From NCBI GenBank assembly GCA_019752815.1, contig JAIELQ010000007.1, positions 115,728 through 179,727 of the forward strand: a DNA stretch of 64,000 nt, in the 5' to 3' direction. Below, piece after piece: positions 1-64,000 of this stretch (positions are counted from its first letter, which is position 1; the number at the start of each line of letters is the position of its first letter). The notes below the pieces were generated by a model that was given only the letters and a program-made list of their open reading frames with translations, had not been told where the DNA came from and made no database searches. The translations under genes were made by a program, and so were the position numbers. Source of the DNA: Patescibacteria group bacterium (GTDB lineage Bacteria; Patescibacteriota; Minisyncoccia; Phycocordibacterales; UBA918).

Positions 1-2224
1 TAATAGTGAGTGGTTTGATGCCGGGTTTGATTATAGACAACGCGTTCGAGTTGTTAACACCGATGCAAGTAGCTATGCTAGTACCGCCGTCAAGTTAACA
101 GTTGCTTACGATAGCAATATGCAATCGGACTTTGACGATTTACGATTTACCGCAGGCGACGGACTCACGACTGTACCATTCTGGATAGAGCGAGTCGTTG
201 CGAGTACCGAAGCTATAGTTTGGGTGCGTATGCCACTCTTGCCGGCAAATGATATCGGAACCGTATTTATGTACTATGGTAGTTCAACGGTAGGTAGTCA
301 GAGTAACGGACCGAGTACGTTTGATGCCTTTGATGATTTCGAGGATAACAACATTACAGAATACAGTGGTGATACTGGACTCTTCCAGACTGATACCGCT
401 CCAGTCTATGGTGGAACGTATGCACTTGAGGCCTTCAACAAGAGTGCTCGAACAACAGATGGTATCTTCCGAACATCTATGACGGTATCACAAGGACAGA
501 TTATTCGATGGATGCAGTATCTTGATACGACGGCCGGTTCAGGGGATGAGGCTTGTACTTTGTTTGGCGTGCAGTCACCAGGAACAAACAATAACAACTA
601 TGCAGTTTGTTTGGAACAGTTTGGTATAGATCGTATTGCAATTTCTCGAAATGTGAGTGATAACGATGTGTCGGGAACGGTGCTGGCCTCGACTACCGCT
701 ACATTTACCACTGGTTGGTATGAAGTCGAGGTTGATTGGCGTACCAATAATTCAATTAATGCCGTTGTCCGGACTGCTGCCGGTGCACTCGTTGCTACCG
801 CTTCAACAACTGATGCTACGTATACCAGTGGCGGTATTGGATTTAGTTTTTGGTTCCAAAATGGTGCTTGGGATAGTTATACAGCCAGACCACGAGCCTT
901 ACGGTCACCAGCAGTATTCTTTGGATCAGAACAAACAGATGGCGGGGCTACCTGGGAACGTGCACAAAACGTTGCTGGTAGTGGAGTGACGGGCGCAAAT
1001 AAACGGTTACGGTTTGCAATTGAAAACTCAGGATTGAATATTACTAATCAGACCTTCCGTCTGGAATATGCTCAAAAAGGAGTTGCTCCAAGTTGTGAAG
1101 CAGTCGGAAATGCTAATTACACGGCAGTTCCAAATCAAGCTTCGTGTGGCAGTTCTCCAGTTTGTATGCAGACATCCTCAAATCTGGTTGATAATGACCC
1201 AACAACAGATTTACTCGCGAGTACTTCCGGTGCTTTTGCGGCAGGTAAAGTTATTGAAAGTCCATCAAATGCAACGGTGTCTTACAACTTGAATCAGAAT
1301 ACATACACTGAACTTGAGTACGTTCTGACACCAACAATTAATGCGACGTCATCATATTGTCTACGGGTAACCAACGGGGGAACACCACTTGATTTCTACA
1401 ACAAAGTGGCTGAAATGAATCTTCAATTTGATCCGGTATTTGGACCAGTGTCTCTAAATGGAGGTAGTCCGATATTGCTTACGCCCGGCACTACCACGAG
1501 AATATTTGCAACGGGGACGGTGACTGATCTTAACGGATATACTGATTTGGTAGCCGGTAGTTCCACAATTTATCGAAGTGGAGTGGGGCCATTATGTTCG
1601 TCTAATACAAATAATTGTTACAAGGGAGAAACTTCAGCCAGTTCGTCGTGTTCATTTGTAAACTGTTCTGGTAATACCTGTACACTTTCATGTACTGCAG
1701 ATATATTCTTCAATGCTGAAGCGACTGACAATGTTCCGTTTACGGGAGAGGAGTGGTTAGCCTATCTTGAGGTTCGCGATGCGGGAGGTGCCTACGATTT
1801 TGAATCAGCGATTGGTGTTGAACTTATCACGTTGCGAGCAGCGGCCGTAAATAATGCTATTAACTATGGTTCACTCTCAGTAGCTGATAATACTGGAACA
1901 TTTAACCCAACTACTACTGTTTCAAACGTTGGTAACGTCAGCTTTAACATTGAATTACTTGGTACTGACTTAACCGATGGTGGCAGTTCACGCATTCCAG
2001 CAGAAGAGCAGCGATTTGCAACCTCTACTTTTAACTACAGTGCTTGTGTGAGTTGTGGAGTGATTTCAAGTACGACACCAGCTCTGCTGGCATTGGGATT
2101 AGCAAAACCAACGGTACCAAATCCACCGGTAACGGCGGCAGTGTACTGGGGAATTGCCGTGCCGGCAGGAGTTAATAGTGCACCACACTCTGGTATCAAC
2201 GTGTTCACACCAGTTTCGCCATAA
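1..2224 (+). CDS. Large secreted surface protein, 5' partial (reading frame is open to position 2). DUF2341-like N-terminus followed by concanavalin/LamG-like and Ig-like regions. Paralogue of 6886..8778.
   Basis: Translation upstream of the listed Met continues in frame to the window edge (..NSEWFDAGFDYRQRVRVVNTDASSYASTAVKLTVAYDSN-MQSDFDDLRFTAGDG..WVRMPLLPANDIGTVFMYYGSS). This matches the DUF2341 signature pattern (W.YR..I.I, D.RF, WVK.P.L, IY.YYGN). The C-terminal ~250 aa align with ORF 6886..8778 (NGGSPI.LT, RSGVG, NNCY, EQRFATS, WGIAVP). Confidence 0.7.
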   Translation, partial: NSEWFDAGFDYRQRVRVVNTDASSYASTAVKLTVAYDSNMQSDFDDLRFTAGDGLTTVPFWIERVVASTEAIVWVRMPLLPANDIGTVFMYYGSSTVGSQSNGPSTFDAFDDFEDNNITEYSGDTGLFQTDTAPVYGGTYALEAFNKSARTTDGIFRTSMTVSQGQIIRWMQYLDTTAGSGDEACTLFGVQSPGTNNNNYAVCLEQFGIDRIAISRNVSDNDVSGTVLASTTATFTTGWYEVEVDWRTNNSINAVVRTAAGALVATASTTDATYTSGGIGFSFWFQNGAWDSYTARPRALRSPAVFFGSEQTDGGATWERAQNVAGSGVTGANKRLRFAIENSGLNITNQTFRLEYAQKGVAPSCEAVGNANYTAVPNQASCGSSPVCMQTSSNLVDNDPTTDLLASTSGAFAAGKVIESPSNATVSYNLNQNTYTELEYVLTPTINATSSYCLRVTNGGTPLDFYNKVAEMNLQFDPVFGPVSLNGGSPILLTPGTTTRIFATGTVTDLNGYTDLVAGSSTIYRSGVGPLCSSNTNNCYKGETSASSSCSFVNCSGNTCTLSCTADIFFNAEATDNVPFTGEEWLAYLEVRDAGGAYDFESAIGVELITLRAAAVNNAINYGSLSVADNTGTFNPTTTVSNVGNVSFNIELLGTDLTDGGSSRIPAEEQRFATSTFNYSACVSCGVISSTTPALLALGLAKPTVPNPPVTAAVYWGIAVPAGVNSAPHSGINVFTPVSP

Positions 2225-2249
2225 GCGAGTGCTACAATAATAAAAATCT

Positions 2250-3689
2250 ATGCGCGCACTTTTGTTAATTATCATGTTGTTAATCCTCGGTACCGGTAAT
2301 TTTGTGCATGCCCAAAGTGATGACACAAAAGCTCCCGAGATTTCGAATGTAACCATTGGTACGACGACCGAAGAATCAGTAACGTTAACGTGGCAAACAA
2401 ATGAAAAGGCTGACTCGTCGGTGAACTACGGCCTGCAACCCGACTACGGTATTGTCCGTGTACCGGTAGCTGATAGAACAACGCACTCAGTCACTTTAAA
2501 CAACCTCGAACCGGGACGAGTCTATTATTTCCGGGTGGTGTCGGCTGATGCCGAAGGGAACCAGGGTATTTCTGCTGACTATAAAATCCAAACCGAAGGC
2601 ACTCCTGCCATTGGTGAAGGAGAGAGTGAGTCTGAGCCCGTTGAGGAAATCATTGAACAAATAAAACAAATTCAAAGCGTCCAAAAACTGCAAGAGATTG
2701 TTAATGAAACCATTAAAGCCATTCAGGGTATCTCAGAAGATCTCACGATTGTTGGTCCGCCAACGGTAATACCGGAAACTACCTCAGCCACCGTAAAATG
2801 GGTGACCGATCGTGAAGCTAGTTCGGAGGTGCAGTTTTCGCCGACACAAACGTTTTCAGGTAACTATAACTTCTCCCAATCATCAACGGGAGGAAACACC
2901 ACCGATCACGAAATTCGACTCATTGGACTTGAGCCATTTACCGAATACAGTTTCAAAGTTATTTCAACCGATACCTATAACATTACTGGAGAAAGTAGAA
3001 ATTATACCTTCCGTACCAAAGCCGCGTTGCCTGACATTCGTAATCTGCGCATCGTAAAAGTAGAGGAAAATGCAGCTACCTTAGCCTGGGATACGACGGT
3101 GCCAGCCAAAGCCTTGATTGAGTTTCAGGATTTAACCACCGGAGTGCAAAACTCAGTTGGTCGTCCTACGTTGGCTACGACGCACCAGATGCGTTTAGCT
3201 GATTTGACCCTGGGTACTCGCTATGTGGCCTTTGTGATTGCGGAAAACTCTGGTGGTGACCGGGTGCGCAGTCAGCCAATTCAATTCATTACGGTACGTG
3301 ATATTGCTCCGCCAATTATTACTAACGTGACTAATGAATCAACTATTTTCCCCGGCGGTGAGTCACGGATTCAAACCATTGTAGAGTGGAATACTGACGA
3401 ATCAGCCTCGTGTCTTATGACGTATCGTGAAGGGGTAGCGGGCGGGGTAGATCCAATTACGATTGAAAAGGAAAATGAACAATTCTCAACCACTCACGTG
3501 GAGGTAATTGTTGACTTCGCTCCGGCGACCGTCTATCAATTCTGGCTTAACTGTACTGATGAAGCAAAAAATACTATCCAGTCAGAAAACTTTGTGCTCT
3601 TTACCCCAATTCAAGAGAAAAACATTATCGATTTGATCTTGGAGAACTTCCAGAGTACCTTCGGTTGGGTTAAAAACATCACCAACTAA
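2250..3689 (+). CDS. Secreted multi-FN3 (fibronectin type III / PAP-N-like) repeat protein
   Basis: Signal peptide MRALLLIIMLLILGTGNFVHAQ. At least four FN3-like units with the pattern W.T.E...S.V.YG...Y......H.V.L..L.P.T.Y.FRV.S.D..GN. Acidic linker between units 1 and 2. Confidence 0.7.
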   Translation: MRALLLIIMLLILGTGNFVHAQSDDTKAPEISNVTIGTTTEESVTLTWQTNEKADSSVNYGLQPDYGIVRVPVADRTTHSVTLNNLEPGRVYYFRVVSADAEGNQGISADYKIQTEGTPAIGEGESESEPVEEIIEQIKQIQSVQKLQEIVNETIKAIQGISEDLTIVGPPTVIPETTSATVKWVTDREASSEVQFSPTQTFSGNYNFSQSSTGGNTTDHEIRLIGLEPFTEYSFKVISTDTYNITGESRNYTFRTKAALPDIRNLRIVKVEENAATLAWDTTVPAKALIEFQDLTTGVQNSVGRPTLATTHQMRLADLTLGTRYVAFVIAENSGGDRVRSQPIQFITVRDIAPPIITNVTNESTIFPGGESRIQTIVEWNTDESASCLMTYREGVAGGVDPITIEKENEQFSTTHVEVIVDFAPATVYQFWLNCTDEAKNTIQSENFVLFTPIQEKNIIDLILENFQSTFGWVKNITN

Positions 3690-3699
3690 AGCTTAAAAA

Positions 3700-3780
3700 C
3701 GGCGAACTTCTTTGTCAGGCTGCGGTAAAAGTTTTCTCACCGTACAAGAAGTACGGCTCGCAAACTTTTCCTTGCCTTTC
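3700..3780. repeat. 3'-UTR repeat family, copy A (core GCGAAyTTCT..GCGGTAAAAnTTTCnCTCACCGTAC-loop-GTACGGCTCGCAAAnTTTTCCTTGC)
   Basis: Aligns by eye with copies at 6681-6770 and 35470-35550. Contains the hairpin CCGTAC-AAGAA-GTACGG. Confidence 0.6.
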
Positions 3781-3917
3781 GCGAATTTCACTCGTTTTAA
3801 AGCTTTAGTGATAAGTAAGATATTGATTGCGTCGTCTGAAAAAATTAATGCAAATCTAATATACAAAACTGGGGAGTGAAGCTAAGAACTTGAAGGTAGC
3901 GTGGCATAATATAGTAA

Positions 3918-5240
3918 ATGGCAAAACCGCTCATTACGTGTCGAGATCTTTCGATTATTTATAACAAGGGGAAATCGAACGAGTTTCGGGCTCTTCAGAA
4001 TGTAAATACTGATATTTATGAAGGGGAGTATATTATTCTCTTCGGTGCGTCTGGTTCAGGGAAATCAACCCTGATGTATTCAATTCAAGGTTCACTTCCG
4101 CCCGGAGACGGTACGTTACTTATTCGTGGAGACGACATTTATTCGTATCCACCGTCTGAGCGCGTGTATTTCCAACGGTACGTGATGGGTATTATTTTCC
4201 AGTCGTTTAACTTGATTGGGTCGTTGTCAGTATTGGACAACGTGGCCTTGCCGATGATTTTCTGTGACGCTGATAAGGCAACTCGTAATCGTCGCGCGCA
4301 GTCACTTTTGGACCGTTTTGGGGTGGGGCACGTATCACATAAAATTCCTTCGATGCTCTCAGGAGGTCAGCAACAGCGTGTATCAGTAGCGCGTTCGATG
4401 GTGAACGACCCTAAGATTCTGTTGGCAGATGAACCAACTGGTAACCTCGACTCGGTTTCAACGCAGCAGGTTATGGATAAAATCGACGAGATTAATACGT
4501 TTGACCGTCGTACTATTATTATGGTGTCGCACAATGCGGCGCACTTAAGTTACGCCCACCGGGTGTACTATCTCAAAGACGGCTTTGTGGTGCGTGAAGT
4601 AGTAAACCCCCAGCGAAAACAAATTAAACCGGTACGAGAAGGGGAGACAATCGTAACCGAGCTCGAACAGCTCGCTCGGTTATTCCCGTATGACTCAGTG
4701 GATACACTGCGGGTGAAAAGTATGGTGAACTTCCTAACCCAGGACTACACTTTTAGCCAAATTAACCGTTTAGAACGGACGGTAGGACATTTCATTAAGG
4801 GTAAAATTGATACCGATGCTTTTATTAAAACGCTCATATTGCCAACGGAACAGGGTGGAATAGAGATGCCCGAAGCCACAGCCAAAAAAATGGCCAAACA
4901 AGCAGACTTAATGATTCATCAAGCTGATGATATTCGCCGTTTTAGAGCTAAAAAAGATAATACCGGGGTATTTTTTAGTCAGCACAAGCTCGCAGAACGC
5001 CTCAAAGACCATTTGCTGGGGGTGTACCGCATTAAGTTATCAAAAGACCAAGATACCAATCTCGTTGAATTGATTGCTGACCGGGTAACGGGTGTGTCTG
5101 ACGAACTAGAATTTAACAATCGACTAATGGCTGGTATTAGGTCTCGTGGTCTGGCGTTATCAGAAGGGGAGGCTGATGAGATCACGCGTTACTTTGAGAA
5201 ATTGATTGCGCAGGGTGTCGACGTATCGTACAAGAGTTAG
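3918..5240 (+). CDS. ABC transporter ATP-binding protein (MacB/LolD/FtsE-like) with a ~200-aa C-terminal extension
   Basis: Walker A GASGSGKST, Q-loop, signature LSGGQQQRVSVARSM, Walker B LLADEPTGNLD, H-loop VSHN. Residues ~230-440 have no ABC motifs. Confidence 0.85.
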   Translation: MAKPLITCRDLSIIYNKGKSNEFRALQNVNTDIYEGEYIILFGASGSGKSTLMYSIQGSLPPGDGTLLIRGDDIYSYPPSERVYFQRYVMGIIFQSFNLIGSLSVLDNVALPMIFCDADKATRNRRAQSLLDRFGVGHVSHKIPSMLSGGQQQRVSVARSMVNDPKILLADEPTGNLDSVSTQQVMDKIDEINTFDRRTIIMVSHNAAHLSYAHRVYYLKDGFVVREVVNPQRKQIKPVREGETIVTELEQLARLFPYDSVDTLRVKSMVNFLTQDYTFSQINRLERTVGHFIKGKIDTDAFIKTLILPTEQGGIEMPEATAKKMAKQADLMIHQADDIRRFRAKKDNTGVFFSQHKLAERLKDHLLGVYRIKLSKDQDTNLVELIADRVTGVSDELEFNNRLMAGIRSRGLALSEGEADEITRYFEKLIAQGVDVSYKS

Positions 5241-5365
5241 TCCGGTTTCCAAAATTTGCACATTGCGTTGTCGTCACTGCGGAACTTTTCGTTCCGTCGT
5301 ACGATGGTACGCCTATACGAAAAGTCCTTGTACTCCTAGCACTGTACTCAATTTTGAAAACCTCA
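5241..5365. repeat. 3'-UTR repeat family, copy B (TTCCAAAAtTTGCACATTGCGTTGTCG..CTGCGG.AC.TTTC..CCGTCGTAC-GAT-GGTACG..ACTCCTAGCACTGTACTCAATTTTGAAAA)
   Basis: Near-identical 5' and 3' modules to copy E (11161-11370). Lies between the ABC ATPase and permease genes. Confidence 0.6.
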
Positions 5366-5454
5366 ATACACATATTAATTATAGAATGAGTCATTAAAAT
5401 AAAACCTGTGGGTTGTATCAAGTTACAAATACTCCCTGTGTCATAATAGAGTAA

Positions 5455-6663
5455 ATGCGAATTCAAGACCTCGCCCAACTTTCGACGCGTATGTTCAAGA
5501 CTAACCCGTTGCGTACGTGGTTAACTATTTTAGGTATGGGTGTGGGGACTGGGGCAGTGGTTATTCTGGTAGGACTTGGATTTGGACTGCAGCAAATCAT
5601 TCTCGAACAAATTGTGTTCGGTGAGACACTATTGTCACTCGGTGTATCGGCTACTGGTGCTCAGAATCTTAAACTCACCACCGAAACCGTAACAGCTTTT
5701 GAAAAGAAGCCTGAAGTACTTGATGCGGCGCCTCTAGCGCGGTTTCCTGCCTTGGTAACGTATAAGGGTCTAACCGGGAACGTCTTTATTCAGGGGGTTG
5801 AACCGCCATATCTTCGCTATGCCGGAGTTTCAGCGACTGAAGGAACTGTATTTACTGATGCTGATGCAGGGGACACTAATTCAGTAATGTTGTCACCAGC
5901 CGTACTTAAACTCTTCGGGATTGATGATCCGGCTGCCTTTATCGGCCAGAAGGTAAGTTTCCGTTTGCTTATTCCCGCAGAAGATGGCACTGACACGAAT
6001 ACAGAAGTAGTGATTGATAAAGAGTATACTGTTCGCGGTATTACCAAAGAAGAAGGGGTATTAAATGCCATGATGATGTTGCCTGAACTACGAAACTATG
6101 TCGGTATTGAAGAATACGAACGCATTCAGGTGCGTGTTGATACCAATGAAAACTTACCACTTATTGAAAAGCAACTAATTGAAGAGGGGTACCGAGTAAC
6201 TGCGCTGTCTAAAACCGTAGAACAAGCGTCAAAAATTTTCCAGGGGGTGCAGGCGGTCCTGGCTACTTTTGGTGGAATTGCACTTTTGGTATCAGCGATT
6301 GGGATGTTCAATACCATGACGGTAACCCTGCTCGAGCGGACAAAAGAGATTGGAATCATGCGTACCATCGGTGCGTCACCTAATGACGTAAAATATTTAT
6401 TCGTGTCAGAATCAGTGGTGGTAGGTTTTATGGGTGGGCTTACTGGTGTGGCTATGGGGGTGACTTTGGGGCTGACCATTAATCTCTTTTTAAACGTCGT
6501 GGCCGGTCAATTTGGCGGACAATCAGTTAATCTTTTCTCATTTCCTTTAGGATTCCTCAGTTTCATTATTGTTTTCTCTGCGTGCGTGGGGTACCTAACC
6601 GGAATTTTTCCGGCACGGCGAGCGTCATCACTTAATCCCCTAGACGCCATTCGCTATGAATAG
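5455..6663 (+). CDS. ABC transporter permease, FtsX/MacB family
   Basis: N-terminal TM, large extracytoplasmic domain, then a C-terminal 3-TM FtsX domain (MFNTMTVTLLERTKEIGIMRTIGASPNDV...). Immediately downstream of the ABC ATPase. Confidence 0.8.
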   Translation: MRIQDLAQLSTRMFKTNPLRTWLTILGMGVGTGAVVILVGLGFGLQQIILEQIVFGETLLSLGVSATGAQNLKLTTETVTAFEKKPEVLDAAPLARFPALVTYKGLTGNVFIQGVEPPYLRYAGVSATEGTVFTDADAGDTNSVMLSPAVLKLFGIDDPAAFIGQKVSFRLLIPAEDGTDTNTEVVIDKEYTVRGITKEEGVLNAMMMLPELRNYVGIEEYERIQVRVDTNENLPLIEKQLIEEGYRVTALSKTVEQASKIFQGVQAVLATFGGIALLVSAIGMFNTMTVTLLERTKEIGIMRTIGASPNDVKYLFVSESVVVGFMGGLTGVAMGVTLGLTINLFLNVVAGQFGGQSVNLFSFPLGFLSFIIVFSACVGYLTGIFPARRASSLNPLDAIRYE

Positions 6664-6790
6664 TCTGGAACTCACAAGTGGCGAATTTCTGCGTTGTGCC
6701 GCGGTAAAATTTCGCTCACCGTATGAATATACGACTCGCAAAATTTTCCTTGCACGCCTTGAACTCCACTCACTTGAGAATCCCAGACAA
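6664..6790. repeat. 3'-UTR repeat family, copy C
   Basis: GCGAATTTCTGCG..GCGGTAAAATTTCGCTCACCGTAT-GAAT-ATACGACTCGCAAAATTTTCCTTGCACGCCTTG. Hairpin arms covary relative to copies A and F. Confidence 0.6.
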
Positions 6791-6885
6791 CGAAATAAGA
6801 TTTTATATTACAAAGAGTGAGTAAGTGTGTGTATAACTTGGGTATAGTTTGGGGGATATCAGCTAAAATGAAGTAGTAAATTATT

Positions 6886-8778
6886 ATGACGTACAACAAA
6901 CAAGAACTACCGCGGTATGTAGAGACCGCAGGAAAAATAACCGTTTTAACAGCATTAACAGGAGTATTAATCTTTGCCTTTGTTTTCATTTTAAACATTG
7001 GTAAAACCGAGTTACAAAAAGCCGAAGCTCAATCAGGGACGGCCACCACCACCCTAACCGTACTTAACACGCCGCCCGTATGGACGGTAGGTCAAGAAGG
7101 TCGTGAGGAAATTCCCTCATCAACCAGTACGCCAACCAACTCGGGTGATACGGTATCCTGGATTGGGCGAGCTACTGATGCAAACAACGCACCGTATTTC
7201 TTGATTGTGTGTAGTACCTCGGCCACACCAACTGCCCAACAGTCAACTTCTACCCTTGGAACCAACCCTCCAATATGTTCTGCCGGTACTCGCTTTGCTG
7301 TTTCTACCTCTACAGTCTCAGGACAGCAAGCTCGCGCTGCCACTACCACAACTGAAGTAGCTCCATTTTCTGAATCTAATGCCTGGTGGGCTTGGGTGTG
7401 TGACGATGACCCGGTTAATCCACGTTGCAGTACGACATCATCACAGGGCACCACCGCAACTAACTCCTCACCATTTAATGTCAATCGTCGTCCAGTATTT
7501 ACTACTTTTAACAACGGTGGACCAACTAATCCAGGTGGAACAGTTCAATTCTTATCCTCATCAACAGACCCTGACGTAGTTGATGCTGAAGACACCATTT
7601 TCCTTACTGTTTGTGGAAGTGCCGGTTTCAGTACAACAACCCTAAGTTGTACTGGCGTGACGGTTGCTTCGACATCAGTACCTGGTTCTTTGGCAAACGC
7701 TACAACTTCACGAGTATTGCCAGCGATTATTCAAGACGATAACAACTACGCAGCATTCCCATACGTTCATGATCAGCACGGTCACGTTGCTTCAGGAGGT
7801 GCTCAAGGTGTCAACGTGCCGTATACTGTCAGTAATGTAGCCCCGACCGTAGCAGGAGGTACGCTCAGTCTTAACGGAGGCTCACCGATAACTCTTACTA
7901 ACCCAGGTGCTCAAACCACAGGCTTCACGCTCGCATACACAGTCGCTGATGCTAATAGTTGTGATGCGGTTGGTGGAGGTAACGCTGATGAAATTACCGG
8001 TTATGTTGCGTCAGTATTTCGTTCTGGCGTAGGCACATCCACCTGTAACGGTTCAGCTGGTAGCTATAACCCAAATAACTGTTATCCGAGTGGTGTTGCC
8101 ACATCAACATGGAACTTAGCTTGTACCGCTTCAACTACCAGTTGTACTGCAGGAGGAGCTGATGACACTATCATTTACAATTGTACGTTCCCGCTTTGGT
8201 TCATTGCAGACCCAACCAACGGGACATCGACAGATACCAACTTCCACCTTCAACACTGGGCAGCTGGGGTAGCGGGTGTCGACAATAACAACGCTACCGG
8301 AAGTATGTCGACTTCGACAACACCGGTTGAGCTTAATAGTCTGGTGGCGATTGGTTTACAAACAAACTTGATTGCGTACTCACAACTCGAACCGGGAACT
8401 AACATGCCAACCCTCAGTGCATCAACAACATTGCGCGTACTTGGGAATACTGGTCTAAACCAATTACTCGGAGGAGATTCAATGTGTGGAACGTACTCAC
8501 CAGGTAACCCTTGTCCAGTTTCAGCTACAACTACTATCCCGCAATCAGAGCAGCGCTATGCGACTTCAGCAGTTGCGTATGGATCTGGAACACCACTACA
8601 ACCTACTTCAACACCAGGTCTGTTGCTTAACCAAATTCCAAAACCTACCAGTACCTCAACACCAGCCACTGGTCAAACATTCTGGGGTATCGCAGTACCT
8701 GGCTCGATTTCACTCGCTGGGTCTTATACAGGACAAAACACCTTCACTGGAGCGGTTTCTTCACCAGCCACCTGGTAG
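6886..8778 (+). CDS. Membrane-anchored Thr/Ser-rich surface protein, paralogue of the C-terminal half of ORF 1..2224
   Basis: N-terminal TM (ITVLTALTGVLIFAFVFIL). The C-terminal ~260 aa share colinear motifs with ORF1 (NGGSPITLT, FRSGVG, NPNNCY, EQRYATS, FWGIAVP). Confidence 0.6.
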   Translation: MTYNKQELPRYVETAGKITVLTALTGVLIFAFVFILNIGKTELQKAEAQSGTATTTLTVLNTPPVWTVGQEGREEIPSSTSTPTNSGDTVSWIGRATDANNAPYFLIVCSTSATPTAQQSTSTLGTNPPICSAGTRFAVSTSTVSGQQARAATTTTEVAPFSESNAWWAWVCDDDPVNPRCSTTSSQGTTATNSSPFNVNRRPVFTTFNNGGPTNPGGTVQFLSSSTDPDVVDAEDTIFLTVCGSAGFSTTTLSCTGVTVASTSVPGSLANATTSRVLPAIIQDDNNYAAFPYVHDQHGHVASGGAQGVNVPYTVSNVAPTVAGGTLSLNGGSPITLTNPGAQTTGFTLAYTVADANSCDAVGGGNADEITGYVASVFRSGVGTSTCNGSAGSYNPNNCYPSGVATSTWNLACTASTTSCTAGGADDTIIYNCTFPLWFIADPTNGTSTDTNFHLQHWAAGVAGVDNNNATGSMSTSTTPVELNSLVAIGLQTNLIAYSQLEPGTNMPTLSASTTLRVLGNTGLNQLLGGDSMCGTYSPGNPCPVSATTTIPQSEQRYATSAVAYGSGTPLQPTSTPGLLLNQIPKPTSTSTPATGQTFWGIAVPGSISLAGSYTGQNTFTGAVSSPATW

Positions 8779-8781
8779 TTA

Positions 8782-8990
8782 TAGAACTTCCAGAAAGGGC
8801 ACACTTCTTCGTTGGATAATAAAAAATACGCCTCAATGTACAAATGTACACCTCGGCGTATTTTTTATTATCCTTCTTACAGAAGCTGTCCACTCATTGG
8901 CCAGATTGTTTCTCAAGTTCACAACCTGGCTCAATGAGTCTTGCGGAAGCTTTGTGCTTCCTCACTCGAATTGTACTCCTTTCTGAAAGT
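8782..8990. repeat. 3'-UTR repeat family, copy D (long modular form)
   Basis: Starts AGAACTTCCAGAAAGGGCACA as in copies B/E. Shares an internal module (CTTCTTACAGAAGCTGTCCACTCATTGG ... CTCAATGAGTCTTG) and a 3' module (CACTC..TACTCCTTTCTGAAAG) with copy E. Confidence 0.55.
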
Positions 8991-9013
8991 CCCGTTACCT
9001 AATAAAAAACAAT

Positions 9014-9051
9014 AACCACCGTTATCAGACGGTGGTTGTTGCTTTTTGTTG
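9014..9051 (+). terminator. Rho-independent terminator
   Basis: AACCACCGT-TATCAG-ACGGTGGTT followed by GTTGCTTTTTGTTG. Confidence 0.6.
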
Positions 9052-9079
9052 AAATATTTTTGATAATAGTATCACCTGC

Positions 9080-10045
9080 ATGAAGTTAATTTTTGGAACA
9101 TCTCTTTTTCAACTAAGCGCGTTAGTTGTCATCTTATATTTTGCGTTTGGTACTTTGGTAGCGAGTGCTAGCTTCGGTATCACACCGCCGTATGTTCGCA
9201 ATACGAGTCTCACCCGTAACTCAACATATGAGCAACAAATTCTTTTGGTACGAGGAGACCCAAATATGCCCCTCAACGCACAGATTGTAGTTGATGCCCC
9301 TGAGATTCAAGACTGGATTGAAATCGTTGAAGGGACGACAATTTTACTTCCACGTGGTGAACAAAAAGTACCAATGACCGTACGGATTAAAGTACCGAGT
9401 GATGCTGACTATCGTGAGTACGAAGGTAAAATTCGTATCAGAACACAACCAACGAATGATCAGGTGGCTGATGGTGTGGTCAGTATTTCTCTTGGTGCCC
9501 AAGTTGATATCAACTTAAATGTTATCGATAGAGTCATTGAGGATTTTCGTGTGCGTAAAATTGATGTCTCAGATCTTGATGCAGGGCACAAATTAGGCTG
9601 GTTATTTTTCCCTGGAAAAATTAATTTTACGATGTCACTTGAAAACACAGGTAACGTAAACATTGCACCGTCAAAAGTGCAGTTCCGAATTTTTGATCGA
9701 ACTGGAGCAGTATTGCTTGAAGAGACACAACATACTGGTAAGCTTAAAAAAATTGCGCCATACGCCACTGAAGATGTGACCGCCCATCTACCTACCAGAC
9801 TTCCCGCTGGAAGTTACATGGCCCGATATGCGATTTATAACAACGATGAGGTTAAACAAGAAGGGGAGTTGAACTTAAGTATTCTCCCGTACGGTACGCT
9901 ACAAACTGCTGGTTATGGCTTTGGGGGGCTATCTATTCCACATAAAATCTCTATTTTGTTGCCACTCTTTGCCTTCATTATCATTGTGCTCTACGCCATT
10001 TACTATCGTCGCAAAGGCCGTAAAGACGATACCCTTATAAACTAG
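9080..10045 (+). CDS. Secreted two-domain beta-sandwich protein with C-terminal TM anchor and basic tail. Paralogue of 28503 and 29458 (architecture reminiscent of DUF916/DUF3324 cell-surface proteins).
   Basis: Signal/TM at the N-terminus. Motif W.EI..G...LP.G....P; a second domain has ENTGNVNI. C-terminal TM LLPLFAFIIIVLYAIYY plus RRKGRKDD. Confidence 0.55.
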   Translation: MKLIFGTSLFQLSALVVILYFAFGTLVASASFGITPPYVRNTSLTRNSTYEQQILLVRGDPNMPLNAQIVVDAPEIQDWIEIVEGTTILLPRGEQKVPMTVRIKVPSDADYREYEGKIRIRTQPTNDQVADGVVSISLGAQVDINLNVIDRVIEDFRVRKIDVSDLDAGHKLGWLFFPGKINFTMSLENTGNVNIAPSKVQFRIFDRTGAVLLEETQHTGKLKKIAPYATEDVTAHLPTRLPAGSYMARYAIYNNDEVKQEGELNLSILPYGTLQTAGYGFGGLSIPHKISILLPLFAFIIIVLYAIYYRRKGRKDDTLIN

Positions 10046-10046
10046 T

Positions 10047-11162
10047 ATGAAATGGTTCGTCCCTTTCTTTCAACTACTAGCCGTAGTCATTATATTTGGT
10101 AGTGAAGTACATGCGCAGATTGAAACTGTTGGTGTGGCAACTACTACTATCACGTTAAGTATTTGTGGAAACAGTCTGGTTGATTCATCAGAAGACTGTG
10201 ATGTTCCTGGCGAAACTGGTGTCTATAGTACAACTATCGTTGGTAGACAATGTACCCCAACGTGTAAATTTGGTCCGTATTGTGGTGATGGTATTTTGCA
10301 GACCCAATTTACTGAAGAGTGTGACGACGGCAATAACACGAGTCTCGATTTCTGTTCTGCTACCTGCAAAATTGAACCAGCTGGCTCCGGTGGAGGGGGA
10401 AGTTCAGGCGGAGGTGGCGGGTCTGGCGGTGGTGAGCGCGATCTTGGTGACACCCAGATTAGTGTGACTGGTATCGGGTATCCAAGTCAGACGATAAACT
10501 TTTTGCTCGATACAAAATCTATTGGTTCGGTACGAGCCAATAGTTCAGGTCGTTTTGAGTTTGCGGCCGATGCGTCTCCGGGAACAGCTACATTAGGTGT
10601 ATGGGCTGTAGATTCCGCTGGTAAACGTTCTATTACGCTCAATAACACCTTTGACGTCACTCAGGGCGCAGTTACGAACGTGAGTGGTCTTATCTTGCCA
10701 CCGACCATTTCAGTAGCCAACCCAAATGTTATTCCAGGCAGTATTATTGCTATTACCGGGCAAAGTATTCCATCAGTAAAAGTTGATGTGCACTTTAATA
10801 ACAGTGAAATCGTTGAGTCGGTCACGAGTGGAGCTGACGGTAAATATACATTAAATTTTAATTCTACTCGTTTGCGTAACGCTGAATACACCATCAAAGC
10901 TCGTTCCGTCTCAGGTGTGGCACCACTATTAACACAAAGTAGTTTCAGTACATCACTTCAACTTTTTGTCGGTGTTGATGGGCGAGCCACCTCACCATCA
11001 GACCTTAGTCGTGATGGAAAAGTTAACCTAGTAGACTTCTCGATTTTGATCTTCTGGTGGCAAACCGCCGGCGGTGATTCTAATCCACCAGCTGACATTA
11101 ACGGTAATGGTCGGGTGAGTTTGGAAGACTTTTCTATCCTCCTCTTTAACTGGACCGGCTAG
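10047..11162 (+). CDS. Secreted protein: Myxococcus-type cysteine-rich repeat, Gly/Ser linker, Ig-like domains, C-terminal dockerin-like double repeat
   Basis: Signal peptide. Cysteine-rich motif CGDGILQTQFTEECDDGNNTSLDFCSATCKIE (the CGxG..EECDDGN..CSxTC pattern). Linker GSGGGGSSGGGGGSGGGE. C-terminal DLSRDGKVNLVDFSILIF and DINGNGRVSLEDFSILLFNW match the Ca-binding DxNxDGxVNxxD dockerin pattern. Confidence 0.65.
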   Translation: MKWFVPFFQLLAVVIIFGSEVHAQIETVGVATTTITLSICGNSLVDSSEDCDVPGETGVYSTTIVGRQCTPTCKFGPYCGDGILQTQFTEECDDGNNTSLDFCSATCKIEPAGSGGGGSSGGGGGSGGGERDLGDTQISVTGIGYPSQTINFLLDTKSIGSVRANSSGRFEFAADASPGTATLGVWAVDSAGKRSITLNNTFDVTQGAVTNVSGLILPPTISVANPNVIPGSIIAITGQSIPSVKVDVHFNNSEIVESVTSGADGKYTLNFNSTRLRNAEYTIKARSVSGVAPLLTQSSFSTSLQLFVGVDGRATSPSDLSRDGKVNLVDFSILIFWWQTAGGDSNPPADINGNGRVSLEDFSILLFNWTG

Positions 11163-11370
11163 AACTTCCAAAAATGGCACATTGCGTTGTCGCTGCTGCG
11201 GTACATTTTCCTCCACCGTACAGCGGTACGTTTCCAGAAAATGTCCTTGCTTCTTACAGAAGCTGTCCACTCATTCGGTATTTTTTACAAAATCCCTCAA
11301 TGAGTCTTGAGAAAGCAAAGCAGTTTGCTTTCTCACTCCTAGCACTGCACTCAGTTTTGAAAATTCTACT
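11161..11370. repeat. 3'-UTR repeat family, copy E (long modular form)
   Basis: AACTTCCAAAAATGGCACATTGCGTTGTCGCTGCTGCGGTACATTTTCCTCCACCGTAC-AGCG-GTACG... 5' half matches copy B; internal and 3' modules match copies D and B. Confidence 0.6.
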
Positions 11371-11452
11371 CAACGTGTGATTCTGACGTTTGGTGATATG
11401 CGAGATTTTGTAGTGATTCATTTTTAACTAGACCGGGTAACAATTAATTTTA

Positions 11453-11830
11453 GTTCGAGTCCCTGTCAGGCAGCGAGTAGAAAAGACATTCTTCGGGATG
11501 TTTTTTCGTATCGCTGCCTGACAGGCGCAGCTTTCTGAAAGAAAGCGTCTGCGCGAACTCGAAGCCGTTGCCAGCTCTTTTGAAAAAAGAGCGACAACGG
11601 GTACTGAACATGTAATGTTCGAGTCCCTGTCAGGCAACAATCGGCAGACCACAAATGTGAATACATTTGTGGCCTTTGCCGTTGCTAGTATGACAGGGGC
11701 TCGAAAGACGTAAGCCGGGGCCCCTCTGGGCCGGCGAGTCGGGGTCGAAAGCACTTACTAGAATTGGAACGAAGTGAACAATTTTAGTTATTGACTTGTG
11801 ACCGAGTCCCTGTCAGTCATAAAAAATCGG
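11453..11830. other. Densely structured non-coding block: three direct copies of GTTCGAGTCCCTGTCAGGCA (tRNA T-arm/acceptor 3'-end-like), each with an inverted partner. Several long nested hairpins. Candidate structured ncRNA(s) or att-site remnants.
   Basis: Copies at 11453-11472, 11617-11636 and 11802-11819. Perfect 15-bp inverted repeat 11462-11476/11511-11525. Hairpins at 11525-11554, 11565-11600 and 11621-11705. GC-rich hairpin GCCGGGGCCC-CTCT-GGGCCGGC at 11714-11735. Confidence 0.5.
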
Positions 11831-11900
11831 CTAGGAATTTACTAGTCGAATTCTTTATAATTTGTTATGCTCTGATTAGAAACAGCAAAGGGGTTGCAAG

Positions 11901-12350
11901 ATGACATCTGACAGCCCTTTTGAGGGTAAAATTGTGATTGTGTCGTACACAGAGTGTAATTTAGACACGGAAGACACTGCGTGTCTTGTGTATAGAGTTG
12001 AGCAAGGGAAACTCGTACCGTTACTTGGAGTTCTTGATTTGCCAGACGGCTTGCATTGGCATCGAAATGATTATGATCAATACGATGTTGCGATCGCTGT
12101 CATCAAGAGAACTGGCAGTCTCGAGGTTTTTGTTCCAAACTATTTTATTCCTGGGAAGCAATTTTTTGGTCAAGAGTTTGGATTTGTCGAACTCAGTGAA
12201 GGGCTAAATGATAAAAATGAGATTGAAGAGTGGTGTGAATATGATGGTTTCTTATATAATTGGGAAATGCTCAGATTGCTTGAGGAGCACCAGATTAAAG
12301 TCAGGTATATTGACCCAAAAACGATGCACGTCATTCCAGAAGAAAATTAA
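11901..12350 (+). CDS. Hypothetical cytoplasmic protein
   Basis: 149-aa ORF, no recognisable motifs. Followed by hairpin CGGCAC-GCT-GTGCCG and an AT tract (12353-12380). Confidence 0.45.
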   Translation: MTSDSPFEGKIVIVSYTECNLDTEDTACLVYRVEQGKLVPLLGVLDLPDGLHWHRNDYDQYDVAIAVIKRTGSLEVFVPNYFIPGKQFFGQEFGFVELSEGLNDKNEIEEWCEYDGFLYNWEMLRLLEEHQIKVRYIDPKTMHVIPEEN

Positions 12351-12541
12351 GTCGGCACGCTGTGCCGGCTTATTAATTTTATAATATATAAATCCAAATA
12401 TCGTCCCAGACGGCTAGCACAACAACTTTAGCTACATCTAGAAAAATGTAAAAGTTTAAGTCACCAATTTAAAAATAGAAAACCTGACGAGTATGAGTCG
12501 TCAGGTTTAGTTTTTCTTGTCAGCCATGGATTAATTTCGTT

Positions 12542-13111
12542 CTATAGCCAATCTGAATTCTTTTCGGTCCAGATATCAATCAGGGCCTCTTGATGTCCCA
12601 ATTGTACATAAAGTGTACAGAAGTCAGTGGTTGCCGCCGATTTTGTATCATAGAATCGTTTGACGGAGAAAGAAAAAGTCATAGCCACTTTAGTGTGTGC
12701 TTGAAGTACCGAAATGTATCGACGTGAAGTCTCATGCAAATAGGCTTTGTACTGGAGGGCATCAATACCCCCATACAGTGATATTGGGGTATTGAATGTA
12801 ATGAAATTCATCACAATTGTGATAATCACTGCCGCTGCAAATACTGCGAGAGCACCACCTACTGCCAGTTGCCCAATTTGTCTGAACTCAAAGAAAAAAA
12901 ACAGTCCGCCACACATACACACAATCACACTTGCTATATACGCCGCGATCGTTGCACCAGCCAGTTTCTCTTGGTGGACCAGTAGATAAAATCGCCACCA
13001 AGATTCATGTGCCCGTTGCACAGTATTCTGTGCTCTGGTACGTTCCTGGTACGAGATGGGATTAATGTGCACTTCTGCCAGTAACGAAGCGAGGTCTTTA
13101 TGTATCATCAC
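12542..13111 (-). CDS. Hypothetical membrane protein (2 TM helices)
   Basis: 189-aa ORF with hydrophobic segments AAYIASVIVCMCGGLFFFF and LAVFAAAVIITIVMNFITF. Confidence 0.45.
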   Translation of the reverse strand: MMIHKDLASLLAEVHINPISYQERTRAQNTVQRAHESWWRFYLLVHQEKLAGATIAAYIASVIVCMCGGLFFFFEFRQIGQLAVGGALAVFAAAVIITIVMNFITFNTPISLYGGIDALQYKAYLHETSRRYISVLQAHTKVAMTFSFSVKRFYDTKSAATTDFCTLYVQLGHQEALIDIWTEKNSDWL

Positions 13112-13445
13112 AGTGGAACTCCTAAGAATGAACAGAGAGGCACTTTGCCCCGATGTAACAAAAATACGATATTTTACAAAAAAAGCAATATTGCAAATTT
13201 AAAAAACTAACTTCAAGCTAATTGAAATCTTTACTTTATTTATAAAAATTTATGTAAAAAAGTCCTAACATCGTCCCAAACAGCCAGTAAAAAAATTAGG
13301 TTGACCCGGACAGAGTTCTTTTCTTGAGGGTGGTGATTTATTGGTAAAAATATTTTTCACCTTATTTCGTTTAGATTTAAACCCTTGGTTTTATTGCTTT
13401 GTAATTACTAGAAATGTATATGTAGTGTGCTATTATTTTCAAATT

Positions 13446-14417
13446 ATGTTTATTACAATCGTTTTGTTTGTTGTTGGATTTATTATTTTAGTGAAGGGGG
13501 CGGATATGTTGGTGAGTGGAGCGTCCTCCTTGGCGGCGAGGCTCGGTGTATCGGCGTTGGTTATTGGTTTGACGATTGTCGCGTTCGGCACATCAGCTCC
13601 TGAGCTGATTGTGAACTTGCTTGCGAGTTTGCAAGGAAATACTGATATTGCGATTGGAAATATTTTAGGGAGTAATATTGTAAATATTCTTTTGATCTTG
13701 GGTATTTGTGCAGTGATGTACCCACTCTCAGTAGGAAAAGGCACTACCTGGAAGGAGATTCCCTTTGCGCTCTTAGCTGTTGTAATGTTGGGTTGTTTGG
13801 CTCTTGATCAAATGCTCGGCGGGGCAGAATCTTCACTAATTTCATTTGGTGATGGTTTGGTGCTGATCGGTTTCTTTGCGATATTTTTGTACTATATCTT
13901 TTCGATTGCAAAAGAGGATGCTGGACAGATGGAATCAGTGAAGACTGATGCAGTGCCAGCGCAATCATTAGTACGTTCTGTTACCTTGATTGCTATCGGT
14001 CTATCCGGGTTAGTTATAGGCGGAAAGTGGATTGTCGACGGTGCAGTTTTCTTTGCAACTGCGTTAGGAGTGAGTGAATCATTAATTGGCTTGACGATTG
14101 TGGCTGTAGGTACATCACTGCCTGAACTGGCAACTTCAGTGGCTGCTGTGTATCGACGAAACATTGATATTGCAGTTGGAAACATTGTGGGTTCCAACAT
14201 TTTTAACATATTTTGGATCTTGGGCGTGTCTGCGGTGATTACCCCGCTACCTTTTTCTGAACAATTTACCATTGATCTACTCGTTACATTTGGAGCCACA
14301 CTACTGTTATTCCTGGTCTTATTTGTTGGTCGGAAACATACTATTGAACGTTGGCAGGGAGTCTTGTTTATCGTTCTCTACGTTGCCTATGTCGCATATT
14401 TAATTGGGCGAGGGTAA
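13446..14417 (+). CDS. Ca2+/Na+ antiporter, CaCA family (YrbG-like)
   Basis: Duplicated alpha-repeats GTSAPEL..GNILGSNIVNILLILG and GTSLPEL..GNIVGSNIFNIFWILG. Start reassigned to the internal Met (MFITIVLFVVGFIILVKGADMLVSGAS). The upstream 35 codons of the listed ORF are AT-rich leader. Confidence 0.8.
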   Translation: MFITIVLFVVGFIILVKGADMLVSGASSLAARLGVSALVIGLTIVAFGTSAPELIVNLLASLQGNTDIAIGNILGSNIVNILLILGICAVMYPLSVGKGTTWKEIPFALLAVVMLGCLALDQMLGGAESSLISFGDGLVLIGFFAIFLYYIFSIAKEDAGQMESVKTDAVPAQSLVRSVTLIAIGLSGLVIGGKWIVDGAVFFATALGVSESLIGLTIVAVGTSLPELATSVAAVYRRNIDIAVGNIVGSNIFNIFWILGVSAVITPLPFSEQFTIDLLVTFGATLLLFLVLFVGRKHTIERWQGVLFIVLYVAYVAYLIGRG

Positions 14418-14488
14418 AAGATTAGTCTAAGAAAGTACATAGTACAGAGAATCACTATATCGCCACACTCTTAGTGTTGAGTATGTAA

Positions 14489-14532
14489 AAGCTTCAAGTC
14501 TCGGGAAAGAGAAGTGAAGCTTTTTGTTTTTT
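14489..14532 (+). terminator. Rho-independent terminator
   Basis: AAGCTTCA-(18-nt loop)-TGAAGCTT followed by TTTGTTTTTT. Confidence 0.7.
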
Positions 14533-15031
14533 GTAGTATAAAAAGTCATACCACAGTTATTGGGTGCAGGTTTTAAAGTATAGAAACAATTACAGAACGT
14601 TCATTGGGTTGTATATGAGTGCTGGACAATGTATCTTGCGGGTTATAGTTTTGGTATGACTTAGAGTTATTTTTTTGTTAATTTATTTTTTGCGTTTATG
14701 CTGGTAGTAGTGATCGTGGTTTTTTAAAAAATGATAAATCTTTTTTACTCGTATAGGCTTTGTTTGTGTATAAGTATCTCTAAAAAAAAATCCATCGGGC
14801 TACAATGAGAGGGTACTTGTTTTGGGGGTATCACTTAGGATGCCATAGCTGCTTCACTGTAGCTAAATGACCTTCAGCCGGGAGTTCCGAAACAGGTATG
14901 CTTACGATTCTATATAGGTAATCGGTGTGGAGACCAATTACCGGTATTTATCTTTATGGTAAATAGCTTTTATATACGTCTTTGTACATGTATATGGAGG
15001 CAATGGTAGGCTAATACAACGTAGAGAATAT

Positions 15032-16174
15032 ATGAGTAGAACGAATACCACGTTCGGACTACTCCAAGCTATTGCAGCGATAGCAGCCTTTGCCATACTT
15101 CTATGGTCAATTGGTTTGCCATCATTCCGTTTTGCGGAAGCTGCAAGTGTCACGTCGCTTAGCGACACCCTCTCAGATTCTGCTCCTGCAGTTGGATCTG
15201 ATCACACTATCAACTTTATTACACCAAGTGGTGTAGCAAACGGTAGTACGATTGTTGTAGATTTTTCTGATGGACCATTTGTGGTTGGTTCAGTTAACTT
15301 CACAGACATTGACGTCTTTGATGACGCCACCAGTCTCGATGTTGCTGCAAACTGCTCTGGTACAGAACAAATCGGTGCGTCCTTTTCTGGGTCAGTCCTC
15401 ACACTTGAATTTTGTTCAGGTGATGGCGGATCACTCCCTACATCAGGCACAACGACAATCTTGATTGGTGAAAATGCTGCTGGAGGAAATGCCCAATTAA
15501 CTAACCCATCAGTTGGATCGTATGAAATCAATCTAACCGTTGGAGCAAGTGATATTGGCTCAACTCGAGTAGCGATTATTGCACCAGTTGTAGTGACGGC
15601 TGCTGTGGATACGAGCTTTACCTTTACGGTAGCGGGTCTTCCAGGCGGTACCGATGTGAACTCGTTGGTAACAACAGGGACATCAACTGCAACTGCAATT
15701 GCATTTGGTGCACTGACAGATGGTAATGCATCTTCTGCTGCTCAACGATTAAGTGTTTCAACAAACGCTAGTTATGGTTTTGCAGTAACTGTGCAGGCAG
15801 ATCAACAACTGACTTCGTCAGCCGGAGCAGATATTGATGGATTTATCGACGGTGCATTTACGAATACTCCGGTATCATGGACATCACCAACACCGATAAT
15901 TTCAGATGAAGATACGTGGGGTCACTGGGGTCTAACCACCAATGATGCAACGTTCGGACTCTCTGACCCGTTTGATGTAGGAGGAGCTGGCAATCGTTTT
16001 GTTTCAGCTTCAACTACACCAGTACAGATATTTCGACATGATGGACCAGCTGACGGTACAACCCAAGATATTGGGCGAGCCGATGTGGGTTATCAAGTAG
16101 AAATCTCAGGTTTGCAGGAAGCAGGAACAGATTACACCGCTACGCTGACATACGTAGCAACTCCAGTATTCTAA
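15032..16174 (+). CDS. Secreted/anchored Thr/Ser/Gly-rich surface protein (candidate abundant cell-surface structural protein)
   Basis: N-terminal hydrophobic segment FGLLQAIAAIAAFAILLWSIGL. Low-complexity beta-rich composition. Preceded by a ~600-bp AT-rich leader and followed by a strong terminator. Confidence 0.55.
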   Translation: MSRTNTTFGLLQAIAAIAAFAILLWSIGLPSFRFAEAASVTSLSDTLSDSAPAVGSDHTINFITPSGVANGSTIVVDFSDGPFVVGSVNFTDIDVFDDATSLDVAANCSGTEQIGASFSGSVLTLEFCSGDGGSLPTSGTTTILIGENAAGGNAQLTNPSVGSYEINLTVGASDIGSTRVAIIAPVVVTAAVDTSFTFTVAGLPGGTDVNSLVTTGTSTATAIAFGALTDGNASSAAQRLSVSTNASYGFAVTVQADQQLTSSAGADIDGFIDGAFTNTPVSWTSPTPIISDEDTWGHWGLTTNDATFGLSDPFDVGGAGNRFVSASTTPVQIFRHDGPADGTTQDIGRADVGYQVEISGLQEAGTDYTATLTYVATPVF

Positions 16175-16206
16175 ACGAATAGTGGATCCAAGCTTGGAGT
16201 ACAAGC

Positions 16207-16246
16207 AAAAAACCCTATCTCCCACCACGAGTAGGGTTTTTGCTTT
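16207..16246 (+). terminator. Rho-independent terminator
   Basis: AAAACCCTA-(loop)-TAGGGTTTTT followed by GCTTTGTGT. Confidence 0.65.
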
Positions 16247-16274
16247 GTGTACAAGATCATAAAAGCTCGTAGAT

Positions 16275-17312
16275 ATGGGCTATACTAGAACTACTATGAG
16301 GTATATTTTGTTGGCGGTTGTGTTTCTTGTCTCAGCTTCGATGGTTGAGGCAGCGACACTGTATATGGACCCTAATACAGTCAGTCTTAATCGTGGTGAC
16401 GCTGCTAAAATTTCCATCAGACTCGATACCGACGAGGCAGCGGGTGAGTGTATTAACGCAATTGATGCGGTGATTTCTTATAGTGACAATATTATTCCGG
16501 TTGATATTTCAGTGGGAAAATCTATTTTGCCAATTTGGGTAGAAAATCCAGTCATTAACAAAGAAAATAACACTATTAGTTTTGCTGGTGGTATCCCGAA
16601 TGGGTATTGTGGACGAGTACAAGGAGATCCAAATCTTACCAACACCCTCGTGGAAATTTTTTTTAGAGCACCCGGTATGCAAGTGGGTGGTGGTGAAGCT
16701 CGTTCACAAGCAACAGTGCAATTTACCGATGAAACAACAGCGTATTTAAATGATGGAGCCGGAACACCTGCGAGTTTACAAAAAATTGGTGCTAATTTTA
16801 CGCTCGGCGACAATGTAGGAAGTGAAATTCTCGATCCGTGGAGTGGTGATGTGCAATCAGATGATGCTCCGCCAGAGGAGTTTAGTGCTAGTGTTGAAAT
16901 GATTGATAACAAATGGTTTGTAGTGTTTAACACCACTGATAAACAAACAGGAATCAGTCATTATGAAGTCATTGAAGAAACCTATTCACAATCAAAGCTT
17001 TTTGACTTTGGAGCGGCCACAGCGCCTGGGGTCGAAACACGTAGTCCCCATTTATTAAAAGATCAGTCACGTAACAGTGTTGTCCGGGTACGAGCTATCG
17101 ATAAAGCTGGTAATGAGTATGTAGCTACCGTGCCCGTTGATGAGTCGGCTCGTCGCTTTTCGATTACGCCGGAGCTTATGGTCATGGCAGGTATTGCAAT
17201 TACGGGAGTGCTGATACTACTAGGCCTCGTGTACTGGTTCATCAGACGGCGTAGAGCAAAAAAGAATACGCTTGCTAATTTAGAAGAAAGTGATTCTGGT
17301 GTATTAGAATAA
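16275..17312 (+). CDS. Cohesin-like domain surface protein with C-terminal TM anchor and basic tail
   Basis: Signal peptide, then ATLYMDPNTVSLNRGDAAKISIRLDTDE...AIDAVISYSDNIIPVDISVG..ISFAGGIPNGY (cohesin-like beta-sandwich pattern). C-terminal TM MVMAGIAITGVLILLGLVYWFI plus RRRRAKK. Confidence 0.6.
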   Translation: MGYTRTTMRYILLAVVFLVSASMVEAATLYMDPNTVSLNRGDAAKISIRLDTDEAAGECINAIDAVISYSDNIIPVDISVGKSILPIWVENPVINKENNTISFAGGIPNGYCGRVQGDPNLTNTLVEIFFRAPGMQVGGGEARSQATVQFTDETTAYLNDGAGTPASLQKIGANFTLGDNVGSEILDPWSGDVQSDDAPPEEFSASVEMIDNKWFVVFNTTDKQTGISHYEVIEETYSQSKLFDFGAATAPGVETRSPHLLKDQSRNSVVRVRAIDKAGNEYVATVPVDESARRFSITPELMVMAGIAITGVLILLGLVYWFIRRRRAKKNTLANLEESDSGVLE

Positions 17313-17316
17313 AAAT

Positions 17317-19068
17317 ATGAATATCGAACTATCTACCTTTGTACAAAAAGTCTTCATCCGAGTACTTCTTGTGGGAATAATCTTATTTGCGCTTCCTGTA
17401 CTCACCCAGGCTGCGACGTTGTCAGTTTCTCCTGGAACGGGAGTGTATAAAACTGGCGCCACGTTTACTGTAACAGTATTTGTAAACACTGCGGGTGTGC
17501 CGGTAAATGCCGCTGATGGAACACTTTCATTTAATCCTCGTGAACTATCGGTTGTTTCAGTATCCCGAGCGTCATCAATTTTTAATCTTTGGACTACGGA
17601 ACCAGCTTTCTCAAATTCAGCTGGTACGGTGTCATTTTCTGGTGGTGTGCCAACAGGCTACACTGGTAGTGCGGCAAATGTGCTGTCGGTAACATTTAGG
17701 TCTCTTACCTCGGGTGCTGCCCGCGTGTCTCTGACTGGAGCATCCGTCTTGGCAGCTGATGGACGAGGCACTAATGTTCTTACCGGGATGAGCGGAGGTA
17801 CGTATACACTATCAGCAGTAGAGTCGCAGCCGGCACCAGAAGTAATTGTTGAGTATGTGCCACCTGCAAATACCCCAAATGCACCGGTAATTACCTCAGC
17901 GACACATCCAGATCAAAATAGCTGGTCTAAAGAAACAACCGCCGTGTTTAATTGGACAGTGCCTGCCGGTGTAACAGCAGTACGAACAGGACTGGATAAA
18001 AGTCCGGTAGCGATTCCAACCAAAGTCTACGATAGTCCTATTCGAACTTTGACAATCCCTGACTTGGATCAAGGGGTGTCGTATCTGCACGTTCAGTTTA
18101 GAAATGCCGACGGTTGGGGTAAGGTTGCGCATTACAAATTGTCAGTTGACTCTGAAAAGCCTGAATCGTTTACCATCACGTTACCTGAAGATGCTGATCT
18201 CTCAAGTCCAACACAAACCCTTAATCTAGCTATCGTAGATAAAGCATCACCGGTCACAAAATTTAAAGTTCAGCTTGATGGTGGTGAGGCATATGACCAC
18301 ACCGCTTCGGGAACTAACCCTACGCTTGAGCTACCTAATCTAACGCCAGGTTACCATACAGTCGTTGTTGAAGGGTTCGATAGTGCGGGTAATTCCTTAA
18401 TCGCGACATTTTCATTTAGTATTACCGCTTTTGATAAACCACTCATAACTGAGTATCCAGCTACCCTCAATTCAGGAGTGACACCAGTTATACGTGGTAC
18501 TACCAAGGCAAATGCAACAGTAAAAGGTGTACTGACAGACGTGCAAGGTGTGGAAACTATTCTGGAAGGTGTAGCTGACGGCAGTGGTGTGTTTACCATT
18601 ATTCCTACCGATTCACTTAAGACTGGACGATATTCGCTTGTAGTAACCGCTACCGATGTTTCTGGTGGGCAAAGTGAACCGTCAGATACGGTAACGATAG
18701 TTGTATCTGAGCCAGGATATGTAGCAGTTGGGTCGTTTTTGATTAGTTTCTTTTCAATCCTTATACCACTCATTGCTCTGGTTGTATTGACGTGGTTGAC
18801 ACTCATCTATTCAATACGAAAAATGGGTCGCATGCGGGCACGGGTTATAGTAGAATCTGAAGAGGCAGCCATGATGCTCGCGACCGAGTTCAGACATTTG
18901 GATCAAGTCATTGCAGAGCAAGAAGCCGCCCTTATAGCTTCGCACAAAACGAAAAAGTTAACCAAAGCCGAAGAAACAATGTTTGCTGAACTTAAGTCGA
19001 CCATCGCTGAAGCCAAGCGTCGAGTCGGAAAAGAAGTTGATGATGTTACCCATGTATTCAAAAAATAA
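17317..19068 (+). CDS. Cohesin-like domain surface protein with Ig-like repeats and C-terminal TM anchor / cytoplasmic coiled-coil tail
   Basis: Signal peptide, then ATLSVSPGTGVYKTGATFTVTVFVNTAGVPVNAADGTLSFNPRELSVVSVS..VSFSGGVPTGY, colinear with the N-termini of 16275 and 19751. TM FLISFFSILIPLIALVVLTWL followed by a charged helical tail. Confidence 0.6.
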   Translation: MNIELSTFVQKVFIRVLLVGIILFALPVLTQAATLSVSPGTGVYKTGATFTVTVFVNTAGVPVNAADGTLSFNPRELSVVSVSRASSIFNLWTTEPAFSNSAGTVSFSGGVPTGYTGSAANVLSVTFRSLTSGAARVSLTGASVLAADGRGTNVLTGMSGGTYTLSAVESQPAPEVIVEYVPPANTPNAPVITSATHPDQNSWSKETTAVFNWTVPAGVTAVRTGLDKSPVAIPTKVYDSPIRTLTIPDLDQGVSYLHVQFRNADGWGKVAHYKLSVDSEKPESFTITLPEDADLSSPTQTLNLAIVDKASPVTKFKVQLDGGEAYDHTASGTNPTLELPNLTPGYHTVVVEGFDSAGNSLIATFSFSITAFDKPLITEYPATLNSGVTPVIRGTTKANATVKGVLTDVQGVETILEGVADGSGVFTIIPTDSLKTGRYSLVVTATDVSGGQSEPSDTVTIVVSEPGYVAVGSFLISFFSILIPLIALVVLTWLTLIYSIRKMGRMRARVIVESEEAAMMLATEFRHLDQVIAEQEAALIASHKTKKLTKAEETMFAELKSTIAEAKRRVGKEVDDVTHVFKK

Positions 19069-19076
19069 TTACTGCT

Positions 19077-19754
19077 ATGAAAATTAATTTAAACCGCCTG
19101 ACTACCATTCTGATTATCTGTGTGATTGTACTCATTGTCGTATTCCTCACCCTGCACGCTTCTACATCAGGCCAAAACAGTAAAGTAACTGCGACGCTAG
19201 ATGCTGCAATACTTATTCAAAAAGACAATCTGGCAGATCTGGCCGATATTACCCGAGTTAATGGTGCAGATGCCACAACTGACCGTATTATTACCGATTG
19301 TAGTGCTGGTGAACGTGAACGATTTGATACACTGCTTGATAAATTACAAGGAAATATCTCCAAAGATGAATTAAACGAACTCAATACCTTGTTTTATGCC
19401 TGCGGTAGTTTTTTTGCTGATAGAAAAGCGGTGGTGGCTACTAAATTACTGCGTGAGGTTGAGGTGCTTTCCGATTATCTTGATTTACGGAGTATTGTAA
19501 CGAGTAAAAGTTCTGAAGGGTCATCCCAACTAGAGGCATGGAAGAAGCTTGCTGAGTCTGAACTCAAAACCGCGGAATATTTTAAGGAGCTAGTTTTATT
19601 GCAAGGAAAAATCATCGTACTTTTAAGTAGTGGACAAACACCGACCTCGCCTGAGGTGTTGGCAACGCTCAGTCAGGTGAGTACGATACGAGGACAAATG
19701 CTTGTCTTAGGTAATCAAATTGAAGTTCTAAAAACCGAGGCGTTAACACTATGA
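19077..19754 (+). CDS. Membrane-anchored coiled-coil protein of unknown function
   Basis: N-terminal TM LTTILIICVIVLIVVFL; remainder helical. 4-nt start/stop overlap with the next gene (ATGA). Confidence 0.5.
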   Translation: MKINLNRLTTILIICVIVLIVVFLTLHASTSGQNSKVTATLDAAILIQKDNLADLADITRVNGADATTDRIITDCSAGERERFDTLLDKLQGNISKDELNELNTLFYACGSFFADRKAVVATKLLREVEVLSDYLDLRSIVTSKSSEGSSQLEAWKKLAESELKTAEYFKELVLLQGKIIVLLSSGQTPTSPEVLATLSQVSTIRGQMLVLGNQIEVLKTEALTL

Positions 19755-20509
19755 AATTCTTACGGAGAGCTTTACAAAAAGTATTTCCAACCTTGGGATT
19801 AAAAAACTCTCCGACGGTTCGCTACGCGTTCTCTTTTTTGTTTGTATTTGCAGCTGTTGCCTCTATTGCAGCCGTTTCAGGGACAAAAGGTTCCTATGTG
19901 AAGGTGGTACCAAGCGCTAACATGGTTGAGGTGAACACACAGTTCAATTTGGAAGTGTACGTATTTGCTGATGCGCCAATTAATGCGGTTGATCTCAGTG
20001 TATTGTATCCAGAAGCTCAGGTAGAAGTGCTCGGTATTGATAAAGGAGAGTCGGTAATCACACTTTGGACAGAAGAACCTCATGTGAAAGACGGTGCCGT
20101 GGTTTTGCGTGGTGGGACATACAAACGAGGTTTTGTTGGTGAGCATAAAATAGCTACCATTAACCTTAAAGCCAAAACAGCCGGTAGTGCTCAGTTTCTG
20201 GCAGGAACAGTCATGTTGCTTGCAGGTGATGGTAAGGGAACAAGTATCAAGGCCGATACTACCCGAGCGAAAATCGTCACTACTGTGTACCCCGCAGGTC
20301 AAAAACCAACCGGTCCTATGACACTTGAAGGGGAAGTGAGCTTCCTCGTAGTTACAGATATTGATGGCGATGGTTCAGTGACACTGACTGATATCAGCTC
20401 ATTTATGGCAAATTGGACCTCAAAGGAGCGACAATTTGATTTTAACAATGATGGACAGATGACGTTTCGGGATTTTTCTATAATTTTGTTTGATTATTTT
20501 TCAAAGTAA
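19751..20509 (+). CDS. Protein with an N-terminal cohesin-like domain and a C-terminal dockerin-like double repeat
   Basis: Cohesin-like: YVKVVPSANMVEVNTQFNLEVYVFADAPINAVDLSVLYPEAQVEVLGI..LRGGTY. Dockerin-like: DIDGDGSVTLTDISSFMANW ... DFNNDGQMTFRDFSIILFDYF (Ca-binding positions 1,3,5,9,12 = D,D,D,T,D and D,N,D,T,D). Confidence 0.6.
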   Translation: MKFLRRALQKVFPTLGLKNSPTVRYAFSFLFVFAAVASIAAVSGTKGSYVKVVPSANMVEVNTQFNLEVYVFADAPINAVDLSVLYPEAQVEVLGIDKGESVITLWTEEPHVKDGAVVLRGGTYKRGFVGEHKIATINLKAKTAGSAQFLAGTVMLLAGDGKGTSIKADTTRAKIVTTVYPAGQKPTGPMTLEGEVSFLVVTDIDGDGSVTLTDISSFMANWTSKERQFDFNNDGQMTFRDFSIILFDYFSK

Positions 20510-20602
20510 GTCGGAATGGTGATGAGATTTATGTTGATAAAAAAGCGTTTTAGTTGCGTGATACCTGATATTATGTACTAGATGGGAAATTTATAACGGA
20601 CC

Positions 20603-22273
20603 GTGAATCCGTTATATAAACAATTGGCTGAAAAGAAAGTGAACAAGGCCAACCATAATCAAAAGAATATTCGACCACGTCAGGTAATCCTCTACCGTAA
20701 CGTGTTTTATTCCCGTGTATCTTCTGCGGTGGTTTTGTTGTTGTGTCTATCTTTCCTCTTACAACCAATCGAACGCGTATTTGCCTCCGAAACTACTCCT
20801 ATTGATTCAGAAACGAGCGCTACTATCAATTTGGCAGTTGATGCTGGTTTGTCTGATTCAACACCTGAAGCACCAACTGAAGCTTCCGAAACGACATCAA
20901 CTGATGTTGTGTCTTCAGATGCTCCTGAAACTAATGTAGCTAATGCGGACGATGGTTCTTCTAACACTGTAACTGAAGATGTTAGTGAAGTCAGTGATCA
21001 GCTGGTTGGTGAGACTGATGTTGCCGACGGTGCTGATTCAAAAGATACTAGTGAAAGTAGTAACGATGAATCAAGTACCACGACAGTCTTTACTGACGAA
21101 GAAATTCAAGACCTTATTAATCCTGAAGATGAACTTCCTCCTGCCGAATTAGAAGTAGGTACCACGACTGCGACTAGTACTGAAATTCCAGTGGCGGTGA
21201 CAACTGTACACAGTGATGCGGTGATGCAATTTAATCGTAATGATTGTGTAACGGTTGAGGACGGCTCATTCTATTGTCAGAGTAAAAAAGAAGAAGCAGA
21301 ACAGGGAACCGACGGCATGTATGCGTTGCAAGATAAAGATGGTGATCTTGAAATATTTTTACAAAAAAATGGTGAGTTGGCTCAGCTGACATTTAATACC
21401 GTTGATGATGCTGCGCCAGTATTTGACACTAAATCAAATACTATTGTTTGGCATCGGTTGGTGGATGAGCGCTACCAAATCATTTCCTATGATTTAGAGA
21501 GTGAACGCGAAGTGCAGCTAACTGCTGATAACGTAAACAATATGGAACCGAGCCGTTCAGGTAATTTTACAGTTTGGCAACGATGGAACGACACTAACTG
21601 GGATATTGTATTGTACGATGGTACTGAAACAAAATTCCTGACTGATAGCCTCCAGCACGACATTGCTCCGAATGTAAAAGGTGATTTAGTGATGTGGAAT
21701 CGTTTGGCGTCAGATAACACGCAGACAATTGAATTATTTGATATTGTGACGGGTGAATTTACCACGATTACCGATGAAGAGGGTGGAGCGTTGTCCAATC
21801 CTCGTATGGTATTAGTTTACGAAACGGAATTTGCTAATGGGGACGTGGTAACTAAAGGTTACAATGTTGAAACCGGAGAAGTGACGCCACTCGCAAATGA
21901 TCCGGCTGAATTACCAGAAGAATTACCTGAACCAGATGCTACCGGTGAAACAAGAGCGCTCGTGCAGCCAAAGAATCCAACCAAAGAAGACGCAGAGATA
22001 AGCGAAGATGTTTTTCCCGGTATCGATAGTGACCCAAACCTTTCTGGAACTTCAACTGCATCCTCTACCTACTCACCACAGTCAGGTGATTTGCATATTG
22101 CATCTTCCAGTTCGTACATTGCCGGCAGTACACCAAATACGGGAACAAATACCGAAACAATCGCTGATATGACGCTCGATCTCACGCCTCCGGTTTTGCT
22201 GCCAGCTGATATTCCTCAGGATCTGGTGGTGCCACCGTTTGTGCCCGACGTTTCAATAGAAACTAGCGAGTAG
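20603..22273 (+). CDS. Highly acidic Ser/Thr/Asp/Glu-rich membrane-anchored protein
   Basis: TM AVVLLLCLSFLL near the N-terminus. Long D/E/S/T low-complexity N-terminal third. Beta-propeller-like W-containing repeats in the middle (WHRLVDERYQI, WQRWNDTNWDI, MWNRLASDNTQTI). Confidence 0.5.
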   Translation: MNPLYKQLAEKKVNKANHNQKNIRPRQVILYRNVFYSRVSSAVVLLLCLSFLLQPIERVFASETTPIDSETSATINLAVDAGLSDSTPEAPTEASETTSTDVVSSDAPETNVANADDGSSNTVTEDVSEVSDQLVGETDVADGADSKDTSESSNDESSTTTVFTDEEIQDLINPEDELPPAELEVGTTTATSTEIPVAVTTVHSDAVMQFNRNDCVTVEDGSFYCQSKKEEAEQGTDGMYALQDKDGDLEIFLQKNGELAQLTFNTVDDAAPVFDTKSNTIVWHRLVDERYQIISYDLESEREVQLTADNVNNMEPSRSGNFTVWQRWNDTNWDIVLYDGTETKFLTDSLQHDIAPNVKGDLVMWNRLASDNTQTIELFDIVTGEFTTITDEEGGALSNPRMVLVYETEFANGDVVTKGYNVETGEVTPLANDPAELPEELPEPDATGETRALVQPKNPTKEDAEISEDVFPGIDSDPNLSGTSTASSTYSPQSGDLHIASSSSYIAGSTPNTGTNTETIADMTLDLTPPVLLPADIPQDLVVPPFVPDVSIETSE

Positions 22274-22341
22274 TGTGGTGTAATACCGGCTCTCTACAGG
22301 TAGTAGTTTGTAGGGTACGCAAAGCATGAGAAAATAAACCC

Positions 22342-25300
22342 ATGGGGAGGTATCCTTCGTTTTTTAATTGTGTACGTACGCATAAATGCGTGAGCGCTTT
22401 TCTGCTTCTTTTGACTATCGGTGCGCAATTTACGTTTCTGGAATTCTTATTGCCCAGAATTGCTCAAGCTGCGGTTGTTACTATCGATGCAACGGTCAGT
22501 CTCACGGCCACGGAACATCTCTTTGCTGGATCACAAACTGTATTTACGACAGATCAAATTGGCTATAAATTCTATGTTGATTCATCAGGTGTTTGTGCGT
22601 ATAGCAAAACCACTGATGGTGGTAATTCCTGGGGAGGGGCAGTCACAGTAGATAGTAAAACAGATTGTACGAGTATTGCAGTTTGGTACGATCGCTGGAC
22701 TCCTGGCGATGCCGGTAATAATATTCATATTTCAACCATGAACGTCGCTAATGCGACTGATGTGATTTGGTACAATCGTCTCGATACTAGTTCAGATACT
22801 CTTTTGTCAGGTACAACTCCTATTAATACCGTCAGTAATTCTGCACAGGTACCTACCTATGTTGCTGGTACTAATGAACAAACTATTAGTAAAAGCACTA
22901 CCGGTGTTCTGTACATCGCAGCTTCAGATGCCTCGGATTCATTTGTTATCCAATGTAGTACAGGCTGTAACACTACAACCAATTGGACCCAAGCCGGTAC
23001 AAACTTTATGGATTTGGACAACGACTGGAACCTCCTGATGCCAATCCTCGGCGGTAACATGTTGCTTATTAACCGGGATATTTCAGCAGACGATATCCGA
23101 ACTCGAGTTTGGAACGGCAGTACTTGGTCCGGCAGTTGGACTGCGGTTGATTCAGCAGCAGTGGAGGGGGCAACCTATGATATTGCAATGGCTGCTACCC
23201 AAGACCATTCCTCGGGCGATATTTATCTTGCCTACGCAGCTGATAACGATAGTTATACTGTCCTTGACCATGATGTACGGACTGCCAAATACGTCAGCGG
23301 CTCTTGGACTTCTACAGCTAATATTTTTACAAATTCTACACGTGGTTTAACTGGTATTGCAATTTCGCTTGATACCAACCTGGGAGTAATTTATGTCGCG
23401 TATGGATTACGTACTACGCCCGCAACGGCCACTACAGGTAACATTTACTATTCAACGTCAACGAGTGCCATGTCATCATGGAGTGCAGAACAAGGACCGG
23501 TGAATACCACACCTGGAGATCTCTATGGTATTGATATGAATATCATGAGTGACGAGCGAATTTATGCGACGTGGCAAGACCCAGCACCGGATGATATTTT
23601 TGGTGAGACAATAGCAAACATTGCGCCAGTAACAAAAGTATCTACGCTAGGAACTCCGGCCACGAGTGTGTCGGCGAGCACTAGTAATTTCTATACTGGT
23701 GGAGCATTTTTAATCAAAGAAAGCCAGGTCAGTCGTAATGTCACCGACATTACTATTTCTGAAAATGGAACAGTTGACGGGAGTGGTGCTATTAAAAATA
23801 TAAAACTATTTTATGATTTGGATACCAGTGCGCCCTATGATTGTGTGAGTGAAACATACTCTGGCCTGGAAACACAATTTGGTAGTACCGATGTAAATGG
23901 TTTTACTGGAGCAGATGGTGTGTCATCCTTTAATGGTTTAGTTAATATCACTCCCACTCAGGCGATGTGCGTCTATACAGTAGTTGATGTGCTTGATGCT
24001 GCACTCAGTGCTTCCACGTTACGGGTATTTATTGACAATCCAGGTTCTGATGTGTTGGTTTCGGGTGGCGGGTTAGTTACACCAGACACCCCAGTTGCAT
24101 TTGTTTCTGGCACCACAATTAACAACGATACACTTACGCAAACGCATTATCACTGGCGAAATGATAACGGAAATGAAACCGCTGCAACGTCTGCTACCGG
24201 CGGAATTGCTGATACGCCAATTCCCGCGCTGCTTCAAAACACTCCGCGGCGACTTCGTGTACAAGTTTCAAACGAAGGTTCGCTCGCCAGTCCCGCTACC
24301 CAATTTCGGTTAGAGTATGCCGAAGCTGCGCCAACTTGTGCTGCGGCGAGCGGGTGGACTGATGTGAATGCCACCAATGATGCCTGGAATATGTTTGACT
24401 CCACCTTTGTACCTAATGGTTCAAATACCACTGATATTTCAGTAGCGAGCGGGGGGATGGTAAATGAAAATACTACTTTCCTTACCCCCAATGGTGGTCA
24501 ACTTGATACTACTTCACAAACAGGCCCATTAACCTTAACTGCTACAAATTTCGTTGAGTTAGAATATTCGATTGTGGCCTCTAGTAGTGCTCCACAGGGT
24601 ACAACCTATTGTTTTAGAGTTACCAGTGCGGGGACAGTATTACCAGTCTACAGTGTCTACCCACAGGTAACAGTATCAGCAGATGTTTCGGTAAGTGCTA
24701 TTGGCACCCAGGCATCATCGGCCATTATTCCAACTACAAATTTTCAAGTTGGCGGTACGTTTGTGTTTACTGAAAATGTTAGCTCTCGTAATCTCACCAG
24801 TATAACAATTACTGAAACGGGTTCAGTTAATGGTGCGACCAGCTTGGATAATATTCGTTTACGGTATGATCTCGATACTACAGCTCCGTACAACTGTGCT
24901 AGTGAATCATATGCGGGAACAGAGACACAGTTCGGCGCAACTGACACCGATGGCTTTTCGGGTCCTAACGGCAGCTCCACTTTTACTGGCTCTGTGTCAC
25001 TTACCACCACTCAGGCGGTATGTATGTATACAGTTTTTGACATTACCAGTGCCGCCAATAATGGGGAAGATATTCAAATAGAAATTGCTAATGGCGGGAA
25101 TGATGTTGTTGTTTCTGCTGGAGCGGTTGGTCCAACTACACCGGTGTTGCTTGCTGGCACTACTACCTTGTCAGGAGCAATTTTAGCGCAAACAGGGTAC
25201 CACTGGCGTACTGATTCTGGCAGTGAAACTACCGCACCCTCAGCAACAGCAGGAAATCAGAATACCCAACTCATTGAACATGCAGCCAGTAGTTCGATAC

Positions 25301-28300
25301 GTCTTCGTTTAGGGGTAAGTAACGAAGGAGCAGCAACCTCAACGGGCGCTCAGTACCAGCTAGAGTATGGTCCAAAAATTACCACCTGTAGTGCAGTGAG
25401 TGTGTGGACGAGTGTTGATGCTGCTAATGATGACTGGAATATGTTCAATTCAGTCAATATTACTGATGGTGCAAACACCACAAACATCGCTACGAGTACC
25501 GGTGGAGTAAGTGATGGTAATACTACGTTTGTTACTCCTAATGGTGGAGTGAAGGATACAAGTGCGGTGACGGGAGGAATAACACTCACCTCAACGCAGT
25601 TTACCGAGCTCGAATTCAGTATTACTTCAACCGGGATTACGGGCAGTGACGTCGTGTACTGTTTTCGAGTGACTAATCTCGGGACTGAACTTAATCAGTA
25701 TGATAATTATGCTGAAGTTAGAACAGCCCCAAAACGTGATTTTAAAGTGCAGCGTGGAGTGACTAACGTCACAGGTACCGGAGTAACGCTCACTGCTGGT
25801 GTGAACTATACAGCACCGCAAGCGTCATCAAGCGCGTTTGTACGAATCACTAATACCCAGATGACTGGTGCAGGACGCAATGCTGGCGGTGCTGCTCAGA
25901 ACGCAGATGACGTTACTGCGTACATTAGTAATCCTGGTAACATCATGACGAGTTTTACAATCAGTCGACCACCAGCTGCCATCGGCAATACCCAAGTATA
26001 TTGGGAAATTATCGAATTTATTGGTGCCACTAGTACCGATAACGAAATGAAGGTTCTCAGTGCAGCCACAGTGGGGATGGTCAGCGCATCAACAAGTGCG
26101 ACCGGTACGGTTGTAACCGGCGTGACTGATGACACAGATATAGTTGTGTATATTACCGGAATTGAAAATCGCGATATAGGACGAAACTTCTATTATGCGG
26201 GGGCAGTCACTGCCGAGTGGGATGCAGCTCTTAATCGACCAGTATTTAGACGAGGTGCGGGCGGAGCTATTATCAACGTTAGTTATGCGGTAGTGGAATA
26301 TACTGGTATTAACTGGAATATCCAACGTGTTGAACACACTTATGCATCGAGTACCATAATTGAAACGGAAACAATTACACCCGTTAATAGTTTAGCGCGA
26401 ACGTTTATTCATGCTCAAAAAAGAATTAATGGATTAGGAAATGTTAATAATTATGGTCACGAAGTCTGGCTCTCGAGTATCGGGGCGGTGTCATTTAAAT
26501 TAGAGGATGCAGCAACGACACCTGCTTCGCATACTTCAGTGGTGTGGGTTATTGAAAATCAACAAACGAGTGCCGGTGCCATGAGAGTGCAACGAAGTAA
26601 CGGTAACACTACCGACGGAACCGAACCAGTAGCTCTTTCGATTCCAATTTTTACCCCACTGAATACAATTACCAATGCATCCATTTTTGGTACTTCTCGG
26701 GCAGTGGGGGCAAACTCAAACTTTCCAATCCCTATGGCAGGCTTGAGTATTACTTCCACTTCGTCCTACCTACTGTGGCGCAGTGAAGCCACCGCTGCAC
26801 TTCTTACGTACCGAACCGAAATTGTTGAGTGGCCAATAAATGGGTTGGCAGTTCGACAAAATTACTATCGTATATACGCAGATAACAACTCGTTACTGCC
26901 GACAGATCCGTGGCCGCCCGGACCAAGTGACCTTGGTGAAAATACGCCACTCTCTATTGCCGATCAACCACTGGGTGAAGCCGATCGGGTACGACTACGT
27001 ATGTCATTGCGTGTAACTAATGCAAACTTGCCGGTGGGACTCTACGATTTTAAATTACAGTACGGACTACGGTTAACTTCTTGTTCGGCTGTAGCTGGGT
27101 GGACTGATGTAGGGGCTGCCAGCAGTTCAGCTATTTGGCGTGGGTATAATGCGACTGGTACAACCAATGGAGCAGATCTGTCGGTAAATCCGCCAATATT
27201 CGGTGATTTAGTGCTGTCTGTTTCAGATATTGCTGGTAGCTATGTTGAGGAAAATCCAGCACCAGCAAATCCGTTTGGTGCTGACCCAAACCGTGATATC
27301 GAGTATGATTTTCAACTTTCTCATAACGGTGCCATGGAGCGCAGTGTGTACTGTTTCCGAATGGTGCGGGGTGACGGTACGACACTTGATGGATACTTAA
27401 ATTACCCGCAAATCCGGACAGCTGGTTTTACACCACAAACACAGAACTGGCGTTGGTACGATGATGCTACTAATGAGACTCCGACTACACCGTTGTCTGC
27501 CGAAACAGTAGCTCCGATTGAAATTCAAAACGATAATACACTCGCGCTTCGGGTTACTGTCGGTGAAGCCAAAAACGTGCGTGGTCAAAATGTAAAGTTT
27601 AAAGTGCAGTATGATGAAAACCCTAATTTTACAAATCCGCGTGATGTCACGGCTACTTCTACGTGTACCGCTACTTCTACCTGGTGCTATGCGGTAGGTG
27701 GTGGCGCTGATAACGCTACGATTACTACCAAAGTCCTAACCGATGCCGACAGCTGTACTAGTAGTGTCGGGGAAGGTTGTGGTACACACAACAGTTCTGG
27801 TGTGTTTGTGCTCGGTGATACACACGAACCCGGTGCTAACCGTGAGTATGCGTTTTACCTCAGGCAAGTTTTGGCGCGTACTGGTGTGGTGTACTACTTT
27901 AGATTGTATGACACTTTGAATGAAGTTCCTGTCGTTCTTAAGTCCGGTAGTGTGTATCCCAGTACGGTAGCAGAGACTGCGAAACTTTCGCTTACTATTT
28001 CTGGTCTGCCTTCAGGCACTACTACTGCTGGCGTTGTTACTACTGCCACTTCGACACCATCTACCATCAATTTTGGTACTATTCCAATTAATACACCCTG
28101 GTATTCAGCCCATAGAATTTCTGTAACTACCAATGCTATTGATGGGTATCGAGTTTTGAGTTACGCCCGGCAACAGCTCTTGAATAGTTATGGTACAGCT
28201 ATTAATTCCGTCACGGGCACCAATGCTGCCCCAACTAGTTGGGCAGTGGGTTGCCAGATTTCTGCTCCGGGGTGTATAGGCTACCACACGAGCGATGCTA

Positions 28301-28497
28301 CATTGGCAGGCGGCTCAACCCGATTTTCACCATTAGATAGCTATGCGGGACTACAAACCACGCCACAAGAAGTGATGTATAGCTCTCTTCCCGCCGATGA
28401 TGTACATGATATTCTATACAGAGTAAGTGTCACTAACAGTCAACCGGCCGGCACCTACGAAACGGAAATTGTCTATTTGGCAGTGCCGACGTACTAA
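22342..28497 (+). CDS. Giant (2051 aa) membrane-anchored surface protein: BNR/Asp-box beta-propeller region followed by four ~160-aa repeats
   Basis: N-terminal TM. BNR motif YSKTTDGGNSWGG. Four internal repeats each contain [H/N]W[R]..D......[QK][FY][RQK][LV][EQ]Y......C.A...W[T]..[DG] and end [EY][LDA][EF][FY].......[Y]CFR[VM][TV]..G..L..Y.(N)YP. Confidence 0.7.
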   Translation: MGRYPSFFNCVRTHKCVSAFLLLLTIGAQFTFLEFLLPRIAQAAVVTIDATVSLTATEHLFAGSQTVFTTDQIGYKFYVDSSGVCAYSKTTDGGNSWGGAVTVDSKTDCTSIAVWYDRWTPGDAGNNIHISTMNVANATDVIWYNRLDTSSDTLLSGTTPINTVSNSAQVPTYVAGTNEQTISKSTTGVLYIAASDASDSFVIQCSTGCNTTTNWTQAGTNFMDLDNDWNLLMPILGGNMLLINRDISADDIRTRVWNGSTWSGSWTAVDSAAVEGATYDIAMAATQDHSSGDIYLAYAADNDSYTVLDHDVRTAKYVSGSWTSTANIFTNSTRGLTGIAISLDTNLGVIYVAYGLRTTPATATTGNIYYSTSTSAMSSWSAEQGPVNTTPGDLYGIDMNIMSDERIYATWQDPAPDDIFGETIANIAPVTKVSTLGTPATSVSASTSNFYTGGAFLIKESQVSRNVTDITISENGTVDGSGAIKNIKLFYDLDTSAPYDCVSETYSGLETQFGSTDVNGFTGADGVSSFNGLVNITPTQAMCVYTVVDVLDAALSASTLRVFIDNPGSDVLVSGGGLVTPDTPVAFVSGTTINNDTLTQTHYHWRNDNGNETAATSATGGIADTPIPALLQNTPRRLRVQVSNEGSLASPATQFRLEYAEAAPTCAAASGWTDVNATNDAWNMFDSTFVPNGSNTTDISVASGGMVNENTTFLTPNGGQLDTTSQTGPLTLTATNFVELEYSIVASSSAPQGTTYCFRVTSAGTVLPVYSVYPQVTVSADVSVSAIGTQASSAIIPTTNFQVGGTFVFTENVSSRNLTSITITETGSVNGATSLDNIRLRYDLDTTAPYNCASESYAGTETQFGATDTDGFSGPNGSSTFTGSVSLTTTQAVCMYTVFDITSAANNGEDIQIEIANGGNDVVVSAGAVGPTTPVLLAGTTTLSGAILAQTGYHWRTDSGSETTAPSATAGNQNTQLIEHAASSSIRLRLGVSNEGAATSTGAQYQLEYGPKITTCSAVSVWTSVDAANDDWNMFNSVNITDGANTTNIATSTGGVSDGNTTFVTPNGGVKDTSAVTGGITLTSTQFTELEFSITSTGITGSDVVYCFRVTNLGTELNQYDNYAEVRTAPKRDFKVQRGVTNVTGTGVTLTAGVNYTAPQASSSAFVRITNTQMTGAGRNAGGAAQNADDVTAYISNPGNIMTSFTISRPPAAIGNTQVYWEIIEFIGATSTDNEMKVLSAATVGMVSASTSATGTVVTGVTDDTDIVVYITGIENRDIGRNFYYAGAVTAEWDAALNRPVFRRGAGGAIINVSYAVVEYTGINWNIQRVEHTYASSTIIETETITPVNSLARTFIHAQKRINGLGNVNNYGHEVWLSSIGAVSFKLEDAATTPASHTSVVWVIENQQTSAGAMRVQRSNGNTTDGTEPVALSIPIFTPLNTITNASIFGTSRAVGANSNFPIPMAGLSITSTSSYLLWRSEATAALLTYRTEIVEWPINGLAVRQNYYRIYADNNSLLPTDPWPPGPSDLGENTPLSIADQPLGEADRVRLRMSLRVTNANLPVGLYDFKLQYGLRLTSCSAVAGWTDVGAASSSAIWRGYNATGTTNGADLSVNPPIFGDLVLSVSDIAGSYVEENPAPANPFGADPNRDIEYDFQLSHNGAMERSVYCFRMVRGDGTTLDGYLNYPQIRTAGFTPQTQNWRWYDDATNETPTTPLSAETVAPIEIQNDNTLALRVTVGEAKNVRGQNVKFKVQYDENPNFTNPRDVTATSTCTATSTWCYAVGGGADNATITTKVLTDADSCTSSVGEGCGTHNSSGVFVLGDTHEPGANREYAFYLRQVLARTGVVYYFRLYDTLNEVPVVLKSGSVYPSTVAETAKLSLTISGLPSGTTTAGVVTTATSTPSTINFGTIPINTPWYSAHRISVTTNAIDGYRVLSYARQQLLNSYGTAINSVTGTNAAPTSWAVGCQISAPGCIGYHTSDATLAGGSTRFSPLDSYAGLQTTPQEVMYSSLPADDVHDILYRVSVTNSQPAGTYETEIVYLAVPTY

Positions 28498-28502
28498 CTC
28501 CT

Positions 28503-29480
28503 ATGAAATACTTATTCCTTATTTGTCTTTTCTTTGCTTCAGTTCAGCCTATCTTGGCTGCTAATTATGCGGTTTCGCCGCTTTTGATTGAAAATACTAT
28601 CGAGCCGCGTGACATGTTTGAAGAGACTGTTAAAATAACCAATACCACTGATCGTAAGGTGCGGATTTTTCCAACAGTAAACGAAATTACTATTGGTGAA
28701 GGAGGTGAGGTAAAATCATTTGTTCCGGCGTCAATGAGTGACAATACAACTAGTATTACGAGCTGGATTGCGGTCACTCGTGGTCGAGTAGAAATTAATC
28801 CTGGTGAGACGATAAAAATTCCTATATCGTTTACTATCAATCCCAATGCAGTAGCAGGCGAGTACCATGCATTTATTGGTTTTGCTGAAGGTTCAAAACG
28901 TGATGAAGCCGAAGCGCTTGTGACCTCGGGTCGAGCACCGGGAGTGGTGGTGCGATTGTCACTTGTTGAAAAACGCACTGAATACCTGAGGCTGAACCGA
29001 TTTACCGTTGATCGATTTGTTACCGAATCAAATGATGCTGTTGTGAGTTATGAATTAGAAAATGTTGGCGGTCTACCAATAACACCAAATGGCGAAATCA
29101 TTTTCTATAACAATCGCGGGGTGGAAATAAATGCATTGCCTGTTAATCCAGAAGAAAGATCCATTAACCCACAAAGTAAAGTAACGTTTGAGCAAACTAT
29201 TCCAGAGCTCGGTGTGATTGGTCGCCACAAAGCTCTCTTAAATGTTGAGTATGGTACCGCAATGCGAGCTAACTTATACGATACAACCTATTTTAATGTG
29301 GTACCGGTACTGTATTTGGCACTTATCTTTGGTTTTCTATTACTCACATCATTACTACTTGCTTTATGGTATCATCGGTCGAAAACACGAATTAACGATC
29401 TTGATGAAGAGGTGTCGGTGTATGTTCGTAGTGGAATTGTTGGGGCAGAAAAAGACCATGATATCAATCTTAAAAAATAG
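28503..29480 (+). CDS. Secreted two-domain beta-sandwich protein with C-terminal TM anchor (paralogue of 9080 and 29458)
   Basis: Signal peptide MKYLFLICLFFASVQPILA. Motifs W.AV..G...I.PGET..IP.S.T, ENVGGLPI, C-terminal TM LALIFGFLLLTSLLLALWY. Confidence 0.55.
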   Translation: MKYLFLICLFFASVQPILAANYAVSPLLIENTIEPRDMFEETVKITNTTDRKVRIFPTVNEITIGEGGEVKSFVPASMSDNTTSITSWIAVTRGRVEINPGETIKIPISFTINPNAVAGEYHAFIGFAEGSKRDEAEALVTSGRAPGVVVRLSLVEKRTEYLRLNRFTVDRFVTESNDAVVSYELENVGGLPITPNGEIIFYNNRGVEINALPVNPEERSINPQSKVTFEQTIPELGVIGRHKALLNVEYGTAMRANLYDTTYFNVVPVLYLALIFGFLLLTSLLLALWYHRSKTRINDLDEEVSVYVRSGIVGAEKDHDINLKK

Positions 29481-31110
29481 CGCACTACTGATTTTTATAC
29501 TTGTAGGAGTATTTACAGTACCCCTAGTAACGTTAGCGCAGTCTGATCGTACTCAAACACTCAGTGTCTCACCAACTCTGTTTCAAATGTCGGCTAACCC
29601 AAGCCAGTCTTGGACCAGTGAAATTAGAGTAGTTAACGTCAATGATTACCCGATTACCGTATATCCGCAAGTGGTGAACTTCGCCCCATCGGGTGAGACC
29701 GGGACTGGTTCACTCATCCCAATCTTTGCAGAAGAAACCCAAGGAAAGACATTGGCAGAATGGGTAACTCTATCCCAGAGTGAAGTACTTATCCTTCCAC
29801 AACAAACTGTAACTATTCCATTTTCAGTAACAGTTGTTGATGACGCAGCTCCCGGTGGACACTACGCCGCTATCTTGGTAGGTACAAAACCACCGGCACG
29901 TACTAATGAAGCTGCTCAAGTGCAGACAGCACAATTTGTTACAGCGCTCATTTTTGTGCGCGTCTCAGGTGATGTTCTTGAAGCAGGAAATATTCGTGAA
30001 TTTACTACTGCAAAAACTATTAACTCAGAGCCGAACATACAGTTTGATGTTCGCTTTGAAAATACAGGCAATGTTCATTTGCAACCACAAGGAGATATTA
30101 CCATTACAAATATGTGGGGGAGTCAGCGTGGGGTTATTCCAATTAATTACCAAACACACTTTGGTAATGTACTCCCTAACAGTATACGAAAATTTAGTTT
30201 TACGTGGACAGGTGAACAGTCGTCGTATGATATTGGTCGTTTTAAAGCAATTGCTACATTGGGGTATGGGGAAGATACCAAAAATTTCGCCACCAGTACG
30301 ACCTATTTCTGGGTAATTCCTCTAAAACAAATTGCCTTTGTTCTAGGAGGGCTGCTTCTATTGTTTTGGTTCTTGAGTTTTGCAATTAAAATGTATATCA
30401 AACGCATGTTGACGTTGGCTGGACTTGATCCAGTCGCTCGACAGGCTACTTCAAGTCAAAAATATAGTGCCTACAGCACACACGCTGCTGTGCCAGCCAA
30501 GACAGTCATAATTCGTCGGTATCAAACCGTTACCGGACCAGTGAGGCATAGTATGTTTGAGTTAGTGCAAAATTTAAAATCCGCCAAAGCTATTAGTGAA
30601 GTAATTAAAATTATCATTACGTTTTTAATACGAAATAAAATCTTTATTTTGTTTATGGTTGTAATTGGAGGTTTATGCATGGTAACGTTTTGGTTTTTTG
30701 GTGATATGAATACAAAATCTCGTCCATATGATGTGAGTATTGTTAATCCAGATGCTACCGTAGTGATTTCGTCTGATGAAATACTTTATCGATCATTACC
30801 CGAATACGAGTTACCTGCTGGGGAGATGCAGATTGAAAAACCTTCATTTAAGGTCGAGCTTATAAATGCCAGTGGTGAGCCCGGTTTGGCTGCCAAAGCA
30901 AAACGAAAACTTGAGGCGTATGGGTATGATGTCACGACGATATCTAATGAACTAGGACGATCGGATACAAAATCAGTAATTATTTTTAATCAAGCCAATC
31001 AAGCAGCTGCACTAGAATTGAGTAAAAAACTTAATGGTGCGCTACTGTCGGTTGATGCGGGCATTTCTCCTGACCTTATTCGTGTCTATATCGGTACGGA
31101 CAATCGCTAA
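29458..31110 (+). CDS. Secreted two-domain beta-sandwich protein with TM anchor and additional C-terminal domain (paralogue of 9080 and 28503)
   Basis: Start moved to the internal Met (MISILKNSALLIFILVGVFTVPLVTLAQSD). The listed 29242 start would overlap the preceding gene by 239 nt. Motifs W..L.....L.P..T..IPFS.T, ENTGNVHL. TM FVLGGLLLLFWFLSF, then a second TM and a ~150-aa C-terminal domain. Confidence 0.55.
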   Translation: MISILKNSALLIFILVGVFTVPLVTLAQSDRTQTLSVSPTLFQMSANPSQSWTSEIRVVNVNDYPITVYPQVVNFAPSGETGTGSLIPIFAEETQGKTLAEWVTLSQSEVLILPQQTVTIPFSVTVVDDAAPGGHYAAILVGTKPPARTNEAAQVQTAQFVTALIFVRVSGDVLEAGNIREFTTAKTINSEPNIQFDVRFENTGNVHLQPQGDITITNMWGSQRGVIPINYQTHFGNVLPNSIRKFSFTWTGEQSSYDIGRFKAIATLGYGEDTKNFATSTTYFWVIPLKQIAFVLGGLLLLFWFLSFAIKMYIKRMLTLAGLDPVARQATSSQKYSAYSTHAAVPAKTVIIRRYQTVTGPVRHSMFELVQNLKSAKAISEVIKIIITFLIRNKIFILFMVVIGGLCMVTFWFFGDMNTKSRPYDVSIVNPDATVVISSDEILYRSLPEYELPAGEMQIEKPSFKVELINASGEPGLAAKAKRKLEAYGYDVTTISNELGRSDTKSVIIFNQANQAAALELSKKLNGALLSVDAGISPDLIRVYIGTDNR

Positions 31111-31182
31111 CTCTGTCTATAGTAGAGATAAAAAATGTTATACTTTAAAGAGTAGAACGTTATCCGTATAAAATATTACGTT

Positions 31183-31662
31183 ATGTCAAATCGAACAATT
31201 GTGCTGTTTGTAGCTCTTTTTGCACTTATTGTTGTCGGAATGTTTTTGTTTACCTATTTTTACCAAAAAAATACTGAGCCAGTAGCCTTACCCTCTGATC
31301 CAGCTGCGACCACCACTCAGAATAGTTATGGAGTTACTCGCATTGACGGCAAACATTTCTTTATCAATGGAGTGCACACCATTGTAGGTGAATTAGCTTT
31401 GCCTACTCCGTGTGGTTTACTCACTACTGAGTCCAGGGTGGCAGAATCGTTCCCTGAGCAAGTAACCTTTACGTTTGAAGTGGTTAATACGACCGAAGTC
31501 TGTGCGCAGGTGATCACTAATCAACGATTCAAAATTGATGCGTCTGCCAGTGACCAAGCGAACCTCACCGCAACATTCATGGGCAAGCCAGTTGAGTTAA
31601 ACTTGGTAGAAGCAGAGCCAGGTGAAACACCAGAGCAGTTCGAGTTGTATATTAAGGGCTAA
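31183..31662 (+). CDS. Small membrane-anchored secreted protein
   Basis: N-terminal TM IVLFVALFALIVVGMFLF. 159 aa. Confidence 0.45.
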   Translation: MSNRTIVLFVALFALIVVGMFLFTYFYQKNTEPVALPSDPAATTTQNSYGVTRIDGKHFFINGVHTIVGELALPTPCGLLTTESRVAESFPEQVTFTFEVVNTTEVCAQVITNQRFKIDASASDQANLTATFMGKPVELNLVEAEPGETPEQFELYIKG

Positions 31663-31714
31663 TACGACTGTAGTTTTAAAGTGTCCAGTCTCGTGAAAAT
31701 ATCTGAGGTAGCGT

Positions 31715-32275
31715 ATGATTACTAACATGAATCGAAAAAATCTCTTAGTGCTTGCAGTAATAATTGCAGTCATAGTATTGGTGGGTGGGGCGACATATTA
31801 TATTCGCACCACTGCTATTAAAGAGGCGCAAAACGAAGCTAACAAAACACTCTTTAGTGATGAGGATCAGGCAGTATTTCTTGATTCACAGAGTAATCCA
31901 ATCGAACTAGATACCTACGAAAATACTGTTTTAGTAGTAAATGTCTGGGCCAGCTGGAGCCCGTATACTGAGATTGAATTCCCAATTCTTAATGAGATCG
32001 CAACCCAATACAAAGATCGGGGAGTAAAAGTATTAGCGATGAATCGCAAAGAAAATCAAAACCAAATTGAACGGTATCTCGCTTCCATTCCAAAATACGA
32101 CAACATCGAACAAATTATTGATGTAAACGATTTCTTTTATGCCGGTGTAGATGGGTACGCAATGCCAGAAACTATTATTTATGATACAGACGGAAAAATC
32201 ATTCAACACATTCGGGGGGTAGTAGTAAAAAGTGAACTAGAAACCATTCTCAATACTATTCTCGAACAACAATAA
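31715..32275 (+). CDS. Thioredoxin-fold (TlpA/redoxin-like) membrane-anchored protein with degenerate active site
   Basis: N-terminal TM. The redoxin motif VVNVWASWSPYT sits where W-A-S-W-C-x-x-C is expected; both cysteines are replaced (SPYT). Confidence 0.55.
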   Translation: MITNMNRKNLLVLAVIIAVIVLVGGATYYIRTTAIKEAQNEANKTLFSDEDQAVFLDSQSNPIELDTYENTVLVVNVWASWSPYTEIEFPILNEIATQYKDRGVKVLAMNRKENQNQIERYLASIPKYDNIEQIIDVNDFFYAGVDGYAMPETIIYDTDGKIIQHIRGVVVKSELETILNTILEQQ

Positions 32276-32335
32276 GTAATACCCGTTTTTAAGTTTCATC
32301 AAGCTAGCCCCTAACAGCGATGCTTGCTATAGTAC

Positions 32336-33394
32336 ATGTATATGCAGCATACCCGTGCAGTTGAGTTTGCGTTTTTCTATGGAGCCCTCGCTATTGTGGG
32401 ATATATGGTGTGGCAAATTTTTGCTCCATTTATTACCGCCTTAGCCCTGTCTGCTATTATTGTGGTTATTTGTTACCCTTTATATGAGTTTATTTTAAAG
32501 TACCTCTCTCGAAAAAATCGTTCCATTGCAGCTTTTTTTACAACAATTATTGTGTTTGCATGTGTGGTGGTCCCGGTTTTTCTCATTTCTACCTTGCTCG
32601 TTAACGAATTCTTATCGTTCTACCGTACGATTGATGTAACGACACAGATGCCACTTGATAATGCGCTCAATAGTATAGAGTCAAAAATTCAAACGTTAAT
32701 ACCCGGCTTTGATCTAAATATTTCTGAACAACTCAAAACCAGTATCGGCTGGTTTACGCAAAATATCGGCTCAATTTTTGCTGGCACTGTATCATTTATC
32801 TTTGCCTTTTTGATCGCACTTCTGGGCTCATTTTACTTGTTCCGTGATGGTACGAAACTGGTTAATTGGATAATATCTGTAAGTCCATTAAAGGATACGG
32901 AAGATACGGCTATCTTTAATCGGGTGGCAGATTCTGTTCGTTCTGTAGTTACAGGAACCGTTCTCGTCGCGATAATCCAAGGGCTCTTAGCCGCGATTGG
33001 GTTTAGTATATTTGGAATTGATCGAGCAGTATTATGGGGTTCCATCGCTGCCTTTGGGGCATTGCTCCCAGGTATTGGAACAGCGGGAATCATGATACCT
33101 GCTGTTGCGTACTTATTCTTTACCGGCATGATTGGGAATGCTGCGGGACTCTTGATATGGGGTGTTGCCATGATAGTGATCGTCGATAACTTTATCGGTC
33201 CGCAATTAATGAGTCGGGGAAGTAATTTACACCCGTTTATTGTTTTGGTATCGGTCCTCGGTGGGGTATCATTATTTGGGCCTATTGGGTTTATTTTAGG
33301 TCCAGTGTGTATCAGTTTGTTTATGGTATTACTCGAAATTTACGGTGTGTACATGGACGCCGACCCTAAAACCACAGTCAAGAAACGAAAATAA
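32336..33394 (+). CDS. AI-2E family transporter (UPF0118/PerM-like)
   Basis: Eight predicted TM segments. Signature LLPGIGTAGIMIPAVAYLFFTG .. GPIGFILGP. Confidence 0.75.
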   Translation: MYMQHTRAVEFAFFYGALAIVGYMVWQIFAPFITALALSAIIVVICYPLYEFILKYLSRKNRSIAAFFTTIIVFACVVVPVFLISTLLVNEFLSFYRTIDVTTQMPLDNALNSIESKIQTLIPGFDLNISEQLKTSIGWFTQNIGSIFAGTVSFIFAFLIALLGSFYLFRDGTKLVNWIISVSPLKDTEDTAIFNRVADSVRSVVTGTVLVAIIQGLLAAIGFSIFGIDRAVLWGSIAAFGALLPGIGTAGIMIPAVAYLFFTGMIGNAAGLLIWGVAMIVIVDNFIGPQLMSRGSNLHPFIVLVSVLGGVSLFGPIGFILGPVCISLFMVLLEIYGVYMDADPKTTVKKRK

Positions 33395-33399
33395 TTTTT

Positions 33400-33828
33400 A
33401 TGCTAGAAAAACGTAATATTGAAGCCTTTCTTAAAGTAAACGGTATTCCTCCGACAGCCAAAGATGAAGAAATCCGCTCCGTGTTGCTTAGTGCACGTTG
33501 GAATAACAATGAAGTAGATACGGCCTTGATGGTGCTCAAGGAAAATATCAAAAGTAACGAAACACACGTCGATACACTTCATAAAGTTTTTAATTCAGAC
33601 GATAGATTGTCCGCTTCAGAAATATCTAAATTACTCGGGATCGACGTCACGTTGTCTGACAATGATGTGAACGACCTAAATGCCAAACATCAGCTTTCAC
33701 AAAATAGTACTGCAGTTATTACTTTTATTCTTTCGATTGTCATTGCTGTATCGAGCATAGGGTATTTAATGTACAAAGAACAAGCTGGTGTTTTTCACAG
33801 CACTGATACCTCTATCAATGTCAAATAA
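33400..33828 (+). CDS. Hypothetical protein with C-terminal TM
   Basis: 142-aa ORF. TM AVITFILSIVIAVSSIGYLMY. Confidence 0.4.
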   Translation: MLEKRNIEAFLKVNGIPPTAKDEEIRSVLLSARWNNNEVDTALMVLKENIKSNETHVDTLHKVFNSDDRLSASEISKLLGIDVTLSDNDVNDLNAKHQLSQNSTAVITFILSIVIAVSSIGYLMYKEQAGVFHSTDTSINVK

Positions 33829-34888
33829 GTATTTGTTATTTCCACTGTTTGGTGTCGCTGTGCCGATCCTTCTGTACCTTGCTGTGACTGAGATTCGTGC
33901 TCGAATGGAAGTTGAGCTACCAGCAGTTGGTACACTTGAAGAAAAAAAATTCCCGCAAGAACGTGCGTCACAAGAAATAGTATTTACTGGTGATGTGTTG
34001 CTTGCTCGAAATATTGAACAATTAATTAGACGCAAAGGTGATCTGTACCCGTTTATAAAAATGACTCAAATTTTTGGCGGTGCACAAACCGTGATTGGAA
34101 ATTTTGAATCAGCAATTTTAGAAAATCATGTTCCTACTCCTGCCTACGTCACTACGTTTTCGACTGATAAAAACATAATACCCCTATTAGTCGAAGCTGG
34201 CTTCACTAATCTTTCTTTAGCTAACAATCATTCCTTTGATTATGGAGCTGAAACATTTGCACATACGGTAACGACACTAGCTGACGCTCGTTTGTTACCG
34301 TTTGGACATCCACAAAATAGTACCAGTTCACTCACTACCACATTCACTTCTGGTGATTACACTATTGGTTTGTTGGCACTTAATCAGGTATTTGTGTCAT
34401 TGCCCTGGACGGCTATCGAAGCATCTTTGGTGGAATTAGCTCAGGTCAGTGATTACCAAGTTGCATATATTCACTGGGGTGACGAGTATGTACTGAAGCA
34501 TAATCAAACCCAAGAAGATACCGCTCGACGGTTAATTGATCTAGGAATTGATGCAGTGGTGGGTCATCACCCGCACGTGACTCAAGATATTGCTGTATAT
34601 AATGGCAAACCAATATTTTACTCATTAGGGAATTTTTTGTTTGACCAATATTTTTCGGTCGATGTTCAACAAGGGTTGGTTCTAAAATTAAAATTAGCTA
34701 CATCTACCGCTGAGTTTACTCTAGTGCCAATTAGTAGTGAGGGAACACCCTCTCAGCCACATCTGATGCCTGAAGTTGAGGCTAGTCTGTTTCTTAAGAA
34801 TCTAGCCCGGCGCAGTGACCCCCTGTATGCAGAAAATATAGCCCAGGGTAAGCTTATTTTGCCAATTAACCTTGCAACTTATCCGTAA
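33788..34888 (+). CDS. CapA/PgsA-like metallophosphoesterase (poly-gamma-glutamate capsule synthesis family)
   Basis: N-terminal TM, then FTGDVLLARNIE .. ANNHSFDYG .. HWGDEY .. GHHPHVTQ. 5' end overlaps the previous ORF, so the start is uncertain. Confidence 0.65.
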   Translation: MFFTALIPLSMSNKYLLFPLFGVAVPILLYLAVTEIRARMEVELPAVGTLEEKKFPQERASQEIVFTGDVLLARNIEQLIRRKGDLYPFIKMTQIFGGAQTVIGNFESAILENHVPTPAYVTTFSTDKNIIPLLVEAGFTNLSLANNHSFDYGAETFAHTVTTLADARLLPFGHPQNSTSSLTTTFTSGDYTIGLLALNQVFVSLPWTAIEASLVELAQVSDYQVAYIHWGDEYVLKHNQTQEDTARRLIDLGIDAVVGHHPHVTQDIAVYNGKPIFYSLGNFLFDQYFSVDVQQGLVLKLKLATSTAEFTLVPISSEGTPSQPHLMPEVEASLFLKNLARRSDPLYAENIAQGKLILPINLATYP

Positions 34889-34898
34889 AACGGTATGA

Positions 34899-35459
34899 TT
34901 GCACCATAAATTATTGTATATGTTTAACAAATTTGAACTCTTAGGAATTGGCGCCAGTATCATGTCCATGGCGGTAGCGCTGTATCTCATTAATCTTGAG
35001 ACCTCAGTGTTAAGTACAGCTGATACCGATACGCAGCTCGCCCAATCAGCAGTTGTTACCGTGGGTAACGGTAGTGACGAACAAACAGAGTTACGAAATG
35101 CATTACTAGAAGGCACTAATCAAAATGGTACTGTGGAAAAATTAATTATCGATGATGTAGTAGTGGGGGGAGGAACTGAGGCTAAAACGGGAGACACCGT
35201 GTCAGTGCACTATGTTGGTACATTACCGAATGGTCAAGAATTTGATAACTCAAACAAACGAGGTGAAGCCTTTGAATTTACCTTGGGTGAAGGTCGCGTG
35301 ATCAAGGGCTGGGAAGAAGGAGTGGTTGGTATGAAGGTGGGCGGTAAGCGTATCTTGGTGATTCCGTCAGATTTGGCGTATGGGGATTCAGGTTACGGCC
35401 CAATCCCACCTAAAGCTACTCTAGTATTCTCAATCGAACTGCTGGGGGTTAATGAGTAA
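34899..35459 (+). CDS. FKBP-type peptidyl-prolyl cis-trans isomerase with N-terminal TM anchor
   Basis: C-terminal FKBP domain GDTVSVHYVGTLPNGQEFDNS..FEFTLGEGRVIKGWEEGVVGMKVGGKRILVIPSDLAYGDSG. Confidence 0.85.
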   Translation: MHHKLLYMFNKFELLGIGASIMSMAVALYLINLETSVLSTADTDTQLAQSAVVTVGNGSDEQTELRNALLEGTNQNGTVEKLIIDDVVVGGGTEAKTGDTVSVHYVGTLPNGQEFDNSNKRGEAFEFTLGEGRVIKGWEEGVVGMKVGGKRILVIPSDLAYGDSGYGPIPPKATLVFSIELLGVNE

Positions 35460-35469
35460 AATCACTTCA

Positions 35470-35550
35470 TCTGCTGTGTTGTGGTGCGCAAATTTTTGTT
35501 CACCTTACGAAAAGTAAGGCTCACGAAAAATTTACTTCCACGCCTTGCAT
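35470..35550. repeat. 3'-UTR repeat family, copy F
   Basis: GCGCAAATTTTTGTTCACCTTAC-GAAAA-GTAAGGCTCACGAAAAATTTACTTCCACGCCTTG. Hairpin arms carry compensatory changes (CCTTAC/GTAAGG versus CCGTAC/GTACGG in copy A). Confidence 0.55.
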
Positions 35551-35590
35551 CTAAAGCAATTTAACTCATTAACCTGAGTTGATAGCAAGA

Positions 35591-35632
35591 ACACAAAACC
35601 ACTGACCTTCGGTCAGTGGTTTTGTGTTCTGG
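35591..35632. terminator. 17-bp perfect hairpin (probable bidirectional/intrinsic terminator)
   Basis: ACACAAAACCACTGACC-TTCG-GGTCAGTGGTTTTGTGT. Confidence 0.55.
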
Positions 35633-35676
35633 TAGCCTGTATTAATGATAATTATCGTGTATAGTAGCGGGTACAA

Positions 35677-36921
35677 ATGGCCAAACCAGTCACATTTAAA
35701 ATTGAAGCCAAGGGCAAAGGCAACCTCGCGCGCGCTGGGGTCATTTCTACGCCTCACGGAGACATCCAAACTCCAGCTTTTGTAGTAGTTGGAACCAAAG
35801 CGAGCGTCAAGAGTCTCATGCCCGAAGATTTAGCCCAGTACGTCGGTAATCAAGTCACGCTCGCTAACACCTACCACTTATTTCTCCAACCCGGACATGA
35901 GGTAATTAAGGAAGCGGGTGGCCTCCATAAATTTGCCAATTGGCAAATGCCAACCATGACTGATTCAGGCGGGTTTCAGGTATTTAGTCTCGGTGCTGCC
36001 TTTGGTAAGGGGGTAACTAAATTTGCGACCGGTGAAGCTGATGGTGACACCGGCGTACCATCCCGTGCCAGTTTAAATGTGTACAGTCAAAAATTTGCCG
36101 CTGATCACGGGAAACTCTGCATTATTGATGAAGACGGCGTAACCTTCACCTCACACCTTGATGGATCAATGCATCGCTTTACCGCTGAACGTTCCATTGA
36201 TATCCAACACGCTATTGGAGCCGATATTATCATTGCCTTTGATGAGTGTACCAGTCCCACTGCGGATAAAGACTATCAAAAAGAAGCCATGGACCGCACC
36301 CACCGTTGGGCCAAACGCAGTGTAATGGCCCACAAGCAAAACTACGATGCCTTAAAGAAACAAGGTCTTTATGGTGTGGTGCAAGGAGGGCAGTTCCTCG
36401 ACCTGCGGCAAGAATCAGCCCGTGTACTATCTGACATGGATTTTGATGGGTTTGGTATCGGCGGTAGTTTCTCCAAAGACGATTTGGGAGATAGCTTGCG
36501 CGTAGTAAATGAAATTTTACCTGAGGACAAACCCCGACACCTTCTCGGTATCGGTGAACCCGAAGACATCGTGCAGGGGGTACTCATGGGCTGCGATACC
36601 TTTGACTGCGTCGCTGCCACCCGCATCGGCCGCACCGGCACCATTTATGTGATGACCGGCGCCATGAAAACTACTCCCTGTGGCACCTTTACCTACCCTG
36701 AAACCAAAAAAATCAGCGTCACCAACGCCAAATACAAAACCGACCACAGTCTGATTGATCCATTAAGTACCGGTTACGTAGCTCAAACCTATACCAAGGC
36801 ATATTTGTCACACCTCTTCCGCGCCGGTGAAATCCTCGGCCCCCACCTAGCCTCCATCCATAACCTAAACTTCATAGTAAACTTCACCAAAAATTTACGC
36901 GAGCAGTTATTAAGAGTATAA
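35677..36921 (+). CDS. tgt: Queuine tRNA-ribosyltransferase
   Basis: Zn-binding/catalytic region GCDTFDCVAATRIGRTG. TGT-family pattern through GGFQVFSLG .. DECTSP .. GIGEPEDI. Confidence 0.8.
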   Translation: MAKPVTFKIEAKGKGNLARAGVISTPHGDIQTPAFVVVGTKASVKSLMPEDLAQYVGNQVTLANTYHLFLQPGHEVIKEAGGLHKFANWQMPTMTDSGGFQVFSLGAAFGKGVTKFATGEADGDTGVPSRASLNVYSQKFAADHGKLCIIDEDGVTFTSHLDGSMHRFTAERSIDIQHAIGADIIIAFDECTSPTADKDYQKEAMDRTHRWAKRSVMAHKQNYDALKKQGLYGVVQGGQFLDLRQESARVLSDMDFDGFGIGGSFSKDDLGDSLRVVNEILPEDKPRHLLGIGEPEDIVQGVLMGCDTFDCVAATRIGRTGTIYVMTGAMKTTPCGTFTYPETKKISVTNAKYKTDHSLIDPLSTGYVAQTYTKAYLSHLFRAGEILGPHLASIHNLNFIVNFTKNLREQLLRV

Positions 36922-36928
36922 TGACTGT

Positions 36929-37171
36929 ATGAATACTTCTGAACGTAAGTTAATTGATTTGACAGTGGAGCTTGTTGAAAAACAACTTAACTCATTTGAC
37001 GATATTATTGATGCTAACAAGAAATTAAGAGCCATAGCTCAAAATAATACTGAAAATAAAAATTACGAAGAAGTTTTAGATTTGCTGGCAAAAGGAATCA
37101 GCTCTTGGTTAGATGAAACCTCAAATTTTGTAAATGCACGTGCAAAACTGTATGAGGATGAGAAAAACTAA
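36929..37171 (+). CDS. Small hypothetical protein (80 aa)
   Basis: ORF only. Confidence 0.35.
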   Translation: MNTSERKLIDLTVELVEKQLNSFDDIIDANKKLRAIAQNNTENKNYEEVLDLLAKGISSWLDETSNFVNARAKLYEDEKN

Positions 37172-37173
37172 AT

Positions 37174-37491
37174 ATGAAAGACAATCCACAAATTATTTTA
37201 GCTGATTATGATAAAAAGTACTCTAGTCTTAAATCAATCAACTCACAATCAAAAAAGTATAATCCAAATGAGCATAAAGATAGAACTCGTGCAGACATAG
37301 CGCTACATGTGGTCAAATGGTATTTCTACTTAATTGGAGGCGTGCTTTTTTTGGGACCAATTTTTAACCATGTTGCTAAACCTGAAGCTTTTTTGGATAT
37401 AGCCAATATCATAACCGTTCTTGCTGGCATGATCAGTGCTCCGTTTGGTTTTGTAGTTGGATATTATTTTAAAGATTCTGAAAAAAATTAA
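37174..37491 (+). CDS. Small hypothetical membrane protein (105 aa)
   Basis: Two hydrophobic helices (WYFYLIGGVLFLGPIF, ITVLAGMISAPFGFVVGYYF). Confidence 0.4.
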   Translation: MKDNPQIILADYDKKYSSLKSINSQSKKYNPNEHKDRTRADIALHVVKWYFYLIGGVLFLGPIFNHVAKPEAFLDIANIITVLAGMISAPFGFVVGYYFKDSEKN

Positions 37492-37493
37492 TT

Positions 37494-39635
37494 GTGAAAT
37501 TCGAAATTTCTACAGACAAAACACCAGCGGGGGATCAGCCTAAGGCTATTGAACAACTGGTGGCGGGGGTGCGGGCTGGGAAAAAACACCAGACTCTTTT
37601 AGGTGTGACTGGGTCAGGCAAGACATTTACTGGGGCCAACGTCATTGTCCAAATCCAAAAACCAACCCTGGTGATTGCTCACAACAAGACCCTCGCTGCT
37701 CAGTTGGCGCAGGAATACCGTGATTTCTTCCCAAACAATGCGGTGCATTACTTTGTATCGTATTACGACTACTACCAACCGGAAGCGTATATGCCAACGT
37801 CTGACACCTTTATTGAAAAGGAATCACAAGTAAACGAAGAAATTGACCGTCTCCGTCACGCTTCAACTCAGGCACTCCTAACCCGACAAGATGTAATCAT
37901 CGTGGCCTCTGTGTCCTGTATATACGGTTTGGGTTCACCAGCACAGTATCTTAAAAAACACCTGCAAATTAAACGTGGGTTTGAAACGACGCGGACTGAA
38001 TTACTGCGTATCTTGATAGATATGTACTTTGAACGTACCAATGCCGATTTACTTCCTGGACATTTCCGTGCAGTAGGAAATACGGTGGAAATCATGCCAA
38101 CAAACGAACGGATGATCTACCGTCTCGGGTTTTCAGGTAATACCGTTTCTTCTATCACAAAAATCGACGGTGTGAGTCGTTCAATAATTGATGAACCAGA
38201 AGTCTTTTTCTTGTTTCCAGCCAAACACTTTGTGACACCTGAAGACGAACGCAAGGTAGCAATTCAGGAAATCCAACTTGACCTCGATGAGCAACTAAAA
38301 AAATTCAAAAAAGAAGGGAAGTTACTTGAAGCTGAACGATTACGTCGTCGCACCAACCACGATCTCGCAATGATGCGTGAGATTGGATATTGTAACGGGA
38401 TTGAAAACTACTCTCGGCATTTTGATAGACGAAAACCAGGTGAAGCACCCTATACGCTGTTGTCATACTTTCCACATAAAGAAGACGGTACGCCAGACTT
38501 TCTCACGATCATTGACGAATCTCACGTTACGCTACCGCAACTAAACGGTATGTATGCGGGTGACCGCAGTCGTAAAGATACGTTGGTGGAATTCGGGTTC
38601 CGGTTGCCTTCAGCTGTAGATAACCGCCCACTTAAATATGCCGAGTTTGACGAGCGAATTGGTCAACGTATCTATACTTCAGCAACACCCGGCCGTTTAG
38701 AATACGAGCTCTGTTGCCCAATGGCCTGTCCACCAATCCAAAAGGCGGGGGAAGTGAAGTCTTTGCGTTCTGATTGGGTAAAAGGTTTTGATTTGAAGGT
38801 CTGTCTCGAACAGGGAAATGTAGTTGAGCAAATTATTCGTCCGACCGGTTTGATTGATCCTGAAATTGATTTGCGCAAGGTAAACCAAATCGGTGACTAT
38901 CCCGGGCAAATCAAGGACTTTATCGCCGAAGCCGAACGCGTGATTAAAGGCGGCGGACGAGTACTCACCACCACTCTCACCAAAAAAATGGCCGAGGACC
39001 TCGCCGAATTTTTGACTGAGAAAAAAATCAATACTAAATACATCCACAGTGATATAAAAACAATTGAACGAATCGAAATCCTTACTGATTTTCGCAAGGG
39101 AAAGTTCGATTGTTTGGTGGGAGTGAACTTGCTCCGTGAAGGACTCGACCTGCCTGAGGTAGAACTAGTGGCCATTTTAGATGCCGACAAAGCCGGCTTC
39201 CTCCGCAGTGAAACTGCTCTTATTCAAACTATTGGTCGCGCCGCTCGTAACGTACTGGGTCGGGTGATTTTGTATGCTGACGAAATGACTGATGCCCTAA
39301 CCTACGCGATTAACGAAACCAATCGCCGTCGCGCAATTCAAGTGGCCTACAATACGAAACATGGCATAACCCCCACCACCATTGCCAAGGAAATTAAGTC
39401 CATCACCGACCAAATGCGTACCGAACACGATGAAACAGTCGAGACGCTACTTAGAGTAGATGTTGAATTGTTCAAACGTAACCCCGCCAAGGTATTAAAG
39501 GAAAAACGTCAGCAGATGGAGGACGCAGTAGCGATTCTTGATTTTGAAACCGCTGCTATCATTCGCGATGAAATCGCCTATTTTGAAGAACAAGCCGGGG
39601 GTACAAAGATCAAGAAAAAGAAAGGATTATTCTAG
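37494..39635 (+). CDS. uvrB: Excinuclease ABC subunit B
   Basis: Walker A GVTGSGKTFT, helicase motifs DESH, C-terminal UVR domain AAIIRDEIAYFEEQ. Confidence 0.9.
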   Translation: MKFEISTDKTPAGDQPKAIEQLVAGVRAGKKHQTLLGVTGSGKTFTGANVIVQIQKPTLVIAHNKTLAAQLAQEYRDFFPNNAVHYFVSYYDYYQPEAYMPTSDTFIEKESQVNEEIDRLRHASTQALLTRQDVIIVASVSCIYGLGSPAQYLKKHLQIKRGFETTRTELLRILIDMYFERTNADLLPGHFRAVGNTVEIMPTNERMIYRLGFSGNTVSSITKIDGVSRSIIDEPEVFFLFPAKHFVTPEDERKVAIQEIQLDLDEQLKKFKKEGKLLEAERLRRRTNHDLAMMREIGYCNGIENYSRHFDRRKPGEAPYTLLSYFPHKEDGTPDFLTIIDESHVTLPQLNGMYAGDRSRKDTLVEFGFRLPSAVDNRPLKYAEFDERIGQRIYTSATPGRLEYELCCPMACPPIQKAGEVKSLRSDWVKGFDLKVCLEQGNVVEQIIRPTGLIDPEIDLRKVNQIGDYPGQIKDFIAEAERVIKGGGRVLTTTLTKKMAEDLAEFLTEKKINTKYIHSDIKTIERIEILTDFRKGKFDCLVGVNLLREGLDLPEVELVAILDADKAGFLRSETALIQTIGRAARNVLGRVILYADEMTDALTYAINETNRRRAIQVAYNTKHGITPTTIAKEIKSITDQMRTEHDETVETLLRVDVELFKRNPAKVLKEKRQQMEDAVAILDFETAAIIRDEIAYFEEQAGGTKIKKKKGLF

Positions 39636-39651
39636 TTATCAAATTTTATGT

Positions 39652-39966
39652 ATGACATGCCAATACACACTACACTTTTCAGAAAACGGTAAAGTATGGT
39701 TTAGATGTCATGGAATCGATGTAAAGCAGCTAAAAGATGAGTTCTTTGCACTAGGTCATAAATATAATTTTGCTTACATCACAAAATTCAATGATGACAA
39801 AATCTTACATAAGTTTGATGCTGAAGGTAACCGATTTTCAAACACGTTAAGAAAAAAACGGAAAAATAATCCTGATTCATATAGTCATCCTATCGGAAAA
39901 GATTCTTCCGGAAAAATGCATTTTAGAACAAAAATGAGAATTGCTCCAAAAAAGAAGTTAAGGTGA
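39652..39966 (+). CDS. Small hypothetical basic protein
   Basis: ORF only. Start moved to the internal Met, because the listed 39538 start overlaps uvrB by 98 nt. Confidence 0.3.
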   Translation: MTCQYTLHFSENGKVWFRCHGIDVKQLKDEFFALGHKYNFAYITKFNDDKILHKFDAEGNRFSNTLRKKRKNNPDSYSHPIGKDSSGKMHFRTKMRIAPKKKLR

Positions 39967-40033
39967 ATATCTCTAAATTATCAGCAAGATATATAAGTAT
40001 GAAGTTCAAATCAATAATGATAATATTGTAAAT

Positions 40034-40210
40034 ATGGAAACGACAACAGTGATGTTTTGGGCATTTGTATTAGTTCTTGGGCTCACCTTGTTATCATCAT
40101 TTTCAGACTCAGGTAAAAGTGCATCAAAAGGTTGTGCTAAAGATGATTTTGAATGTCAGTACTATAACAATGAATTGGATCAACGTGATCCACAAGTTTG
40201 GGGAAGGTAA
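40034..40210 (+). CDS. Possible 58-aa small membrane protein (below the ORF-track cutoff)
   Basis: METTTVMFWAFVLVLGLTLLSSFSDSGKSASKGCAKDDFECQYYNNELDQRDPQVWGR. One TM. Confidence 0.25.
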   Translation: METTTVMFWAFVLVLGLTLLSSFSDSGKSASKGCAKDDFECQYYNNELDQRDPQVWGR

Positions 40211-40299
40211 TCTTGAAACTTCCTGAATATTATATCCTCTGTTATAATTATCACTACCAACCACCAGCGACATCTGGTGGCGTAACTATGTTATAGACT

Positions 40300-42954
40300 A
40301 TGGCAAAAATCCCCGAAAAAAAGTTAAATACTGATAAAACGCAAGCTAAAACCTCTGAACGGGAGAACAAGATTATTGTGCGTGGTGCGCGAACCCACAA
40401 CCTCAAAAACATCACGGTTGAAATGCCGCGGGGGAAAATGATTGCCATTACCGGACCATCTGGGTCTGGCAAGTCGTCGCTCGCGTTTGATACTATTTTT
40501 GCTGAGGGGCAACGACGCTATGTTGAATCACTCTCACCCTATGCGCGCCAATTTCTTAATAAAATGCAGAAACCAGACGTGGACGAAATTAGTGGTCTCT
40601 CACCAGCCATTTCGATTGACCAAAAATCTGCCTCCCGTAACCCACGTTCAACGGTAGCTACTATCACCGAAATCTACGACTATCTCCGTATTTTATATGC
40701 TCGGGTTGGTCAGCCATACTGTCTCGATATCGACATCCCCATTCAAAAGCTCTCCCAAGATGAAATTCTCGGCATTATCCTAAAATCAATCGAGAGTAAA
40801 GAGGTAGTAGCCGCTACCAAAAAAGAATCAGAAAAAGTTCTTGGCATCCAGGTGAGCAAGGGCCGCGTATCAATCTTTGCCCCAGTGGTAGTAGGACGAA
40901 AAGGCGAATACTACCAATTACTCTATGACCTACTCGGTAAAGGGTTCGAAACCGTTAAAATTGACGGTGAGATTAAACAGCTCCGTGAAAAAATTGTACT
41001 CACCAAAACTAAACGTCATGATATCGACGTCTTGGTGGATGAAATCTACGTTTCTGAATTTACCGACGACCCCAAAGGTTCACATGAACGATTATCTGAA
41101 GCAGTGGAAGTCGCTCTGTCAGTTGCCGGTGGGTTGGTTAAAATCGAAAGTCCGGGCGGGGAAGTCCGCACGCTGTCCGCTAAATTTATCTGTCCGGTAG
41201 ATGGCTCATCATTTCCTGAGGTTGAACCACGGTTATTTTCTTTTAACTCTCCGTATGGTGCTTGTCCTGAATGTAATGGTCTTGGGGTGGTGGGTATTTT
41301 CCAATCAGACACCTGTCCGGTATGTACGGGTGCGCGGTTACGCCCAGAGGCACTACGAGTGTACTTAGGTGGAGATGGGAAAAAGGACCTCGGTATCAAT
41401 ATTGTCGGCTTTACTGCTATGACGGTAAAAGACGCCACCAAGTTTATTGATGAACTACAACTGAGTCCAAAACAACACGAAATCGCCTGGCCGGCGTTGC
41501 GCGAGATTATTGATCGCTTGGAATTTATGAATAACGTCGGTATTGAATACCTGACGCTTGATCGCCGAGCCAACACCCTCTCGGGTGGCGAGGCCCAACG
41601 TATTCGTCTGGCGTCACAACTAGGTTCGGGACTTGTGGGAGCACTCTATGTGCTTGATGAACCAACCATTGGTCTCCATCAACGTGATAACGACCGTTTG
41701 ATTGGAACCCTCTCTGAACTACGTGATTTAGGCAATACTATAATTGTCGTTGAGCATGATGAAGACACAATTTACGCGGCTGACTATTTGGTAGATATTG
41801 GACCGGGAGCTGGAATCCACGGTGGTAATGTAGTGGTCTCAGGGTACCTGGAGGAACTATTGTCCGCCAAAACGAATCCGTCTGGATCAGTAACCCTTGA
41901 TTACCTGCGTGGTACCAAGAAAATTGCCGTGCCTGAACGACGTACCGGTGAAAAGGGTCATATCCGTATCAAAGGAGGTAAAGCCTTTAACATCAAAAAC
42001 CTCAACGTCGATATTCCTTTAGGTCGTTTGATTTGTATCACTGGTGTATCTGGTTCTGGTAAATCTACCTTCATGTATGAAATTGTTGACCGTAATCTTA
42101 AGGGGCGGTTAGAGAAAAAATTCCGCACCGCCAAAACCTACAACTGTGCTGAGTTCACGGGTACCGAATATCTCGGTCGTTCAATTCTGATTGATCAGTC
42201 ACCAATCGGCAGAACTCCGCGCAGTAACCCCGCAACGTACACCGGGGCCTTCTCTCATATTCGTGACATGTTCGCCAATAGTAGTGAAGCCAAAGCCCGC
42301 GGGTGGAAACCAGGCCGGTTTTCTTTTAACGTCAAAGGAGGTCGGTGTGAAGCCTGTCAGGGGAACGGCGTGATTGCGGTCGAAATGCACTTCTTACCAA
42401 CGGTGTTTGTGGAGTGTGATGTCTGTGAGGGTAAACGCTTCACCAAAGAAACCCTTGAGGTCACCTACCGCAAAAAGAATATCCATGAAGTACTTGAAAT
42501 GACAATCGAAGAAGCATTTGTTTTCTTTAAAGACGTACCTGCCATCGAAGAACGTCTCAAATCACTTCTTGATGTAGGTCTCTCGTATCTCAAATTGGGA
42601 CAAAGTGCTACTACCTTGTCAGGTGGAGAGGCCCAGCGGGTTAAAATTGCGTCAGAGTTGTACCGTCCACACACGCAAAAAACTATCTACCTCCTTGATG
42701 AACCGACGATCGGTCTACACTACGAAGACGTTAAAAAACTGATTGAAATTCTGCAAGAGTTAGTTAATCAGGGTAACACCGTGATGGTAATTGAACACAG
42801 TCTCGATGTGATTAAATCAGCTGACTACGTAATTGATATCGGCCCCGAGGGTGGAGCCGGTGGTGGAACAATCGTCGCCAAAGGCACTCCCGAGGAAGTG
42901 GCCGAGAATCCCAAGTCTCACACTGGGAAGTATCTTAAAATGCATTTGTGGTAA
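40300..42954 (+). CDS. uvrA: Excinuclease ABC subunit A
   Basis: Two ABC modules (GPSGSGKSS / [17 protein letters not shown] x2). Zn-finger cysteines [14 protein letters not shown] and CEAC..C. Confidence 0.9.
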
Positions 42955-42958
42955 AAAA

Positions 42959-42986
42959 TCAGCAGGCGCGAGCCTGCTGATTGCGT
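42959..42986. terminator. Hairpin between convergent genes
   Basis: CAGCAGGC-GCGA-GCCTGCTG. Confidence 0.45.
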
Positions 42987-43306
42987 TAAATGTTCTTTAT
43001 GTATTGGTCGCAGAATTTTACGTATGAGGAATACGCCTCTTGGGTATGTAGTAGGGAATTCCAGCGTGGGTCAGTTACACCGCATGCATAATACTCGGGG
43101 AGCGTGTCGTCATGAACCGGTGGTTCACCATACACTGCCTGAAATATCATCAGCCATACGACGCTATCGTGCGCACGGTTGTAGTTTTCATCAAGGGTTC
43201 TTTTCCTAAAGTCTTGAGTTGCGTGCATTGCTGCAAAGACAGGAAAAAAATTTTCATCAGCTTGGTCGCTTGAGATCCTAGATTCTTTCATCGGTCTGTC
43301 CTTCAT
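42986..43306 (-). CDS. Hypothetical protein
   Basis: 106-aa ORF, no motifs. Confidence 0.35.
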   Translation of the reverse strand: MKDRPMKESRISSDQADENFFPVFAAMHATQDFRKRTLDENYNRAHDSVVWLMIFQAVYGEPPVHDDTLPEYYACGVTDPRWNSLLHTQEAYSSYVKFCDQYIKNI

Positions 43307-43449
43307 CAGAGCTTTCTAAAAAATAATGGTAACATAATTTTAATTATTTTTTACTACCCACAGATTTGGGGATCAAGTGTTGTGAACTTGCACCACACAT
43401 TGCAAAGGTGTAAGGTACAGATTAGAACAGTAGCAGCGAGGGAAAGAAA

Positions 43450-43740
43450 ATGAAAGTTCATCGACCATCTCTGGGACGACCTACACGCGGACTCACATTG
43501 TCTCAACTGTACGCTCGGCCTGGTAAAGGTAATTCACTCACCTGTTTCGCGGTATTTGCTCTGTATGACTGGCGTGAAAATATTCCACCCATACCAAGCA
43601 AAATGAGTCGTGGTGACAGGCGCGAACTGATCTTTCATCTGGCTAGGTGTGTTCACCTCGATGTGCTCGATATGATGGCCGTGATCCTGCTCAAGTTGCG
43701 TGAAGAGCGAGCAAAGGACGCCAAAAGACGCACTGCATAA
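43450..43740 (+). CDS. Hypothetical basic protein
   Basis: 96-aa ORF, no motifs. Confidence 0.3.
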   Translation: MKVHRPSLGRPTRGLTLSQLYARPGKGNSLTCFAVFALYDWRENIPPIPSKMSRGDRRELIFHLARCVHLDVLDMMAVILLKLREERAKDAKRRTA

Positions 43741-43808
43741 CACACAGCCGCCCCGTCATGATTCGCTGGGGCGGTTTCTACATTTTATGCTACAGTTGGT
43801 ACGCCAAT

Positions 43809-45044
43809 ATGGAAAAGGAAAAACTTTCAAAACTTAAACTACCAGACGCACCCGGAGTGTATTTCTTTTTGGGTGCTCGTAAGGAAATTTTATATATCGG
43901 AAAAGCCACCTCACTACGAAGTCGTGTACGGAGTTATTTTGCAAATGATATTGTTGAAAAACGTTCACCACTTATCGAGCAAATGGTGGCACTCGCCAAA
44001 ACGGTTGAACACACCGTGACCGACAGTGTGCTCGAGGCCCTGATTCTCGAAACTAATCTCATTCGTAGTCACAAGCCAAAATACAACACCAAGAGCAAAG
44101 ACGACAAATCATATAATCACCTGATTATTACCAACGAAGAGTGGCCACGAGTCTTGGTAGTACGGGGTAAAGACTTAACCGAAAAATACAGTAGTGAAGA
44201 AATCAAATACCATTTTGGACCATTTCCCTCTGGCTCACTATTCCGTGAAGCCATCAAAATCGTCCGTAAACTCTTCCAATTTTACGACACCAAAGAGGCG
44301 GTAGATGCGCCGTTATCAAAATTTGCGCGCGGTAAAATTGACTTCAATCGTCAAATTGGTCTGTATCCTGATCAGCAAAACCGGGCTGAATATTTGCGTA
44401 CCATCCGTCACATCAAACTATTTTTTGAAGGTAAAAAGCATAAAATTCTCGCTGAACTAGAGCGTGAGATGATGAAACATGCAAAACTCGAACAGTTTGA
44501 AGAAGCTGGTCGACTCAAAAAGAAAATCTTTGCTCTTAATCATATTCAAGACATAGCTCTGATCAAAACTGAACATCACGTCTACCGTGACGAAAAATCA
44601 GTCCGCATCGAAGCCTACGACATTGCCCATATGGCTGGTAAAGACATGGTGGGAGTAATGACGGTCGTTGAAAGCGGGGAAGCGAATAAAAACGAATACC
44701 GCAAATTTAAAATCAAAACCTTAACTGATGCGAATGACCCGGCCGCCTTGCGCGAGGTCTTGCGTCGTCGTCTCGAACACACCGAATGGCCCTATCCGCA
44801 GATAATTGTAGCTGACGGTAACATTATTCAAAAAAACGCTATCGAAGGCGTGCTCAAAGAATTTAATATGTCGATTCCCGTAGTAGCGGTAGTAAAAGAC
44901 GAACGCCACAAAGCCAGCCGTCTGATGGGTCCAGAAATGCTCCTCAAACAACACAAACTCGAAGTCCTTCTCGCCAACTCCGAGGCCCACCGTTTCGCTA
45001 TCAACTACTTCCGTAAAGCCCAACGAACCAGGGCTCTCCAGTAA
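43809..45044 (+). CDS. uvrC: Excinuclease ABC subunit C, short form (GIY-YIG + UVR + RNaseH-like domains; no C-terminal HhH)
   Basis: GIY-YIG motif GVYFFLGARKEILYIGKATSLRSRVRSY. UVR-like helix EQFEEAGRLKKKIFAL. ~410 aa, against ~600 for canonical UvrC. Start chosen at MEKEKLSKL. Confidence 0.7.
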   Translation: MEKEKLSKLKLPDAPGVYFFLGARKEILYIGKATSLRSRVRSYFANDIVEKRSPLIEQMVALAKTVEHTVTDSVLEALILETNLIRSHKPKYNTKSKDDKSYNHLIITNEEWPRVLVVRGKDLTEKYSSEEIKYHFGPFPSGSLFREAIKIVRKLFQFYDTKEAVDAPLSKFARGKIDFNRQIGLYPDQQNRAEYLRTIRHIKLFFEGKKHKILAELEREMMKHAKLEQFEEAGRLKKKIFALNHIQDIALIKTEHHVYRDEKSVRIEAYDIAHMAGKDMVGVMTVVESGEANKNEYRKFKIKTLTDANDPAALREVLRRRLEHTEWPYPQIIVADGNIIQKNAIEGVLKEFNMSIPVVAVVKDERHKASRLMGPEMLLKQHKLEVLLANSEAHRFAINYFRKAQRTRALQ

Positions 45045-45062
45045 ACGACGGTAGTGAATATT

Positions 45063-45091
45063 ATTGACAAAACATAATTTATGTAATATAA
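45063..45091 (+). promoter_or_regulatory. Consensus sigma-70-type promoter
   Basis: TTGACA (45063-45068), 17-nt spacer, TATAAT (45086-45091). Confidence 0.6.
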
Positions 45092-45158
45092 TAGAAATGA
45101 TGCTAATTGCGTCCCTATGGGTATAAACCCGTAGGTCACTCCTAATTGGAGAAGTCGA

Positions 45159-45515
45159 ATGTACACGTTGAAAATCCCGGCGTCCCAGCTGCAAGCCATC
45201 CGCGAAACCGACAGGATGGTGTCTGAGGTAGTGAGACGGACAGGTGAAGATCTGTCCCCGCTCTTGCATGTTTCGGTTTCAATTGGTGTCTTGACTTCTG
45301 CCTTTGGTACTCCTTGTTGTATCATAAAAACATCAGGGGCGGTAGCCACCGGCAGAGTTCTCATTGATACCAAATCGGTAATCGAATTGAAAAAAGAGCA
45401 TGAAATCTGGTTGCCGTTAAATGGAAACCTGCTGCTTGGCAATGAACATTTCACCTTTAGCTACAGAGGGGATGTGATGTACATGATTCGTACCTTGGAG
45501 CAATTCCCCAGCTAG
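45159..45515 (+). CDS. Hypothetical 118-aa protein (stand-alone transcription unit)
   Basis: Bracketed by the consensus promoter and by terminator GCCGCCTTCA-TCAT-TGAAGGCGGC+TTGTTTTTT (45538-45574). The leader contains hairpins, one covering the GGAG Shine-Dalgarno. Confidence 0.5.
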   Translation: MYTLKIPASQLQAIRETDRMVSEVVRRTGEDLSPLLHVSVSIGVLTSAFGTPCCIIKTSGAVATGRVLIDTKSVIELKKEHEIWLPLNGNLLLGNEHFTFSYRGDVMYMIRTLEQFPS

Positions 45516-45537
45516 CAAGGGATATAAAGATATAAGA

Positions 45538-45574
45538 GGGCCGCCTTCATCATTGAAGGCGGCTTGTTTTTTAT
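45538..45574 (+). terminator. Rho-independent terminator
   Basis: GCCGCCTTCA-TCAT-TGAAGGCGGC followed by TTGTTTTTTAT. Confidence 0.7.
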
Positions 45575-45657
45575 ATACTCTAAATTGTGTACAACTATTG
45601 ATATGCACCGGTTTAAAACTTATAACAATCTCATTGGTACTATGATAAAATTGAGAC

Positions 45658-46629
45658 ATGTTAGCGACCCGGGTTGCAGTTGTCCGTGGAGGACCTAGTT
45701 CAGAATATGAAGTGTCGATGTCTACCGGCACTGGGGTAATTGATGCGCTTAAAAAACTCGGCTACACCGTGTCCGATATTACCGTGTCTAAAAAAGGGGA
45801 GTGGCTCGTCAATGGATTGGTTAAAAAACCAGAACAGGCTCTTATGACTACGGACGTCGTATTTATAGCGATGCACGGCGCATATGGAGAAGACGGAACG
45901 GTGCAACGTATCTGTGAACGCCTGCATATCCCATTTACCGGCAGTAACTCATTCCCATCAAGTCTTGCGTTCAACAAAGACAACACCAAACGCGCCTTAC
46001 TTCCGCACAATATCAAGACTCCTAAACACGTCAAAATCACCGACAAAATGATTGATGATATTGAGGGGTTAACCTATCTGATTAAAAACTCATTTGGTCC
46101 TGAATATGTACTCAAACCAATCAGTAGTGGTTCATCACATGGCATTATCATGGTAGATGGCAGTAGTGCACTCGGCAATGCCATAGCCCAGATGGCGGAA
46201 ACAGACGGTGAGTTCATGATCGAAGAACGTATTCGTGGACGTGAAGCCACCTGTGCCTTACTGGAAAATTTCCGAGACCAGGCACTCTATGTACTGCCCG
46301 CAATTGAAATTATCCCACCCGACACTCACGACTTTTTTGCCGCTGATGTGAAATACAACGGTGCCACTACCGAATTGGTGCCGGGCCGATTTTCATTCAC
46401 TGAAAAATCAGCTATCGCCGACGTCGCGTCGATTGTACATACCGTTCTTGGGTTAACCCAGTACTCCCGGTCTGATTTTATGATTCGTGACGGGGAAGTA
46501 TTCTTCCTCGAAGTGAACACCTTACCGGGTCTCACCCCCCAGTCACTGTTTCCAAAAGCGGCCGAAGCAGTCGGTCTGTCATTCAACGGTTTAATCGATC
46601 ATCTCGTTAAAACAGCTCGTGTCTATTAA
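45658..46629 (+). CDS. ddl: D-alanine--D-alanine ligase
   Basis: VAVVRGGPSSEYEVSMSTG N-terminal motif. ATP-grasp motifs (EERIRGRE, FFLEVNTLPGLT). Confidence 0.85.
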   Translation: MLATRVAVVRGGPSSEYEVSMSTGTGVIDALKKLGYTVSDITVSKKGEWLVNGLVKKPEQALMTTDVVFIAMHGAYGEDGTVQRICERLHIPFTGSNSFPSSLAFNKDNTKRALLPHNIKTPKHVKITDKMIDDIEGLTYLIKNSFGPEYVLKPISSGSSHGIIMVDGSSALGNAIAQMAETDGEFMIEERIRGREATCALLENFRDQALYVLPAIEIIPPDTHDFFAADVKYNGATTELVPGRFSFTEKSAIADVASIVHTVLGLTQYSRSDFMIRDGEVFFLEVNTLPGLTPQSLFPKAAEAVGLSFNGLIDHLVKTARVY

Positions 46630-46632
46630 TCT

Positions 46633-46965
46633 ATGAGTAAATCACTTACGAAACGAAAACTAGCCACTAAACTAAAATCCCTGCACCCTGATTGGGAATT
46701 ATCAAAAGCTGGTACCAGTATCTCGCGGAAATACTTATTCCCGAGCTACATGCGTGGGTTTATGTTTGTCACAAAAGTTTCAGTGCATTCAGAAGTATCA
46801 AACCATCACCCGGAGGTACATCTAACATACAATTACGTAAAAATTACCCTCACGACCCATGATGCCAAATCAGTGACATTAGCTGATTTTGAGTTGGCTG
46901 CAAAATTTGACGACCTCTATACATTATCCACCGCCATTCCAATTAGACCTCACAATCACTATTAA
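46633..46965 (+). CDS. Pterin-4a-carbinolamine dehydratase (PCD/DCoH)
   Basis: Motif EVSNHHPEVHLTYNYVKITLTTHD (the [E/D]-x-x-x-H-H-P pattern). Confidence 0.7.
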   Translation: MSKSLTKRKLATKLKSLHPDWELSKAGTSISRKYLFPSYMRGFMFVTKVSVHSEVSNHHPEVHLTYNYVKITLTTHDAKSVTLADFELAAKFDDLYTLSTAIPIRPHNHY

Positions 46966-46987
46966 TCTGCCGTATAATTATTTGTAT

Positions 46988-47602
46988 ATGAATCTAAACA
47001 TCGAAGGTACCAAACACGAAAAAGCTGTATTAGTAATATTGTCGTACGTTGTAGGATTTACCGCTGGATTTATTGTTTTTGGCGTGACGCAATCATCGCC
47101 ACTAGAATCTGCACCGATTATTAACGTCACAGAAGCACCGGCCGCCGAAATGGTTACAGGAGTTCCTGAAGTGTCAACCACAGAAACGCCTGAACTCGAA
47201 ACGTCAGATATGTCACAACAAGTGATGTACACAGGCGGTCGCTTGATGGCCAATAGCAATGGCGCCAGCGTGCTCCTCTCAGCTCAAATTCAAACTGTTG
47301 ATCCAGAAACTGCCAAAGACCTCGCGAGTCAGGGTGTGCACGAATCTCTTCCGCAATACCTAGCCTCAGACGATGGTAATTTCATTTACTACTGTGAACA
47401 ACACTCTGGTGAAGATACCTGTGTCAATTTCATCTACCAAGTCAGTGATCAATCAATCAAGTACGTAACGGCTGATGGAGTAAAACTTCGTTCAACACCA
47501 ATGGATGCCAAAGCAGCCTATTGGGAGGGAGCAACCCTAGTCATCGGTGCAAATCGCTCAATGACCCCAGACACCCCCTGGAAACTCAGTAGCGCCCAAT
47601 AA
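46988..47602 (+). CDS. Membrane-anchored hypothetical protein
   Basis: Start moved to the internal Met before TM AVLVILSYVVGFTAGFIVFGV. The listed start overlaps the PCD gene. Confidence 0.45.
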   Translation: MNLNIEGTKHEKAVLVILSYVVGFTAGFIVFGVTQSSPLESAPIINVTEAPAAEMVTGVPEVSTTETPELETSDMSQQVMYTGGRLMANSNGASVLLSAQIQTVDPETAKDLASQGVHESLPQYLASDDGNFIYYCEQHSGEDTCVNFIYQVSDQSIKYVTADGVKLRSTPMDAKAAYWEGATLVIGANRSMTPDTPWKLSSAQ

Positions 47603-47608
47603 GTCACC

Positions 47609-47637
47609 TTGACTTAAACCCTGTTAATGAGTAATAT
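47609..47637 (+). promoter_or_regulatory. Probable promoter of tRNA-Ala
   Basis: TTGACT (47609-47614), 17-nt spacer, TAATAT (47632-47637), ~35 nt upstream of the tRNA. Confidence 0.5.
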
Positions 47638-47672
47638 ACTTGTCACATTTGCCCAGGCAGATATGACAACAA

Positions 47673-47745
47673 GGGCCCGTAGCTCACTTGGTAGAGCGCC
47701 TCATTTGCACTGAGGAGGCAGGGAGTTCGAATCTTCTCGGGTCCA
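47673..47745 (+). tRNA. tRNA-Ala (anticodon TGC)
   Basis: Cloverleaf: acceptor GGGCCCG/CGGGTCC with a G3:U70 wobble (the Ala identity element). D-arm GCTC-ACTTGGTA-GAGC. Anticodon stem CCTCA/TGAGG with loop TTTGCAC. T-loop TTCGAAT. Discriminator A. CCA not encoded. Confidence 0.9.
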
Positions 47746-49354
47746 CTATACGCAACTTTTCAGGAGTTGCATCAGAAGCTAGGTTGTAAATACACGATAA
47801 AACGGGGTTCGAAAAGCCCTCGTTTTTCGTATATACAAGACCCTCTGGAAAGACTAAGTTTTGGAACCCGCGACGGAACTCTGGTGTTAAATCAAGCCAG
47901 AGACGAGAAATACTTTGTACAGCAACGTTAAAGTACTCCTTTTCAAATTCTGCCTCAAGGAGATCTATCGCGTCTTCGTGCAATGTGATTTTTGTCGTGA
48001 GTAGTTCCAATTCTAGTGCTGCGAGGCGCTCCTTTACCATTTCTGGTGTGTAGAGTCCTGATTCAGCTAACTCGTAGATTTTAAACCGTTTTGCCTTTAC
48101 TTCGTTTACCTTTGATTCTTGATCTACGTATTCTTGTCGTAGCTTACCGAGTAGTTCAGTTTGTCGTAGTGCAATCACAGCATTCATGTACTCAAGTAGA
48201 TCTGGTGATGGTGTGATGCGATTAAGTAGCTGCATGAAATCAGCTTCAAGGGTTGCTTTACGGATTACTTTATTCTTTAGCGGACACCCTTTCTGATAGC
48301 AGTGATAGCTGGGATAGTAATTGCCACTGCGACCACGAGACGAACTAGCGGTCATTTGCTGATCACAGACACTACAGCGAACTAGCCGACGGAGTGGAAA
48401 GTCCTCGTTGTCTCGATTTTTGATGATTTTCTTATTGCTTCGTTTACCATCGCGCACTGCAATAATTTCATCCAGTTCTTCCTGAGAGATCATTGGAGTG
48501 TGTTTTCCTGGATAGTATTTGTCGTCATCTGCACAATACAGCTTGCCTGCATAATAATCGAGATAGTGATACAGAATTCGATCAATTAATTGTGGTGAAG
48601 CAAGTATGCCAGCTATTTCAGCAAAGTTGTTTGCCTCGAAGTAGTTACGCATGTCCGTTGCGGTAAATTGTTGCAGGCGATAGCTACGCAGTGCCTCTTG
48701 AACCATAGGAAATAGCACAGGGTGAATTGGGTCAGGAGTAGTCTTTTTGGCACCATTCTTTTTGTTTTGTTTGTTGATATAACCGACAGGAGGCTTATAC
48801 GGATAAATGCCCTCACGAATTCGATCTTGAAGGCCGTTGCGACAACGTAACGCTCGGATGTTGTTATCAAATTCAGCAAAGCCCGCAAGCATTGTTTCCA
48901 TAAGCTTACCCATTGGTCCGTCATTAATAGCCTCAGTGACAGAGTGAAGGGTGGTCCCGTATTTAATGAGAGCGGCTTTAACTGCGAAGTGATCTTCAGT
49001 GTTACGAGCAAAACGGTCAATCTTCCATACTACGAACGCAGCAATCTGTCCCTTATGAACGCGACAGTAATCAATCGCACTTAGTAACTGTTTACGGTCT
49101 GTGGTTTTAGCACTTTCGCCTTTTTCTATGAATGGATCACACGCAAGTATGAGTCCTTGTTTATCAAGATAATCCTTACAAGCGCGCACCTGTGCATCCA
49201 GTGAGGTGCCATCAATTTGTTCTACGTCACTAACACGCACATAGACGATAGCCAGGTTTGTATTAGCTTTGAGTAATTTCTTTGTTTTTTTATTTCGAGT
49301 GTATAACTTAGTTTTCATGATTATTGTGTTTAATAAGCCAAAAGGCGGTCCCAA
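47684..49354 (-). CDS. Large serine recombinase (integrase)
   Basis: N-terminal resolvase catalytic domain (AIVYVRVSDVEQ...S..R), recombinase domain, Zn-ribbon CSVCDQQM..YHCYQKGC, C-terminal coiled-coil. The last 20 codons are the antisense of the tRNA-Ala gene. Start could be the second Met (MKTKLYT, 49318). Confidence 0.8.
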   Translation of the reverse strand: MGPPFGLLNTIIMKTKLYTRNKKTKKLLKANTNLAIVYVRVSDVEQIDGTSLDAQVRACKDYLDKQGLILACDPFIEKGESAKTTDRKQLLSAIDYCRVHKGQIAAFVVWKIDRFARNTEDHFAVKAALIKYGTTLHSVTEAINDGPMGKLMETMLAGFAEFDNNIRALRCRNGLQDRIREGIYPYKPPVGYINKQNKKNGAKKTTPDPIHPVLFPMVQEALRSYRLQQFTATDMRNYFEANNFAEIAGILASPQLIDRILYHYLDYYAGKLYCADDDKYYPGKHTPMISQEELDEIIAVRDGKRSNKKIIKNRDNEDFPLRRLVRCSVCDQQMTASSSRGRSGNYYPSYHCYQKGCPLKNKVIRKATLEADFMQLLNRITPSPDLLEYMNAVIALRQTELLGKLRQEYVDQESKVNEVKAKRFKIYELAESGLYTPEMVKERLAALELELLTTKITLHEDAIDLLEAEFEKEYFNVAVQSISRLWLDLTPEFRRGFQNLVFPEGLVYTKNEGFSNPVLSCIYNLASDATPEKLRIVDPRRFELPASSVQMRRSTK

Positions 49355-49466
49355 CCCGTATCACACCACCTTGGGCAGTATGAATAAGTCAGTGACCGCC
49401 CATTGGACGCGAGGCAATATACCTCTAACTAGTTGATGTGATAAATGATTGATTGAATAATAGCAC

Positions 49467-49928
49467 CTATTTCTTTTTCAGTCGGCTGTGGATTATTTTG
49501 TGCTTATTTTCTAACGATTTAGTAGCCTTGGTTGCTGTTGCACCCTTACTTTTTCGCAGCTTCAATCCAACTTCTTCAATGAAGGATTCTTTTGAGGTGA
49601 CTATATTCGAGCTTAAATGAAGAGTAATTTTATGTTCTCCCAAAGCAGTGAAGAATTGTGTTGATTTAGTTTCATCACGAAATAGTCTGTTATATGAAGT
49701 AACCACTAGTGCACCCAATGTCTCTGTACGGATGAGAGCGAGTAAGTCAACAAGACCAGGCCTCCGTTTATCAATTGAAGAGCCCACATCAATAAAGCAG
49801 TCCACAATAGTTAGGTCGTTTGTCTTACAGTATGCGATACACTCCTTTATCTGATTACTAATATGTTCTATTGGTTTCTCTGAACTGGAGCGAATATATA
49901 GAGCAGTTTTTACTAATTTCTTTTTCAT
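49467..49928 (-). CDS. Small serine recombinase / resolvase catalytic-domain protein
   Basis: ALYIRSSSEK (catalytic Ser context) .. VVTSYNRLFRD. 153 aa, no obvious C-terminal HTH. Confidence 0.5.
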   Translation of the reverse strand: MKKKLVKTALYIRSSSEKPIEHISNQIKECIAYCKTNDLTIVDCFIDVGSSIDKRRPGLVDLLALIRTETLGALVVTSYNRLFRDETKSTQFFTALGEHKITLHLSSNIVTSKESFIEEVGLKLRKSKGATATKATKSLENKHKIIHSRLKKK

Positions 49929-49938
49929 AACAATTTAA

Positions 49939-51735
49939 TTAAAACGGTATACCGTCATCTTCAATGTTTGTAACTACCTCCTCATCGTCATTTTCTTCTT
50001 CACTTACATCAGGTTCGGGACGGTCATCAATGAGTCGAAACATATGTTTACCGTTATCCTTTACCTCAACTGTAATCACTCCATCTTTTTTGAGTTTCGC
50101 TAAGGCAGTGTTCATAGCATGATCACCAATACTAAGTGCGCTTTTAATGTCAGTTCTTGACACCGCCTCGTCGATTCCTGAAAGCATGTGTACAATCTTT
50201 TCGATATTTTCCTGCGTATTTTCCTCCTTTGAAGTATCAACACCCAGATAGGAAAAGTTGATGCTGTTATTTTCACCCATTTGGAAACCAGCTTTGAATG
50301 GCGGTAGTTCTGGCTGAACACGAAGCTTCAACATGCGCACCATAAGATTTTCTGTCCTGCGTTCAATCGCTAAGTGGAAATCAAGTGCGTTAAAGATATC
50401 GGTTGATCCTCGCAGGCTGCCGCTCCCAGCTTTTCGTGTGTGCCCCTGGTCTTTCTTGTGGTGGTGAATAAAGATCACTGAACGCTCTGGAGCAACTAAG
50501 CTTCCTAGAGCTTTCATAACCTGTCGCATCTCTGTAGCGCTATTTTCGTCACGTCCATGCAAACGAACCATTGAGTCCAAGATTATTAGTCGTGGCTTCA
50601 ATGTATCGACATACTTCAACAACTTTGTTCGATGCGCTTCTCGGTCAATCTGCAGTCCTGTATGAGAAAGGAAAACAATATCGTCATGAGCTTCGATATC
50701 CATATTTCGGAATCGTTGTTCAATTATGCGTCGATTATTCTCCTCATCGATCACTAACACTTTACCTGCCGTAGTTCCAAAGTGTCCGAGATACGGAGCC
50801 CCTGTGGCAACAGCTTGTGATAAAGCCAGTGTCATAAACGATTTGTACGAGTTTGATTCTCCCGTAATAGCACCAAGACAACCAAGTGGAATAAGGTCTT
50901 TAGCTACCCATTGAATCGGAGGGAAGTCTTCAGCGTACAGTTCGCGTAGCGTAAATGGCTTTAATACAAATTCTTCAATATCACGCTGTTCAAGTTCGGT
51001 AAGTCGCAACTTTGTAATGCTATTGAATACCTTGCGTAGTTCCACATCTGGTAATGGTTCTGATAGAGCGGTCACGTTCCAAGTAACTACCTCAGGCCAA
51101 GCAACTTTATCCCAACGTTCTGGTCCCATTCGACTAACAATTTCACCTATCTGTTTTGCTGCCGCTTCGTTTCGCATCCCAACAGGAATCAACTCTGATG
51201 TTGCTTCCACAGGCTTATTTTTGAACGTAGAGAGCACTTCAAGCAGTCCTCCTGGGTATATTGGCAAATTAGTAATATCTGGCGCATTTTCACTTGTAAT
51301 CCCATGCCAGCTATATGCTCCTTTACTACTCACGCTTGGAGGCGCAACCACATAGCCGCCATCACCCCGAATATCTGTAAGTTCTGCAATCCGTGTGGCA
51401 TTCTTGGTTACTTTCCCTGGATACTGGTAGTAGAAGTGATATCCGCCACCACCAGTTTTTACAGTAAGCGTTGATGGGTACATTGAGCTATCTCCACCCG
51501 CTTCAACATCTACTACCACTAAGTTTGATATCAGTCCTGTCACAATACCTATCTGAGCCCTCGGAAACTGAGTAAGCCAGGCGTCTACTTCATCATCTGT
51601 CGCAATCCGTTTACTAAATTCACCCCATTTGATGAGTGGCTCTTTATTTTTGTTGAGGGGTATCACTGACCAACCCATTTTCCGATACTTCTTGAATGCT
51701 TCCGCCACTGTTACTGCTGTTACGTAATCGTTCAT
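49939..51735 (-). CDS. Bifunctional primase-polymerase (Prim-Pol) / P-loop helicase replication protein
   Basis: N-terminus WSVIPLNKNKEPLIKWGEF..GIVTG..VVDVE resembles Prim-Pol. Central RecA/DnaB-like P-loop GAITGESNSYKSF and Walker B VLVIDEEN. C-terminal wHTH-like region. Confidence 0.65.
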   Translation of the reverse strand: MNDYVTAVTVAEAFKKYRKMGWSVIPLNKNKEPLIKWGEFSKRIATDDEVDAWLTQFPRAQIGIVTGLISNLVVVDVEAGGDSSMYPSTLTVKTGGGGYHFYYQYPGKVTKNATRIAELTDIRGDGGYVVAPPSVSSKGAYSWHGITSENAPDITNLPIYPGGLLEVLSTFKNKPVEATSELIPVGMRNEAAAKQIGEIVSRMGPERWDKVAWPEVVTWNVTALSEPLPDVELRKVFNSITKLRLTELEQRDIEEFVLKPFTLRELYAEDFPPIQWVAKDLIPLGCLGAITGESNSYKSFMTLALSQAVATGAPYLGHFGTTAGKVLVIDEENNRRIIEQRFRNMDIEAHDDIVFLSHTGLQIDREAHRTKLLKYVDTLKPRLIILDSMVRLHGRDENSATEMRQVMKALGSLVAPERSVIFIHHHKKDQGHTRKAGSGSLRGSTDIFNALDFHLAIERRTENLMVRMLKLRVQPELPPFKAGFQMGENNSINFSYLGVDTSKEENTQENIEKIVHMLSGIDEAVSRTDIKSALSIGDHAMNTALAKLKKDGVITVEVKDNGKHMFRLIDDRPEPDVSEEENDDEEVVTNIEDDGIPF

Positions 51736-51874
51736 ATTCTTCGCCGTGACGCTTCATGAATCCACGAACAACAATGTCTGCCTGTATATCTACTAGGTCA
51801 CGAACTTTTATCAATTCATGTTCAGCTAGACCGAGATGACCCAGCATTTGTCTTGTGACTTCAATTGGTGTCAT
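51644..51874 (-). CDS. Small hypothetical protein (possible excisionase/regulator). Overlaps the 5' end of the listed primase ORF.
   Basis: 76-aa ORF overlapping the listed start of the primase ORF (49939..51735) by 92 nt in another frame. Confidence 0.3.
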   Translation of the reverse strand: MTPIEVTRQMLGHLGLAEHELIKVRDLVDIQADIVVRGFMKRHGEEYERLRNSSNSGGSIQEVSENGLVSDTPQQK

Positions 51875-51933
51875 TTGTTTAGATTAACTATTAATAAGAG
51901 CATGGAGGCCTCCGTGTCTCTTACTTTAATTAT

Positions 51934-52809
51934 CTAGTTAGGTTGGTGAGTCACCTGCGTGTCACCATTTTGGGTGCCGTAATTGCGATAGTATTCTCGG
52001 TTCTTGACTGAAATTAGCTTGTCATCGGTTGGAACCATTCTTTCAACTCGTTCATTAATACCCCTTACACTGTCTCGTATGGCTCTAATTGAAGTCTGAC
52101 GTTGTTCTTCTGCCCAGTCTAAAATTAAAATGTCAGCTAAGACATCATCAGGTACTGATTCACCACTTGGATATTTAAACAGCTCAGTTAAAATTTGGGC
52201 ATCATATAATCCAGTAAACTTAAGCTTCTCCTCATTGATTTGAAGTATTTTACTTTCAACGTTGTAACAAATTGAACAGTCAGCCAGTCCTACTTTCACA
52301 TGCTGGTTATTTCGAGTTCTGTCACAGAGCTTCTGCACATTTGCTAACATTTGAGTCACCTCTGCAGGCATGTCAGGTGGGATCCCTGATTCTGGGTAAC
52401 AGGAGTTGTAGTAGTGCTTTAGCGGTCCTGCAAGCTTACCCATGAATTGAGAAGGACTGATGTTCGGATGAAGTGTAGTAGCTTCTGCAACTGCTGCTGA
52501 AATTGAGCTATACGGTTCTGTCGCTACCTCCTCAAGCGGATATTCTAAAAATAACTCATCTGTTTTATTGATGTTAGCCAGATTTCGATATTTTGCTAAC
52601 AAGTTTTTAAGCGATGGTTGTGCCTCGGTGCTTCTGGTGTAGATAACCTCAGCTTCAAAGCACGCACTGAGACCGTAGTCTTCTGCGAGTTCTACTAAAT
52701 TTGAATATGCAGTAAATAAGTTGACCGTAGAGCGGAGAGCAGCAAATTCAGATAATGAGTCGTTAGGCATAACCAAATCGTACCAGAATTGCGCCTTTTT
52801 ACTACCCAA
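51934..52809 (-). CDS. Hypothetical protein (first gene of leftward module)
   Basis: 291-aa ORF, no recognisable motifs. Confidence 0.45.
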   Translation of the reverse strand: MGSKKAQFWYDLVMPNDSLSEFAALRSTVNLFTAYSNLVELAEDYGLSACFEAEVIYTRSTEAQPSLKNLLAKYRNLANINKTDELFLEYPLEEVATEPYSSISAAVAEATTLHPNISPSQFMGKLAGPLKHYYNSCYPESGIPPDMPAEVTQMLANVQKLCDRTRNNQHVKVGLADCSICYNVESKILQINEEKLKFTGLYDAQILTELFKYPSGESVPDDVLADILILDWAEEQRQTSIRAIRDSVRGINERVERMVPTDDKLISVKNREYYRNYGTQNGDTQVTHQPN

Positions 52810-53090
52810 ATTACAAGACTAGTCTACATCCTGAAAAATAGGAAAATTTTTTATGGCACCCCTCACTTTTTGGGTCCAGATTATTTCCAAACCACCCATA
52901 CCACCAAAAATTGCCTGACATACCGATACATACCCAGTGTCTTATATCTCATAACGTTTCCGAAGTACTCCCCCATACCACATTCACGACACAAGGTTCT
53001 TATGACTTGGGCTATGAAGGAGTAAATTATTTATAGCCATACTTCTTCGCACTACCTACACGGCTTAGTGCGGCGTTAACTACTATCACT

Positions 53091-53432
53091 ATGAAGAAAG
53101 TAAAAGAAGTAATAGAAGAAAGACCTATCAGTACTTACAAGGGTTCAGAGAAGACATTGGAGCTTGTTAAGGAGGCAATTAAAGAGCATCCGCAACTTGG
53201 TCCTAAATACCTTGTAGATTTTGACCCTTATTATTCGGCAATGACTTACAACTCTTGGAAGCGACAGGGTTATGTTCCTGCTAAAGGTTCAATCGGTATT
53301 AAGAGTGTGACGTTCATTGAGTCGCTAGATGAGCAAACAGGTAAGAAGAGTATGATTCCTCGGACAGTGATTCTATTCCATCGTTCGCAGGTTCAAGCAC
53401 TCAGCCCATTTAAACAAAAACAAACAGCATGA
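53091..53432 (+). CDS. Possible ArdC-N-like ssDNA-binding (antirestriction-type) domain protein
   Basis: YYSAMTYNSWKRQGYVPAKGSIGIKSVTF loosely matches the ArdC_N pattern (Y..P.W.TFKQA..LGG.V.KGEKG..IV). Weak assignment. Confidence 0.35.
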   Translation: MKKVKEVIEERPISTYKGSEKTLELVKEAIKEHPQLGPKYLVDFDPYYSAMTYNSWKRQGYVPAKGSIGIKSVTFIESLDEQTGKKSMIPRTVILFHRSQVQALSPFKQKQTA

Positions 53433-53594
53433 GTCGCAAACTAACTGTTGTGTGTGAACGGAGAGCCAAAGATGAGCCTTGCATCAGAATTACCGATAAG
53501 CGTCTTGCTGCAGCTGGCTTCTCACTGGGCGATCTCATTTCAGTAACCATCAAACCAAAGACAGTAATTATCAAACGACTTAACAAATTAAATT

Positions 53595-54164
53595 ATGAAT
53601 AACATCGCAACTCCATACAAACGACGACTACAAGGTCATTATCCACCTGTACGCGTGATTGTCTCCGAACCAAAACCAATCGCCGCACACCCAATAAAGA
53701 GTGAGATAGCAAAGAACCTCGGCACATTTTCCTTTATTGCGACCTTCGAAGAGGATCACGAGGCAATTGCTGCATTCAAGAACGAAGGGCTGATTGCCTA
53801 CAGATGCATTCTTAAGACAGCTGATGGTCAGCGTACACTAGGGATCGGACATGGAATCAACGTGCTCTCAGCAGAAAATCGATACTTAAGTAAAAGTGTG
53901 AAGTGGGCGCATTCAGGCGCATTTATAGCTGCAGTTACCAATGCAGTGAAATTTCCCACACTTGACGGTGTCCCGGTCTCAGATTTCGGAATGGGTAACA
54001 ATGAAATTGCCTCAGCATTTATGGCAACTGAAAAGCAAAAATCCTATTTAAAAGAGTTAATCATGGGCTTGCCTGAAGAAGACGGTCGCGAGGAGTTGAT
54101 TAATAATCTCGACTCGATGACAAAAGAAGATGCTAGCGAATTAATACAACAATTGAAGAATTAA
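53595..54164 (+). CDS. Hypothetical protein
   Basis: 189-aa ORF. Confidence 0.4.
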   Translation: MNNIATPYKRRLQGHYPPVRVIVSEPKPIAAHPIKSEIAKNLGTFSFIATFEEDHEAIAAFKNEGLIAYRCILKTADGQRTLGIGHGINVLSAENRYLSKSVKWAHSGAFIAAVTNAVKFPTLDGVPVSDFGMGNNEIASAFMATEKQKSYLKELIMGLPEEDGREELINNLDSMTKEDASELIQQLKN

Positions 54165-54249
54165 CATTAAAGCCGTGTTTCCTCAGCGAGACACGGCTTT
54201 TTTTGTTCTAATGCATTAAAAATGCTGTTTAAATGATATTATATTAAGC

Positions 54250-55590
54250 ATGATTAGTGAACTCGACACCATAAAAAATACAGTAACCAAAACTTTTACA
54301 GACTTTGGTATTTCTGTGGATGTAATAAAGGCGTATGAGGGTATCAACCATATTCACCTACATCTGGTCCCAACGAAGCCGGTTCGCATGCATGAGATTA
54401 GGGGTTATCTTGATGACTTACGTTTTGCTCTTGGTCGTCATGTAGTAAAGATAGAGGCACCGGTTAAAAATAAAAATGAAGTGAAGATTAGCGTTCTGAA
54501 AGACAAGCGAGGAACAACAGTTAATTGGGCTACATTACAGGAATGTTTGTTACCAGATAGTTCGCCATTAACTGTACCGTTCGGCATTACTGAAGAAAAT
54601 AAAACGCTTCTAGTTGATATTTTTACACTCCCGCATCTACTCGTTGGTGGCAGAATGATTACCGGCAAAACAAACTTTGTACACGGTCTCATAAATTCAC
54701 TTATATTACGTAACTGTCCAGATATACTTCGGTTGATTTTAGTTGATCCAAAACAAGAAGGTATGCCTTTGTATAAGGGACTGCCACATCTCCTTACGCC
54801 CCCAATCGACAGCTCTGAAAAGACAATACTCGCACTTAAGTGGGCCTGTAAAGAAATGGAACGTCGTTACGACATACTTGAGGCGAGTGACTCAGAGGAC
54901 ATTGCAGACTATCACCAAAAAGTATCTGCAGTAGATAAGCGTTCAGAACCAATGCCATACATTGTGTTCGTCATCGATGAACTGGCCGAAGTCATGGCCG
55001 ATTATGGAGATGAGGCAGAAAAGCTTATGCGAAGACTTGCTGTGATGGCTCGTGGCGCTGGTATTCATATGATCCTCACTACAGCTAGCAACGAACCCCG
55101 GATATTGCGAGGTACACTGCGTGCAAACATTTTTAGTGCTTTAAGCTTCGGTGCTGATTCACAAGCTGCCTCTGAGGCGTTTATATATCAAGCCGGTGCA
55201 GAAGAACTCATAGGCAGAGGAGTCGGTCTGTTTATTTCATTTGATTATACAACTGCAATTGAACTGCAAACTGGTTTAATTGATGAAAAGGAAATTAAGG
55301 AAAACGTTTTGAAGGTAAAACGTCGACACGGAGTGGTGGACGACAATAATATTGATTTAAAGACCCTCGCCGACTACAATCTCACTATTTTTGCCTTTGA
55401 TGAAGAGGATGATTTGTACGAGGACGCCAAGAAAGCGGTGATAGAAGCGGGTAAAGCGTCCACTTCATACATTCAGCGTAAGCTACGTATCGGTTATTCG
55501 CGAGCAGCTAGATTAATCGATCTTCTCGAAGAACGAGGCGTGATCGGTCCAGCTGATGGTGCGTCACCACGAGAAATATTGGAAGATTAA
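54250..55590 (+). CDS. FtsK/SpoIIIE-family DNA translocase (TraB/Tcp-like)
   Basis: Walker A GGRMITGKTN, Walker B VFVIDELAEVM. C-terminal FtsK-gamma-like winged helix YIQRKLRIGYSRAARLIDLLEERGVIGP. Confidence 0.75.
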   Translation: MISELDTIKNTVTKTFTDFGISVDVIKAYEGINHIHLHLVPTKPVRMHEIRGYLDDLRFALGRHVVKIEAPVKNKNEVKISVLKDKRGTTVNWATLQECLLPDSSPLTVPFGITEENKTLLVDIFTLPHLLVGGRMITGKTNFVHGLINSLILRNCPDILRLILVDPKQEGMPLYKGLPHLLTPPIDSSEKTILALKWACKEMERRYDILEASDSEDIADYHQKVSAVDKRSEPMPYIVFVIDELAEVMADYGDEAEKLMRRLAVMARGAGIHMILTTASNEPRILRGTLRANIFSALSFGADSQAASEAFIYQAGAEELIGRGVGLFISFDYTTAIELQTGLIDEKEIKENVLKVKRRHGVVDDNNIDLKTLADYNLTIFAFDEEDDLYEDAKKAVIEAGKASTSYIQRKLRIGYSRAARLIDLLEERGVIGPADGASPREILED

Positions 55591-55598
55591 TAAAATAG

Positions 55599-56186
55599 AT
55601 GAATACCAGAATTTCTAGTTACGACGAACAAATACACCGGCACCGATTTGCCTCATGGTGTGCTTCGCGTGCGGCTTCAGTAAGAAATAAATGCATGTTT
55701 TCAGCAAAAACAGGGCAAGAAATTATTGAAGCATCTAAACTTTCGCAAGTTTCATTTGGTTGGGAAAATTTACCTTTTTCAAATCAAAAGGAGTTTGATA
55801 CTTGGCACTCTAGAATGCGCGAGTCTATTTGTCTCACAGCTAGCAAAAATTTAAATGTTAATGGAAAATGCACACACGGTATAGCAGCAAAACTCATTAA
55901 TATTTACTTAAAGACAATTTTTGTTGTGGGTGTACACGGTAAATTGAATTCAAGTCAAACCACACTATTAAATCTTATTCATCCTCCAATTGACCGAACC
56001 TTACTTAATGAATTGGCTAAAAATAACATAGGAGGTTATAGATCCGAATGGAGAAAATTTATAAAAATCGGGTTTAGTAGTTTTACGTCAACGCAATACG
56101 AAAATGTTATTGAACTAGTTATAAAGTCCAATAATGGGAACCCATTATGGATGATTGAAGAGCATTTTAAAGGTTATCAAAAATGA
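55599..56186 (+). CDS. Hypothetical protein
   Basis: 195-aa ORF, no motifs. Confidence 0.4.
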   Translation: MNTRISSYDEQIHRHRFASWCASRAASVRNKCMFSAKTGQEIIEASKLSQVSFGWENLPFSNQKEFDTWHSRMRESICLTASKNLNVNGKCTHGIAAKLINIYLKTIFVVGVHGKLNSSQTTLLNLIHPPIDRTLLNELAKNNIGGYRSEWRKFIKIGFSSFTSTQYENVIELVIKSNNGNPLWMIEEHFKGYQK

Positions 56187-56596
56187 ACATCTATCTGGAC
56201 ATTGACGGCACGATGATTCATGAAGATCATTGGGATACAGAGAATCAAGCCGCTGCAGGTCTAGCTGAGTTCATTATTGCCCTGAGGCCACACAACACAT
56301 ATTGGCTTACAACACACTGCCGAGATGGTAATCCAGAACGACCGCGAGAAATCATGAAGCGTTTTGTACCACCAGAGCTACACGCAGATATAGACCGCAT
56401 CAAGCCAACTGTTTGGGATACGATGAAAACACAAGGTATTGATTGGTCCCGAGACTTTATTTGGTTTGATAATGACATCTCACCGTTTGAATGGGAGAAA
56501 ATTGAACAAGGCACTGAAGGTCAGCAGGCTATTGAAGTGAACTTGAAACTGAACCCGAAGCAATTACTTGAGATAGCGAGGGACGTCCTTAGTTAG
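56183..56596 (+). CDS. Small HAD-superfamily-like protein
   Basis: N-terminal YLDIDGTMI (DxDGT motif I). Only 137 aa. Confidence 0.4.
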   Translation: MNIYLDIDGTMIHEDHWDTENQAAAGLAEFIIALRPHNTYWLTTHCRDGNPERPREIMKRFVPPELHADIDRIKPTVWDTMKTQGIDWSRDFIWFDNDISPFEWEKIEQGTEGQQAIEVNLKLNPKQLLEIARDVLS

Positions 56597-56597
56597 T

Positions 56598-57659
56598 ATG
56601 GAAACTCATCTCCGTTCAAAGCAGTACTACGAAGATCGCTATGATCGAATGACCGTAGAGGACTGCCGACGGAGTGAAAGCTTTTTCTTGAGGAGTACCG
56701 ATGGTGACACTGATAATATTGAAGAAAAACTAAAGGCTGGTATCCGAGAAGTAGCTTGGGAAATCAAGAGAGTTCACCTAACCTTAGACTGGTACAGCAA
56801 GCGCGAATCTACTATCAATGAGTGGATGCAGAAGGACCAAGCGCGGGACACGATGCTTGCTGTAGCACAACCGCCAAGAAACGTATTCTGTTCGACGTGT
56901 GCTGAGAGAATGAATGAGGACAGTCGCACTACTTGGGATAGAGGTAGTAAGGAGCAGGTATTGTTTTTCATGCGCTGCGTCGCTGGTCACCTGCCAATGA
57001 AAGGTGTATTTGAAGATGGTGTCGAGCTGGTTATAGAAGATAAACTTTGTCCAAAATGTAGCGCTGTATTGAACAGCAGTCGCTTACCGAGTAAAAAGGG
57101 TGCGATTAAAACAAAAATATCCTGTTCGGCTTGTAATTTCGAAGAAGTAGATGAATTTGCATTAAGCAGTAATGAACCGGCAGAGGATCCAAGTTATGAG
57201 GCAGACCGACTACGCTTCTGTCTTACTGGTGAAAGTTTAAAGAAGGCACAAGATGAGGCATTTAGGATGGAGCAAATGAGCCGTTTGGTAGAGGGGTGGA
57301 AGCACGAGGAGGAACATCAGGCAGAGTACAAAGCAGTATCCGAACTAGAAAAATTGACTATACCGCAAGTAAAACAGCGAATTAGTGACCTTATCGAAGG
57401 AAAGAACTACTTAAATCTAGTATTTGAAAAACCGAGTATTGAGCGGTACGTCTCACTAGAATTCAGTGTGGAAGAAATGAAAACGGACAATCAGCGGATG
57501 AGCATCAGCAATCTCCAAAAGTTGTTAAAAATGGCATTTGCGGACACGAATTGGCGCCTAATGACTGAGGGTATTAGTTATCGCTTGGGGCTCCTGACAG
57601 GCAGAATTCGGGCTTATGAATCAAAGGAAGATCTACTCAAACTGGTAACGAAAAAGTAG
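56598..57659 (+). CDS. Hypothetical Zn-ribbon-containing protein
   Basis: Cys pairs CSTC .. C..H, CPKC, CSAC. Helical C-terminal half. Confidence 0.4.
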   Translation: METHLRSKQYYEDRYDRMTVEDCRRSESFFLRSTDGDTDNIEEKLKAGIREVAWEIKRVHLTLDWYSKRESTINEWMQKDQARDTMLAVAQPPRNVFCSTCAERMNEDSRTTWDRGSKEQVLFFMRCVAGHLPMKGVFEDGVELVIEDKLCPKCSAVLNSSRLPSKKGAIKTKISCSACNFEEVDEFALSSNEPAEDPSYEADRLRFCLTGESLKKAQDEAFRMEQMSRLVEGWKHEEEHQAEYKAVSELEKLTIPQVKQRISDLIEGKNYLNLVFEKPSIERYVSLEFSVEEMKTDNQRMSISNLQKLLKMAFADTNWRLMTEGISYRLGLLTGRIRAYESKEDLLKLVTKK

Positions 57660-57693
57660 TTATTTGACACATATACTTATAACACAGTGATAA

Positions 57694-58725
57694 TTGAGGA
57701 AACCCATCCAAAATGCTAATCTGTATAGACATATGGCCTTTATTTTTAGTGGTGGTAAACGGTATAATTTAATTCCTTTTGATACTGAAGCGGAGTTTGA
57801 AAAGGCTGTCATCGAACATGCTGTTGAATTGTTTGGTCCCAACACGTTTTACCTTGATGCTAAAAGGTTAATCGCCCGGAGGGGTGAATGGAAAGGTGGT
57901 ATTCCAGATGGTTTTCTCATTGATTTATCAGACCCAACTGAACCGCATCTCTATTTTGTTGAAAACGAACTAGCTTCTCATGATGTGTATAGGCACGTAG
58001 CAGAGCAAGTAGCTCGTTTTTTGGCCATTGCAGTTACCGATGCTATCCAACTACGTGCCATTCTTGCTAATCACATTCGAGCCAACAAAGAATTACTAGC
58101 ACAAATTGAAACGCACATTAAAGAGGCACAATTTCATAACCTTGATAATCTTCTTAATGTACTCACAGAGAAGCCAGCACGTGTTGTCGTAGTGATTGAC
58201 GAAGAGACTGAGGATCTTAACCAAGTACTCTCGGTTTTTCAACGTCGGCCAGACGTGGCAGTGCTGCAGCGATTTACAAGCGACAGTGAGTCTATGTATT
58301 GGTGCCAGCCAATGCGTGATGATGCTGAAGTGCTTGTGACTAATGGACAGACAACAGCCGCTCCAGCACTCCGAGAGTTTGACACAATAGTTTGTCCAGC
58401 ACATAAGGAAGGTTTTGAATCTGCATTCATCAAGCAAGATGCTTGGTGGGCTATCAGACTTTCACAAGAAGCACGCGAACGCATAAATTACTTAGCGATT
58501 TATCAAAAAGCACCCATTGGAGCAGTGACACACGTGGCTGAAATTGAACGGATTGAGCCGTATAAGAACTCCGGCAAGTTTATTGTTTACGTCAAGAATA
58601 AGCGAACAATCGGTCCGATTAAACTTGATGGCGGAGGAAAGCGTGGCATTGCACCGCAAGGACCACGATTTACCACAATAGAAAAGCTCAAGCAAGCAAA
58701 AAAACTAAGTGACCTTTGGAAGTAA
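57694..58725 (+). CDS. Restriction-endonuclease-fold (PD-(D/E)xK-like) protein with a C-terminal beta-barrel-like domain
   Basis: GIPDGFLIDLSDPTEPHLYFVENELASHD resembles the G.PD..-D..-(E/V)E.K core of Mrr/NucS/DUF4263-type nucleases (Lys position not conserved). The C-terminal ~90 aa (VTHVAEIERIEPYKNSGKFIVYVKNKRTIGPIKL) resemble EVE/PUA-like modules. Both assignments are tentative. Confidence 0.4.
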   Translation: MRKPIQNANLYRHMAFIFSGGKRYNLIPFDTEAEFEKAVIEHAVELFGPNTFYLDAKRLIARRGEWKGGIPDGFLIDLSDPTEPHLYFVENELASHDVYRHVAEQVARFLAIAVTDAIQLRAILANHIRANKELLAQIETHIKEAQFHNLDNLLNVLTEKPARVVVVIDEETEDLNQVLSVFQRRPDVAVLQRFTSDSESMYWCQPMRDDAEVLVTNGQTTAAPALREFDTIVCPAHKEGFESAFIKQDAWWAIRLSQEARERINYLAIYQKAPIGAVTHVAEIERIEPYKNSGKFIVYVKNKRTIGPIKLDGGGKRGIAPQGPRFTTIEKLKQAKKLSDLWK

Positions 58726-58736
58726 TTAATATTTTT

Positions 58737-60632
58737 ATGAAAGAGCAAAACATCACAAAAAACATCACCTCTCCGCAAGTTACGCTCGAGGCGCTCCAGC
58801 GTGATTTTGCGCATTGTTTTGATAAGGATGGGGATTTTGACATTGAAAAGTTCAAACGTGAAATTGCTGGCGCTGAGGTGAATTTTTCTAAGGAAAGCTA
58901 CGGCATGGACTGGCTAGGAAAGAGCTATGCGCGAGTACGAGCTACCGATCCGGCCACTACGTTACTCAAGGAAGATGTTGCTTGGAATAGTAAAGAAGAA
59001 AACAAAAACTCAGAGAATCTCCTCATCAAGGGCGACAACCTCGAGGTCCTCAAGCATTTATCTAACGCCTATCACGAACAGATAAAAATGATTTATATCG
59101 ACCCACCATACAACACGGGTACTGATGGGTTTGTGTACGAAGACGACCGCAAGTTTACTCCAGAAGAATTTGCTGAGTTAGCTGGCGTTGACCTAGAACA
59201 AGCCAAGCGTATTTTGGACTTTGTAGATAGTAAGAGTAACTCGCACAGTGCATGGCTTTCGTTTATGTACCCGCGACTTTATATCGCACGTCAGTTGCTA
59301 AAAGACGATGGGGTAATCTTCGTGAGTATTGATGACAATGAGGTAGCGCAGTTGAAGATTTTAATGAACGAGGTTTTTGGAGAAACAAATTTCATTGCGC
59401 ATTTAATATGGAAAAACAAGAAGGGTGGTGGTAATGATTCAAAATATATAGCTATAGAACATGAATCAATTTTAGTATTTGCTAAATCAAAAAATGATCT
59501 TGAGAGACTATTTCATAGATACACTGATGAATACAAAAAGCGATATAAGGAAGAAGACGAGGACGGTTTATTCTTTTGGGATACTTTTAAACGCAAATCA
59601 GGAAAGCAGTACTATTCAATAAAATGTCCAGATGGTTCCACACTCGAGAAGGATGAGTTTGGTAACCCAATAAGTTGGCTGCGATCAGAATCCACCTTTA
59701 AGAAAGACCTTAAACGAGGTGAAATTAGAATTGTTAAAATTGGAGACCAGTGGTCAGTACAGTTCAAGCAAAGACTTCCTGAAGGAAAAAAGCCGCGGAG
59801 CATCTTAGATTCTTTTGGAACTACTAGTGACGGTTCAGATGAGTGTTTTGACTTATTTAAAAAACACATTTTTAGTAACCCAAAGCCGACTAGCCTGATC
59901 TCTCATATGTTAGATATCGTTTCTGAGTCAAACGACATTATCCTTGACTTCTTTGGGGGCTCTGGCACTACTGCTGATGCAGTAATGCGACTCAATACAG
60001 AAGATAGCGGGAGTCGAAAATTTTTAGTTGTACAAATCAGTGAAAAAATTGACCCAATAAAAAATAAAGTTGCATACGATTTTGTAAAAAGCGAACTTAA
60101 AATCAAAGAACCGAATATCTTTGACATTACCAAAGAACGACTTGTACGCGCAGCTAAAAAAATAAAAGAAGAACATAAAGATAGTGAACATATCGCTAGC
60201 GTTGATTTTGGCTTCAAAATATTTGAAACCGTACCTCAATGGGATGGGTATGTCGATGAGCCAACGGAATACGATAACAATCTAAAAATATTTGATGTAG
60301 CAAAGTTAAAAGACAACGATATCGCGACACTCCTCACCACTTGGAAAACTTACGATAGCATCCCACTCACGACATCACTTACAGAGGTTGATCTTGGAGG
60401 ATACACAGGCTACTACAACGATAATAAGTTGTACCTTGTTCATGCTGGTTTTACTGCAAAGCACCTCACTGCGTTGCTGAAGATGATCGATACAGACACC
60501 ACATTCAGTCCTGCAACAATCATTATCTTCGGGTATCACTTTGACAGTGCTCGTATGCGTGAACTTGCTGAGAACGTAAAGAGCTACGCAAACAAGAAAA
60601 GTATCGATATCGAGTGCATCACACGCTACTAG
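58737..60632 (+). CDS. Type III restriction-modification system methyltransferase (Mod)
   Basis: DPPY motif IYIDPPYNTG precedes FxGxG motif LDFFGGSGTTADAV (beta-class N6/N4 MTase order). Central target-recognition region. Start placed at MKEQNITKN to avoid overlap. Confidence 0.8.
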   Translation: MKEQNITKNITSPQVTLEALQRDFAHCFDKDGDFDIEKFKREIAGAEVNFSKESYGMDWLGKSYARVRATDPATTLLKEDVAWNSKEENKNSENLLIKGDNLEVLKHLSNAYHEQIKMIYIDPPYNTGTDGFVYEDDRKFTPEEFAELAGVDLEQAKRILDFVDSKSNSHSAWLSFMYPRLYIARQLLKDDGVIFVSIDDNEVAQLKILMNEVFGETNFIAHLIWKNKKGGGNDSKYIAIEHESILVFAKSKNDLERLFHRYTDEYKKRYKEEDEDGLFFWDTFKRKSGKQYYSIKCPDGSTLEKDEFGNPISWLRSESTFKKDLKRGEIRIVKIGDQWSVQFKQRLPEGKKPRSILDSFGTTSDGSDECFDLFKKHIFSNPKPTSLISHMLDIVSESNDIILDFFGGSGTTADAVMRLNTEDSGSRKFLVVQISEKIDPIKNKVAYDFVKSELKIKEPNIFDITKERLVRAAKKIKEEHKDSEHIASVDFGFKIFETVPQWDGYVDEPTEYDNNLKIFDVAKLKDNDIATLLTTWKTYDSIPLTTSLTEVDLGGYTGYYNDNKLYLVHAGFTAKHLTALLKMIDTDTTFSPATIIIFGYHFDSARMRELAENVKSYANKKSIDIECITRY

Positions 60633-60638
60633 CATAAT

Positions 60639-63563
60639 ATGGCAGGCTTTAATTTTGAGAAAAATCTAGAACATCAATCACACGCTGTGGCAGCGACAGT
60701 GGGGGTATTTGATGGTGTAGCTGTGGAGCAAGCAATTGGTGTATCAGCTCAGTTTGCAAACCCACGCTTTACTGCCACATCACATGAAATAGCAAATAAT
60801 GTCGCGGCTATGCGGACACGTTTTGCTGTATCTGATGGCACGGTTGACGGCACCAGCACCATTATCGATATCATGATGGAGACAGGTACCGGTAAGACGT
60901 ATACGTACACCAAGACTATGTTCGAAATGAACAAACTCTTTGGTATCTTTAAATTTGTGATTGTGGTCCCGACACTGCCGATTAAAGCCGGTACTATTAA
61001 CTTTTTACGCTCACAGAGCACTCGAGAGCACTTCAAAGAACAGTACGGTAAGCAACTGCAGCTTCATATCGTCGAGAGTCAAAAATCTGGCAAAAGTAAA
61101 AAATCAGTCATTCCGACAGCAGTACAGAGTTTTGTGGGTGCCGGTAGCTACGAACGCAATCATATTCAAGTGCTCGTTATTAATGCTGGTATGGTCAACT
61201 CGGACACTATGCAGAAGCGCTTTGATACGAGTCTCTTTGACCAACACGCAGTGCCATTTGATGCTATAGCTGCAACGCGGCCAATCATGATTATTGATGA
61301 ACCGCATAAGTTTGCTAAAGACAATAAAACTTGGAGTAATCTTGAGCGTATGCGTCCACAGTACACCATACGCTACGGTGCTACCTTCCCAGAGACGGAA
61401 CTAAAGAAGAAAAACTCACTCGGCAAAACGGTGAAAGTGTCAGTTAAGGATTATCATAATTTGGTCTATACCCTCACTGCTGTTGATTCTTTTAATAAGA
61501 ACCTCGTGAAGGGCGTGATCGGTCACGTAGCAGAGTTTGAAGCAGGAAGGAATGCACTTGTAAAACTCATTTCGCTTACTGGGACAGAGGCTAAATTTGA
61601 ACTGACTGAGGGTAACAGAAAGTCTACTCGTACCCTAGGAAAGAAAGACACTCTCTCCAAAGTGCATGTAGCGATGGAAGGACTTACCATTGAAAACATG
61701 AATAAGTCGTGTGTAGTGCTCTCAAACGGACTCGAACTCAAGAAAGGCGACAAGCTAAATCCATACTCATATGCTGAAACACTACAAGAGTCGATGATCA
61801 AAAAAGCAGTGAAGAATCATTTTGAGTTGGAATATGACTTGCTCCAGCGTGATACACGTATCAAGCCACTGACACTCTTTTTCATTGATAATATTGATGA
61901 GTATCGTGGTAAAGATGGCTACATAAGGAAAACTGTTGAAAAACATATTAAAGCGGAAGCAAAGCGTCTTTTAACCCAATCATGTACGCCTGCATACAAA
62001 ACTTTTCTCGAGGCAACTCTAACCAGTATTTCTGATTCACACGGCGGTTATTTCTCACAAGATAATACCGATAGTGACGAAAAAATAGAAAAGGAAGTTA
62101 ACGAGATCCTTCACGACAAGGAGGAAATTCTTCGTATTGACAATACTCGTCGTTTCATTTTTTCAAAGTGGACTCTGCGCGAAGGCTGGGACAATCCAAA
62201 CGTATTTCAGATATGCAAGCTCCGCAGTAGTGGCTCGGATATTTCAAAACTGCAGGAAGTAGGTCGTGGTTTGCGTCTACCTGTTAATGAGTACGGAAAT
62301 CGGGAGAAGGACGAGCAGTTCTTCCTCCACTATTTTGTCGACTTTACAGAAAATGATTTTGTAAATCAATTAGTCGCTGAAATTAATAAAAAATCTGGTG
62401 CAATATCTCGTGCTGCTGTGTATGAACGACTAACTGACGAGATGGTCGCACAAATAGTAGAGAAATACAGTGTTACTGAAGAATCACTTCTTGAGACGCT
62501 CGATAAAAACAACGTAATTACTCGTAGCAATCAATTCAAAGATGGAGGACTTGCTTATATTCAATCTAACTATAGCCTCATCTTTGAAGGTGTAGACAGC
62601 AACAAGATTCGTAAAGCGAACGATGTGAAGAAGCGTGTGACAGTACGAACAGAGAAGTACACAGCCCTTCAAGAGCTCTGGGAAAAACTGAATGAAAAAG
62701 TAATATTGGAGTACAAGATTGACGATGAAGAAAAATTTAAGACGCTGTTTGTTAACTTCTTAAAGCAGTCGGCTGCTGCGTTTAAAGCTGATAGTGTTCG
62801 TAGTCGAATAGAACGAGTAGTCATTGAGGATGGGCAAGCAGTACGACAGAGCGAAGTAGGTCTTAAAGATTCTGAACTAACCTCACTCACGACCATGAAT
62901 TATGGTGCATTCTTGCGCCAACTCGGTGAAGCCTTACACATGAACATTGCAACACTGCACGGATCGTTCAAGACAGCAAAAATAAACCCGACGCCGTTCT
63001 TGAACCAGACAACCATCCGAATTATTAAGCAAAAGTTTGATGCGTTCCTTCTATATAACGCGATTGATGCTTTTACCATCGAGTATCAGCGAGTCACCAA
63101 TACAATTCATCCAACCAAGTTCACAAACAAAGAGGGTAAAGTTGTACGTGATGCTGCCTCTGCTGACGTGGGTGTTATGAGTAGCACCGACAGAGTCGCT
63201 CCCAACTACTTCTTTAACGAACTATTTTTTGATAGTGAACTAGAAAAACAGAATATCATCACAAACATCACTGAAGTGCTTGTTTTCACAAAGATTCCGA
63301 AGAACTCAATAAAAATTCCCGTAGCAGGTGGTAAAAGTTACTCCCCAGACTTTGCGTACGTACTTAATTTTAAGGACGGACAAAAAAAGCTCTACTTCAT
63401 AGTTGAAACAAAAAACACAACTGAGGAGGGCTTGCGTGATGAAGAGCGAGCCAAAATTAAACATGCAGAGAAGTTTTTTGGTGGAAAGGTAAAGATTAAG
63501 TTTAAGACGCAATTTGAACAAGACAAAATAGTTGATCTGATACAACAACTTACTGTAAGTTAA
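60639..63563 (+). CDS. Type III restriction enzyme Res subunit (SF2 helicase + PD-(D/E)xK endonuclease)
   Basis: Walker A METGTGKTYT, DEAH-box IIDEPHKF, SF2 motif VI QEVGRGLR. C-terminal SPDFAYVL...IVETKNT nuclease motif. Confidence 0.8.
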   Translation: MAGFNFEKNLEHQSHAVAATVGVFDGVAVEQAIGVSAQFANPRFTATSHEIANNVAAMRTRFAVSDGTVDGTSTIIDIMMETGTGKTYTYTKTMFEMNKLFGIFKFVIVVPTLPIKAGTINFLRSQSTREHFKEQYGKQLQLHIVESQKSGKSKKSVIPTAVQSFVGAGSYERNHIQVLVINAGMVNSDTMQKRFDTSLFDQHAVPFDAIAATRPIMIIDEPHKFAKDNKTWSNLERMRPQYTIRYGATFPETELKKKNSLGKTVKVSVKDYHNLVYTLTAVDSFNKNLVKGVIGHVAEFEAGRNALVKLISLTGTEAKFELTEGNRKSTRTLGKKDTLSKVHVAMEGLTIENMNKSCVVLSNGLELKKGDKLNPYSYAETLQESMIKKAVKNHFELEYDLLQRDTRIKPLTLFFIDNIDEYRGKDGYIRKTVEKHIKAEAKRLLTQSCTPAYKTFLEATLTSISDSHGGYFSQDNTDSDEKIEKEVNEILHDKEEILRIDNTRRFIFSKWTLREGWDNPNVFQICKLRSSGSDISKLQEVGRGLRLPVNEYGNREKDEQFFLHYFVDFTENDFVNQLVAEINKKSGAISRAAVYERLTDEMVAQIVEKYSVTEESLLETLDKNNVITRSNQFKDGGLAYIQSNYSLIFEGVDSNKIRKANDVKKRVTVRTEKYTALQELWEKLNEKVILEYKIDDEEKFKTLFVNFLKQSAAAFKADSVRSRIERVVIEDGQAVRQSEVGLKDSELTSLTTMNYGAFLRQLGEALHMNIATLHGSFKTAKINPTPFLNQTTIRIIKQKFDAFLLYNAIDAFTIEYQRVTNTIHPTKFTNKEGKVVRDAASADVGVMSSTDRVAPNYFFNELFFDSELEKQNIITNITEVLVFTKIPKNSIKIPVAGGKSYSPDFAYVLNFKDGQKKLYFIVETKNTTEEGLRDEERAKIKHAEKFFGGKVKIKFKTQFEQDKIVDLIQQLTVS

Positions 63564-63572
63564 TAATTTATT

Positions 63573-64000
63573 GTGGTGTTATCAAAATCAAATTATCTTA
63601 CATTCCTCAAGCATCCGGCATGGTTGTGGTTGATTGCGCATGAACCCGACAAAATTCCTAAACATGATGCTGACACACTAGCTATCTTTTCTGCAGGACA
63701 TCGCTTTGAAGAGTATGCAGAACATTTATTTATTGATGGATATGCGCTTGGGTATAACGTGAGCGGACACTTTGACTGGAAACTTTACCAATCGTTACCA
63801 GAGCGCACCGCTGAGGCTCTACAAGGAGAACACAAGCTATTGTTCCAAGGTCGGATAGAGGTAGACGGGCTTACCTGTATTTTTGATGTATTGGAACGTA
63901 CCGCTATGGGCACGTTTAATCTATATGAAATTAAATCAAGTAGTAGTGCTAAGCGAGAGCATGAATACGACTTGGCTTTCCAGACGTACGTGCTAGAAAA
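63573..64000 (+). CDS. PD-(D/E)xK-family nuclease-like protein (Cas4/DUF2779-like), 3' partial
   Basis: Frame open from GTG 63573 to the window end. IFDVLER .. FNLYEIKSS fits a D..(E)xK nuclease core. No stop before 64000. Confidence 0.4.
   Translation, partial: MVLSKSNYLTFLKHPAWLWLIAHEPDKIPKHDADTLAIFSAGHRFEEYAEHLFIDGYALGYNVSGHFDWKLYQSLPERTAEALQGEHKLLFQGRIEVDGLTCIFDVLERTAMGTFNLYEIKSSSSAKREHEYDLAFQTYVLE

What the first reader, a model, noticed from the sequence alone, without database searches (positions are those of the whole stretch)
22342..28497. 2051-aa BNR-propeller protein with four copies of a ~160-aa module that also occurs in the DUF2341 protein
After an N-terminal TM anchor and an Asp-box/BNR region (TTDGGNSWGG), the protein contains four repeats. 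Each repeat is framed by an opening HWR/NWRW..D..ET motif, a [QK][FY][RQK]LEY......C.A..GWTDV core, and a closing ELE[YF]....(7-10)..YCFRVT..G..L..Y..YP motif. The repeats lie at roughly aa 590-770, 965-1125, 1495-1690 and 1695-1885. The same module occurs once in ORF 1..2224 (RLRFAIENSGLNITNQTFRLEYAQ..SCEAVG...TELEYVLTPTINATSSYCLRVTNGGTPLDFYNKV). The paired Cys residues and the aromatic-rich ends look like a lectin-like jelly-roll domain. I cannot name the family from memory. It may be an unclassified carbohydrate- or host-binding domain specific to this lineage.
Basis: seen in the sequence. Interest (0 to 1): 0.5.

Follow-up and report, generated by a model that had tools for sequence, protein, structure and literature searches.

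The report
Unclassified Ig-like repeat in giant surface protein
The repeated ~180-residue module is real and matches no curated protein family, but it is a common immunoglobulin-like building block of giant cell-surface proteins in ultrasmall (Patescibacteria) and some other bacteria, not a lineage-specific lectin.

Summary
Observation confirmed. ORF 22342..28497 encodes a 2051-aa secreted or anchored protein. It has four copies of a ~180-aa module (aa 597-779, 947-1129, 1505-1694, 1697-1878), and a fifth copy lies in the DUF2341 protein at the left edge of the window. Leave-one-out profiles recover every copy (E 3e-29 to 8e-5).

The head is a BNR_2-type propeller by family-level evidence.

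The more interesting result lies outside the original finding. The gene belongs to an operon conserved across Paceibacteria: cohesin/dockerin-like protein, TolB-like propeller, giant protein, then two DUF916-like membrane proteins (downstream pair present in 66 of 67 loci). A small paralogue shares the giant's C-terminal domain. This layout parallels Firmicute WxL/WxLIP cell-surface clusters, but the defining WxL motifs are absent.

Best reading: the module is a stalk domain of a fibrillar-adhesin-like surface complex.

The parts
22342..28497 (+). Giant surface-protein gene, 2051 aa. Domain order: anchor - H (propeller) - A - B - A - B - M - B - B - C.
   Evidence: ORF. Domain order. Homologues P0023, P0025 and P0038 share the same architecture.
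22384..22455 (+). N-terminal hydrophobic segment (aa 15-38), followed by AQA/A. It is a signal peptide or membrane anchor.
   Evidence: Kyte-Doolittle scan; sequence. Cleavage is inferred, not tested.
22468..23637 (+). Head (aa 43-432): BNR_2/Asp-box beta-propeller-like domain. One canonical Asp-box (aa 90-97), no FRIP motif.
   Evidence: Homologues carry PF13088/PF02012. 30 of 39 family members hit BNR_2. The profile hits solved sialidases, E down to 6e-7. Motif scan. There is no direct Pfam hit on this sequence.
23638..24120 (+). Domain A, copy 1 (aa 433-593). Unclassified; always followed by a B module.
   Evidence: Self-BLAST; jackhmmer; no Pfam hit at E<=10; architectures.
24130..24678 (+). 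Module B, copy R1 (aa 597-779).
24691..25173 (+). Domain A, copy 2 (aa 784-944).
25180..25728 (+). Module B, copy R2 (aa 947-1129).
   Evidence: Leave-one-out E 2.6e-29.
25732..26856 (+). Middle region M (aa 1131-1505). Conserved and unclassified; in some homologues it also serves as the N-terminal head.
   Evidence: jackhmmer found it in 29 proteins. Architectures such as M-A-B-A-B-M-B-B-C. No significant Pfam hit.
26854..27423 (+). Module B, copy R3 (aa 1505-1694), 'R3-type'.
   Evidence: Leave-one-out E 1.6e-19.
27430..27975 (+). Module B, copy R4 (aa 1697-1878), 'R4-type'. It lacks the Cys pair and has four other invariant Cys.
27985..28494 (+). C-terminal domain C (aa 1882-2051). A beta-sandwich that ends ...AGTYETEIVYLAVPTY. 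It closes the conserved B-B-C unit.
   Evidence: Alignment A6. B-B-C in 53 of 149 module proteins. No Pfam or PDB sequence hit. AF2 model.
899..1426 (+). Fifth copy of module B, inside the DUF2341 protein.
   Evidence: Leave-one-out E 1e-11.
2..2224 (+). DUF2341-containing surface protein. Its N-terminus is cut off by the window edge.
   Evidence: DUF2341 E 2.7e-19. The frame is open from base 2.
15032..16174 (+). S1: small (380 aa) anchored protein whose C-terminal half (aa 189-380) is a paralogue of the giant's domain C.
   Evidence: hmmsearch E 1.6e-24 over the whole profile. BLASTP 33% identity, E 2e-12. 100% identical to NCBI 'hypothetical protein K2P47_03120 [Patescibacteria group bacterium]'.
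19751..20509 (+). U2: anchored protein with a C-terminal dockerin-like/EF-hand module. Conserved upstream of U1 where the flank reaches.
   Evidence: Dockerin_1 E 8.6e-5. Synteny in 3 loci.
20603..22273 (+). U1: anchored protein with TolB-like beta-propeller repeats, immediately upstream of the giant gene.
   Evidence: NCBIfam repeat hits, sub-threshold. U1 relatives were found in 48 related loci; in all 30 best hits inspected the gene ends just upstream of the giant ORF.
28503..29480 (+). D1: signal peptide, two Ig-like domains (first is DUF916/WxLIP_PGBD-like), C-terminal TM helix.
   Evidence: PF06030 E 0.015 on this sequence. 20 of 38 D1/D2 orthologues hit PF06030 at E<=0.01. TM helix at aa 261-292. 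Present downstream in 66 of 67 loci.
29458..31110 (+). D2: paralogue of D1 with two TM helices and a C-terminal LytR_C domain. The likely start is at 29458, not 29242.
   Evidence: PF06030 E 6.8e-4 and LytR_C E 3.4e-13. Start position and TM helices. Present downstream in 66 of 67 loci.

Best explanation
The ~180-residue module is an uncurated family of Ig/Fn3-like beta-sandwich domains. In one subtype it is stabilised by a disulfide. It carries a variable ~50-residue insertion between the fourth core strand and the 'TE-x-E-Y' strand. It most likely works as a stalk or spacer domain of fibrillar-adhesin-like giant surface proteins.

In this protein, the modules, together with A and M domains, string a sialidase-like BNR propeller head away from the cell. 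The conserved C-terminal unit B(R3-type)-B(R4-type)-C is probably the proximal end. It would hold the protein at the envelope through the two co-transcribed DUF916-like membrane proteins D1 and D2. A small paralogue, S1, carries the same C domain.

Shown: the repeats, their fold class, the absence of a curated family, their wide distribution, the modular architecture, the conserved operon and the shared C domain.

Inferred: the stalk role, the orientation of the protein (C-terminus proximal), and binding of domain C to D1/D2 or to the cell wall.
For: Repeats and significance.

Stalk-like usage: 1-21 tandem copies per protein. The 10-13-copy proteins have prepilin-type N-termini. Conserved positions are core-strand residues, while the insertion is variable and modelled with low confidence.

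Modularity: the cargo varies (H, M, A-B units), but B-B-C is invariant at the C-terminus in 53 proteins.

Operon: D1 and D2 lie downstream in 66 of 67 loci. U1 relatives occur in 48 loci and lie directly upstream of the giant ORF in the hits inspected. D1/D2 hit DUF916 recurrently and have TM helices. S1 shares domain C.

Published WxL clusters have the same logic of a small protein, a large protein and a DUF916 membrane protein. In those clusters the large protein is a linear string of domains anchored by its C-terminal domain (PMC9772566, PMC10599100). Giant Patescibacteria proteins are generally presumed to be adhesins (PMC11809585).
Against: There is no direct evidence of function. An Ig-like sandwich can also bind ligands, and the insertion loop could be a binding site. 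The giant protein also has an N-terminal hydrophobic segment that could be the real anchor, which would make the C-terminus distal. Domain C has no WxL motifs and no WxL Pfam hit. D1/D2 match DUF916 only weakly: the two window proteins score below Pfam's gathering cut-off, and DUF3324 is not detected. The fold assignment rests on predicted models with a low-confidence central region. AFDB could not be searched.
Confidence: 0.55

Rival explanations
1. The module is a carbohydrate- or host-binding (lectin/CBM-like) domain. Multiple copies would give avidity for a glycan on the host cell surface, working together with the sialidase-like head.
Against: No member matches any CBM or lectin Pfam family consistently. 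The fold hits are generic and are not jelly-roll lectins. Arrays of up to 21 copies, and a fixed position next to the C-terminal domain, are more typical of stalk domains. The conserved residues map to core strands, not loops.
Confidence: 0.25
2. The module is only a very divergent member of an already named Ig-like family or clan (Fn3, CARDB, PKD, MG domain) that HMMER cannot see. Profile-profile methods would file it there, so it would not be a new domain.
Confidence: 0.3
3. The repeats are a compositional artefact: Thr/Ser/Ala/Gly-rich low-complexity sequence producing spurious self-similarity.
For: The protein is rich in T, S, A, G and N.
Against: Leave-one-out E-values reach 3e-29. Motifs and a co-varying Cys pair are conserved in register. 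There are thousands of homologues with full-length matches, median 178 aa. The fold is predicted confidently. No other window ORF scores above noise.
Confidence: 0.01

Closest known systems
Ig-like/Fn3-like stalk domains of fibrillar adhesins and pilins (for example CARDB, alpha-2-macroglobulin MG domains, the CLIPPER domain 9ifr, Gram-positive pilin domains)
   Different: No sequence-level membership in any named family. The domain is almost twice as long, because of a ~50-residue insertion. It has its own N-terminal 'Y-[RH]-W-[RY]-x-D-D-G-x-E' strand motif, and a Cys pair in one subtype.
WxL / WxLIP (DUF916-DUF3324) cell-surface gene clusters of Firmicutes (Csc clusters; PMC9772566, PMC10599100)
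   Same: The operon encodes a small and a large secreted protein sharing a ~170-190-aa domain at the extreme C-terminus. The large one is a linear string of domains. Next to it lie membrane proteins built as signal peptide + two Ig-like domains + TM helix, and their first domain recurrently hits DUF916/WxLIP_PGBD. The spacing between the two conserved aromatic positions is longer in the small protein, as described for small versus large WxL (PMC9772566).
   Different: Neither Trp-x-Leu motif is present: the conserved positions read W-x-[VTS] and Y-x-A-x-P. There is no PF13731 hit. DUF3324 is not detected and the PGBD motif NQIDKxxxYFDLK is absent. There are two DUF916-like genes, one fused to LytR_C. 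S1 lies five genes upstream rather than within four. The phylum is Patescibacteria, not Firmicutes.
BNR/Asp-box sialidase-like beta-propellers (Pfam BNR_2 PF13088, BNR PF02012)
   Same: A canonical Asp-box. Family members hit BNR_2 and BNR. The profile hits solved sialidases.
   Different: The window protein itself is below detection in Pfam. It has no FRIP motif. The PDB hits are mostly short Asp-box stretches. The family has its own invariant 'W-Y-D-R-W-T-P-G-D' motif. Catalytic competence is unknown.
Giant DUF2341/FhaB-containing proteins of Patescibacteria (PMC11809585)
   Same: Very large, presumably adhesive surface proteins of ultrasmall bacteria. The module also occurs in a DUF2341 protein in this window.
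   Different: That paper found no full-length homologues for its proteins and describes neither this module nor this operon. Here, the R4 + C-terminal end of the family was found in at least 151 species-representative genomes, and the downstream synteny was checked in 67 of the 78 loci kept.

Membership tests
Named Pfam/NCBIfam Ig-like or lectin domains (Fn3, PKD, CARDB, LamG, CBMs) | Significant match to the family's profile HMM | tested here: not met
   No hits on the whole protein, on isolated domains at E<=10, or on a 13-copy homologue. Among 36 diverse members at E<=1, at most 2 hit any single family.
Named Pfam/NCBIfam Ig-like or lectin domains (Fn3, PKD, CARDB, LamG, CBMs) | Profile-profile (HHpred-type) assignment to a family or clan | not testable with these tools
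   No Pfam or PDB70 profile library is available for hhalign. Only HMM-versus-sequence searches could be run: PDB sequences, best E 0.06 to titin Fn3.
Ig/Fn3-like beta-sandwich fold class | Two-sheet sandwich superimposable on known Ig-like domains | tested here: met
Lectin-like jelly-roll (ConA/LamG-type) | Jelly-roll topology; structural neighbours are lectins or glucanases | tested here: not met
BNR/Asp-box propeller (head domain) | Asp-box motif S/T-x-D-x-G-x-x-W | tested here: met
   TTDGGNSW at aa 90-97. A second box is degenerate in this protein, although it is conserved in the family consensus.
BNR/Asp-box propeller (head domain) | Match to PF13088/PF02012 | tested here: inconclusive
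   The window sequence gives no hit. 30 of 39 aligned family members hit BNR_2 and 12 hit BNR. Homologues at 40-65% identity carry PF13088.
BNR/Asp-box propeller (head domain) | Six-bladed propeller fold | not tested
Catalytic sialidase (GH33) | FRIP motif / arginine triad | tested here: not met
   There is no RIP tripeptide in aa 1-440. The other catalytic residues were not mapped.
WxL cell-surface cluster | WxL domain: two Trp-x-Leu motifs, PF13731 | tested here: not met
   No PF13731 hit in 40 giant-type and 10 S1-type proteins at E<=1-10. The conserved aromatic positions read W-x-[VTS] and Y-x-A.
WxL cell-surface cluster | Small and large proteins sharing a 160-190-aa domain at the extreme C-terminus | tested here: met
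   S1 (380 aa) and the giant protein share domain C: E 1.6e-24 and 33% identity. Proteins of about 390 aa carrying domain C lie downstream of the operon in five other loci (L058 with two, L071, L075, L076; a cut one in L057).
WxL cell-surface cluster | WxLIP partner: DUF916 (PGBD) + DUF3324 (HBD) + C-terminal TM helix | tested here: inconclusive
   DUF916: 20 of 38 orthologues at E<=0.01, best 1.1e-6. The window's D2 scores 6.8e-4 and D1 0.015, both below the gathering cut-off. DUF3324 is not detected. The TM helix is present. The conserved PGBD motif NQIDKxxxYFDLK is absent (sequence).
WxL cell-surface cluster | Physical interaction of the C-terminal domain with the DUF916 protein and with peptidoglycan | not testable with these tools
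   No multimer prediction or experiment is available.
Type IV pilin-like giant proteins | N-terminal prepilin motif G/[FMV]-T-L-[IL]-E followed by a hydrophobic helix | tested here: not met
   Read by eye from the translation (the regex scan covered only the database homologues), the window protein's first 60 residues lack the motif. It is present in the 10-13-copy relatives P0013-P0015.
TasA-like donor-strand fibre subunits (considered for domain C) | TasA/camelysin-like jelly-roll fold; sequence family match | tested here: inconclusive

The most novel reading that the evidence does not exclude
The conserved Paceibacteria operon (U2-U1-giant-D1-D2, plus the small paralogue S1) may be a previously undescribed, distant counterpart of the Firmicute WxL/WxLIP cell-surface complex.

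In this reading, a new ~170-aa C-terminal domain that lacks the WxL motifs docks small and giant proteins onto DUF916-like membrane proteins and the cell wall. It would give ultrasmall episymbiotic bacteria a modular platform on which variable 'cargo' heads are displayed on stalks built from the new B module. Such heads include the sialidase-like propeller and M domains.

If true, it would link a well-known but mechanistically unclear Gram-positive adhesion system to Patescibacteria. It would also name three uncurated domain families (B, A, C).
Probability: 0.3. Interest if true: 0.6.

Novelty: new member of a known kind. Interest (0 to 1): 0.4.

Why it matters
Patescibacteria depend on attachment to host cells, and their giant surface proteins are almost entirely unannotated. 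Here, essentially all 2051 residues are invisible to Pfam and NCBIfam.

Defining the B module would make thousands of giant proteins interpretable. It has at least 5,143 cluster representatives. The same applies to the A and C domains and to the invariant B-B-C terminus.

The conserved operon gives a concrete, testable hypothesis for how these proteins are held on the cell. Its parallel to WxL/WxLIP clusters also suggests which part is the exchangeable host-recognition end.

For the original question of whether this is a new lectin domain specific to this lineage, the answer is more modest. It is an uncurated but common Ig-like repeat.

Tried and rejected
Tool calls that gave nothing:
- Foldseek against AFDB50 was not available. 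The module could therefore not be compared with annotated AlphaFold models.
- The search for related loci with the diverse module alignment A3 failed because no stretch was conserved enough. I used the tighter R4 + C alignment A4 instead.
- Exact look-ups of the giant protein and of S1 in the assembly index found nothing. The sample of origin is therefore unknown, beyond the NCBI name 'Patescibacteria group bacterium', locus-tag prefix K2P47.
- Literature searches for Patescibacteria with giant/BNR/surface-protein terms and with WxL returned nothing relevant.

Hypotheses rejected or left open:
- Domain C is a WxL domain: rejected, with no Pfam hit and no WxL motifs.
- The giant protein is a type IV pilin: rejected. 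The 'AQFTFLEF' stretch follows, rather than precedes, the hydrophobic segment and does not fit the prepilin pattern (read from the translation).
- The head is a catalytic sialidase: no FRIP motif, but the question is left open.
- Foldseek against PDB on the two-domain model gave only generic tandem-Ig matches with TM-scores of 0.31 or below.


Full report
**1. Observation**

The window contains the ORF 22342..28497 (+), 2051 aa, exactly as reported. A hydropathy scan finds a single N-terminal hydrophobic segment, aa 15-38.

Residues 433-776 and 784-1126 form a ~345-aa tandem duplication at 48-49% identity. The second half of each unit also matches aa ~1539-1691 and, more weakly, aa ~1700-1840.

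An HMM places the copies as follows:
- aa 597-779
- aa 947-1129
- aa 1505-1694
- aa 1697-1878
- aa 261-436 of ORF 119..2224

A six-frame scan of all 406 window ORFs finds no further copy.

Because that HMM was trained on the copies themselves, I repeated the test leaving each copy out. For R1 and R2 I left both out. The copies are still recovered at E = 2.4e-27, 2.6e-29, 1.6e-19, 7.6e-5 (R4) and 1e-11. The repeats are therefore real.

The 'paired Cys' holds for R1-R3 and the ORF1 copy. R4 lacks both Cys and has four other invariant Cys. Over 504 instances from 172 proteins the two Cys co-occur: 249 have both, 230 neither and 25 one. This is what a disulfide in one subtype would give, although the instances are not phylogenetically independent.

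'ORF 1..2224' is truncated by the window edge.

**2. Is the module a known domain?**

- Pfam-A and NCBIfam find nothing in the giant protein at E<0.1.
- They find nothing significant in any of its domains taken singly at E<=10.
- They find nothing covering the module in homologues with up to 13 copies.
- Scanning 36 mutually diverse members one by one at E<=1 gives no recurrent family. The most is 2 of 36, for PKD_5, GEVED and Imm17.
- Profiles of the module find no significant PDB sequence. The best is titin Fn3 at E 0.06, through the shared 'Y-x-F-R-V' strand.

An AlphaFold2 model of R1 built on a 14-sequence alignment has pLDDT 77.8 and pTM 0.79. Its strand core is confident and a central region (about residues 95-135) is poorly defined.

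A second, independent model of R4 plus the C-terminal domain (pLDDT 80.1) gives the same list. Foldseek on that model gives only tandem-Ig matches.

The module is therefore an Ig/Fn3-like sandwith with a large insertion, and no lectin jelly-roll appears among its structural neighbours. It belongs to no curated sequence family that I could test. HHpred-type profile-profile comparison and the AlphaFold database were not available.

**3. Distribution**

A word-indexed search found only 12 short metagenomic hits. An exhaustive HMMER search of 1.84 billion cluster representatives gave a very different result:
- 5,143 proteins at E<=1e-3
- 2,946 at E<=1e-10
- 733 at E<=1e-30
- 1-21 copies per protein, in proteins up to 7,591 aa

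A scan of species-representative genomes with the R4 + C region found 151 relatives. Of these, 78 loci were kept. Their record titles are almost all Kaiserbacteria, Paceibacteria, Nomurabacteria, Parcubacteria and other Patescibacteria.

The protein with 13 copies, P0013, is recorded as Chloroflexota. It sits among biosynthetic genes and next to a pilin-like gene. It and the 10-12-copy proteins have prepilin-type N-termini.

The module is therefore neither rare nor specific to one lineage.

**4. The rest of the protein**

Head (aa 43-432). It has one canonical Asp-box. Its homologues, named Yanofskybacteria, Pacebacteria, Kaiserbacteria and so on by NCBI, carry precomputed PF13088/PF02012. Of 39 aligned family members, 30 hit BNR_2 and 12 hit BNR. 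The family profile hits solved sialidases down to E 6e-7, mostly over Asp-box stretches. There is no FRIP motif. The 'BNR propeller' label is therefore supported at family level, but catalytic activity is not.

Domain A (two copies), region M and the C-terminal domain C are all conserved in homologues. None has a Pfam match.

Across the 149 best module proteins the architecture is modular. The N-terminal cargo varies (H, M, A-B units). All 53 proteins that carry domain C end in B-B-C, with an R3-type module followed by an R4-type module.

**5. Genomic context**

Downstream of the giant gene lie D1 (28503..29480) and D2 (likely 29458..31110). Each has a signal peptide, two Ig-like domains and TM helices. 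D2 has in addition a LytR_C domain.

In related genomes D1- and D2-like genes follow the giant gene in 66 of 67 loci with enough flank. Relatives of the TolB-like propeller gene U1 occur in 48 loci and end just upstream of the giant ORF in the best hits inspected. U2 precedes U1 where the flank reaches.

The weak WxLIP_PGBD (DUF916) hit of D1 and D2 recurs in 20 of 38 orthologues.

A profile of domain C finds a second carrier in the window: the 380-aa protein S1 (15032..16174). The match has E 1.6e-24 and 33% identity. Similar ~390-aa proteins lie near the operon in several other genomes.

S1 is identical to NCBI 'hypothetical protein K2P47_03120 [Patescibacteria group bacterium]'. The domain-C family has at least 951 members, and none of the 120 best hits listed carries a Pfam annotation.

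**6. Comparison with WxL clusters**

Published WxL clusters always contain three components (PMC9772566, PMC10599100):
- a small WxL protein;
- a large WxL protein, built as a linear string of domains with the 160-190-aa WxL domain at the extreme C-terminus;
- a DUF916-DUF3324-TM protein, which AlphaFold predicts to insert a hairpin into WxL.

The operon here has the same logic. However, the defining features fail:
- there is no PF13731 hit and no Trp-x-Leu motif;
- DUF3324 is not detected, and the PGBD signature motif is absent.

I therefore do not file the operon as a WxL cluster. I regard the resemblance as a mechanistic lead with probability about 0.3.

No paper in the library links Patescibacteria with WxL. 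Giant DUF2341/FhaB proteins of Patescibacteria have been noted as presumed adhesins (PMC11809585).

**7. Verdict**

The most likely role is a stalk domain in a fibrillar-adhesin-like surface protein whose conserved B-B-C end docks to a DUF916-like membrane platform. The stalk role, the orientation and the docking are inferences.

Novelty is modest for the module, which is a new family of a familiar kind. It is somewhat greater for the conserved operon.

Noticed in passing
window 15032-16174: S1, a 380-aa anchored protein, carries the same C-terminal domain as the giant protein (E 1.6e-24, 33% identity). It gives a small/large pair like that of WxL clusters. It is 100% identical to NCBI K2P47_03120 (Patescibacteria group bacterium).
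   Followed up: yes
window 19751-31110; loci L001-L078: The gene order U2 (dockerin-like) - U1 (TolB-like propeller) - giant - D1 - D2 (DUF916-like membrane proteins) is conserved across Paceibacteria genomes. D1 and D2 are present in 66 of 67 loci, and U1 relatives occur in 48 loci, directly upstream of the giant ORF in the hits inspected.
   Followed up: yes
window 23638-24120 and 24691-25173: A second unclassified ~160-aa domain ('A') precedes R1 and R2. It has no Pfam hit at E<=10. In every homologue architecture listed it is followed by a B module. Its fold was not predicted.
   Followed up: partly
window 25732-26856: The ~375-aa middle region M is conserved and unclassified. By eye it looks like two similar beta-rich halves. 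In some homologues (P0022, P0024) a copy of M replaces the propeller as the N-terminal head.
   Followed up: partly
P0013 / locus L079 4001-11611: A Chloroflexota protein has 13 copies of the module and a prepilin-type N-terminus, and the next gene has a weak N_methyl hit. The module therefore also builds giant pilin-like proteins outside Patescibacteria.
   Followed up: partly
P0285 (495 aa, Candidatus Pacebacteria): This homologue of domain C is fused to an N-terminal Peptidase_S24-like (signal-peptidase-type) domain (E 6.5e-17). This recalls the dedicated signal peptidases of TasA-type fibre systems.
   Followed up: no
window 29242-31110: The mechanically listed 622-aa ORF overlaps D1 by 239 nt. 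The start consistent with a signal peptide is the ATG at 29458 (MISILKNSALL...), which overlaps D1 by 23 nt.
   Followed up: partly
window 16275-17312, 17317-19068, 19751-20509, 10047-11162: Several further anchored surface proteins lie in the neighbourhood. By eye, three share an N-terminal cohesin-like beta domain (not tested). Two have Dockerin_1 hits (19751-20509, E 8.6e-5; 10047-11162, E 7.1e-6). Others have Big_13 or Big_6 domains. This suggests a cohesin-dockerin-type surface assembly in this organism.
   Followed up: no
P0035 (2469 aa), between its first and second A-B units: By eye, this homologue has a DUF2341-like plus LamG-like insertion (YRIPLTIDSAEV...FPVYVDLS...). It is the same pairing of DUF2341 with the B module that occurs in the window's first ORF. 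It was not scanned.
   Followed up: no
window 27430-28494 (alignment A4): R4-type modules have four invariant Cys (C-x6-C and C-x7-C spacing). Domain C has two invariant Cys (G-C...G-C-[FV]-G-Y-H) that the S1-type copy lacks. These are probably extra disulfides.
   Followed up: no

Follow-up and report, generated by a model that had tools for sequence, protein, structure and literature searches.

A probable integrative plasmid-like element of Patescibacteria with an anchor-less FtsK translocase at a tRNA-Ala gene

Results

An integrated element in a Paceibacteria-like host

The window, by which we mean the whole 64,000-nucleotide stretch of DNA analyzed here, most likely contains, from 47,747 to at least 64,000, the left 16.3 kb of a plasmid-like mobile element in integrated form that belongs to a Patescibacteria (CPR)-specific family, a reading to which we assign a probability of about 0.7. 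Our preferred reading is a CPR-specific element that integrates, replicates itself, carries defence genes and has captured a soluble FtsK, to which we assign only a tentative role. A DUF2779/Cas4-like gene is interrupted at 64000, so the element passes the window end and is truncated here; judged by its relatives, the full element is probably ~18-20 kb long. Its composition deviates mildly from that of the host, with a GC content of 0.415 versus 0.44 and a tetranucleotide correlation of 0.82 versus 0.89-0.95.

The host UvrA protein is 100% identical to a protein annotated as "Patescibacteria group bacterium" and 85-87% identical to Pacebacteria/Paceibacteria proteins. Judged by UvrA, the host is a Paceibacteria-like Patescibacterium, an ultra-small (CPR) bacterium. 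An earlier note on this DNA had suggested an association of the host with Actinobacteria, which was not borne out, and a Saccharibacteria affiliation was not shown. The close homologues all come from CPR or metagenome contigs; among plasmids the best matches, at 32-34% identity, are to FtsK of the chromosomal type. We reject a link to Actinobacteria or to known plasmids, and nothing in the homologue origins or the plasmid matches hints at the exchange of DNA with actinobacterial hosts that had been proposed.

The tRNA-Ala target and the integrase

The left end of the element comprises the following features.

47673..47746 (+), tRNA-Ala(TGC), the integration target (ARAGORN, Rfam)
47684..49354 (-), large serine recombinase, the integrase (Pfam Resolvase and Zn_ribbon_recom; phrog_95)
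49467..49928 (-), 153-aa protein, a lone resolvase catalytic domain without a DNA-binding domain (Pfam Resolvase, 6.8e-16)

The tRNA-Ala(TGC) is the sole tRNA found in the window by ARAGORN and Rfam. The attL junction lies at or just past its 3' end, at ~47742-47749: homology with the relatives L120 and L122 stops at 47749, within 3 nt of the tRNA end, and the loci L001, L002 and the window diverge directly after GGTCCAC. In L120 and L122, the UvrA of which is 98% identical as protein and ~80% identical in nucleotides, the element block is absent and other genes are found at the tRNA-Ala end, where the downstream sequence reads AATTGCTGACCGCAATACG...; the earlier note had advised comparing related genomes for an empty tRNA-Ala site. 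The end of synteny at 47749, and the attL, attR and attP sites of elements with the same backbone, uphold its proposal that the element is integrated at the tRNA-Ala 3' end. It had also proposed to locate attR by searching downstream of 64000 for the tRNA 3' end repeated in direct orientation. A search of the window detected no second copy of that end, and the test can mislead, because the sites used by the serine integrases of this family have no more than 4 bp in common and because L120, although element-free, already contains the tRNA-Ala end again 180 bp downstream, as a perfect repeat of 19 nt.

The window integrase matches Resolvase PF00239 (E 6.6e-31), Zn_ribbon_recom PF13408 (3.3e-6) and the phrog_95 integrase family (2.5e-65), with NCBIfam matches to XisF and CcrB, and residues including R40 and S42 do not vary in the alignment. 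The integrases of L010 and L125 contain PF07508, which was not detected in the window integrase. The likely start is the ATG at 49318. At its other end the ORF extends 63 nt into the tRNA-Ala, and its last 21 codons are tRNA antisense. The large serine integrases of phages and ICEs include phiC31, Bxb1, A118, TnpX and CcrB, which share the resolvase catalytic domain, the zinc-ribbon recombinase domain and the coiled-coil with the window integrase. In contrast to the phiC31/Bxb1 type, the target here is the extreme 3' end of a tRNA gene, and the int frame crosses the crossover point, such that the C-terminal tail would differ between the integrated and excised states. Integration by a serine recombinase at a tRNA gene has been called rare, with mycobacterial AICEs at tRNA-Leu and phage phiRSM1 at tRNA-Ser (PMC3218068). 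Those elements are similar in their use of a tRNA gene, by description rather than by sequence, and their hosts are unrelated to the one described here; phiRSM1 is moreover a filamentous phage, unlike this element.

No recombination directionality factor was identified among the element genes. The 153-aa resolvase-like protein has a weak IS607-like match and is specific to the window copy; it was rejected as a conserved integrase partner because relatives encode unrelated proteins of 160-190 aa at that position.

Integration targets vary between tRNA-Ala and tRNA-Gln by member. A sister subfamily (B) with the same backbone is represented by integrated copies at tRNA-Gln in two genomes, both flanked by attL and attR, and by one joined attP junction. 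In L009, L010 and L021 the shared core of these sites is CAGC only (4 bp), and the P and P' arms are conserved (attP x attB: ...GGCTGCCAGCCAATCTTC... x ...GTCGGGCAGCTTGAG...). Such a core fits a serine integrase and resembles the very short attP/attB core of the phiC31/Bxb1-type enzymes, which argues that the serine integrase excises and integrates the element and leaves the tRNA undamaged. The attP junction is carried by L010 and could come from a tandem array rather than from a free circle; a check of circularity in L002, L009, L010 and L011 found no terminal overlap. The ORFs at the ends of L010 could represent a single broken GmrSD-like gene. The window integrase belongs to subfamily A and shares just 24% identity with the integrase of subfamily B whose att sites were mapped. 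For the window copy attL alone is visible, its attR lying outside the window, and it may be able to excise as its relatives do.

The replication module

Leftward transcription also covers the replication genes, and a divergent region separates these from the rightward genes.

49939..51735 (-), Prim-Pol (AEP) plus AAA_25 helicase-type replication protein (Pfam; PHROG primase/helicase families)
51644..51874 (-), conserved short ORF of 76 aa, upstream of the replicase gene (51% identity to a 63-aa ORF of L002)
51934..52809 (-), 291-aa protein, first gene of the leftward operon (no family match)
52810..53090 (no strand), divergent intergenic (control) region of 281 bp (ORF map, sequence)

The replicase contains a Prim-Pol domain (PF09250, 2.7e-25) and an AAA_25 domain (PF13481, 2.2e-27), and is 48% identical to its L002 counterpart. 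The 291-aa protein evolves fast and is weakly homologous to its positional counterparts in L002 and L011. Neither repeats nor an Rfam match were found in the 281-bp divergent region.

The rightward genes and the cargo

53091..53432 (+), 113-aa protein, possibly ArdC-N-like and ssDNA-binding (weak matches)
53429..53602 (+), conserved AbrB/SymE-like small protein of 57 aa (Pfam SymE_toxin, E 1.8e-4, below the cut-off)
53595..54164 (+), 189-aa conserved hypothetical protein, dsRBD/Rad52-like core fold on weak evidence
54169..54200 (+), strong terminator-like hairpin (13-bp stem and T run)
54250..55590 (+), anchor-less FtsK alpha-beta-gamma translocase ("FtsK-short"), hallmark gene of the family (Pfam FtsK_alpha, FtsK_SpoIIIE, FtsK_gamma)
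55599..56186 (+), 195-aa hypothetical protein, window-specific cargo (no homologue in related loci, no family match)
56183..56596 (+), 137-aa conserved partner gene downstream of FtsK (60-83% identical in L001, L002, L009, L011 and L012)
56598..57659 (+), 353-aa conserved Cys-rich hypothetical protein (45-55% identity in L002, L011 and L012; no family match)
57694..58725 (+), 343-aa hypothetical protein, window-specific cargo (no homologue in related loci, no family match)
58716..60632 (+), type III methyltransferase, Mod (Pfam N6_N4_Mtase and T3RM_EcoP15I_C; PADLOC MTase_III, 4e-202)
60639..63563 (+), type III restriction enzyme, Res (Pfam ResIII and RE_endonuc; PADLOC REase_III, 1070 bits)
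63582..64000 (+), DUF2779/Cas4-like protein, N-terminus (82% and 66% aa identity to the DUF2779 proteins of L001 and L009)

The serine recombinase, the small resolvase-type protein, the Prim-Pol/helicase, the divergent region, the FtsK with its gamma domain and the defence genes had all been recognized in the earlier note and are present at the coordinates given here. Its ArdC-N-like call for the 113-aa protein is weaker than claimed, with two sub-threshold matches to the same domain: Pfam ArdcN at E 0.1, and ArdC 6I89 as the top of a PDB-chain profile search at E 0.19. A single-sequence AF2 model of the 113-aa protein (pLDDT 40) was unusable. The 57-aa ORF has a ~70% identical counterpart in L002. 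PDB sequence and profile searches gave nothing significant for the 137-aa and 189-aa proteins; the 137-aa protein has HAD-like motifs (DIDGT, FDND) that were spotted by eye, and no database match. The type III restriction-modification pair is complete, consisting of the Mod methyltransferase and the Res helicase-nuclease. The L009 homologue of the interrupted last gene matches both Pfam DUF2779 and Cas_Cas4.

No transmembrane helix was found in the 16 element proteins of the 16.3 kb in the window (Kyte-Doolittle, 19-residue windows; a host control protein scored 2.42). Pfam and NCBIfam searches of the visible part and of the complete relatives L009 and L021 found no relaxase, VirB4 or coupling protein. 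PHROGs matches in the window were confined to integrase, primase/helicase and FtsK-like families, with none to capsid, terminase, portal, tail or packaging proteins. IMG/VR scans detected no relatives of the integrase or the replicase, and the matches to the FtsK were distant or gamma-only.

A soluble FtsK motor of chromosomal type

FtsK-short, of 446 aa, begins in the alpha domain, continues through the FtsK_SpoIIIE motor (PF01580, 2.3e-35) and ends in the C-terminal winged helix (gamma). It has no transmembrane helix and no N-terminal 4TM domain or linker, and the terminator-like hairpin upstream divides its gene from the unit formed by the 113-aa, 57-aa and 189-aa genes. The alpha, beta and gamma domains are held in common with the chromosomal FtsK-C of E. 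coli and P. aeruginosa (2IUS/2IUT/2IUU; gamma 2J5O/2VE8), and FtsK-short aligns at full length to the C-terminal motor structures 2IUS and 2IUT (E 1e-58). The NCBIfam FtsK model scores 197 bits, the plasmid_TraB model (NF041214) 28.7 bits against a cut-off of 800. The Walker A/B residues are invariant within the family. By its sequence, therefore, FtsK-short is a host-type motor and not a TraB-like one.

Members of the FtsK-short clade are 443-460 aa long, whereas the CPR chromosomal FtsKs are 700-820 aa and contain PF13491. Identity of FtsK-short to CPR FtsKs, short and long, is 38-46%, typically ~42%, and 41-44% to the long 4TM proteins. In a neighbor-joining tree the long 4TM FtsKs group closely in a single clade, and the short FtsKs are varied and sit on long branches. 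FtsK-short thus differs from the chromosomal FtsK in the absence of the 4TM domain and linker, in its presence on a mobile element and in evolving faster than the host long-FtsK clade. Among 64 CPR FtsK loci, element genes adjoin short FtsKs only. A scan of genome contigs with FtsK-short found only relatives of 30-39% identity. Metagenome contigs were scanned with the gamma-domain patterns [IV]GYSRAARL and D[LM]LEERGV[IV], yielding >578 FtsK relatives, mostly chromosomal FtsKs with few family members. The [IV]GYSRAARL motif is shared with other CPR FtsKs, and such widespread gamma patterns argue against a clt reader specific to the element. A search for polar 8-mers (clt-/KOPS-like) that are clustered or over-represented detected none in the window element and four relatives; a clt locus of unfamiliar sequence may still be present.

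The element family

The same backbone recurs in CPR contigs, consisting of a large serine integrase, Prim-Pol/helicase, divergent region, anchor-less FtsK, 137-aa partner and DUF2779/Cas4-like nuclease. It is found in L002, L011 and L012 (subfamily A) and in L009, L010 and L021 (subfamily B), and the cargo of every copy consists of restriction or defence genes that differ from copy to copy. To judge from their sequences, the related copies show that the family moves. Not all loci are intact: L001, at the same tRNA-Ala, is a degraded derivative that carries the FtsK, the 137-aa gene and DUF2779 but no integrase or replicase, and the integrase of L021 is split into two ORFs. FtsK-short is intact in three islands without integrase or replicase within 10 kb (L001, L117 and L118). 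A full-text literature search found no paper on this element family.

Discussion

We present a hypothetical mechanism for the element. The serine integrase would excise it from, and integrate it at, the tRNA 3' end, and the excised circle may be replicated by the Prim-Pol/AAA_25 protein. FtsK-short would be a paralogue captured from a CPR chromosomal FtsK with loss of the membrane domain. It would most likely work on double-stranded DNA, either in the cytoplasm or where the cell divides, segregating or resolving element copies, and would not form a membrane pore. Intercellular spread would then probably depend on host functions, such as competence or another apparatus, rather than on a self-encoded TraB-like channel, and the restriction-modification cargo may serve both host defence and element stabilization.

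The earlier note had read the element as having the backbone of an AICE, in which the FtsK-like protein would be a TraB analogue that pumps the excised double-stranded element into another cell. The operational screen for AICEs consists of three modules, namely Int-Ser, Prim-Pol and an FtsK_SpoIIIE domain (Ghinet 2011, PMC3218068), and their presence here beside a tRNA fits that screen and te Poele 2008. The likeness extends to integration at a tRNA 3' end, a comparable size range (10-20 kb), an integrase with a replication protein (Prim-Pol in many AICEs) and a single FtsK/SpoIIIE ATPase, the proposed excised replicative form and the C-terminal winged helix of FtsK-short. The three modules stand, but the TraB-like transfer protein, membrane anchor, Spd and Actinomycetales host do not. 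The AICE Tra protein is of the TraB family, is membrane-associated and reads clt repeats, whereas the motor here starts at the alpha domain without an anchor, falls far below the TraB cut-off and has gamma patterns common to the >578 metagenome relatives. Neither a transmembrane nor an Spd-like protein is encoded in the visible 16 kb, Kor and Pif genes are also lacking, the helicase domain is fused to the Prim-Pol, and clustered 8-mers were not found, with the reservation about the clt motif given above. AICEs are furthermore confined to Actinomycetales (PMC3218068), and the host here is a Patescibacterium. We consider AICE-like conjugation quite unlikely. A bolder form of the idea, rather improbable in our estimation, is that the anchor-less FtsK is a one-protein mover of double-stranded DNA, with partners as yet undefined, between cells or between episymbiont and host, on integrative plasmids found Patescibacteria-wide. 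If true, AICE-like conjugation that needs no T4SS would be seen for the first time outside Actinobacteria, and the family would provide a native integrase/att pair and replicon for CPR genetics.

An integrase and a Prim-Pol/helicase beside a tRNA with divergent control also form the core of PICI and P4-type satellites, which are likewise 10-20 kb in size. A phage satellite or cryptic prophage mobilized by a helper phage would accommodate the several conserved proteins without assigned function, but it is very improbable given the PHROGs and IMG/VR results, which reveal no packaging or capsid-remodelling genes and no viral relatives of integrase or replicase, and given the presence of an FtsK. 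It is also doubtful that the window copy is an immobilized relic, vertically inherited at a variable tRNA-Ala hotspot and no longer excising. The degraded L001 at the same tRNA-Ala, the split integrase of L021 and the position of the attR outside the window would agree with a relic, but the backbone ORFs in the window are all full length against their homologues (alignments, related loci), and the block is absent from the closely related L120 and L122. The presence of FtsK-short in integrase-less islands indicates that it may serve a function unrelated to mobility, for instance in defence, and it could be part or regulator of the defence cargo, scanning or expelling foreign DNA as the translocase of a mobile defence island. 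Defence genes follow FtsK-short in every context, it is intact in L001, L117 and L118 beside MazG-like, SLFN-helicase/S24, DndB and type I restriction-modification genes, and PADLOC reports motor-domain similarity to SspH and mad8. We nevertheless regard a defence role as unlikely: the PADLOC matches reflect the motor domain in general, the neighbouring defence genes change from copy to copy and so supply no fixed partner system, and FtsK-short has the full alpha and gamma domains of an FtsK of chromosomal type.

We thus favor an integrative and self-replicating element, specific to CPR, that has captured a soluble FtsK. Descriptions of mobile elements from CPR/Patescibacteria are scarce, and the tRNA 3' ends of their reduced genomes are exchange hotspots for defence genes. 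FtsK-short poses the question of what use a soluble, complete FtsK motor is to an element of 15-20 kb. Parts of the family, namely the serine integrase with its mapped attP/attB at a tRNA and the Prim-Pol replicon, could seed genetic tools for these nearly intractable organisms.

An element integrated at tRNA-Ala

The sole tRNA gene of the window, tRNA-Ala(TGC) at 47673-47746 (ARAGORN and Rfam), lies downstream of the host genes UvrA, UvrC, Ddl, pterin dehydratase and a membrane protein, all on the + strand, and the coding strand switches at the tRNA gene. Beyond it lies an integrated mobile element that belongs to a CPR (Patescibacteria) family; our literature searches found no description of this family.

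Features of the window element
Leftward: large serine recombinase, 556 aa; Resolvase and Zn_ribbon_recom domains, phrog_95 integrase
49467-49928, leftward: 153-aa resolvase-like protein, resolvase catalytic domain only
Leftward: Prim-Pol + AAA_25 protein, 598 aa
Leftward: 76-aa ORF
Leftward: 291-aa ORF
52810-53090: divergent gap, 281 bp, separating leftward from rightward genes
Rightward: 113-aa protein, putatively ArdC-N-like
Rightward: 57-aa AbrB/SymE-like ORF
Rightward: 189-aa protein
54169-54200: strong terminator between the 189-aa gene and FtsK
54250-55590 (+), rightward: FtsK, 446 aa; alpha, motor and gamma domains
Rightward, after FtsK: four proteins without family matches
Rightward, after these four: type III Mod and Res
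Rightward: start of a DUF2779/Cas4-like gene, interrupted by the window end

The tRNA gene, serine recombinase, small resolvase-type protein, Prim-Pol, divergent region, FtsK with gamma domain and defence cargo listed in the earlier note are all present. Its naming of the 113-aa protein as ArdC-N-like is plausible, although both of the matches behind it, to one and the same domain, are sub-threshold; the 57-aa ORF was not in its gene list. The 153-aa resolvase-like protein, which has no DNA-binding domain, is found in the window copy alone. Between integrase and replicase the relatives encode unrelated proteins of 160-190 aa, those of L009, L010 and L021 (161/162 aa) being at least 68% identical among themselves.

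A "Patescibacteria group bacterium" MAG encodes a protein 100% identical to the window UvrA, whose next named relatives are from Pacebacteria/Paceibacteria (85-87%). On this basis the host is a CPR bacterium of Paceibacteria type. The CPR assignment suggested previously stands; no evidence was found that links the host to Saccharibacteria or, as had been raised as a possibility, to Actinobacteria.

Integration at the tRNA, as proposed earlier, is borne out by the related contigs L120 and L122, whose UvrA matches that of the window at 98% on the protein level and at about 80% on the nucleotide level. Synteny covers window positions 31174-47749, and homology breaks off no more than 3 nt from the end of tRNA-Ala. 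Beyond it their genes are unrelated, an EcoRI-like methylase and GmrSD among them; integrase, replicase and FtsK are all absent downstream of their tRNA-Ala. The variable genes of L120 (17101-22514) include the EcoRI-like methylase and GmrSD/HNH, and the tRNA-Ala site is a hotspot for defence genes. In the more distant, syntenic L001, a derivative at the same tRNA-Ala keeps FtsK, a 137-aa gene and DUF2779, with integrase and replicase missing. L002 starts within a tRNA-Ala-like 3' end and then follows the gene order of the window: integrase, Prim-Pol, small ORF, 250-aa ORF, divergent gap, 113-/57-/189-aa homologues, FtsK, 137-/353-aa homologues, cargo and DUF2779. L011 and L012 are additional fragments of this subfamily. 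In the window copy attL is the one junction visible: the tRNA-end 19-mer has no second occurrence in the window and the host sequence expected downstream of tRNA-Ala is absent elsewhere in it, and therefore attR lies beyond 64000.

Junctions in a sister subfamily

Direct evidence of mobility comes from the sister subfamily (L009, L010, L021), whose integrase is just 24% identical to that of the window, while its FtsK and 137-aa protein share about 60% identity with their window counterparts, and its Prim-Pol 43% across the Prim-Pol domain. Complete copies are present at tRNA-Gln(TTG) in L009 (16.2 kb; 15.7 kb between junctions) and L021 (about 15.1 kb). Their cargo differs: methylase/ResIII, NYN, DUF2779 and ClpS in the former, a type I restriction-modification system in the latter. 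In L010, right-end sequence (ClpS and a 51-aa ORF) is fused straight to the integrase end. No terminal overlap was found in this contig; a circle that was broken at another point, or a tandem array, may have given rise to the junction, and under either origin it is an attP-type joint. Alignments show conservation of the P arm in attP and in both attR sites as far as ...GGCTGCCAGC, and of the P' arm in attP and in both attL sites from CAGCCAA... onward, with CAGC as the overlap. This pattern marks a serine integrase that works on the final bases of the tRNA.

The serine integrase frame spans the recombination point (window 47684-47746; L021 4195-4257; L125 5940-5972; L010 1002-1095). In integrated copies the frame ends in codons antisense to the tRNA, and in the attP form (L010) the frame runs on for ~31 different codons, so the C-terminal tail differs between the integrated and excised states.

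A conserved module of ~180 bp lies 3' of att-site tRNA genes (L120 16505-16703; L122 6575-6773; L001 8566-8760; L021 19557-19759; L125 18395-18580). In order, it comprises a hairpin, the final ~20 nt of the tRNA in inverted orientation, a GC-rich motif (GCCGGGGCCCCTCTGGGCCGGCG) and the tRNA 3' end once more in direct orientation, at constant spacings of 62-64 nt and 180-181 nt. The tRNA-end copies change in step with the identity of the tRNA (Ala, Gln, His). A perfect 19-nt tRNA-end repeat is present in element-less L120, and therefore such a repeat does not define attR. An intergenic array at window 11440-11830 holds three direct and two inverted tRNA-Gln-type 3' end copies (TTCGAGTCCCTGTCAGGCAGC) and a perfect copy of the GC-rich motif (11714-11736). 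Its predicted fold is much stronger than that of shuffled sequences (z = -11.7), and it has no above-threshold Rfam family, no intact tRNA gene close by and no genes of mobile-element type beside it. Window 13001-15000, with the lowest G+C of the window (0.386-0.389), a strong GC skew (0.19-0.21) and a Na/Ca exchanger gene, yielded no mobile-element genes.

The 113/57/189-aa unit is not FtsK-specific. A separate serine-integrase element at tRNA-His (L124-L129; for example L125 5898-18394) encodes a HU-like protein and homologues of the window 113-aa and 189-aa proteins, and neither FtsK nor Prim-Pol. In L126 the right boundary of this element is the exact insertion point of a second serine-integrase element (14567-16207), a tandem accretion. 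The 189-aa protein gave a structure model of pLDDT 70.7 and weak dsRBD/Rad52-like matches. The 137-aa protein, the most constant neighbour of the element's anchor-less FtsK (FtsK-short), has HAD-like motifs by eye and no database support.

The FtsK protein and the comparison with AICEs

The nearest relatives of FtsK-short form a clade of 443-460 aa proteins (52-98% identity), followed by CPR FtsKs, short and long alike, with 38-46% identity and a typical value of about 42%. An NJ tree groups the long FtsKs (4TM domain, about 730 aa) in a single tight clade, and its short ones are diverse and long-branched. Nearly all of 64 CPR FtsK loci fetched with gamma-domain patterns encode 700-820 aa. The short FtsKs of L012 (445 aa) and L021 (466 aa) are located among element genes; no element genes were seen beside the sole other complete one, L013 (483 aa). 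FtsK-gamma winged-helix proteins also exist on their own: one of 115 aa is encoded in the L002 cargo (9944-10291), and many viral contigs from IMG/VR (L093-L116) have stretches 53-57% identical to the window gamma domain.

The earlier note had proposed an AICE-like backbone, and the module set would indeed qualify under the screen of Ghinet et al. (Int-Tyr or Int-Ser, with RepSA, RepAM or Prim-Pol, and PF01580; PMC3218068); tRNA integration and size also agree with te Poele et al. (PMC2440964). However, the element lacks features on which AICE transfer depends: FtsK lies outside the TraB family, the visible element has no membrane association and no Spd proteins, and the host is not an actinomycete. 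The window FtsK scores 197 bits with the NCBIfam FtsK model and 28.7 bits with plasmid TraB against a cut-off of 800, and over its whole length it aligns to FtsK C-terminal motors of known crystal structure. It begins inside the alpha domain, with the terminator upstream, and neither it nor any other element protein within the window has a stretch with the hydrophobicity of a membrane helix. Its gamma motifs [IV]GYSRAARL and D[LM]LEERGV[IV] matched >578 FtsK relatives in metagenome contigs, and a scan without a predefined clt motif found no clustered or polar 8-mers and no clt locus. For these reasons, FtsK-short appears to be a captured host-type motor, not a TraB, and TraB-like transfer by it is improbable. 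An intact anchor-less FtsK also heads a run of defence genes in three islands without integrase or replicase within 10 kb (L001 10001-19400; L117 10001-17422, in a Kaiserbacteria genome; L118 10001-21440); among their genes are MazG-like, SLFN-helicase/S24, Fic, NYN, Bro-N, DndB and type I restriction-modification ones. In view of these islands a defence-related role is an alternative, of low probability.

The DNA exchange with actinobacterial hosts hinted at earlier found no sign in plasmid-database searches, which returned chromosomal-type FtsKs alone (32-34% identity) and partial Prim-Pol matches (≤31%). The resemblance to AICEs is one of module logic, not ancestry, and the analogy is useful for architecture and fails as membership.

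The family combines site-specific insertion at tRNA 3' ends with a conserved backbone and variable defence cargo. The element would be excised as a circle and replicated by its Prim-Pol/helicase. FtsK-short would work intracellularly on double-stranded DNA and serve to segregate or resolve copies of the element, perhaps at the division site or jointly with host Xer, and transfer between cells would use routes supplied by the host.

Follow-up and report, generated by a model that had tools for sequence, protein, structure and literature searches.

Several of the described modification-dependent endonucleases carry a domain of the PUA superfamily. VcaM4I and TspA15I have an EVE-HNH architecture and YenY4I is composed of EVE-DUF3427-PD-(D/E)XK (Lutz et al. 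2019, PMC6765204; PMC7897488), and the genes of such PUA-nuclease enzymes are mostly not located beside methyltransferases (Lutz et al. 2019, PMC6765204). PvuRts1I and AbaSI, which depend on 5hmC and glucosyl-5hmC, have an N-terminal PD-(D/E)XK nuclease followed by a C-terminal SRA-like reader of the PUA superfamily (PMC12707154). Stand-alone EVE and ASCH proteins are found with Type I R-M systems, where the loci have been proposed to restrict both unmodified and modified DNA, the mark of the methyltransferase itself being proposed to go unrecognised by the reader (Bell et al. 2020, PMC7641849).

The locus described here encodes a protein, O4, which combines a nuclease domain and a PUA-like domain, directly beside a Type III R-M system. 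We favour, with a confidence slightly better than even, the reading that O4 and the Type III genes mod and res form a defence module in which O4 would be a modification-dependent nuclease, that the upstream genes O2 and O3 are a pair from the FtsK gene set of the surrounding mobile element, and that O1 is unrelated.

The locus and its genes

The genes are part of a mobile element integrated at a tRNA-Ala gene in a Patescibacteria genome, and the window is the whole stretch of 64,000 nucleotides that was analysed. As described in an earlier note on this DNA, four ORFs on the plus strand are located between an FtsK-like translocase upstream and Type III mod and res genes downstream. The features are as follows.

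47673..51735, left end of the element: tRNA-Ala(tgc), large serine recombinase, small resolvase and PrimPol-AAA_25 replication protein, with all three proteins encoded on the minus strand
54250..55590, plus strand, FtsK/SpoIIIE-like DNA translocase (Pfam FtsK_SpoIIIE, FtsK_gamma, FtsK_alpha)
55599..56186, plus strand, O1, 195 aa, with conserved HxH...W, AAKLINIYLK and HPPID
56183..56596, plus strand, O2, predicted capless HAD-type phosphatase, 137 aa (D6xD8, T43, K82, D96)
56598..57659, plus strand, O3, zinc-ribbon protein, 353 aa, with a helical hairpin, two zinc-ribbon modules and a C-terminal alpha/beta domain
57733..58725, plus strand, O4, predicted modification-sensing restriction nuclease, 330 aa, with a PD-(D/E)xK N-domain and a PUA-like C-domain
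58737..60632, plus strand, Type III methyltransferase Mod (Pfam N6_N4_Mtase 4.8e-42, T3RM_EcoP15I_C 1.6e-32; PADLOC MTase_III 4e-202)
60639..63563, plus strand, Type III Res with helicase and endonuclease domain (Pfam ResIII, RE_endonuc; PADLOC REase_III 1070 bits)

O4 had been called from TTG 57694 (343 aa), but judging from 190 homologues and the NCBI record K2P47_03330 (hypothetical protein, Patescibacteria group bacterium), which all start at ATG 57733, the latter is almost certainly the true start. This places O4 73 nt downstream of O3. O1 and O2 overlap by 4 nt (ATGA), and O2 and O3 are spaced by 1 nt. The FtsK stop is found 8 nt before the start of O1, and the Mod ATG at 58737 is 11 nt past the O4 stop (58725), with an alternative TTG at 58716 overlapping O4. 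The FtsK-like translocase is a backbone gene of the element, and the variable cargo starts after it.

The promoter and terminator scan of the region gave a number of sites not above that of shuffled sequence; the single strong terminator is located at 54169-54200, upstream of FtsK. From FtsK to res the genes lie on one strand, spaced by short gaps, and the scan placed no terminator in between, so O1 to O4 could be co-expressed. A TTGACA-19 nt-GATAAT pattern spotted by eye in the gap between O3 and O4 was discounted, the spacer being too long. No match was obtained when the region was compared by megablast with E. coli genomes, phages and plasmids.

Many homologues were found for each of O1 to O4, which are therefore all real genes, and the motifs pointed out in the earlier note are conserved in the respective families (DxDGT in O2, the zinc-ribbon cysteines in O3 and PD...ExE in O4). 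The four proteins have no significant match in Pfam, PADLOC, PHROGs or NCBIfam, in agreement with the statement that no named system matches; the PADLOC-DB v2 screen gave zero matches at E <= 0.1, and neither sequence nor profile searches against the PDB yielded anything meaningful for any of the four.

Predicted domains of O4

The N-terminal domain of O4 (about residues 1-195) has the PD-(D/E)xK core at the residues proposed before, with E19/E23, P58-D59, E77-N78-E79 and Q92...F96, and its core folds as alpha-beta-beta-beta-alpha-beta, which is the arrangement of the PD-(D/E)xK superfamily. In 40 of 40 aligned O4 sequences, E19/E23 of helix 1, D59 of strand 2, E77/E79 of strand 3 and Q92/F96 of the next helix are invariant, and these residues sit on the canonical elements of the nuclease fold. 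The third motif position is the invariant glutamate E79 in place of the lysine of (D/E)xK, making catalysis by O4 plausible but not certain. The same change is present in the active enzyme BamHI (E113). The structural matches of the N-domain are DNA nucleases and restriction enzymes.

The C-terminal segment, already suspected to be EVE/PUA-like, is a PUA-like domain of the ASCH/YTH/EVE kind (about residues 215-330, with W238-W239, R242 and Y257). Its pseudo-barrel beta fold matches solved ASCH, EVE and YTH structures and also VcaM4I, the PUA-like assignment being at the fold level only. ZmASCH, an ASCH domain protein according to its deposition and a ribonuclease of single-stranded RNA, comes out as best match together with YTH domains of eukaryotes that bind m6A-RNA. 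The C-domain matches none of the named Pfam families ASCH, EVE or YTH at E <= 0.1, and a PDB search with the O4 family profile at E <= 10 retrieved no PUA-like chain.

The C-domain is also found on other proteins, being fused to Mrr_cat (4e-23), to RAMA (5.7e-11 and 2.8e-13) and to GIY-YIG, which is weak in Pfam but is reflected in the PGAP name "GIY-YIG nuclease family protein" on two plasmids. The putative sensor is shuffled among nuclease types (O4-type nuclease, Mrr_cat, GIY-YIG and RAMA), which is the modular architecture of Type IV enzymes. Stand-alone GIY-YIG and Mrr nucleases encoded on plasmids carry the C-domain without R-M partners.

Genomic context and proposed function of O4

The O4 family spans bacteria and archaea, including Patescibacteria, and no homologue was found in IMG/VR or in 50,697 phage genomes. 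O4 is located directly before mod in the window and in four other loci (L026, L048, L051, L052), with the order O4-mod-res conserved in L048, L051 and L052, and directly after res in three (L008, L013, L018). The distance to mod or res is 11-35 nt in both gene orders, and Type I and IIG genes also adjoin O4. Among 131 neighbour proteins from 37 loci, the Pfam matches include ResIII (7), N6_N4_Mtase (6), Eco57I (6), N6_Mtase (5), HsdM_N (3) and GmrSD_N (2), and the PADLOC matches among O4 neighbours include MTase_III (6), MTase_I (5) and MTase_II (6); all methyltransferase families reaching these counts belong to the amino class. A large ORF with a (D/N/S)PP(Y/F/W) motif lies at most two genes from O4 in 14 of the 37 loci (about 38%), in many of them immediately adjacent, and the other 23 (about 60%) show no methyltransferase motif within this distance, some members being clearly alone (L049/L050). 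Some relatives are found near toxin-antitoxin genes. The defence context that the earlier note had assigned to all four genes is supported for O4, which occurs in restriction and defence neighbourhoods in many phyla.

In the mechanism we propose, the pocket of the C-terminal PUA-like domain would bind a flipped-out modified base. This binding would either license the nuclease at the N terminus, a PD-(D/E)xK domain with a BamHI-like D...ExE metal site, or bring it into position to cut the DNA. With sensor and nuclease in one protein, O4 would be a modification-dependent restriction nuclease similar to Type IV enzymes. The methyltransferases beside O4 are of the N6-adenine/N4-cytosine class, so the m6A made by them is probably not its target, and a cytosine or thymine (hyper)modification of phage DNA is more likely. 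Phages with modified DNA that evades the Type III enzyme would in this case be caught by O4, which would probably be an unnamed Type IV-like enzyme cutting modified phage DNA and complementing the Type III system.

The published PUA-nuclease enzymes are mostly encoded away from methyltransferases, so the frequent adjacency of O4 to them could indicate a different relationship to R-M systems. O4 might be an accessory subunit of the adjacent system, with the PUA-like domain reading the m6A or m4C left by the neighbouring methyltransferase as a "self" mark and either restraining the nuclease or modulating Res. The short distance to mod or res, kept in two gene orders, beside very divergent Type III systems and also beside Type I and IIG genes, would fit such a role, as would the amino-class methyltransferase neighbours, given that YTH-like folds read m6A. 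O4 is also 89-93% identical between loci where Mod, changing its specificity, is 63-65% identical. On the other side, O4 is far more conserved than its R-M partners without a sign of co-evolution, being 48-73% identical where the neighbouring Res proteins are 22-29% identical or only locally alignable. Together with the many homologues lacking a nearby methyltransferase and the C-domain on plasmid nucleases without R-M partners, this makes an accessory subunit an unlikely explanation, though it fares best among the alternatives. Slightly less likely still is the reading in which O4 is a third R-M component that reads host m6A/m4C independent of the sequence context and has its nuclease controlled by whether the "self" mark is present or absent. 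If true, a sequence-independent methyl-mark partner would be common to Type I, II and III systems, and the element would carry a three-gene O4-Mod-Res unit instead of a classical two-gene Type III system.

ZmASCH and YTH domains are RNA binders, opening the possibility that the ligand of O4 is RNA. The domain would then bind modified or single-stranded RNA for cleavage by the nuclease, in an abortive-infection or toxin-like manner, and the toxin-antitoxin genes near some relatives would be in line with this. We consider this improbable, as the N-domain resembles DNA nucleases and restriction enzymes, the partners of the C-module (Mrr_cat, GIY-YIG and RAMA) are typical of DNA restriction, and DNA R-M genes dominate the neighbourhood of O4.

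O1, O2 and O3

The O1 family comprises 54 homologues, the alignment of which provides the conserved motifs listed above, and O1 has no Pfam or PDB match. A match to REase-ARP (E 0.066 only) was rejected, being sub-threshold and non-recurrent in the family. The contexts of O1 relatives in L144-L146 and L149 have no genes in common with the window, and one relative (P0243) shares 63% identity with O1. O1 is an unrelated, solitary accessory gene without recurrent neighbours.

The O2 family has 335 representatives. HAD motifs I-IV are kept, with D6, D8, G9, T43/T44, K82 and D96 (near-)invariant in 51 sequences; four of the 51 match HAD_SAK_2 (PF18143; best 4.4e-30) and five are fused to FtsK_gamma. 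In the Pfam search, O2 of the window is itself below the threshold of the HAD_SAK_2 model, and on its conserved motifs it belongs to the HAD phosphatase superfamily, being a distant relative of this family.

O3 has a long helical hairpin followed by two zinc-ribbon modules (C98/C101/C127 and C151/C154/C176/C179) and a conserved C-terminal alpha/beta domain (TNWRLM...GR.RAYE), and eight zinc-ribbon cysteines are conserved in the family. O3 also gave a match of E 0.028 to a Lar-like restriction-alleviation family and one to the ZPR1 zinc finger, which were set aside as sub-threshold, confined to the zinc ribbon or non-recurrent. O3 is a common gene of Patescibacteria mobile elements and has no link to O4. 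O3 directly follows O2 in L053 and L056-L058. In L059, which has the same left-end backbone as the element in the window, O2 is found one gene upstream of O3, an ADP-ribosylglycohydrolase gene lying in between. FtsK is upstream of O2/O3 in L055, L056 and L059. O2 and O3 travel with the FtsK and serine-recombinase backbone and are a conserved pair of the element's FtsK-associated gene set.

In the earlier note, O1 to O4 had been taken as a candidate operon for defence or anti-defence in which the HAD protein could serve the nuclease as a nucleotide-phosphatase partner, a view to be given up if the genes were not conserved as a block. Other genomes do not have them as a block: homologues of O1, O2 and O3 are absent from 52 loci around O4 homologues (L001-L052, some duplicate places included), O4 homologues are absent from 89 O3 loci, and none of the other loci examined has O4 together with O1, O2 or O3. 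The closest O4 relatives retain O4-mod-res with other genes in place of O1-O3; in a 93%-identical relative (L051), a Mrr_cat/Zn-ribbon gene and a DUF2779 gene replace them upstream of an intact O4-mod-res. The HAD assignment of O2 holds, with its catalytic motifs and the relatives matching HAD_SAK_2, but its proposed partnership with O4 finds no support in block conservation, and through fusion and adjacency the O2 domain is tied to FtsK instead. The common strand, the overlapping or abutting junctions and the uninterrupted stretch from FtsK to res, as well as the frequent R-M neighbours of the O3 family (7 methyltransferases at 28 loci) and its weak Lar-like match, would favour a four-gene operon, which is nevertheless largely refuted and very improbable. 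From these sequence comparisons, the interval is a variable cargo segment holding three separate things and not one four-gene system. The comparative context divided four abutting genes into three unrelated units, illustrating that close spacing of genes on a mobile element is no evidence of a system.

The least credible explanation is that O4 serves the element in recombination or repair, either as an XisH-like excision controller working with the serine recombinase, which we rejected on genomic context, or as a NucS-like repair nuclease, because most O4 homologues are found near R-M genes with no recombinase nearby, the similarity is at the fold level only (7-18% identity), and XisH and NucS have no PUA-like domain.

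If O4 is active as a modification-dependent nuclease, as we favour, it would represent a widespread restriction-nuclease family without a name, a Pfam model or a PADLOC model, present also in Patescibacteria, about whose phage defences little is known. Its D...ExE site would be unusual, its reader domain would be one that is also joined to three or more other modules of nuclease or DNA-binding type, and the family would explain the extra conserved gene so frequent at Type III and other R-M loci. Modification-dependent enzymes are furthermore useful for mapping modified bases.

Comparison with known systems

VcaM4I, TspA15I and YenY4I are likewise modular, with a PUA-like reader and a nuclease, and act alone as single polypeptides. 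Their sensor is N-terminal and their nuclease C-terminal, whereas O4 has the opposite order. They are mostly not encoded near methyltransferases, whereas about 38% of the O4 family are found within two genes of one, and O4 shows no detectable sequence similarity to them. PvuRts1I and AbaSI have the same domain order and logic as O4; however, their reader is SRA-like and that of O4 is ASCH/YTH/EVE-like, the O4 nuclease is NucS/XisH-like with an ExE motif, and there is no sequence match. The resemblance to NucS/EndoMS and XisH is limited to the fold of the nuclease, and these proteins lack the PUA-like domain and belong to other biology (mismatch repair and element excision).

The stand-alone EVE/ASCH proteins resemble O4 in placing a PUA-like reader beside a classical R-M system, but they are separate small proteins, mostly from archaea, that borrow HsdR, whereas O4 has its own nuclease; they are Type I-associated, whereas O4 is here most often next to Type III. 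For O2, the nearest family is HAD_SAK_2, the HAD domain found in the "Swiss Army Knife" proteins of RNA repair, from which O2 differs in being a stand-alone protein of 137 aa tied to FtsK/FtsK-gamma and not to RNA-repair ligases or kinases. Beside these systems, O4 is best read as a new family.

Genomic setting of the four ORFs

The ORFs O1 to O4 are located where the earlier note placed them, each with the length described there, the start of O4 aside. The features of the region are as follows:

47673-47746, + strand, tRNA-Ala(tgc)
55599-56186, + strand, O1, 195 aa
56183-56596, + strand, O2, 137 aa
56598-57659, + strand, O3, 353 aa
57694-58725, + strand, O4, 343 aa from a TTG, 330 aa from the ATG at 57733

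O1 shares 4 nt with O2, and a single nucleotide separates O2 from O3. The true start of O4 is almost certainly the ATG at 57733, giving a 330-aa product, and this start is used by the identical NCBI protein (hypothetical protein K2P47_03330) and by essentially all homologues. The gap between O3 and O4 is thus 73 nt, while 11 nt lie between the O4 stop and the start of mod. The NCBI model for O1 (K2P47_03315, 163 aa) starts 32 codons downstream of the ORF start, leaving out 55599-55694 and thereby the family-invariant H15 and W20 and the nearly invariant H13, which makes the 195-aa start the better one.

The left part of the window carries the ordinary chromosomal genes tgt, uvrB, uvrA, uvrC, and ddl; a 2051-aa ORF is also found on this chromosomal side, at 22342-28497. 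Directly after tRNA-Ala(tgc), the - strand encodes a large serine recombinase, a small resolvase, and a PrimPol-AAA_25 replication protein, beyond which come several small ORFs and then FtsK. The recombinase gene, taken as the longest ORF, abuts and overlaps the tRNA gene, and the stretch 47673-49354 probably marks both the left end of the element and the site where it integrated; the right end lies outside the window. The O1-O4 region is thus part of an integrated mobile element, in line with the assumption of the earlier note. Searches of E. coli genomes, phages, and plasmids gave no near match to the region's DNA.

Pfam identifies the protein preceding O1-O4 as a gamma-domain-containing FtsK/SpoIIIE translocase. 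On the 3' side, Pfam and PADLOC identify the two Type III proteins, Mod (N6_N4_Mtase with the EcoP15I C-domain) and Res. A strong hairpin resembling an intrinsic terminator, with a 13-bp stem followed by a T-run, is located at 54169-54200, between a 189-aa ORF and FtsK. It is the sole convincing hairpin of this kind from 52.7 kb to the window end, so that FtsK through res could be a single long transcript.

O4 is a predicted nuclease with a PUA-like domain

O4 does not match any Pfam, PADLOC, PHROG, or NCBIfam model or any PDB sequence. Its family is tight, with 190 matches of 325-334 aa that are about 50% identical, and is spread over Patescibacteria, Woesearchaeota, Methanoperedenaceae, Nitrospira, Gammaproteobacteria, Desulfobacterales, Bacteroidota, and Clostridia. 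The PD-(D/E)xK nuclease core (GIPDGFLIDL...FVENELASHD) and the C-terminal EVE/PUA-like segment proposed from the sequence both hold at the fold level. The invariant residues fit the canonical nuclease elements: helix 1 carries E19/E23, P58-D59 fall at strand 2, strand 3 carries E77-N78-E79, and the helix that follows carries Q92...F96. The usual lysine of the motif is a glutamate in O4. BamHI has the same substitution, and the predicted site is therefore plausibly active. A 35%-identical homologue is encoded by Clostridium sp. MD294 strain ASF356 (NZ_CP097810.1, about 905,930-906,847), a cultured strain with a complete genome sequence, which could supply an experimentally tractable family member.

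The O4-type C-domain is also found elsewhere, at 41-61% identity, joined to differing partners:

L046, C-domain with a GIY-YIG nuclease alone
L043, C-domain with a GIY-YIG nuclease and a RAMA domain
L044, C-domain with an Mrr_cat nuclease (Pfam, 4e-23)
L045 and L047, C-domain with an O4-type nuclease carrying a RAMA insert

Two RefSeq plasmids, of Tolypothrix PCC 7712 and Ca. Magnetococcus massalia, encode the C-domain in proteins annotated by PGAP as "GIY-YIG nuclease family protein". One putative sensor shuffled among nuclease types is a hallmark of modification-dependent restriction enzymes (PMC6765204, PMC12191111). The L044 fusion (2002-3387) has an in-frame stop codon within the C-domain, which could mean a pseudogene or a misassembly.

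Restriction-modification genes recur around O4

We analyzed the nearest two ORFs on each side of O4 at 37 distinct loci, comprising 131 proteins. The Pfam matches include ResIII (7), N6_N4_Mtase (6), Eco57I (6), N6_Mtase (5), HsdM_N (3), HSDR_N_2 (3), and GmrSD_N (2), and PADLOC indicates MTase_III (6), MTase_I (5), and MTase_II (6). A large ORF with amino-methyltransferase motif IV lies within two genes of O4 at 14 of the 37 loci. This recurrence supports the proposed defence setting. Searches of IMG/VR and of 50,697 phage genomes gave no O4 homologue.

The main rival explanation is that O4 acts as part of the restriction-modification (R-M) system, reading the mark made by the neighbouring methyltransferase. 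The tight adjacency to R-M genes speaks for it: res lies directly 5' of O4 in Desulfobacterales, Nitrospira, and one gammaproteobacterium, with gaps of 28-35 nt, and mod directly 3' in the window, a Bacteroidota MAG, and the three closest relatives. However, across the Type III-adjacent loci O4 is 48-73% identical, whereas Mod is about 21-41% identical and the adjacent Res 22-29% identical or only locally alignable, indicating that O4 has repeatedly come together, in either gene order, with highly divergent Type III systems. By these identities, O4 does not co-evolve with the adjacent systems, and many family members stand alone, both of which argue against the rival. Among close relatives (L048, L051, and L052), Res is 90-92% and O4 89-93% identical to the window proteins but Mod (58737-60632) only 63-65%, which suggests a swapped target-recognition region in Mod and hence a change of specificity.

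The four ORFs are not conserved as a block

In tblastn searches, no homologue of O1, O2, or O3 was found in any O4 locus, and 89 O3 loci contain no O4 homologue. The reading of O1-O4 as one four-gene defence system is thus not retained; what stands of it is O4 and the defence setting, and the inference for O4 is unaffected. L051, with a 93%-identical O4, keeps the O4-mod-res unit intact, but there the genes that separate O4 from the FtsK-gamma gene encode an Mrr_cat/Zn-ribbon protein and a DUF2779 protein. L048 and L052 start just 5' of O4 and show only the retention of O4-mod-res.

O3 lies directly 3' of O2 at four loci (L053, L056, L057, and L058). L059, a sister element, shares the whole backbone of recombinases, PrimPol, small ORFs, FtsK, O2, and O3. 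In its stretch 7038-16046, an ADP-ribosylglycohydrolase gene separates O2 from O3, and O3 is followed by genes for a small FtsK-gamma protein, a protein with OGFr_N, one with DUF2779, and an SF1 helicase of 1432 aa. The stretch 3' of FtsK is a hot-spot for cargo.

O1 has 54 homologues, with the conserved motifs HxH...W, AAKLINIYLK, and HPPID; family and structure searches gave no match. O1 homologues are solitary in unrelated variable regions.

The O2 family keeps HAD motifs I-IV (D6xD8, T43, K82, and D96), with a HAD_SAK_2 match in 4 of 51 relatives (best, 4.4e-30). Of the same 51 relatives (alignment A5), 5 have the HAD domain fused to an FtsK gamma domain and 1 to an FtsK motor domain, which agrees with the FtsK-O2 gene adjacency and hints at a role in DNA transfer. 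From these motifs and fusions, O2 is a predicted capless HAD phosphatase that is functionally tied to the translocase rather than to O4; its substrate may be either a nucleotide or the end of a nucleic acid.

With at least 510 loci, the O3 family is abundant in metagenomes of Patescibacteria, and it occurs on 9 IMG/VR contigs. The O3 model (pLDDT 87.5) combines a long helical hairpin with two zinc-ribbon modules and a small C-domain of alpha/beta type, and gave no informative structural match. Its neighbours (110 proteins at 28 loci) are typical mobile-element cargo, including 7 methyltransferases, 3 ResIII, 3 DUF2779, and HNH, ParB, and UvrD-like proteins, and 13 of 80 loci have a serine-recombinase relative within 8 kb. 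Among the loci examined, O3 has no fixed partner except O2 in closer relatives. A role in anti-restriction or transfer is a guess.

Proposed function of O4 and comparison with known systems

We propose that O4 is a stand-alone Type IV-like nuclease, in which the PUA-like domain would bind a modified base flipped out of the helix, with the PD-(D/E)xK domain cutting nearby. As the trigger, m6A would be less likely than a (hyper)modification of cytosine or thymine, because amino-class (N6-adenine/N4-cytosine) methyltransferases are tolerated in the neighbourhood of O4. Its place beside a Type III enzyme would let O4 catch phages whose modified DNA escapes classical restriction, and Bell et al. 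(PMC7641849) proposed the same logic for EVE/ASCH proteins encoded beside Type I systems. An RNA target is a possibility, given that ASCH and YTH domains bind RNA.

The closest known systems to this putative modification-dependent nuclease are the PUA-nuclease enzymes VcaM4I, TspA15I, and YenY4I and, likewise, PvuRts1I/AbaSI, all with the same logic. O4 differs from VcaM4I, TspA15I, and YenY4I in the domain order, in a different, unassigned PUA-like subtype, and in frequently adjoining methyltransferases, the opposite of what Lutz et al. (PMC6765204) described for such enzymes. We file O4 as a putative, unnamed addition to the known modification-dependent nucleases, with predicted modification-dependent cleavage and a predicted defence phenotype.
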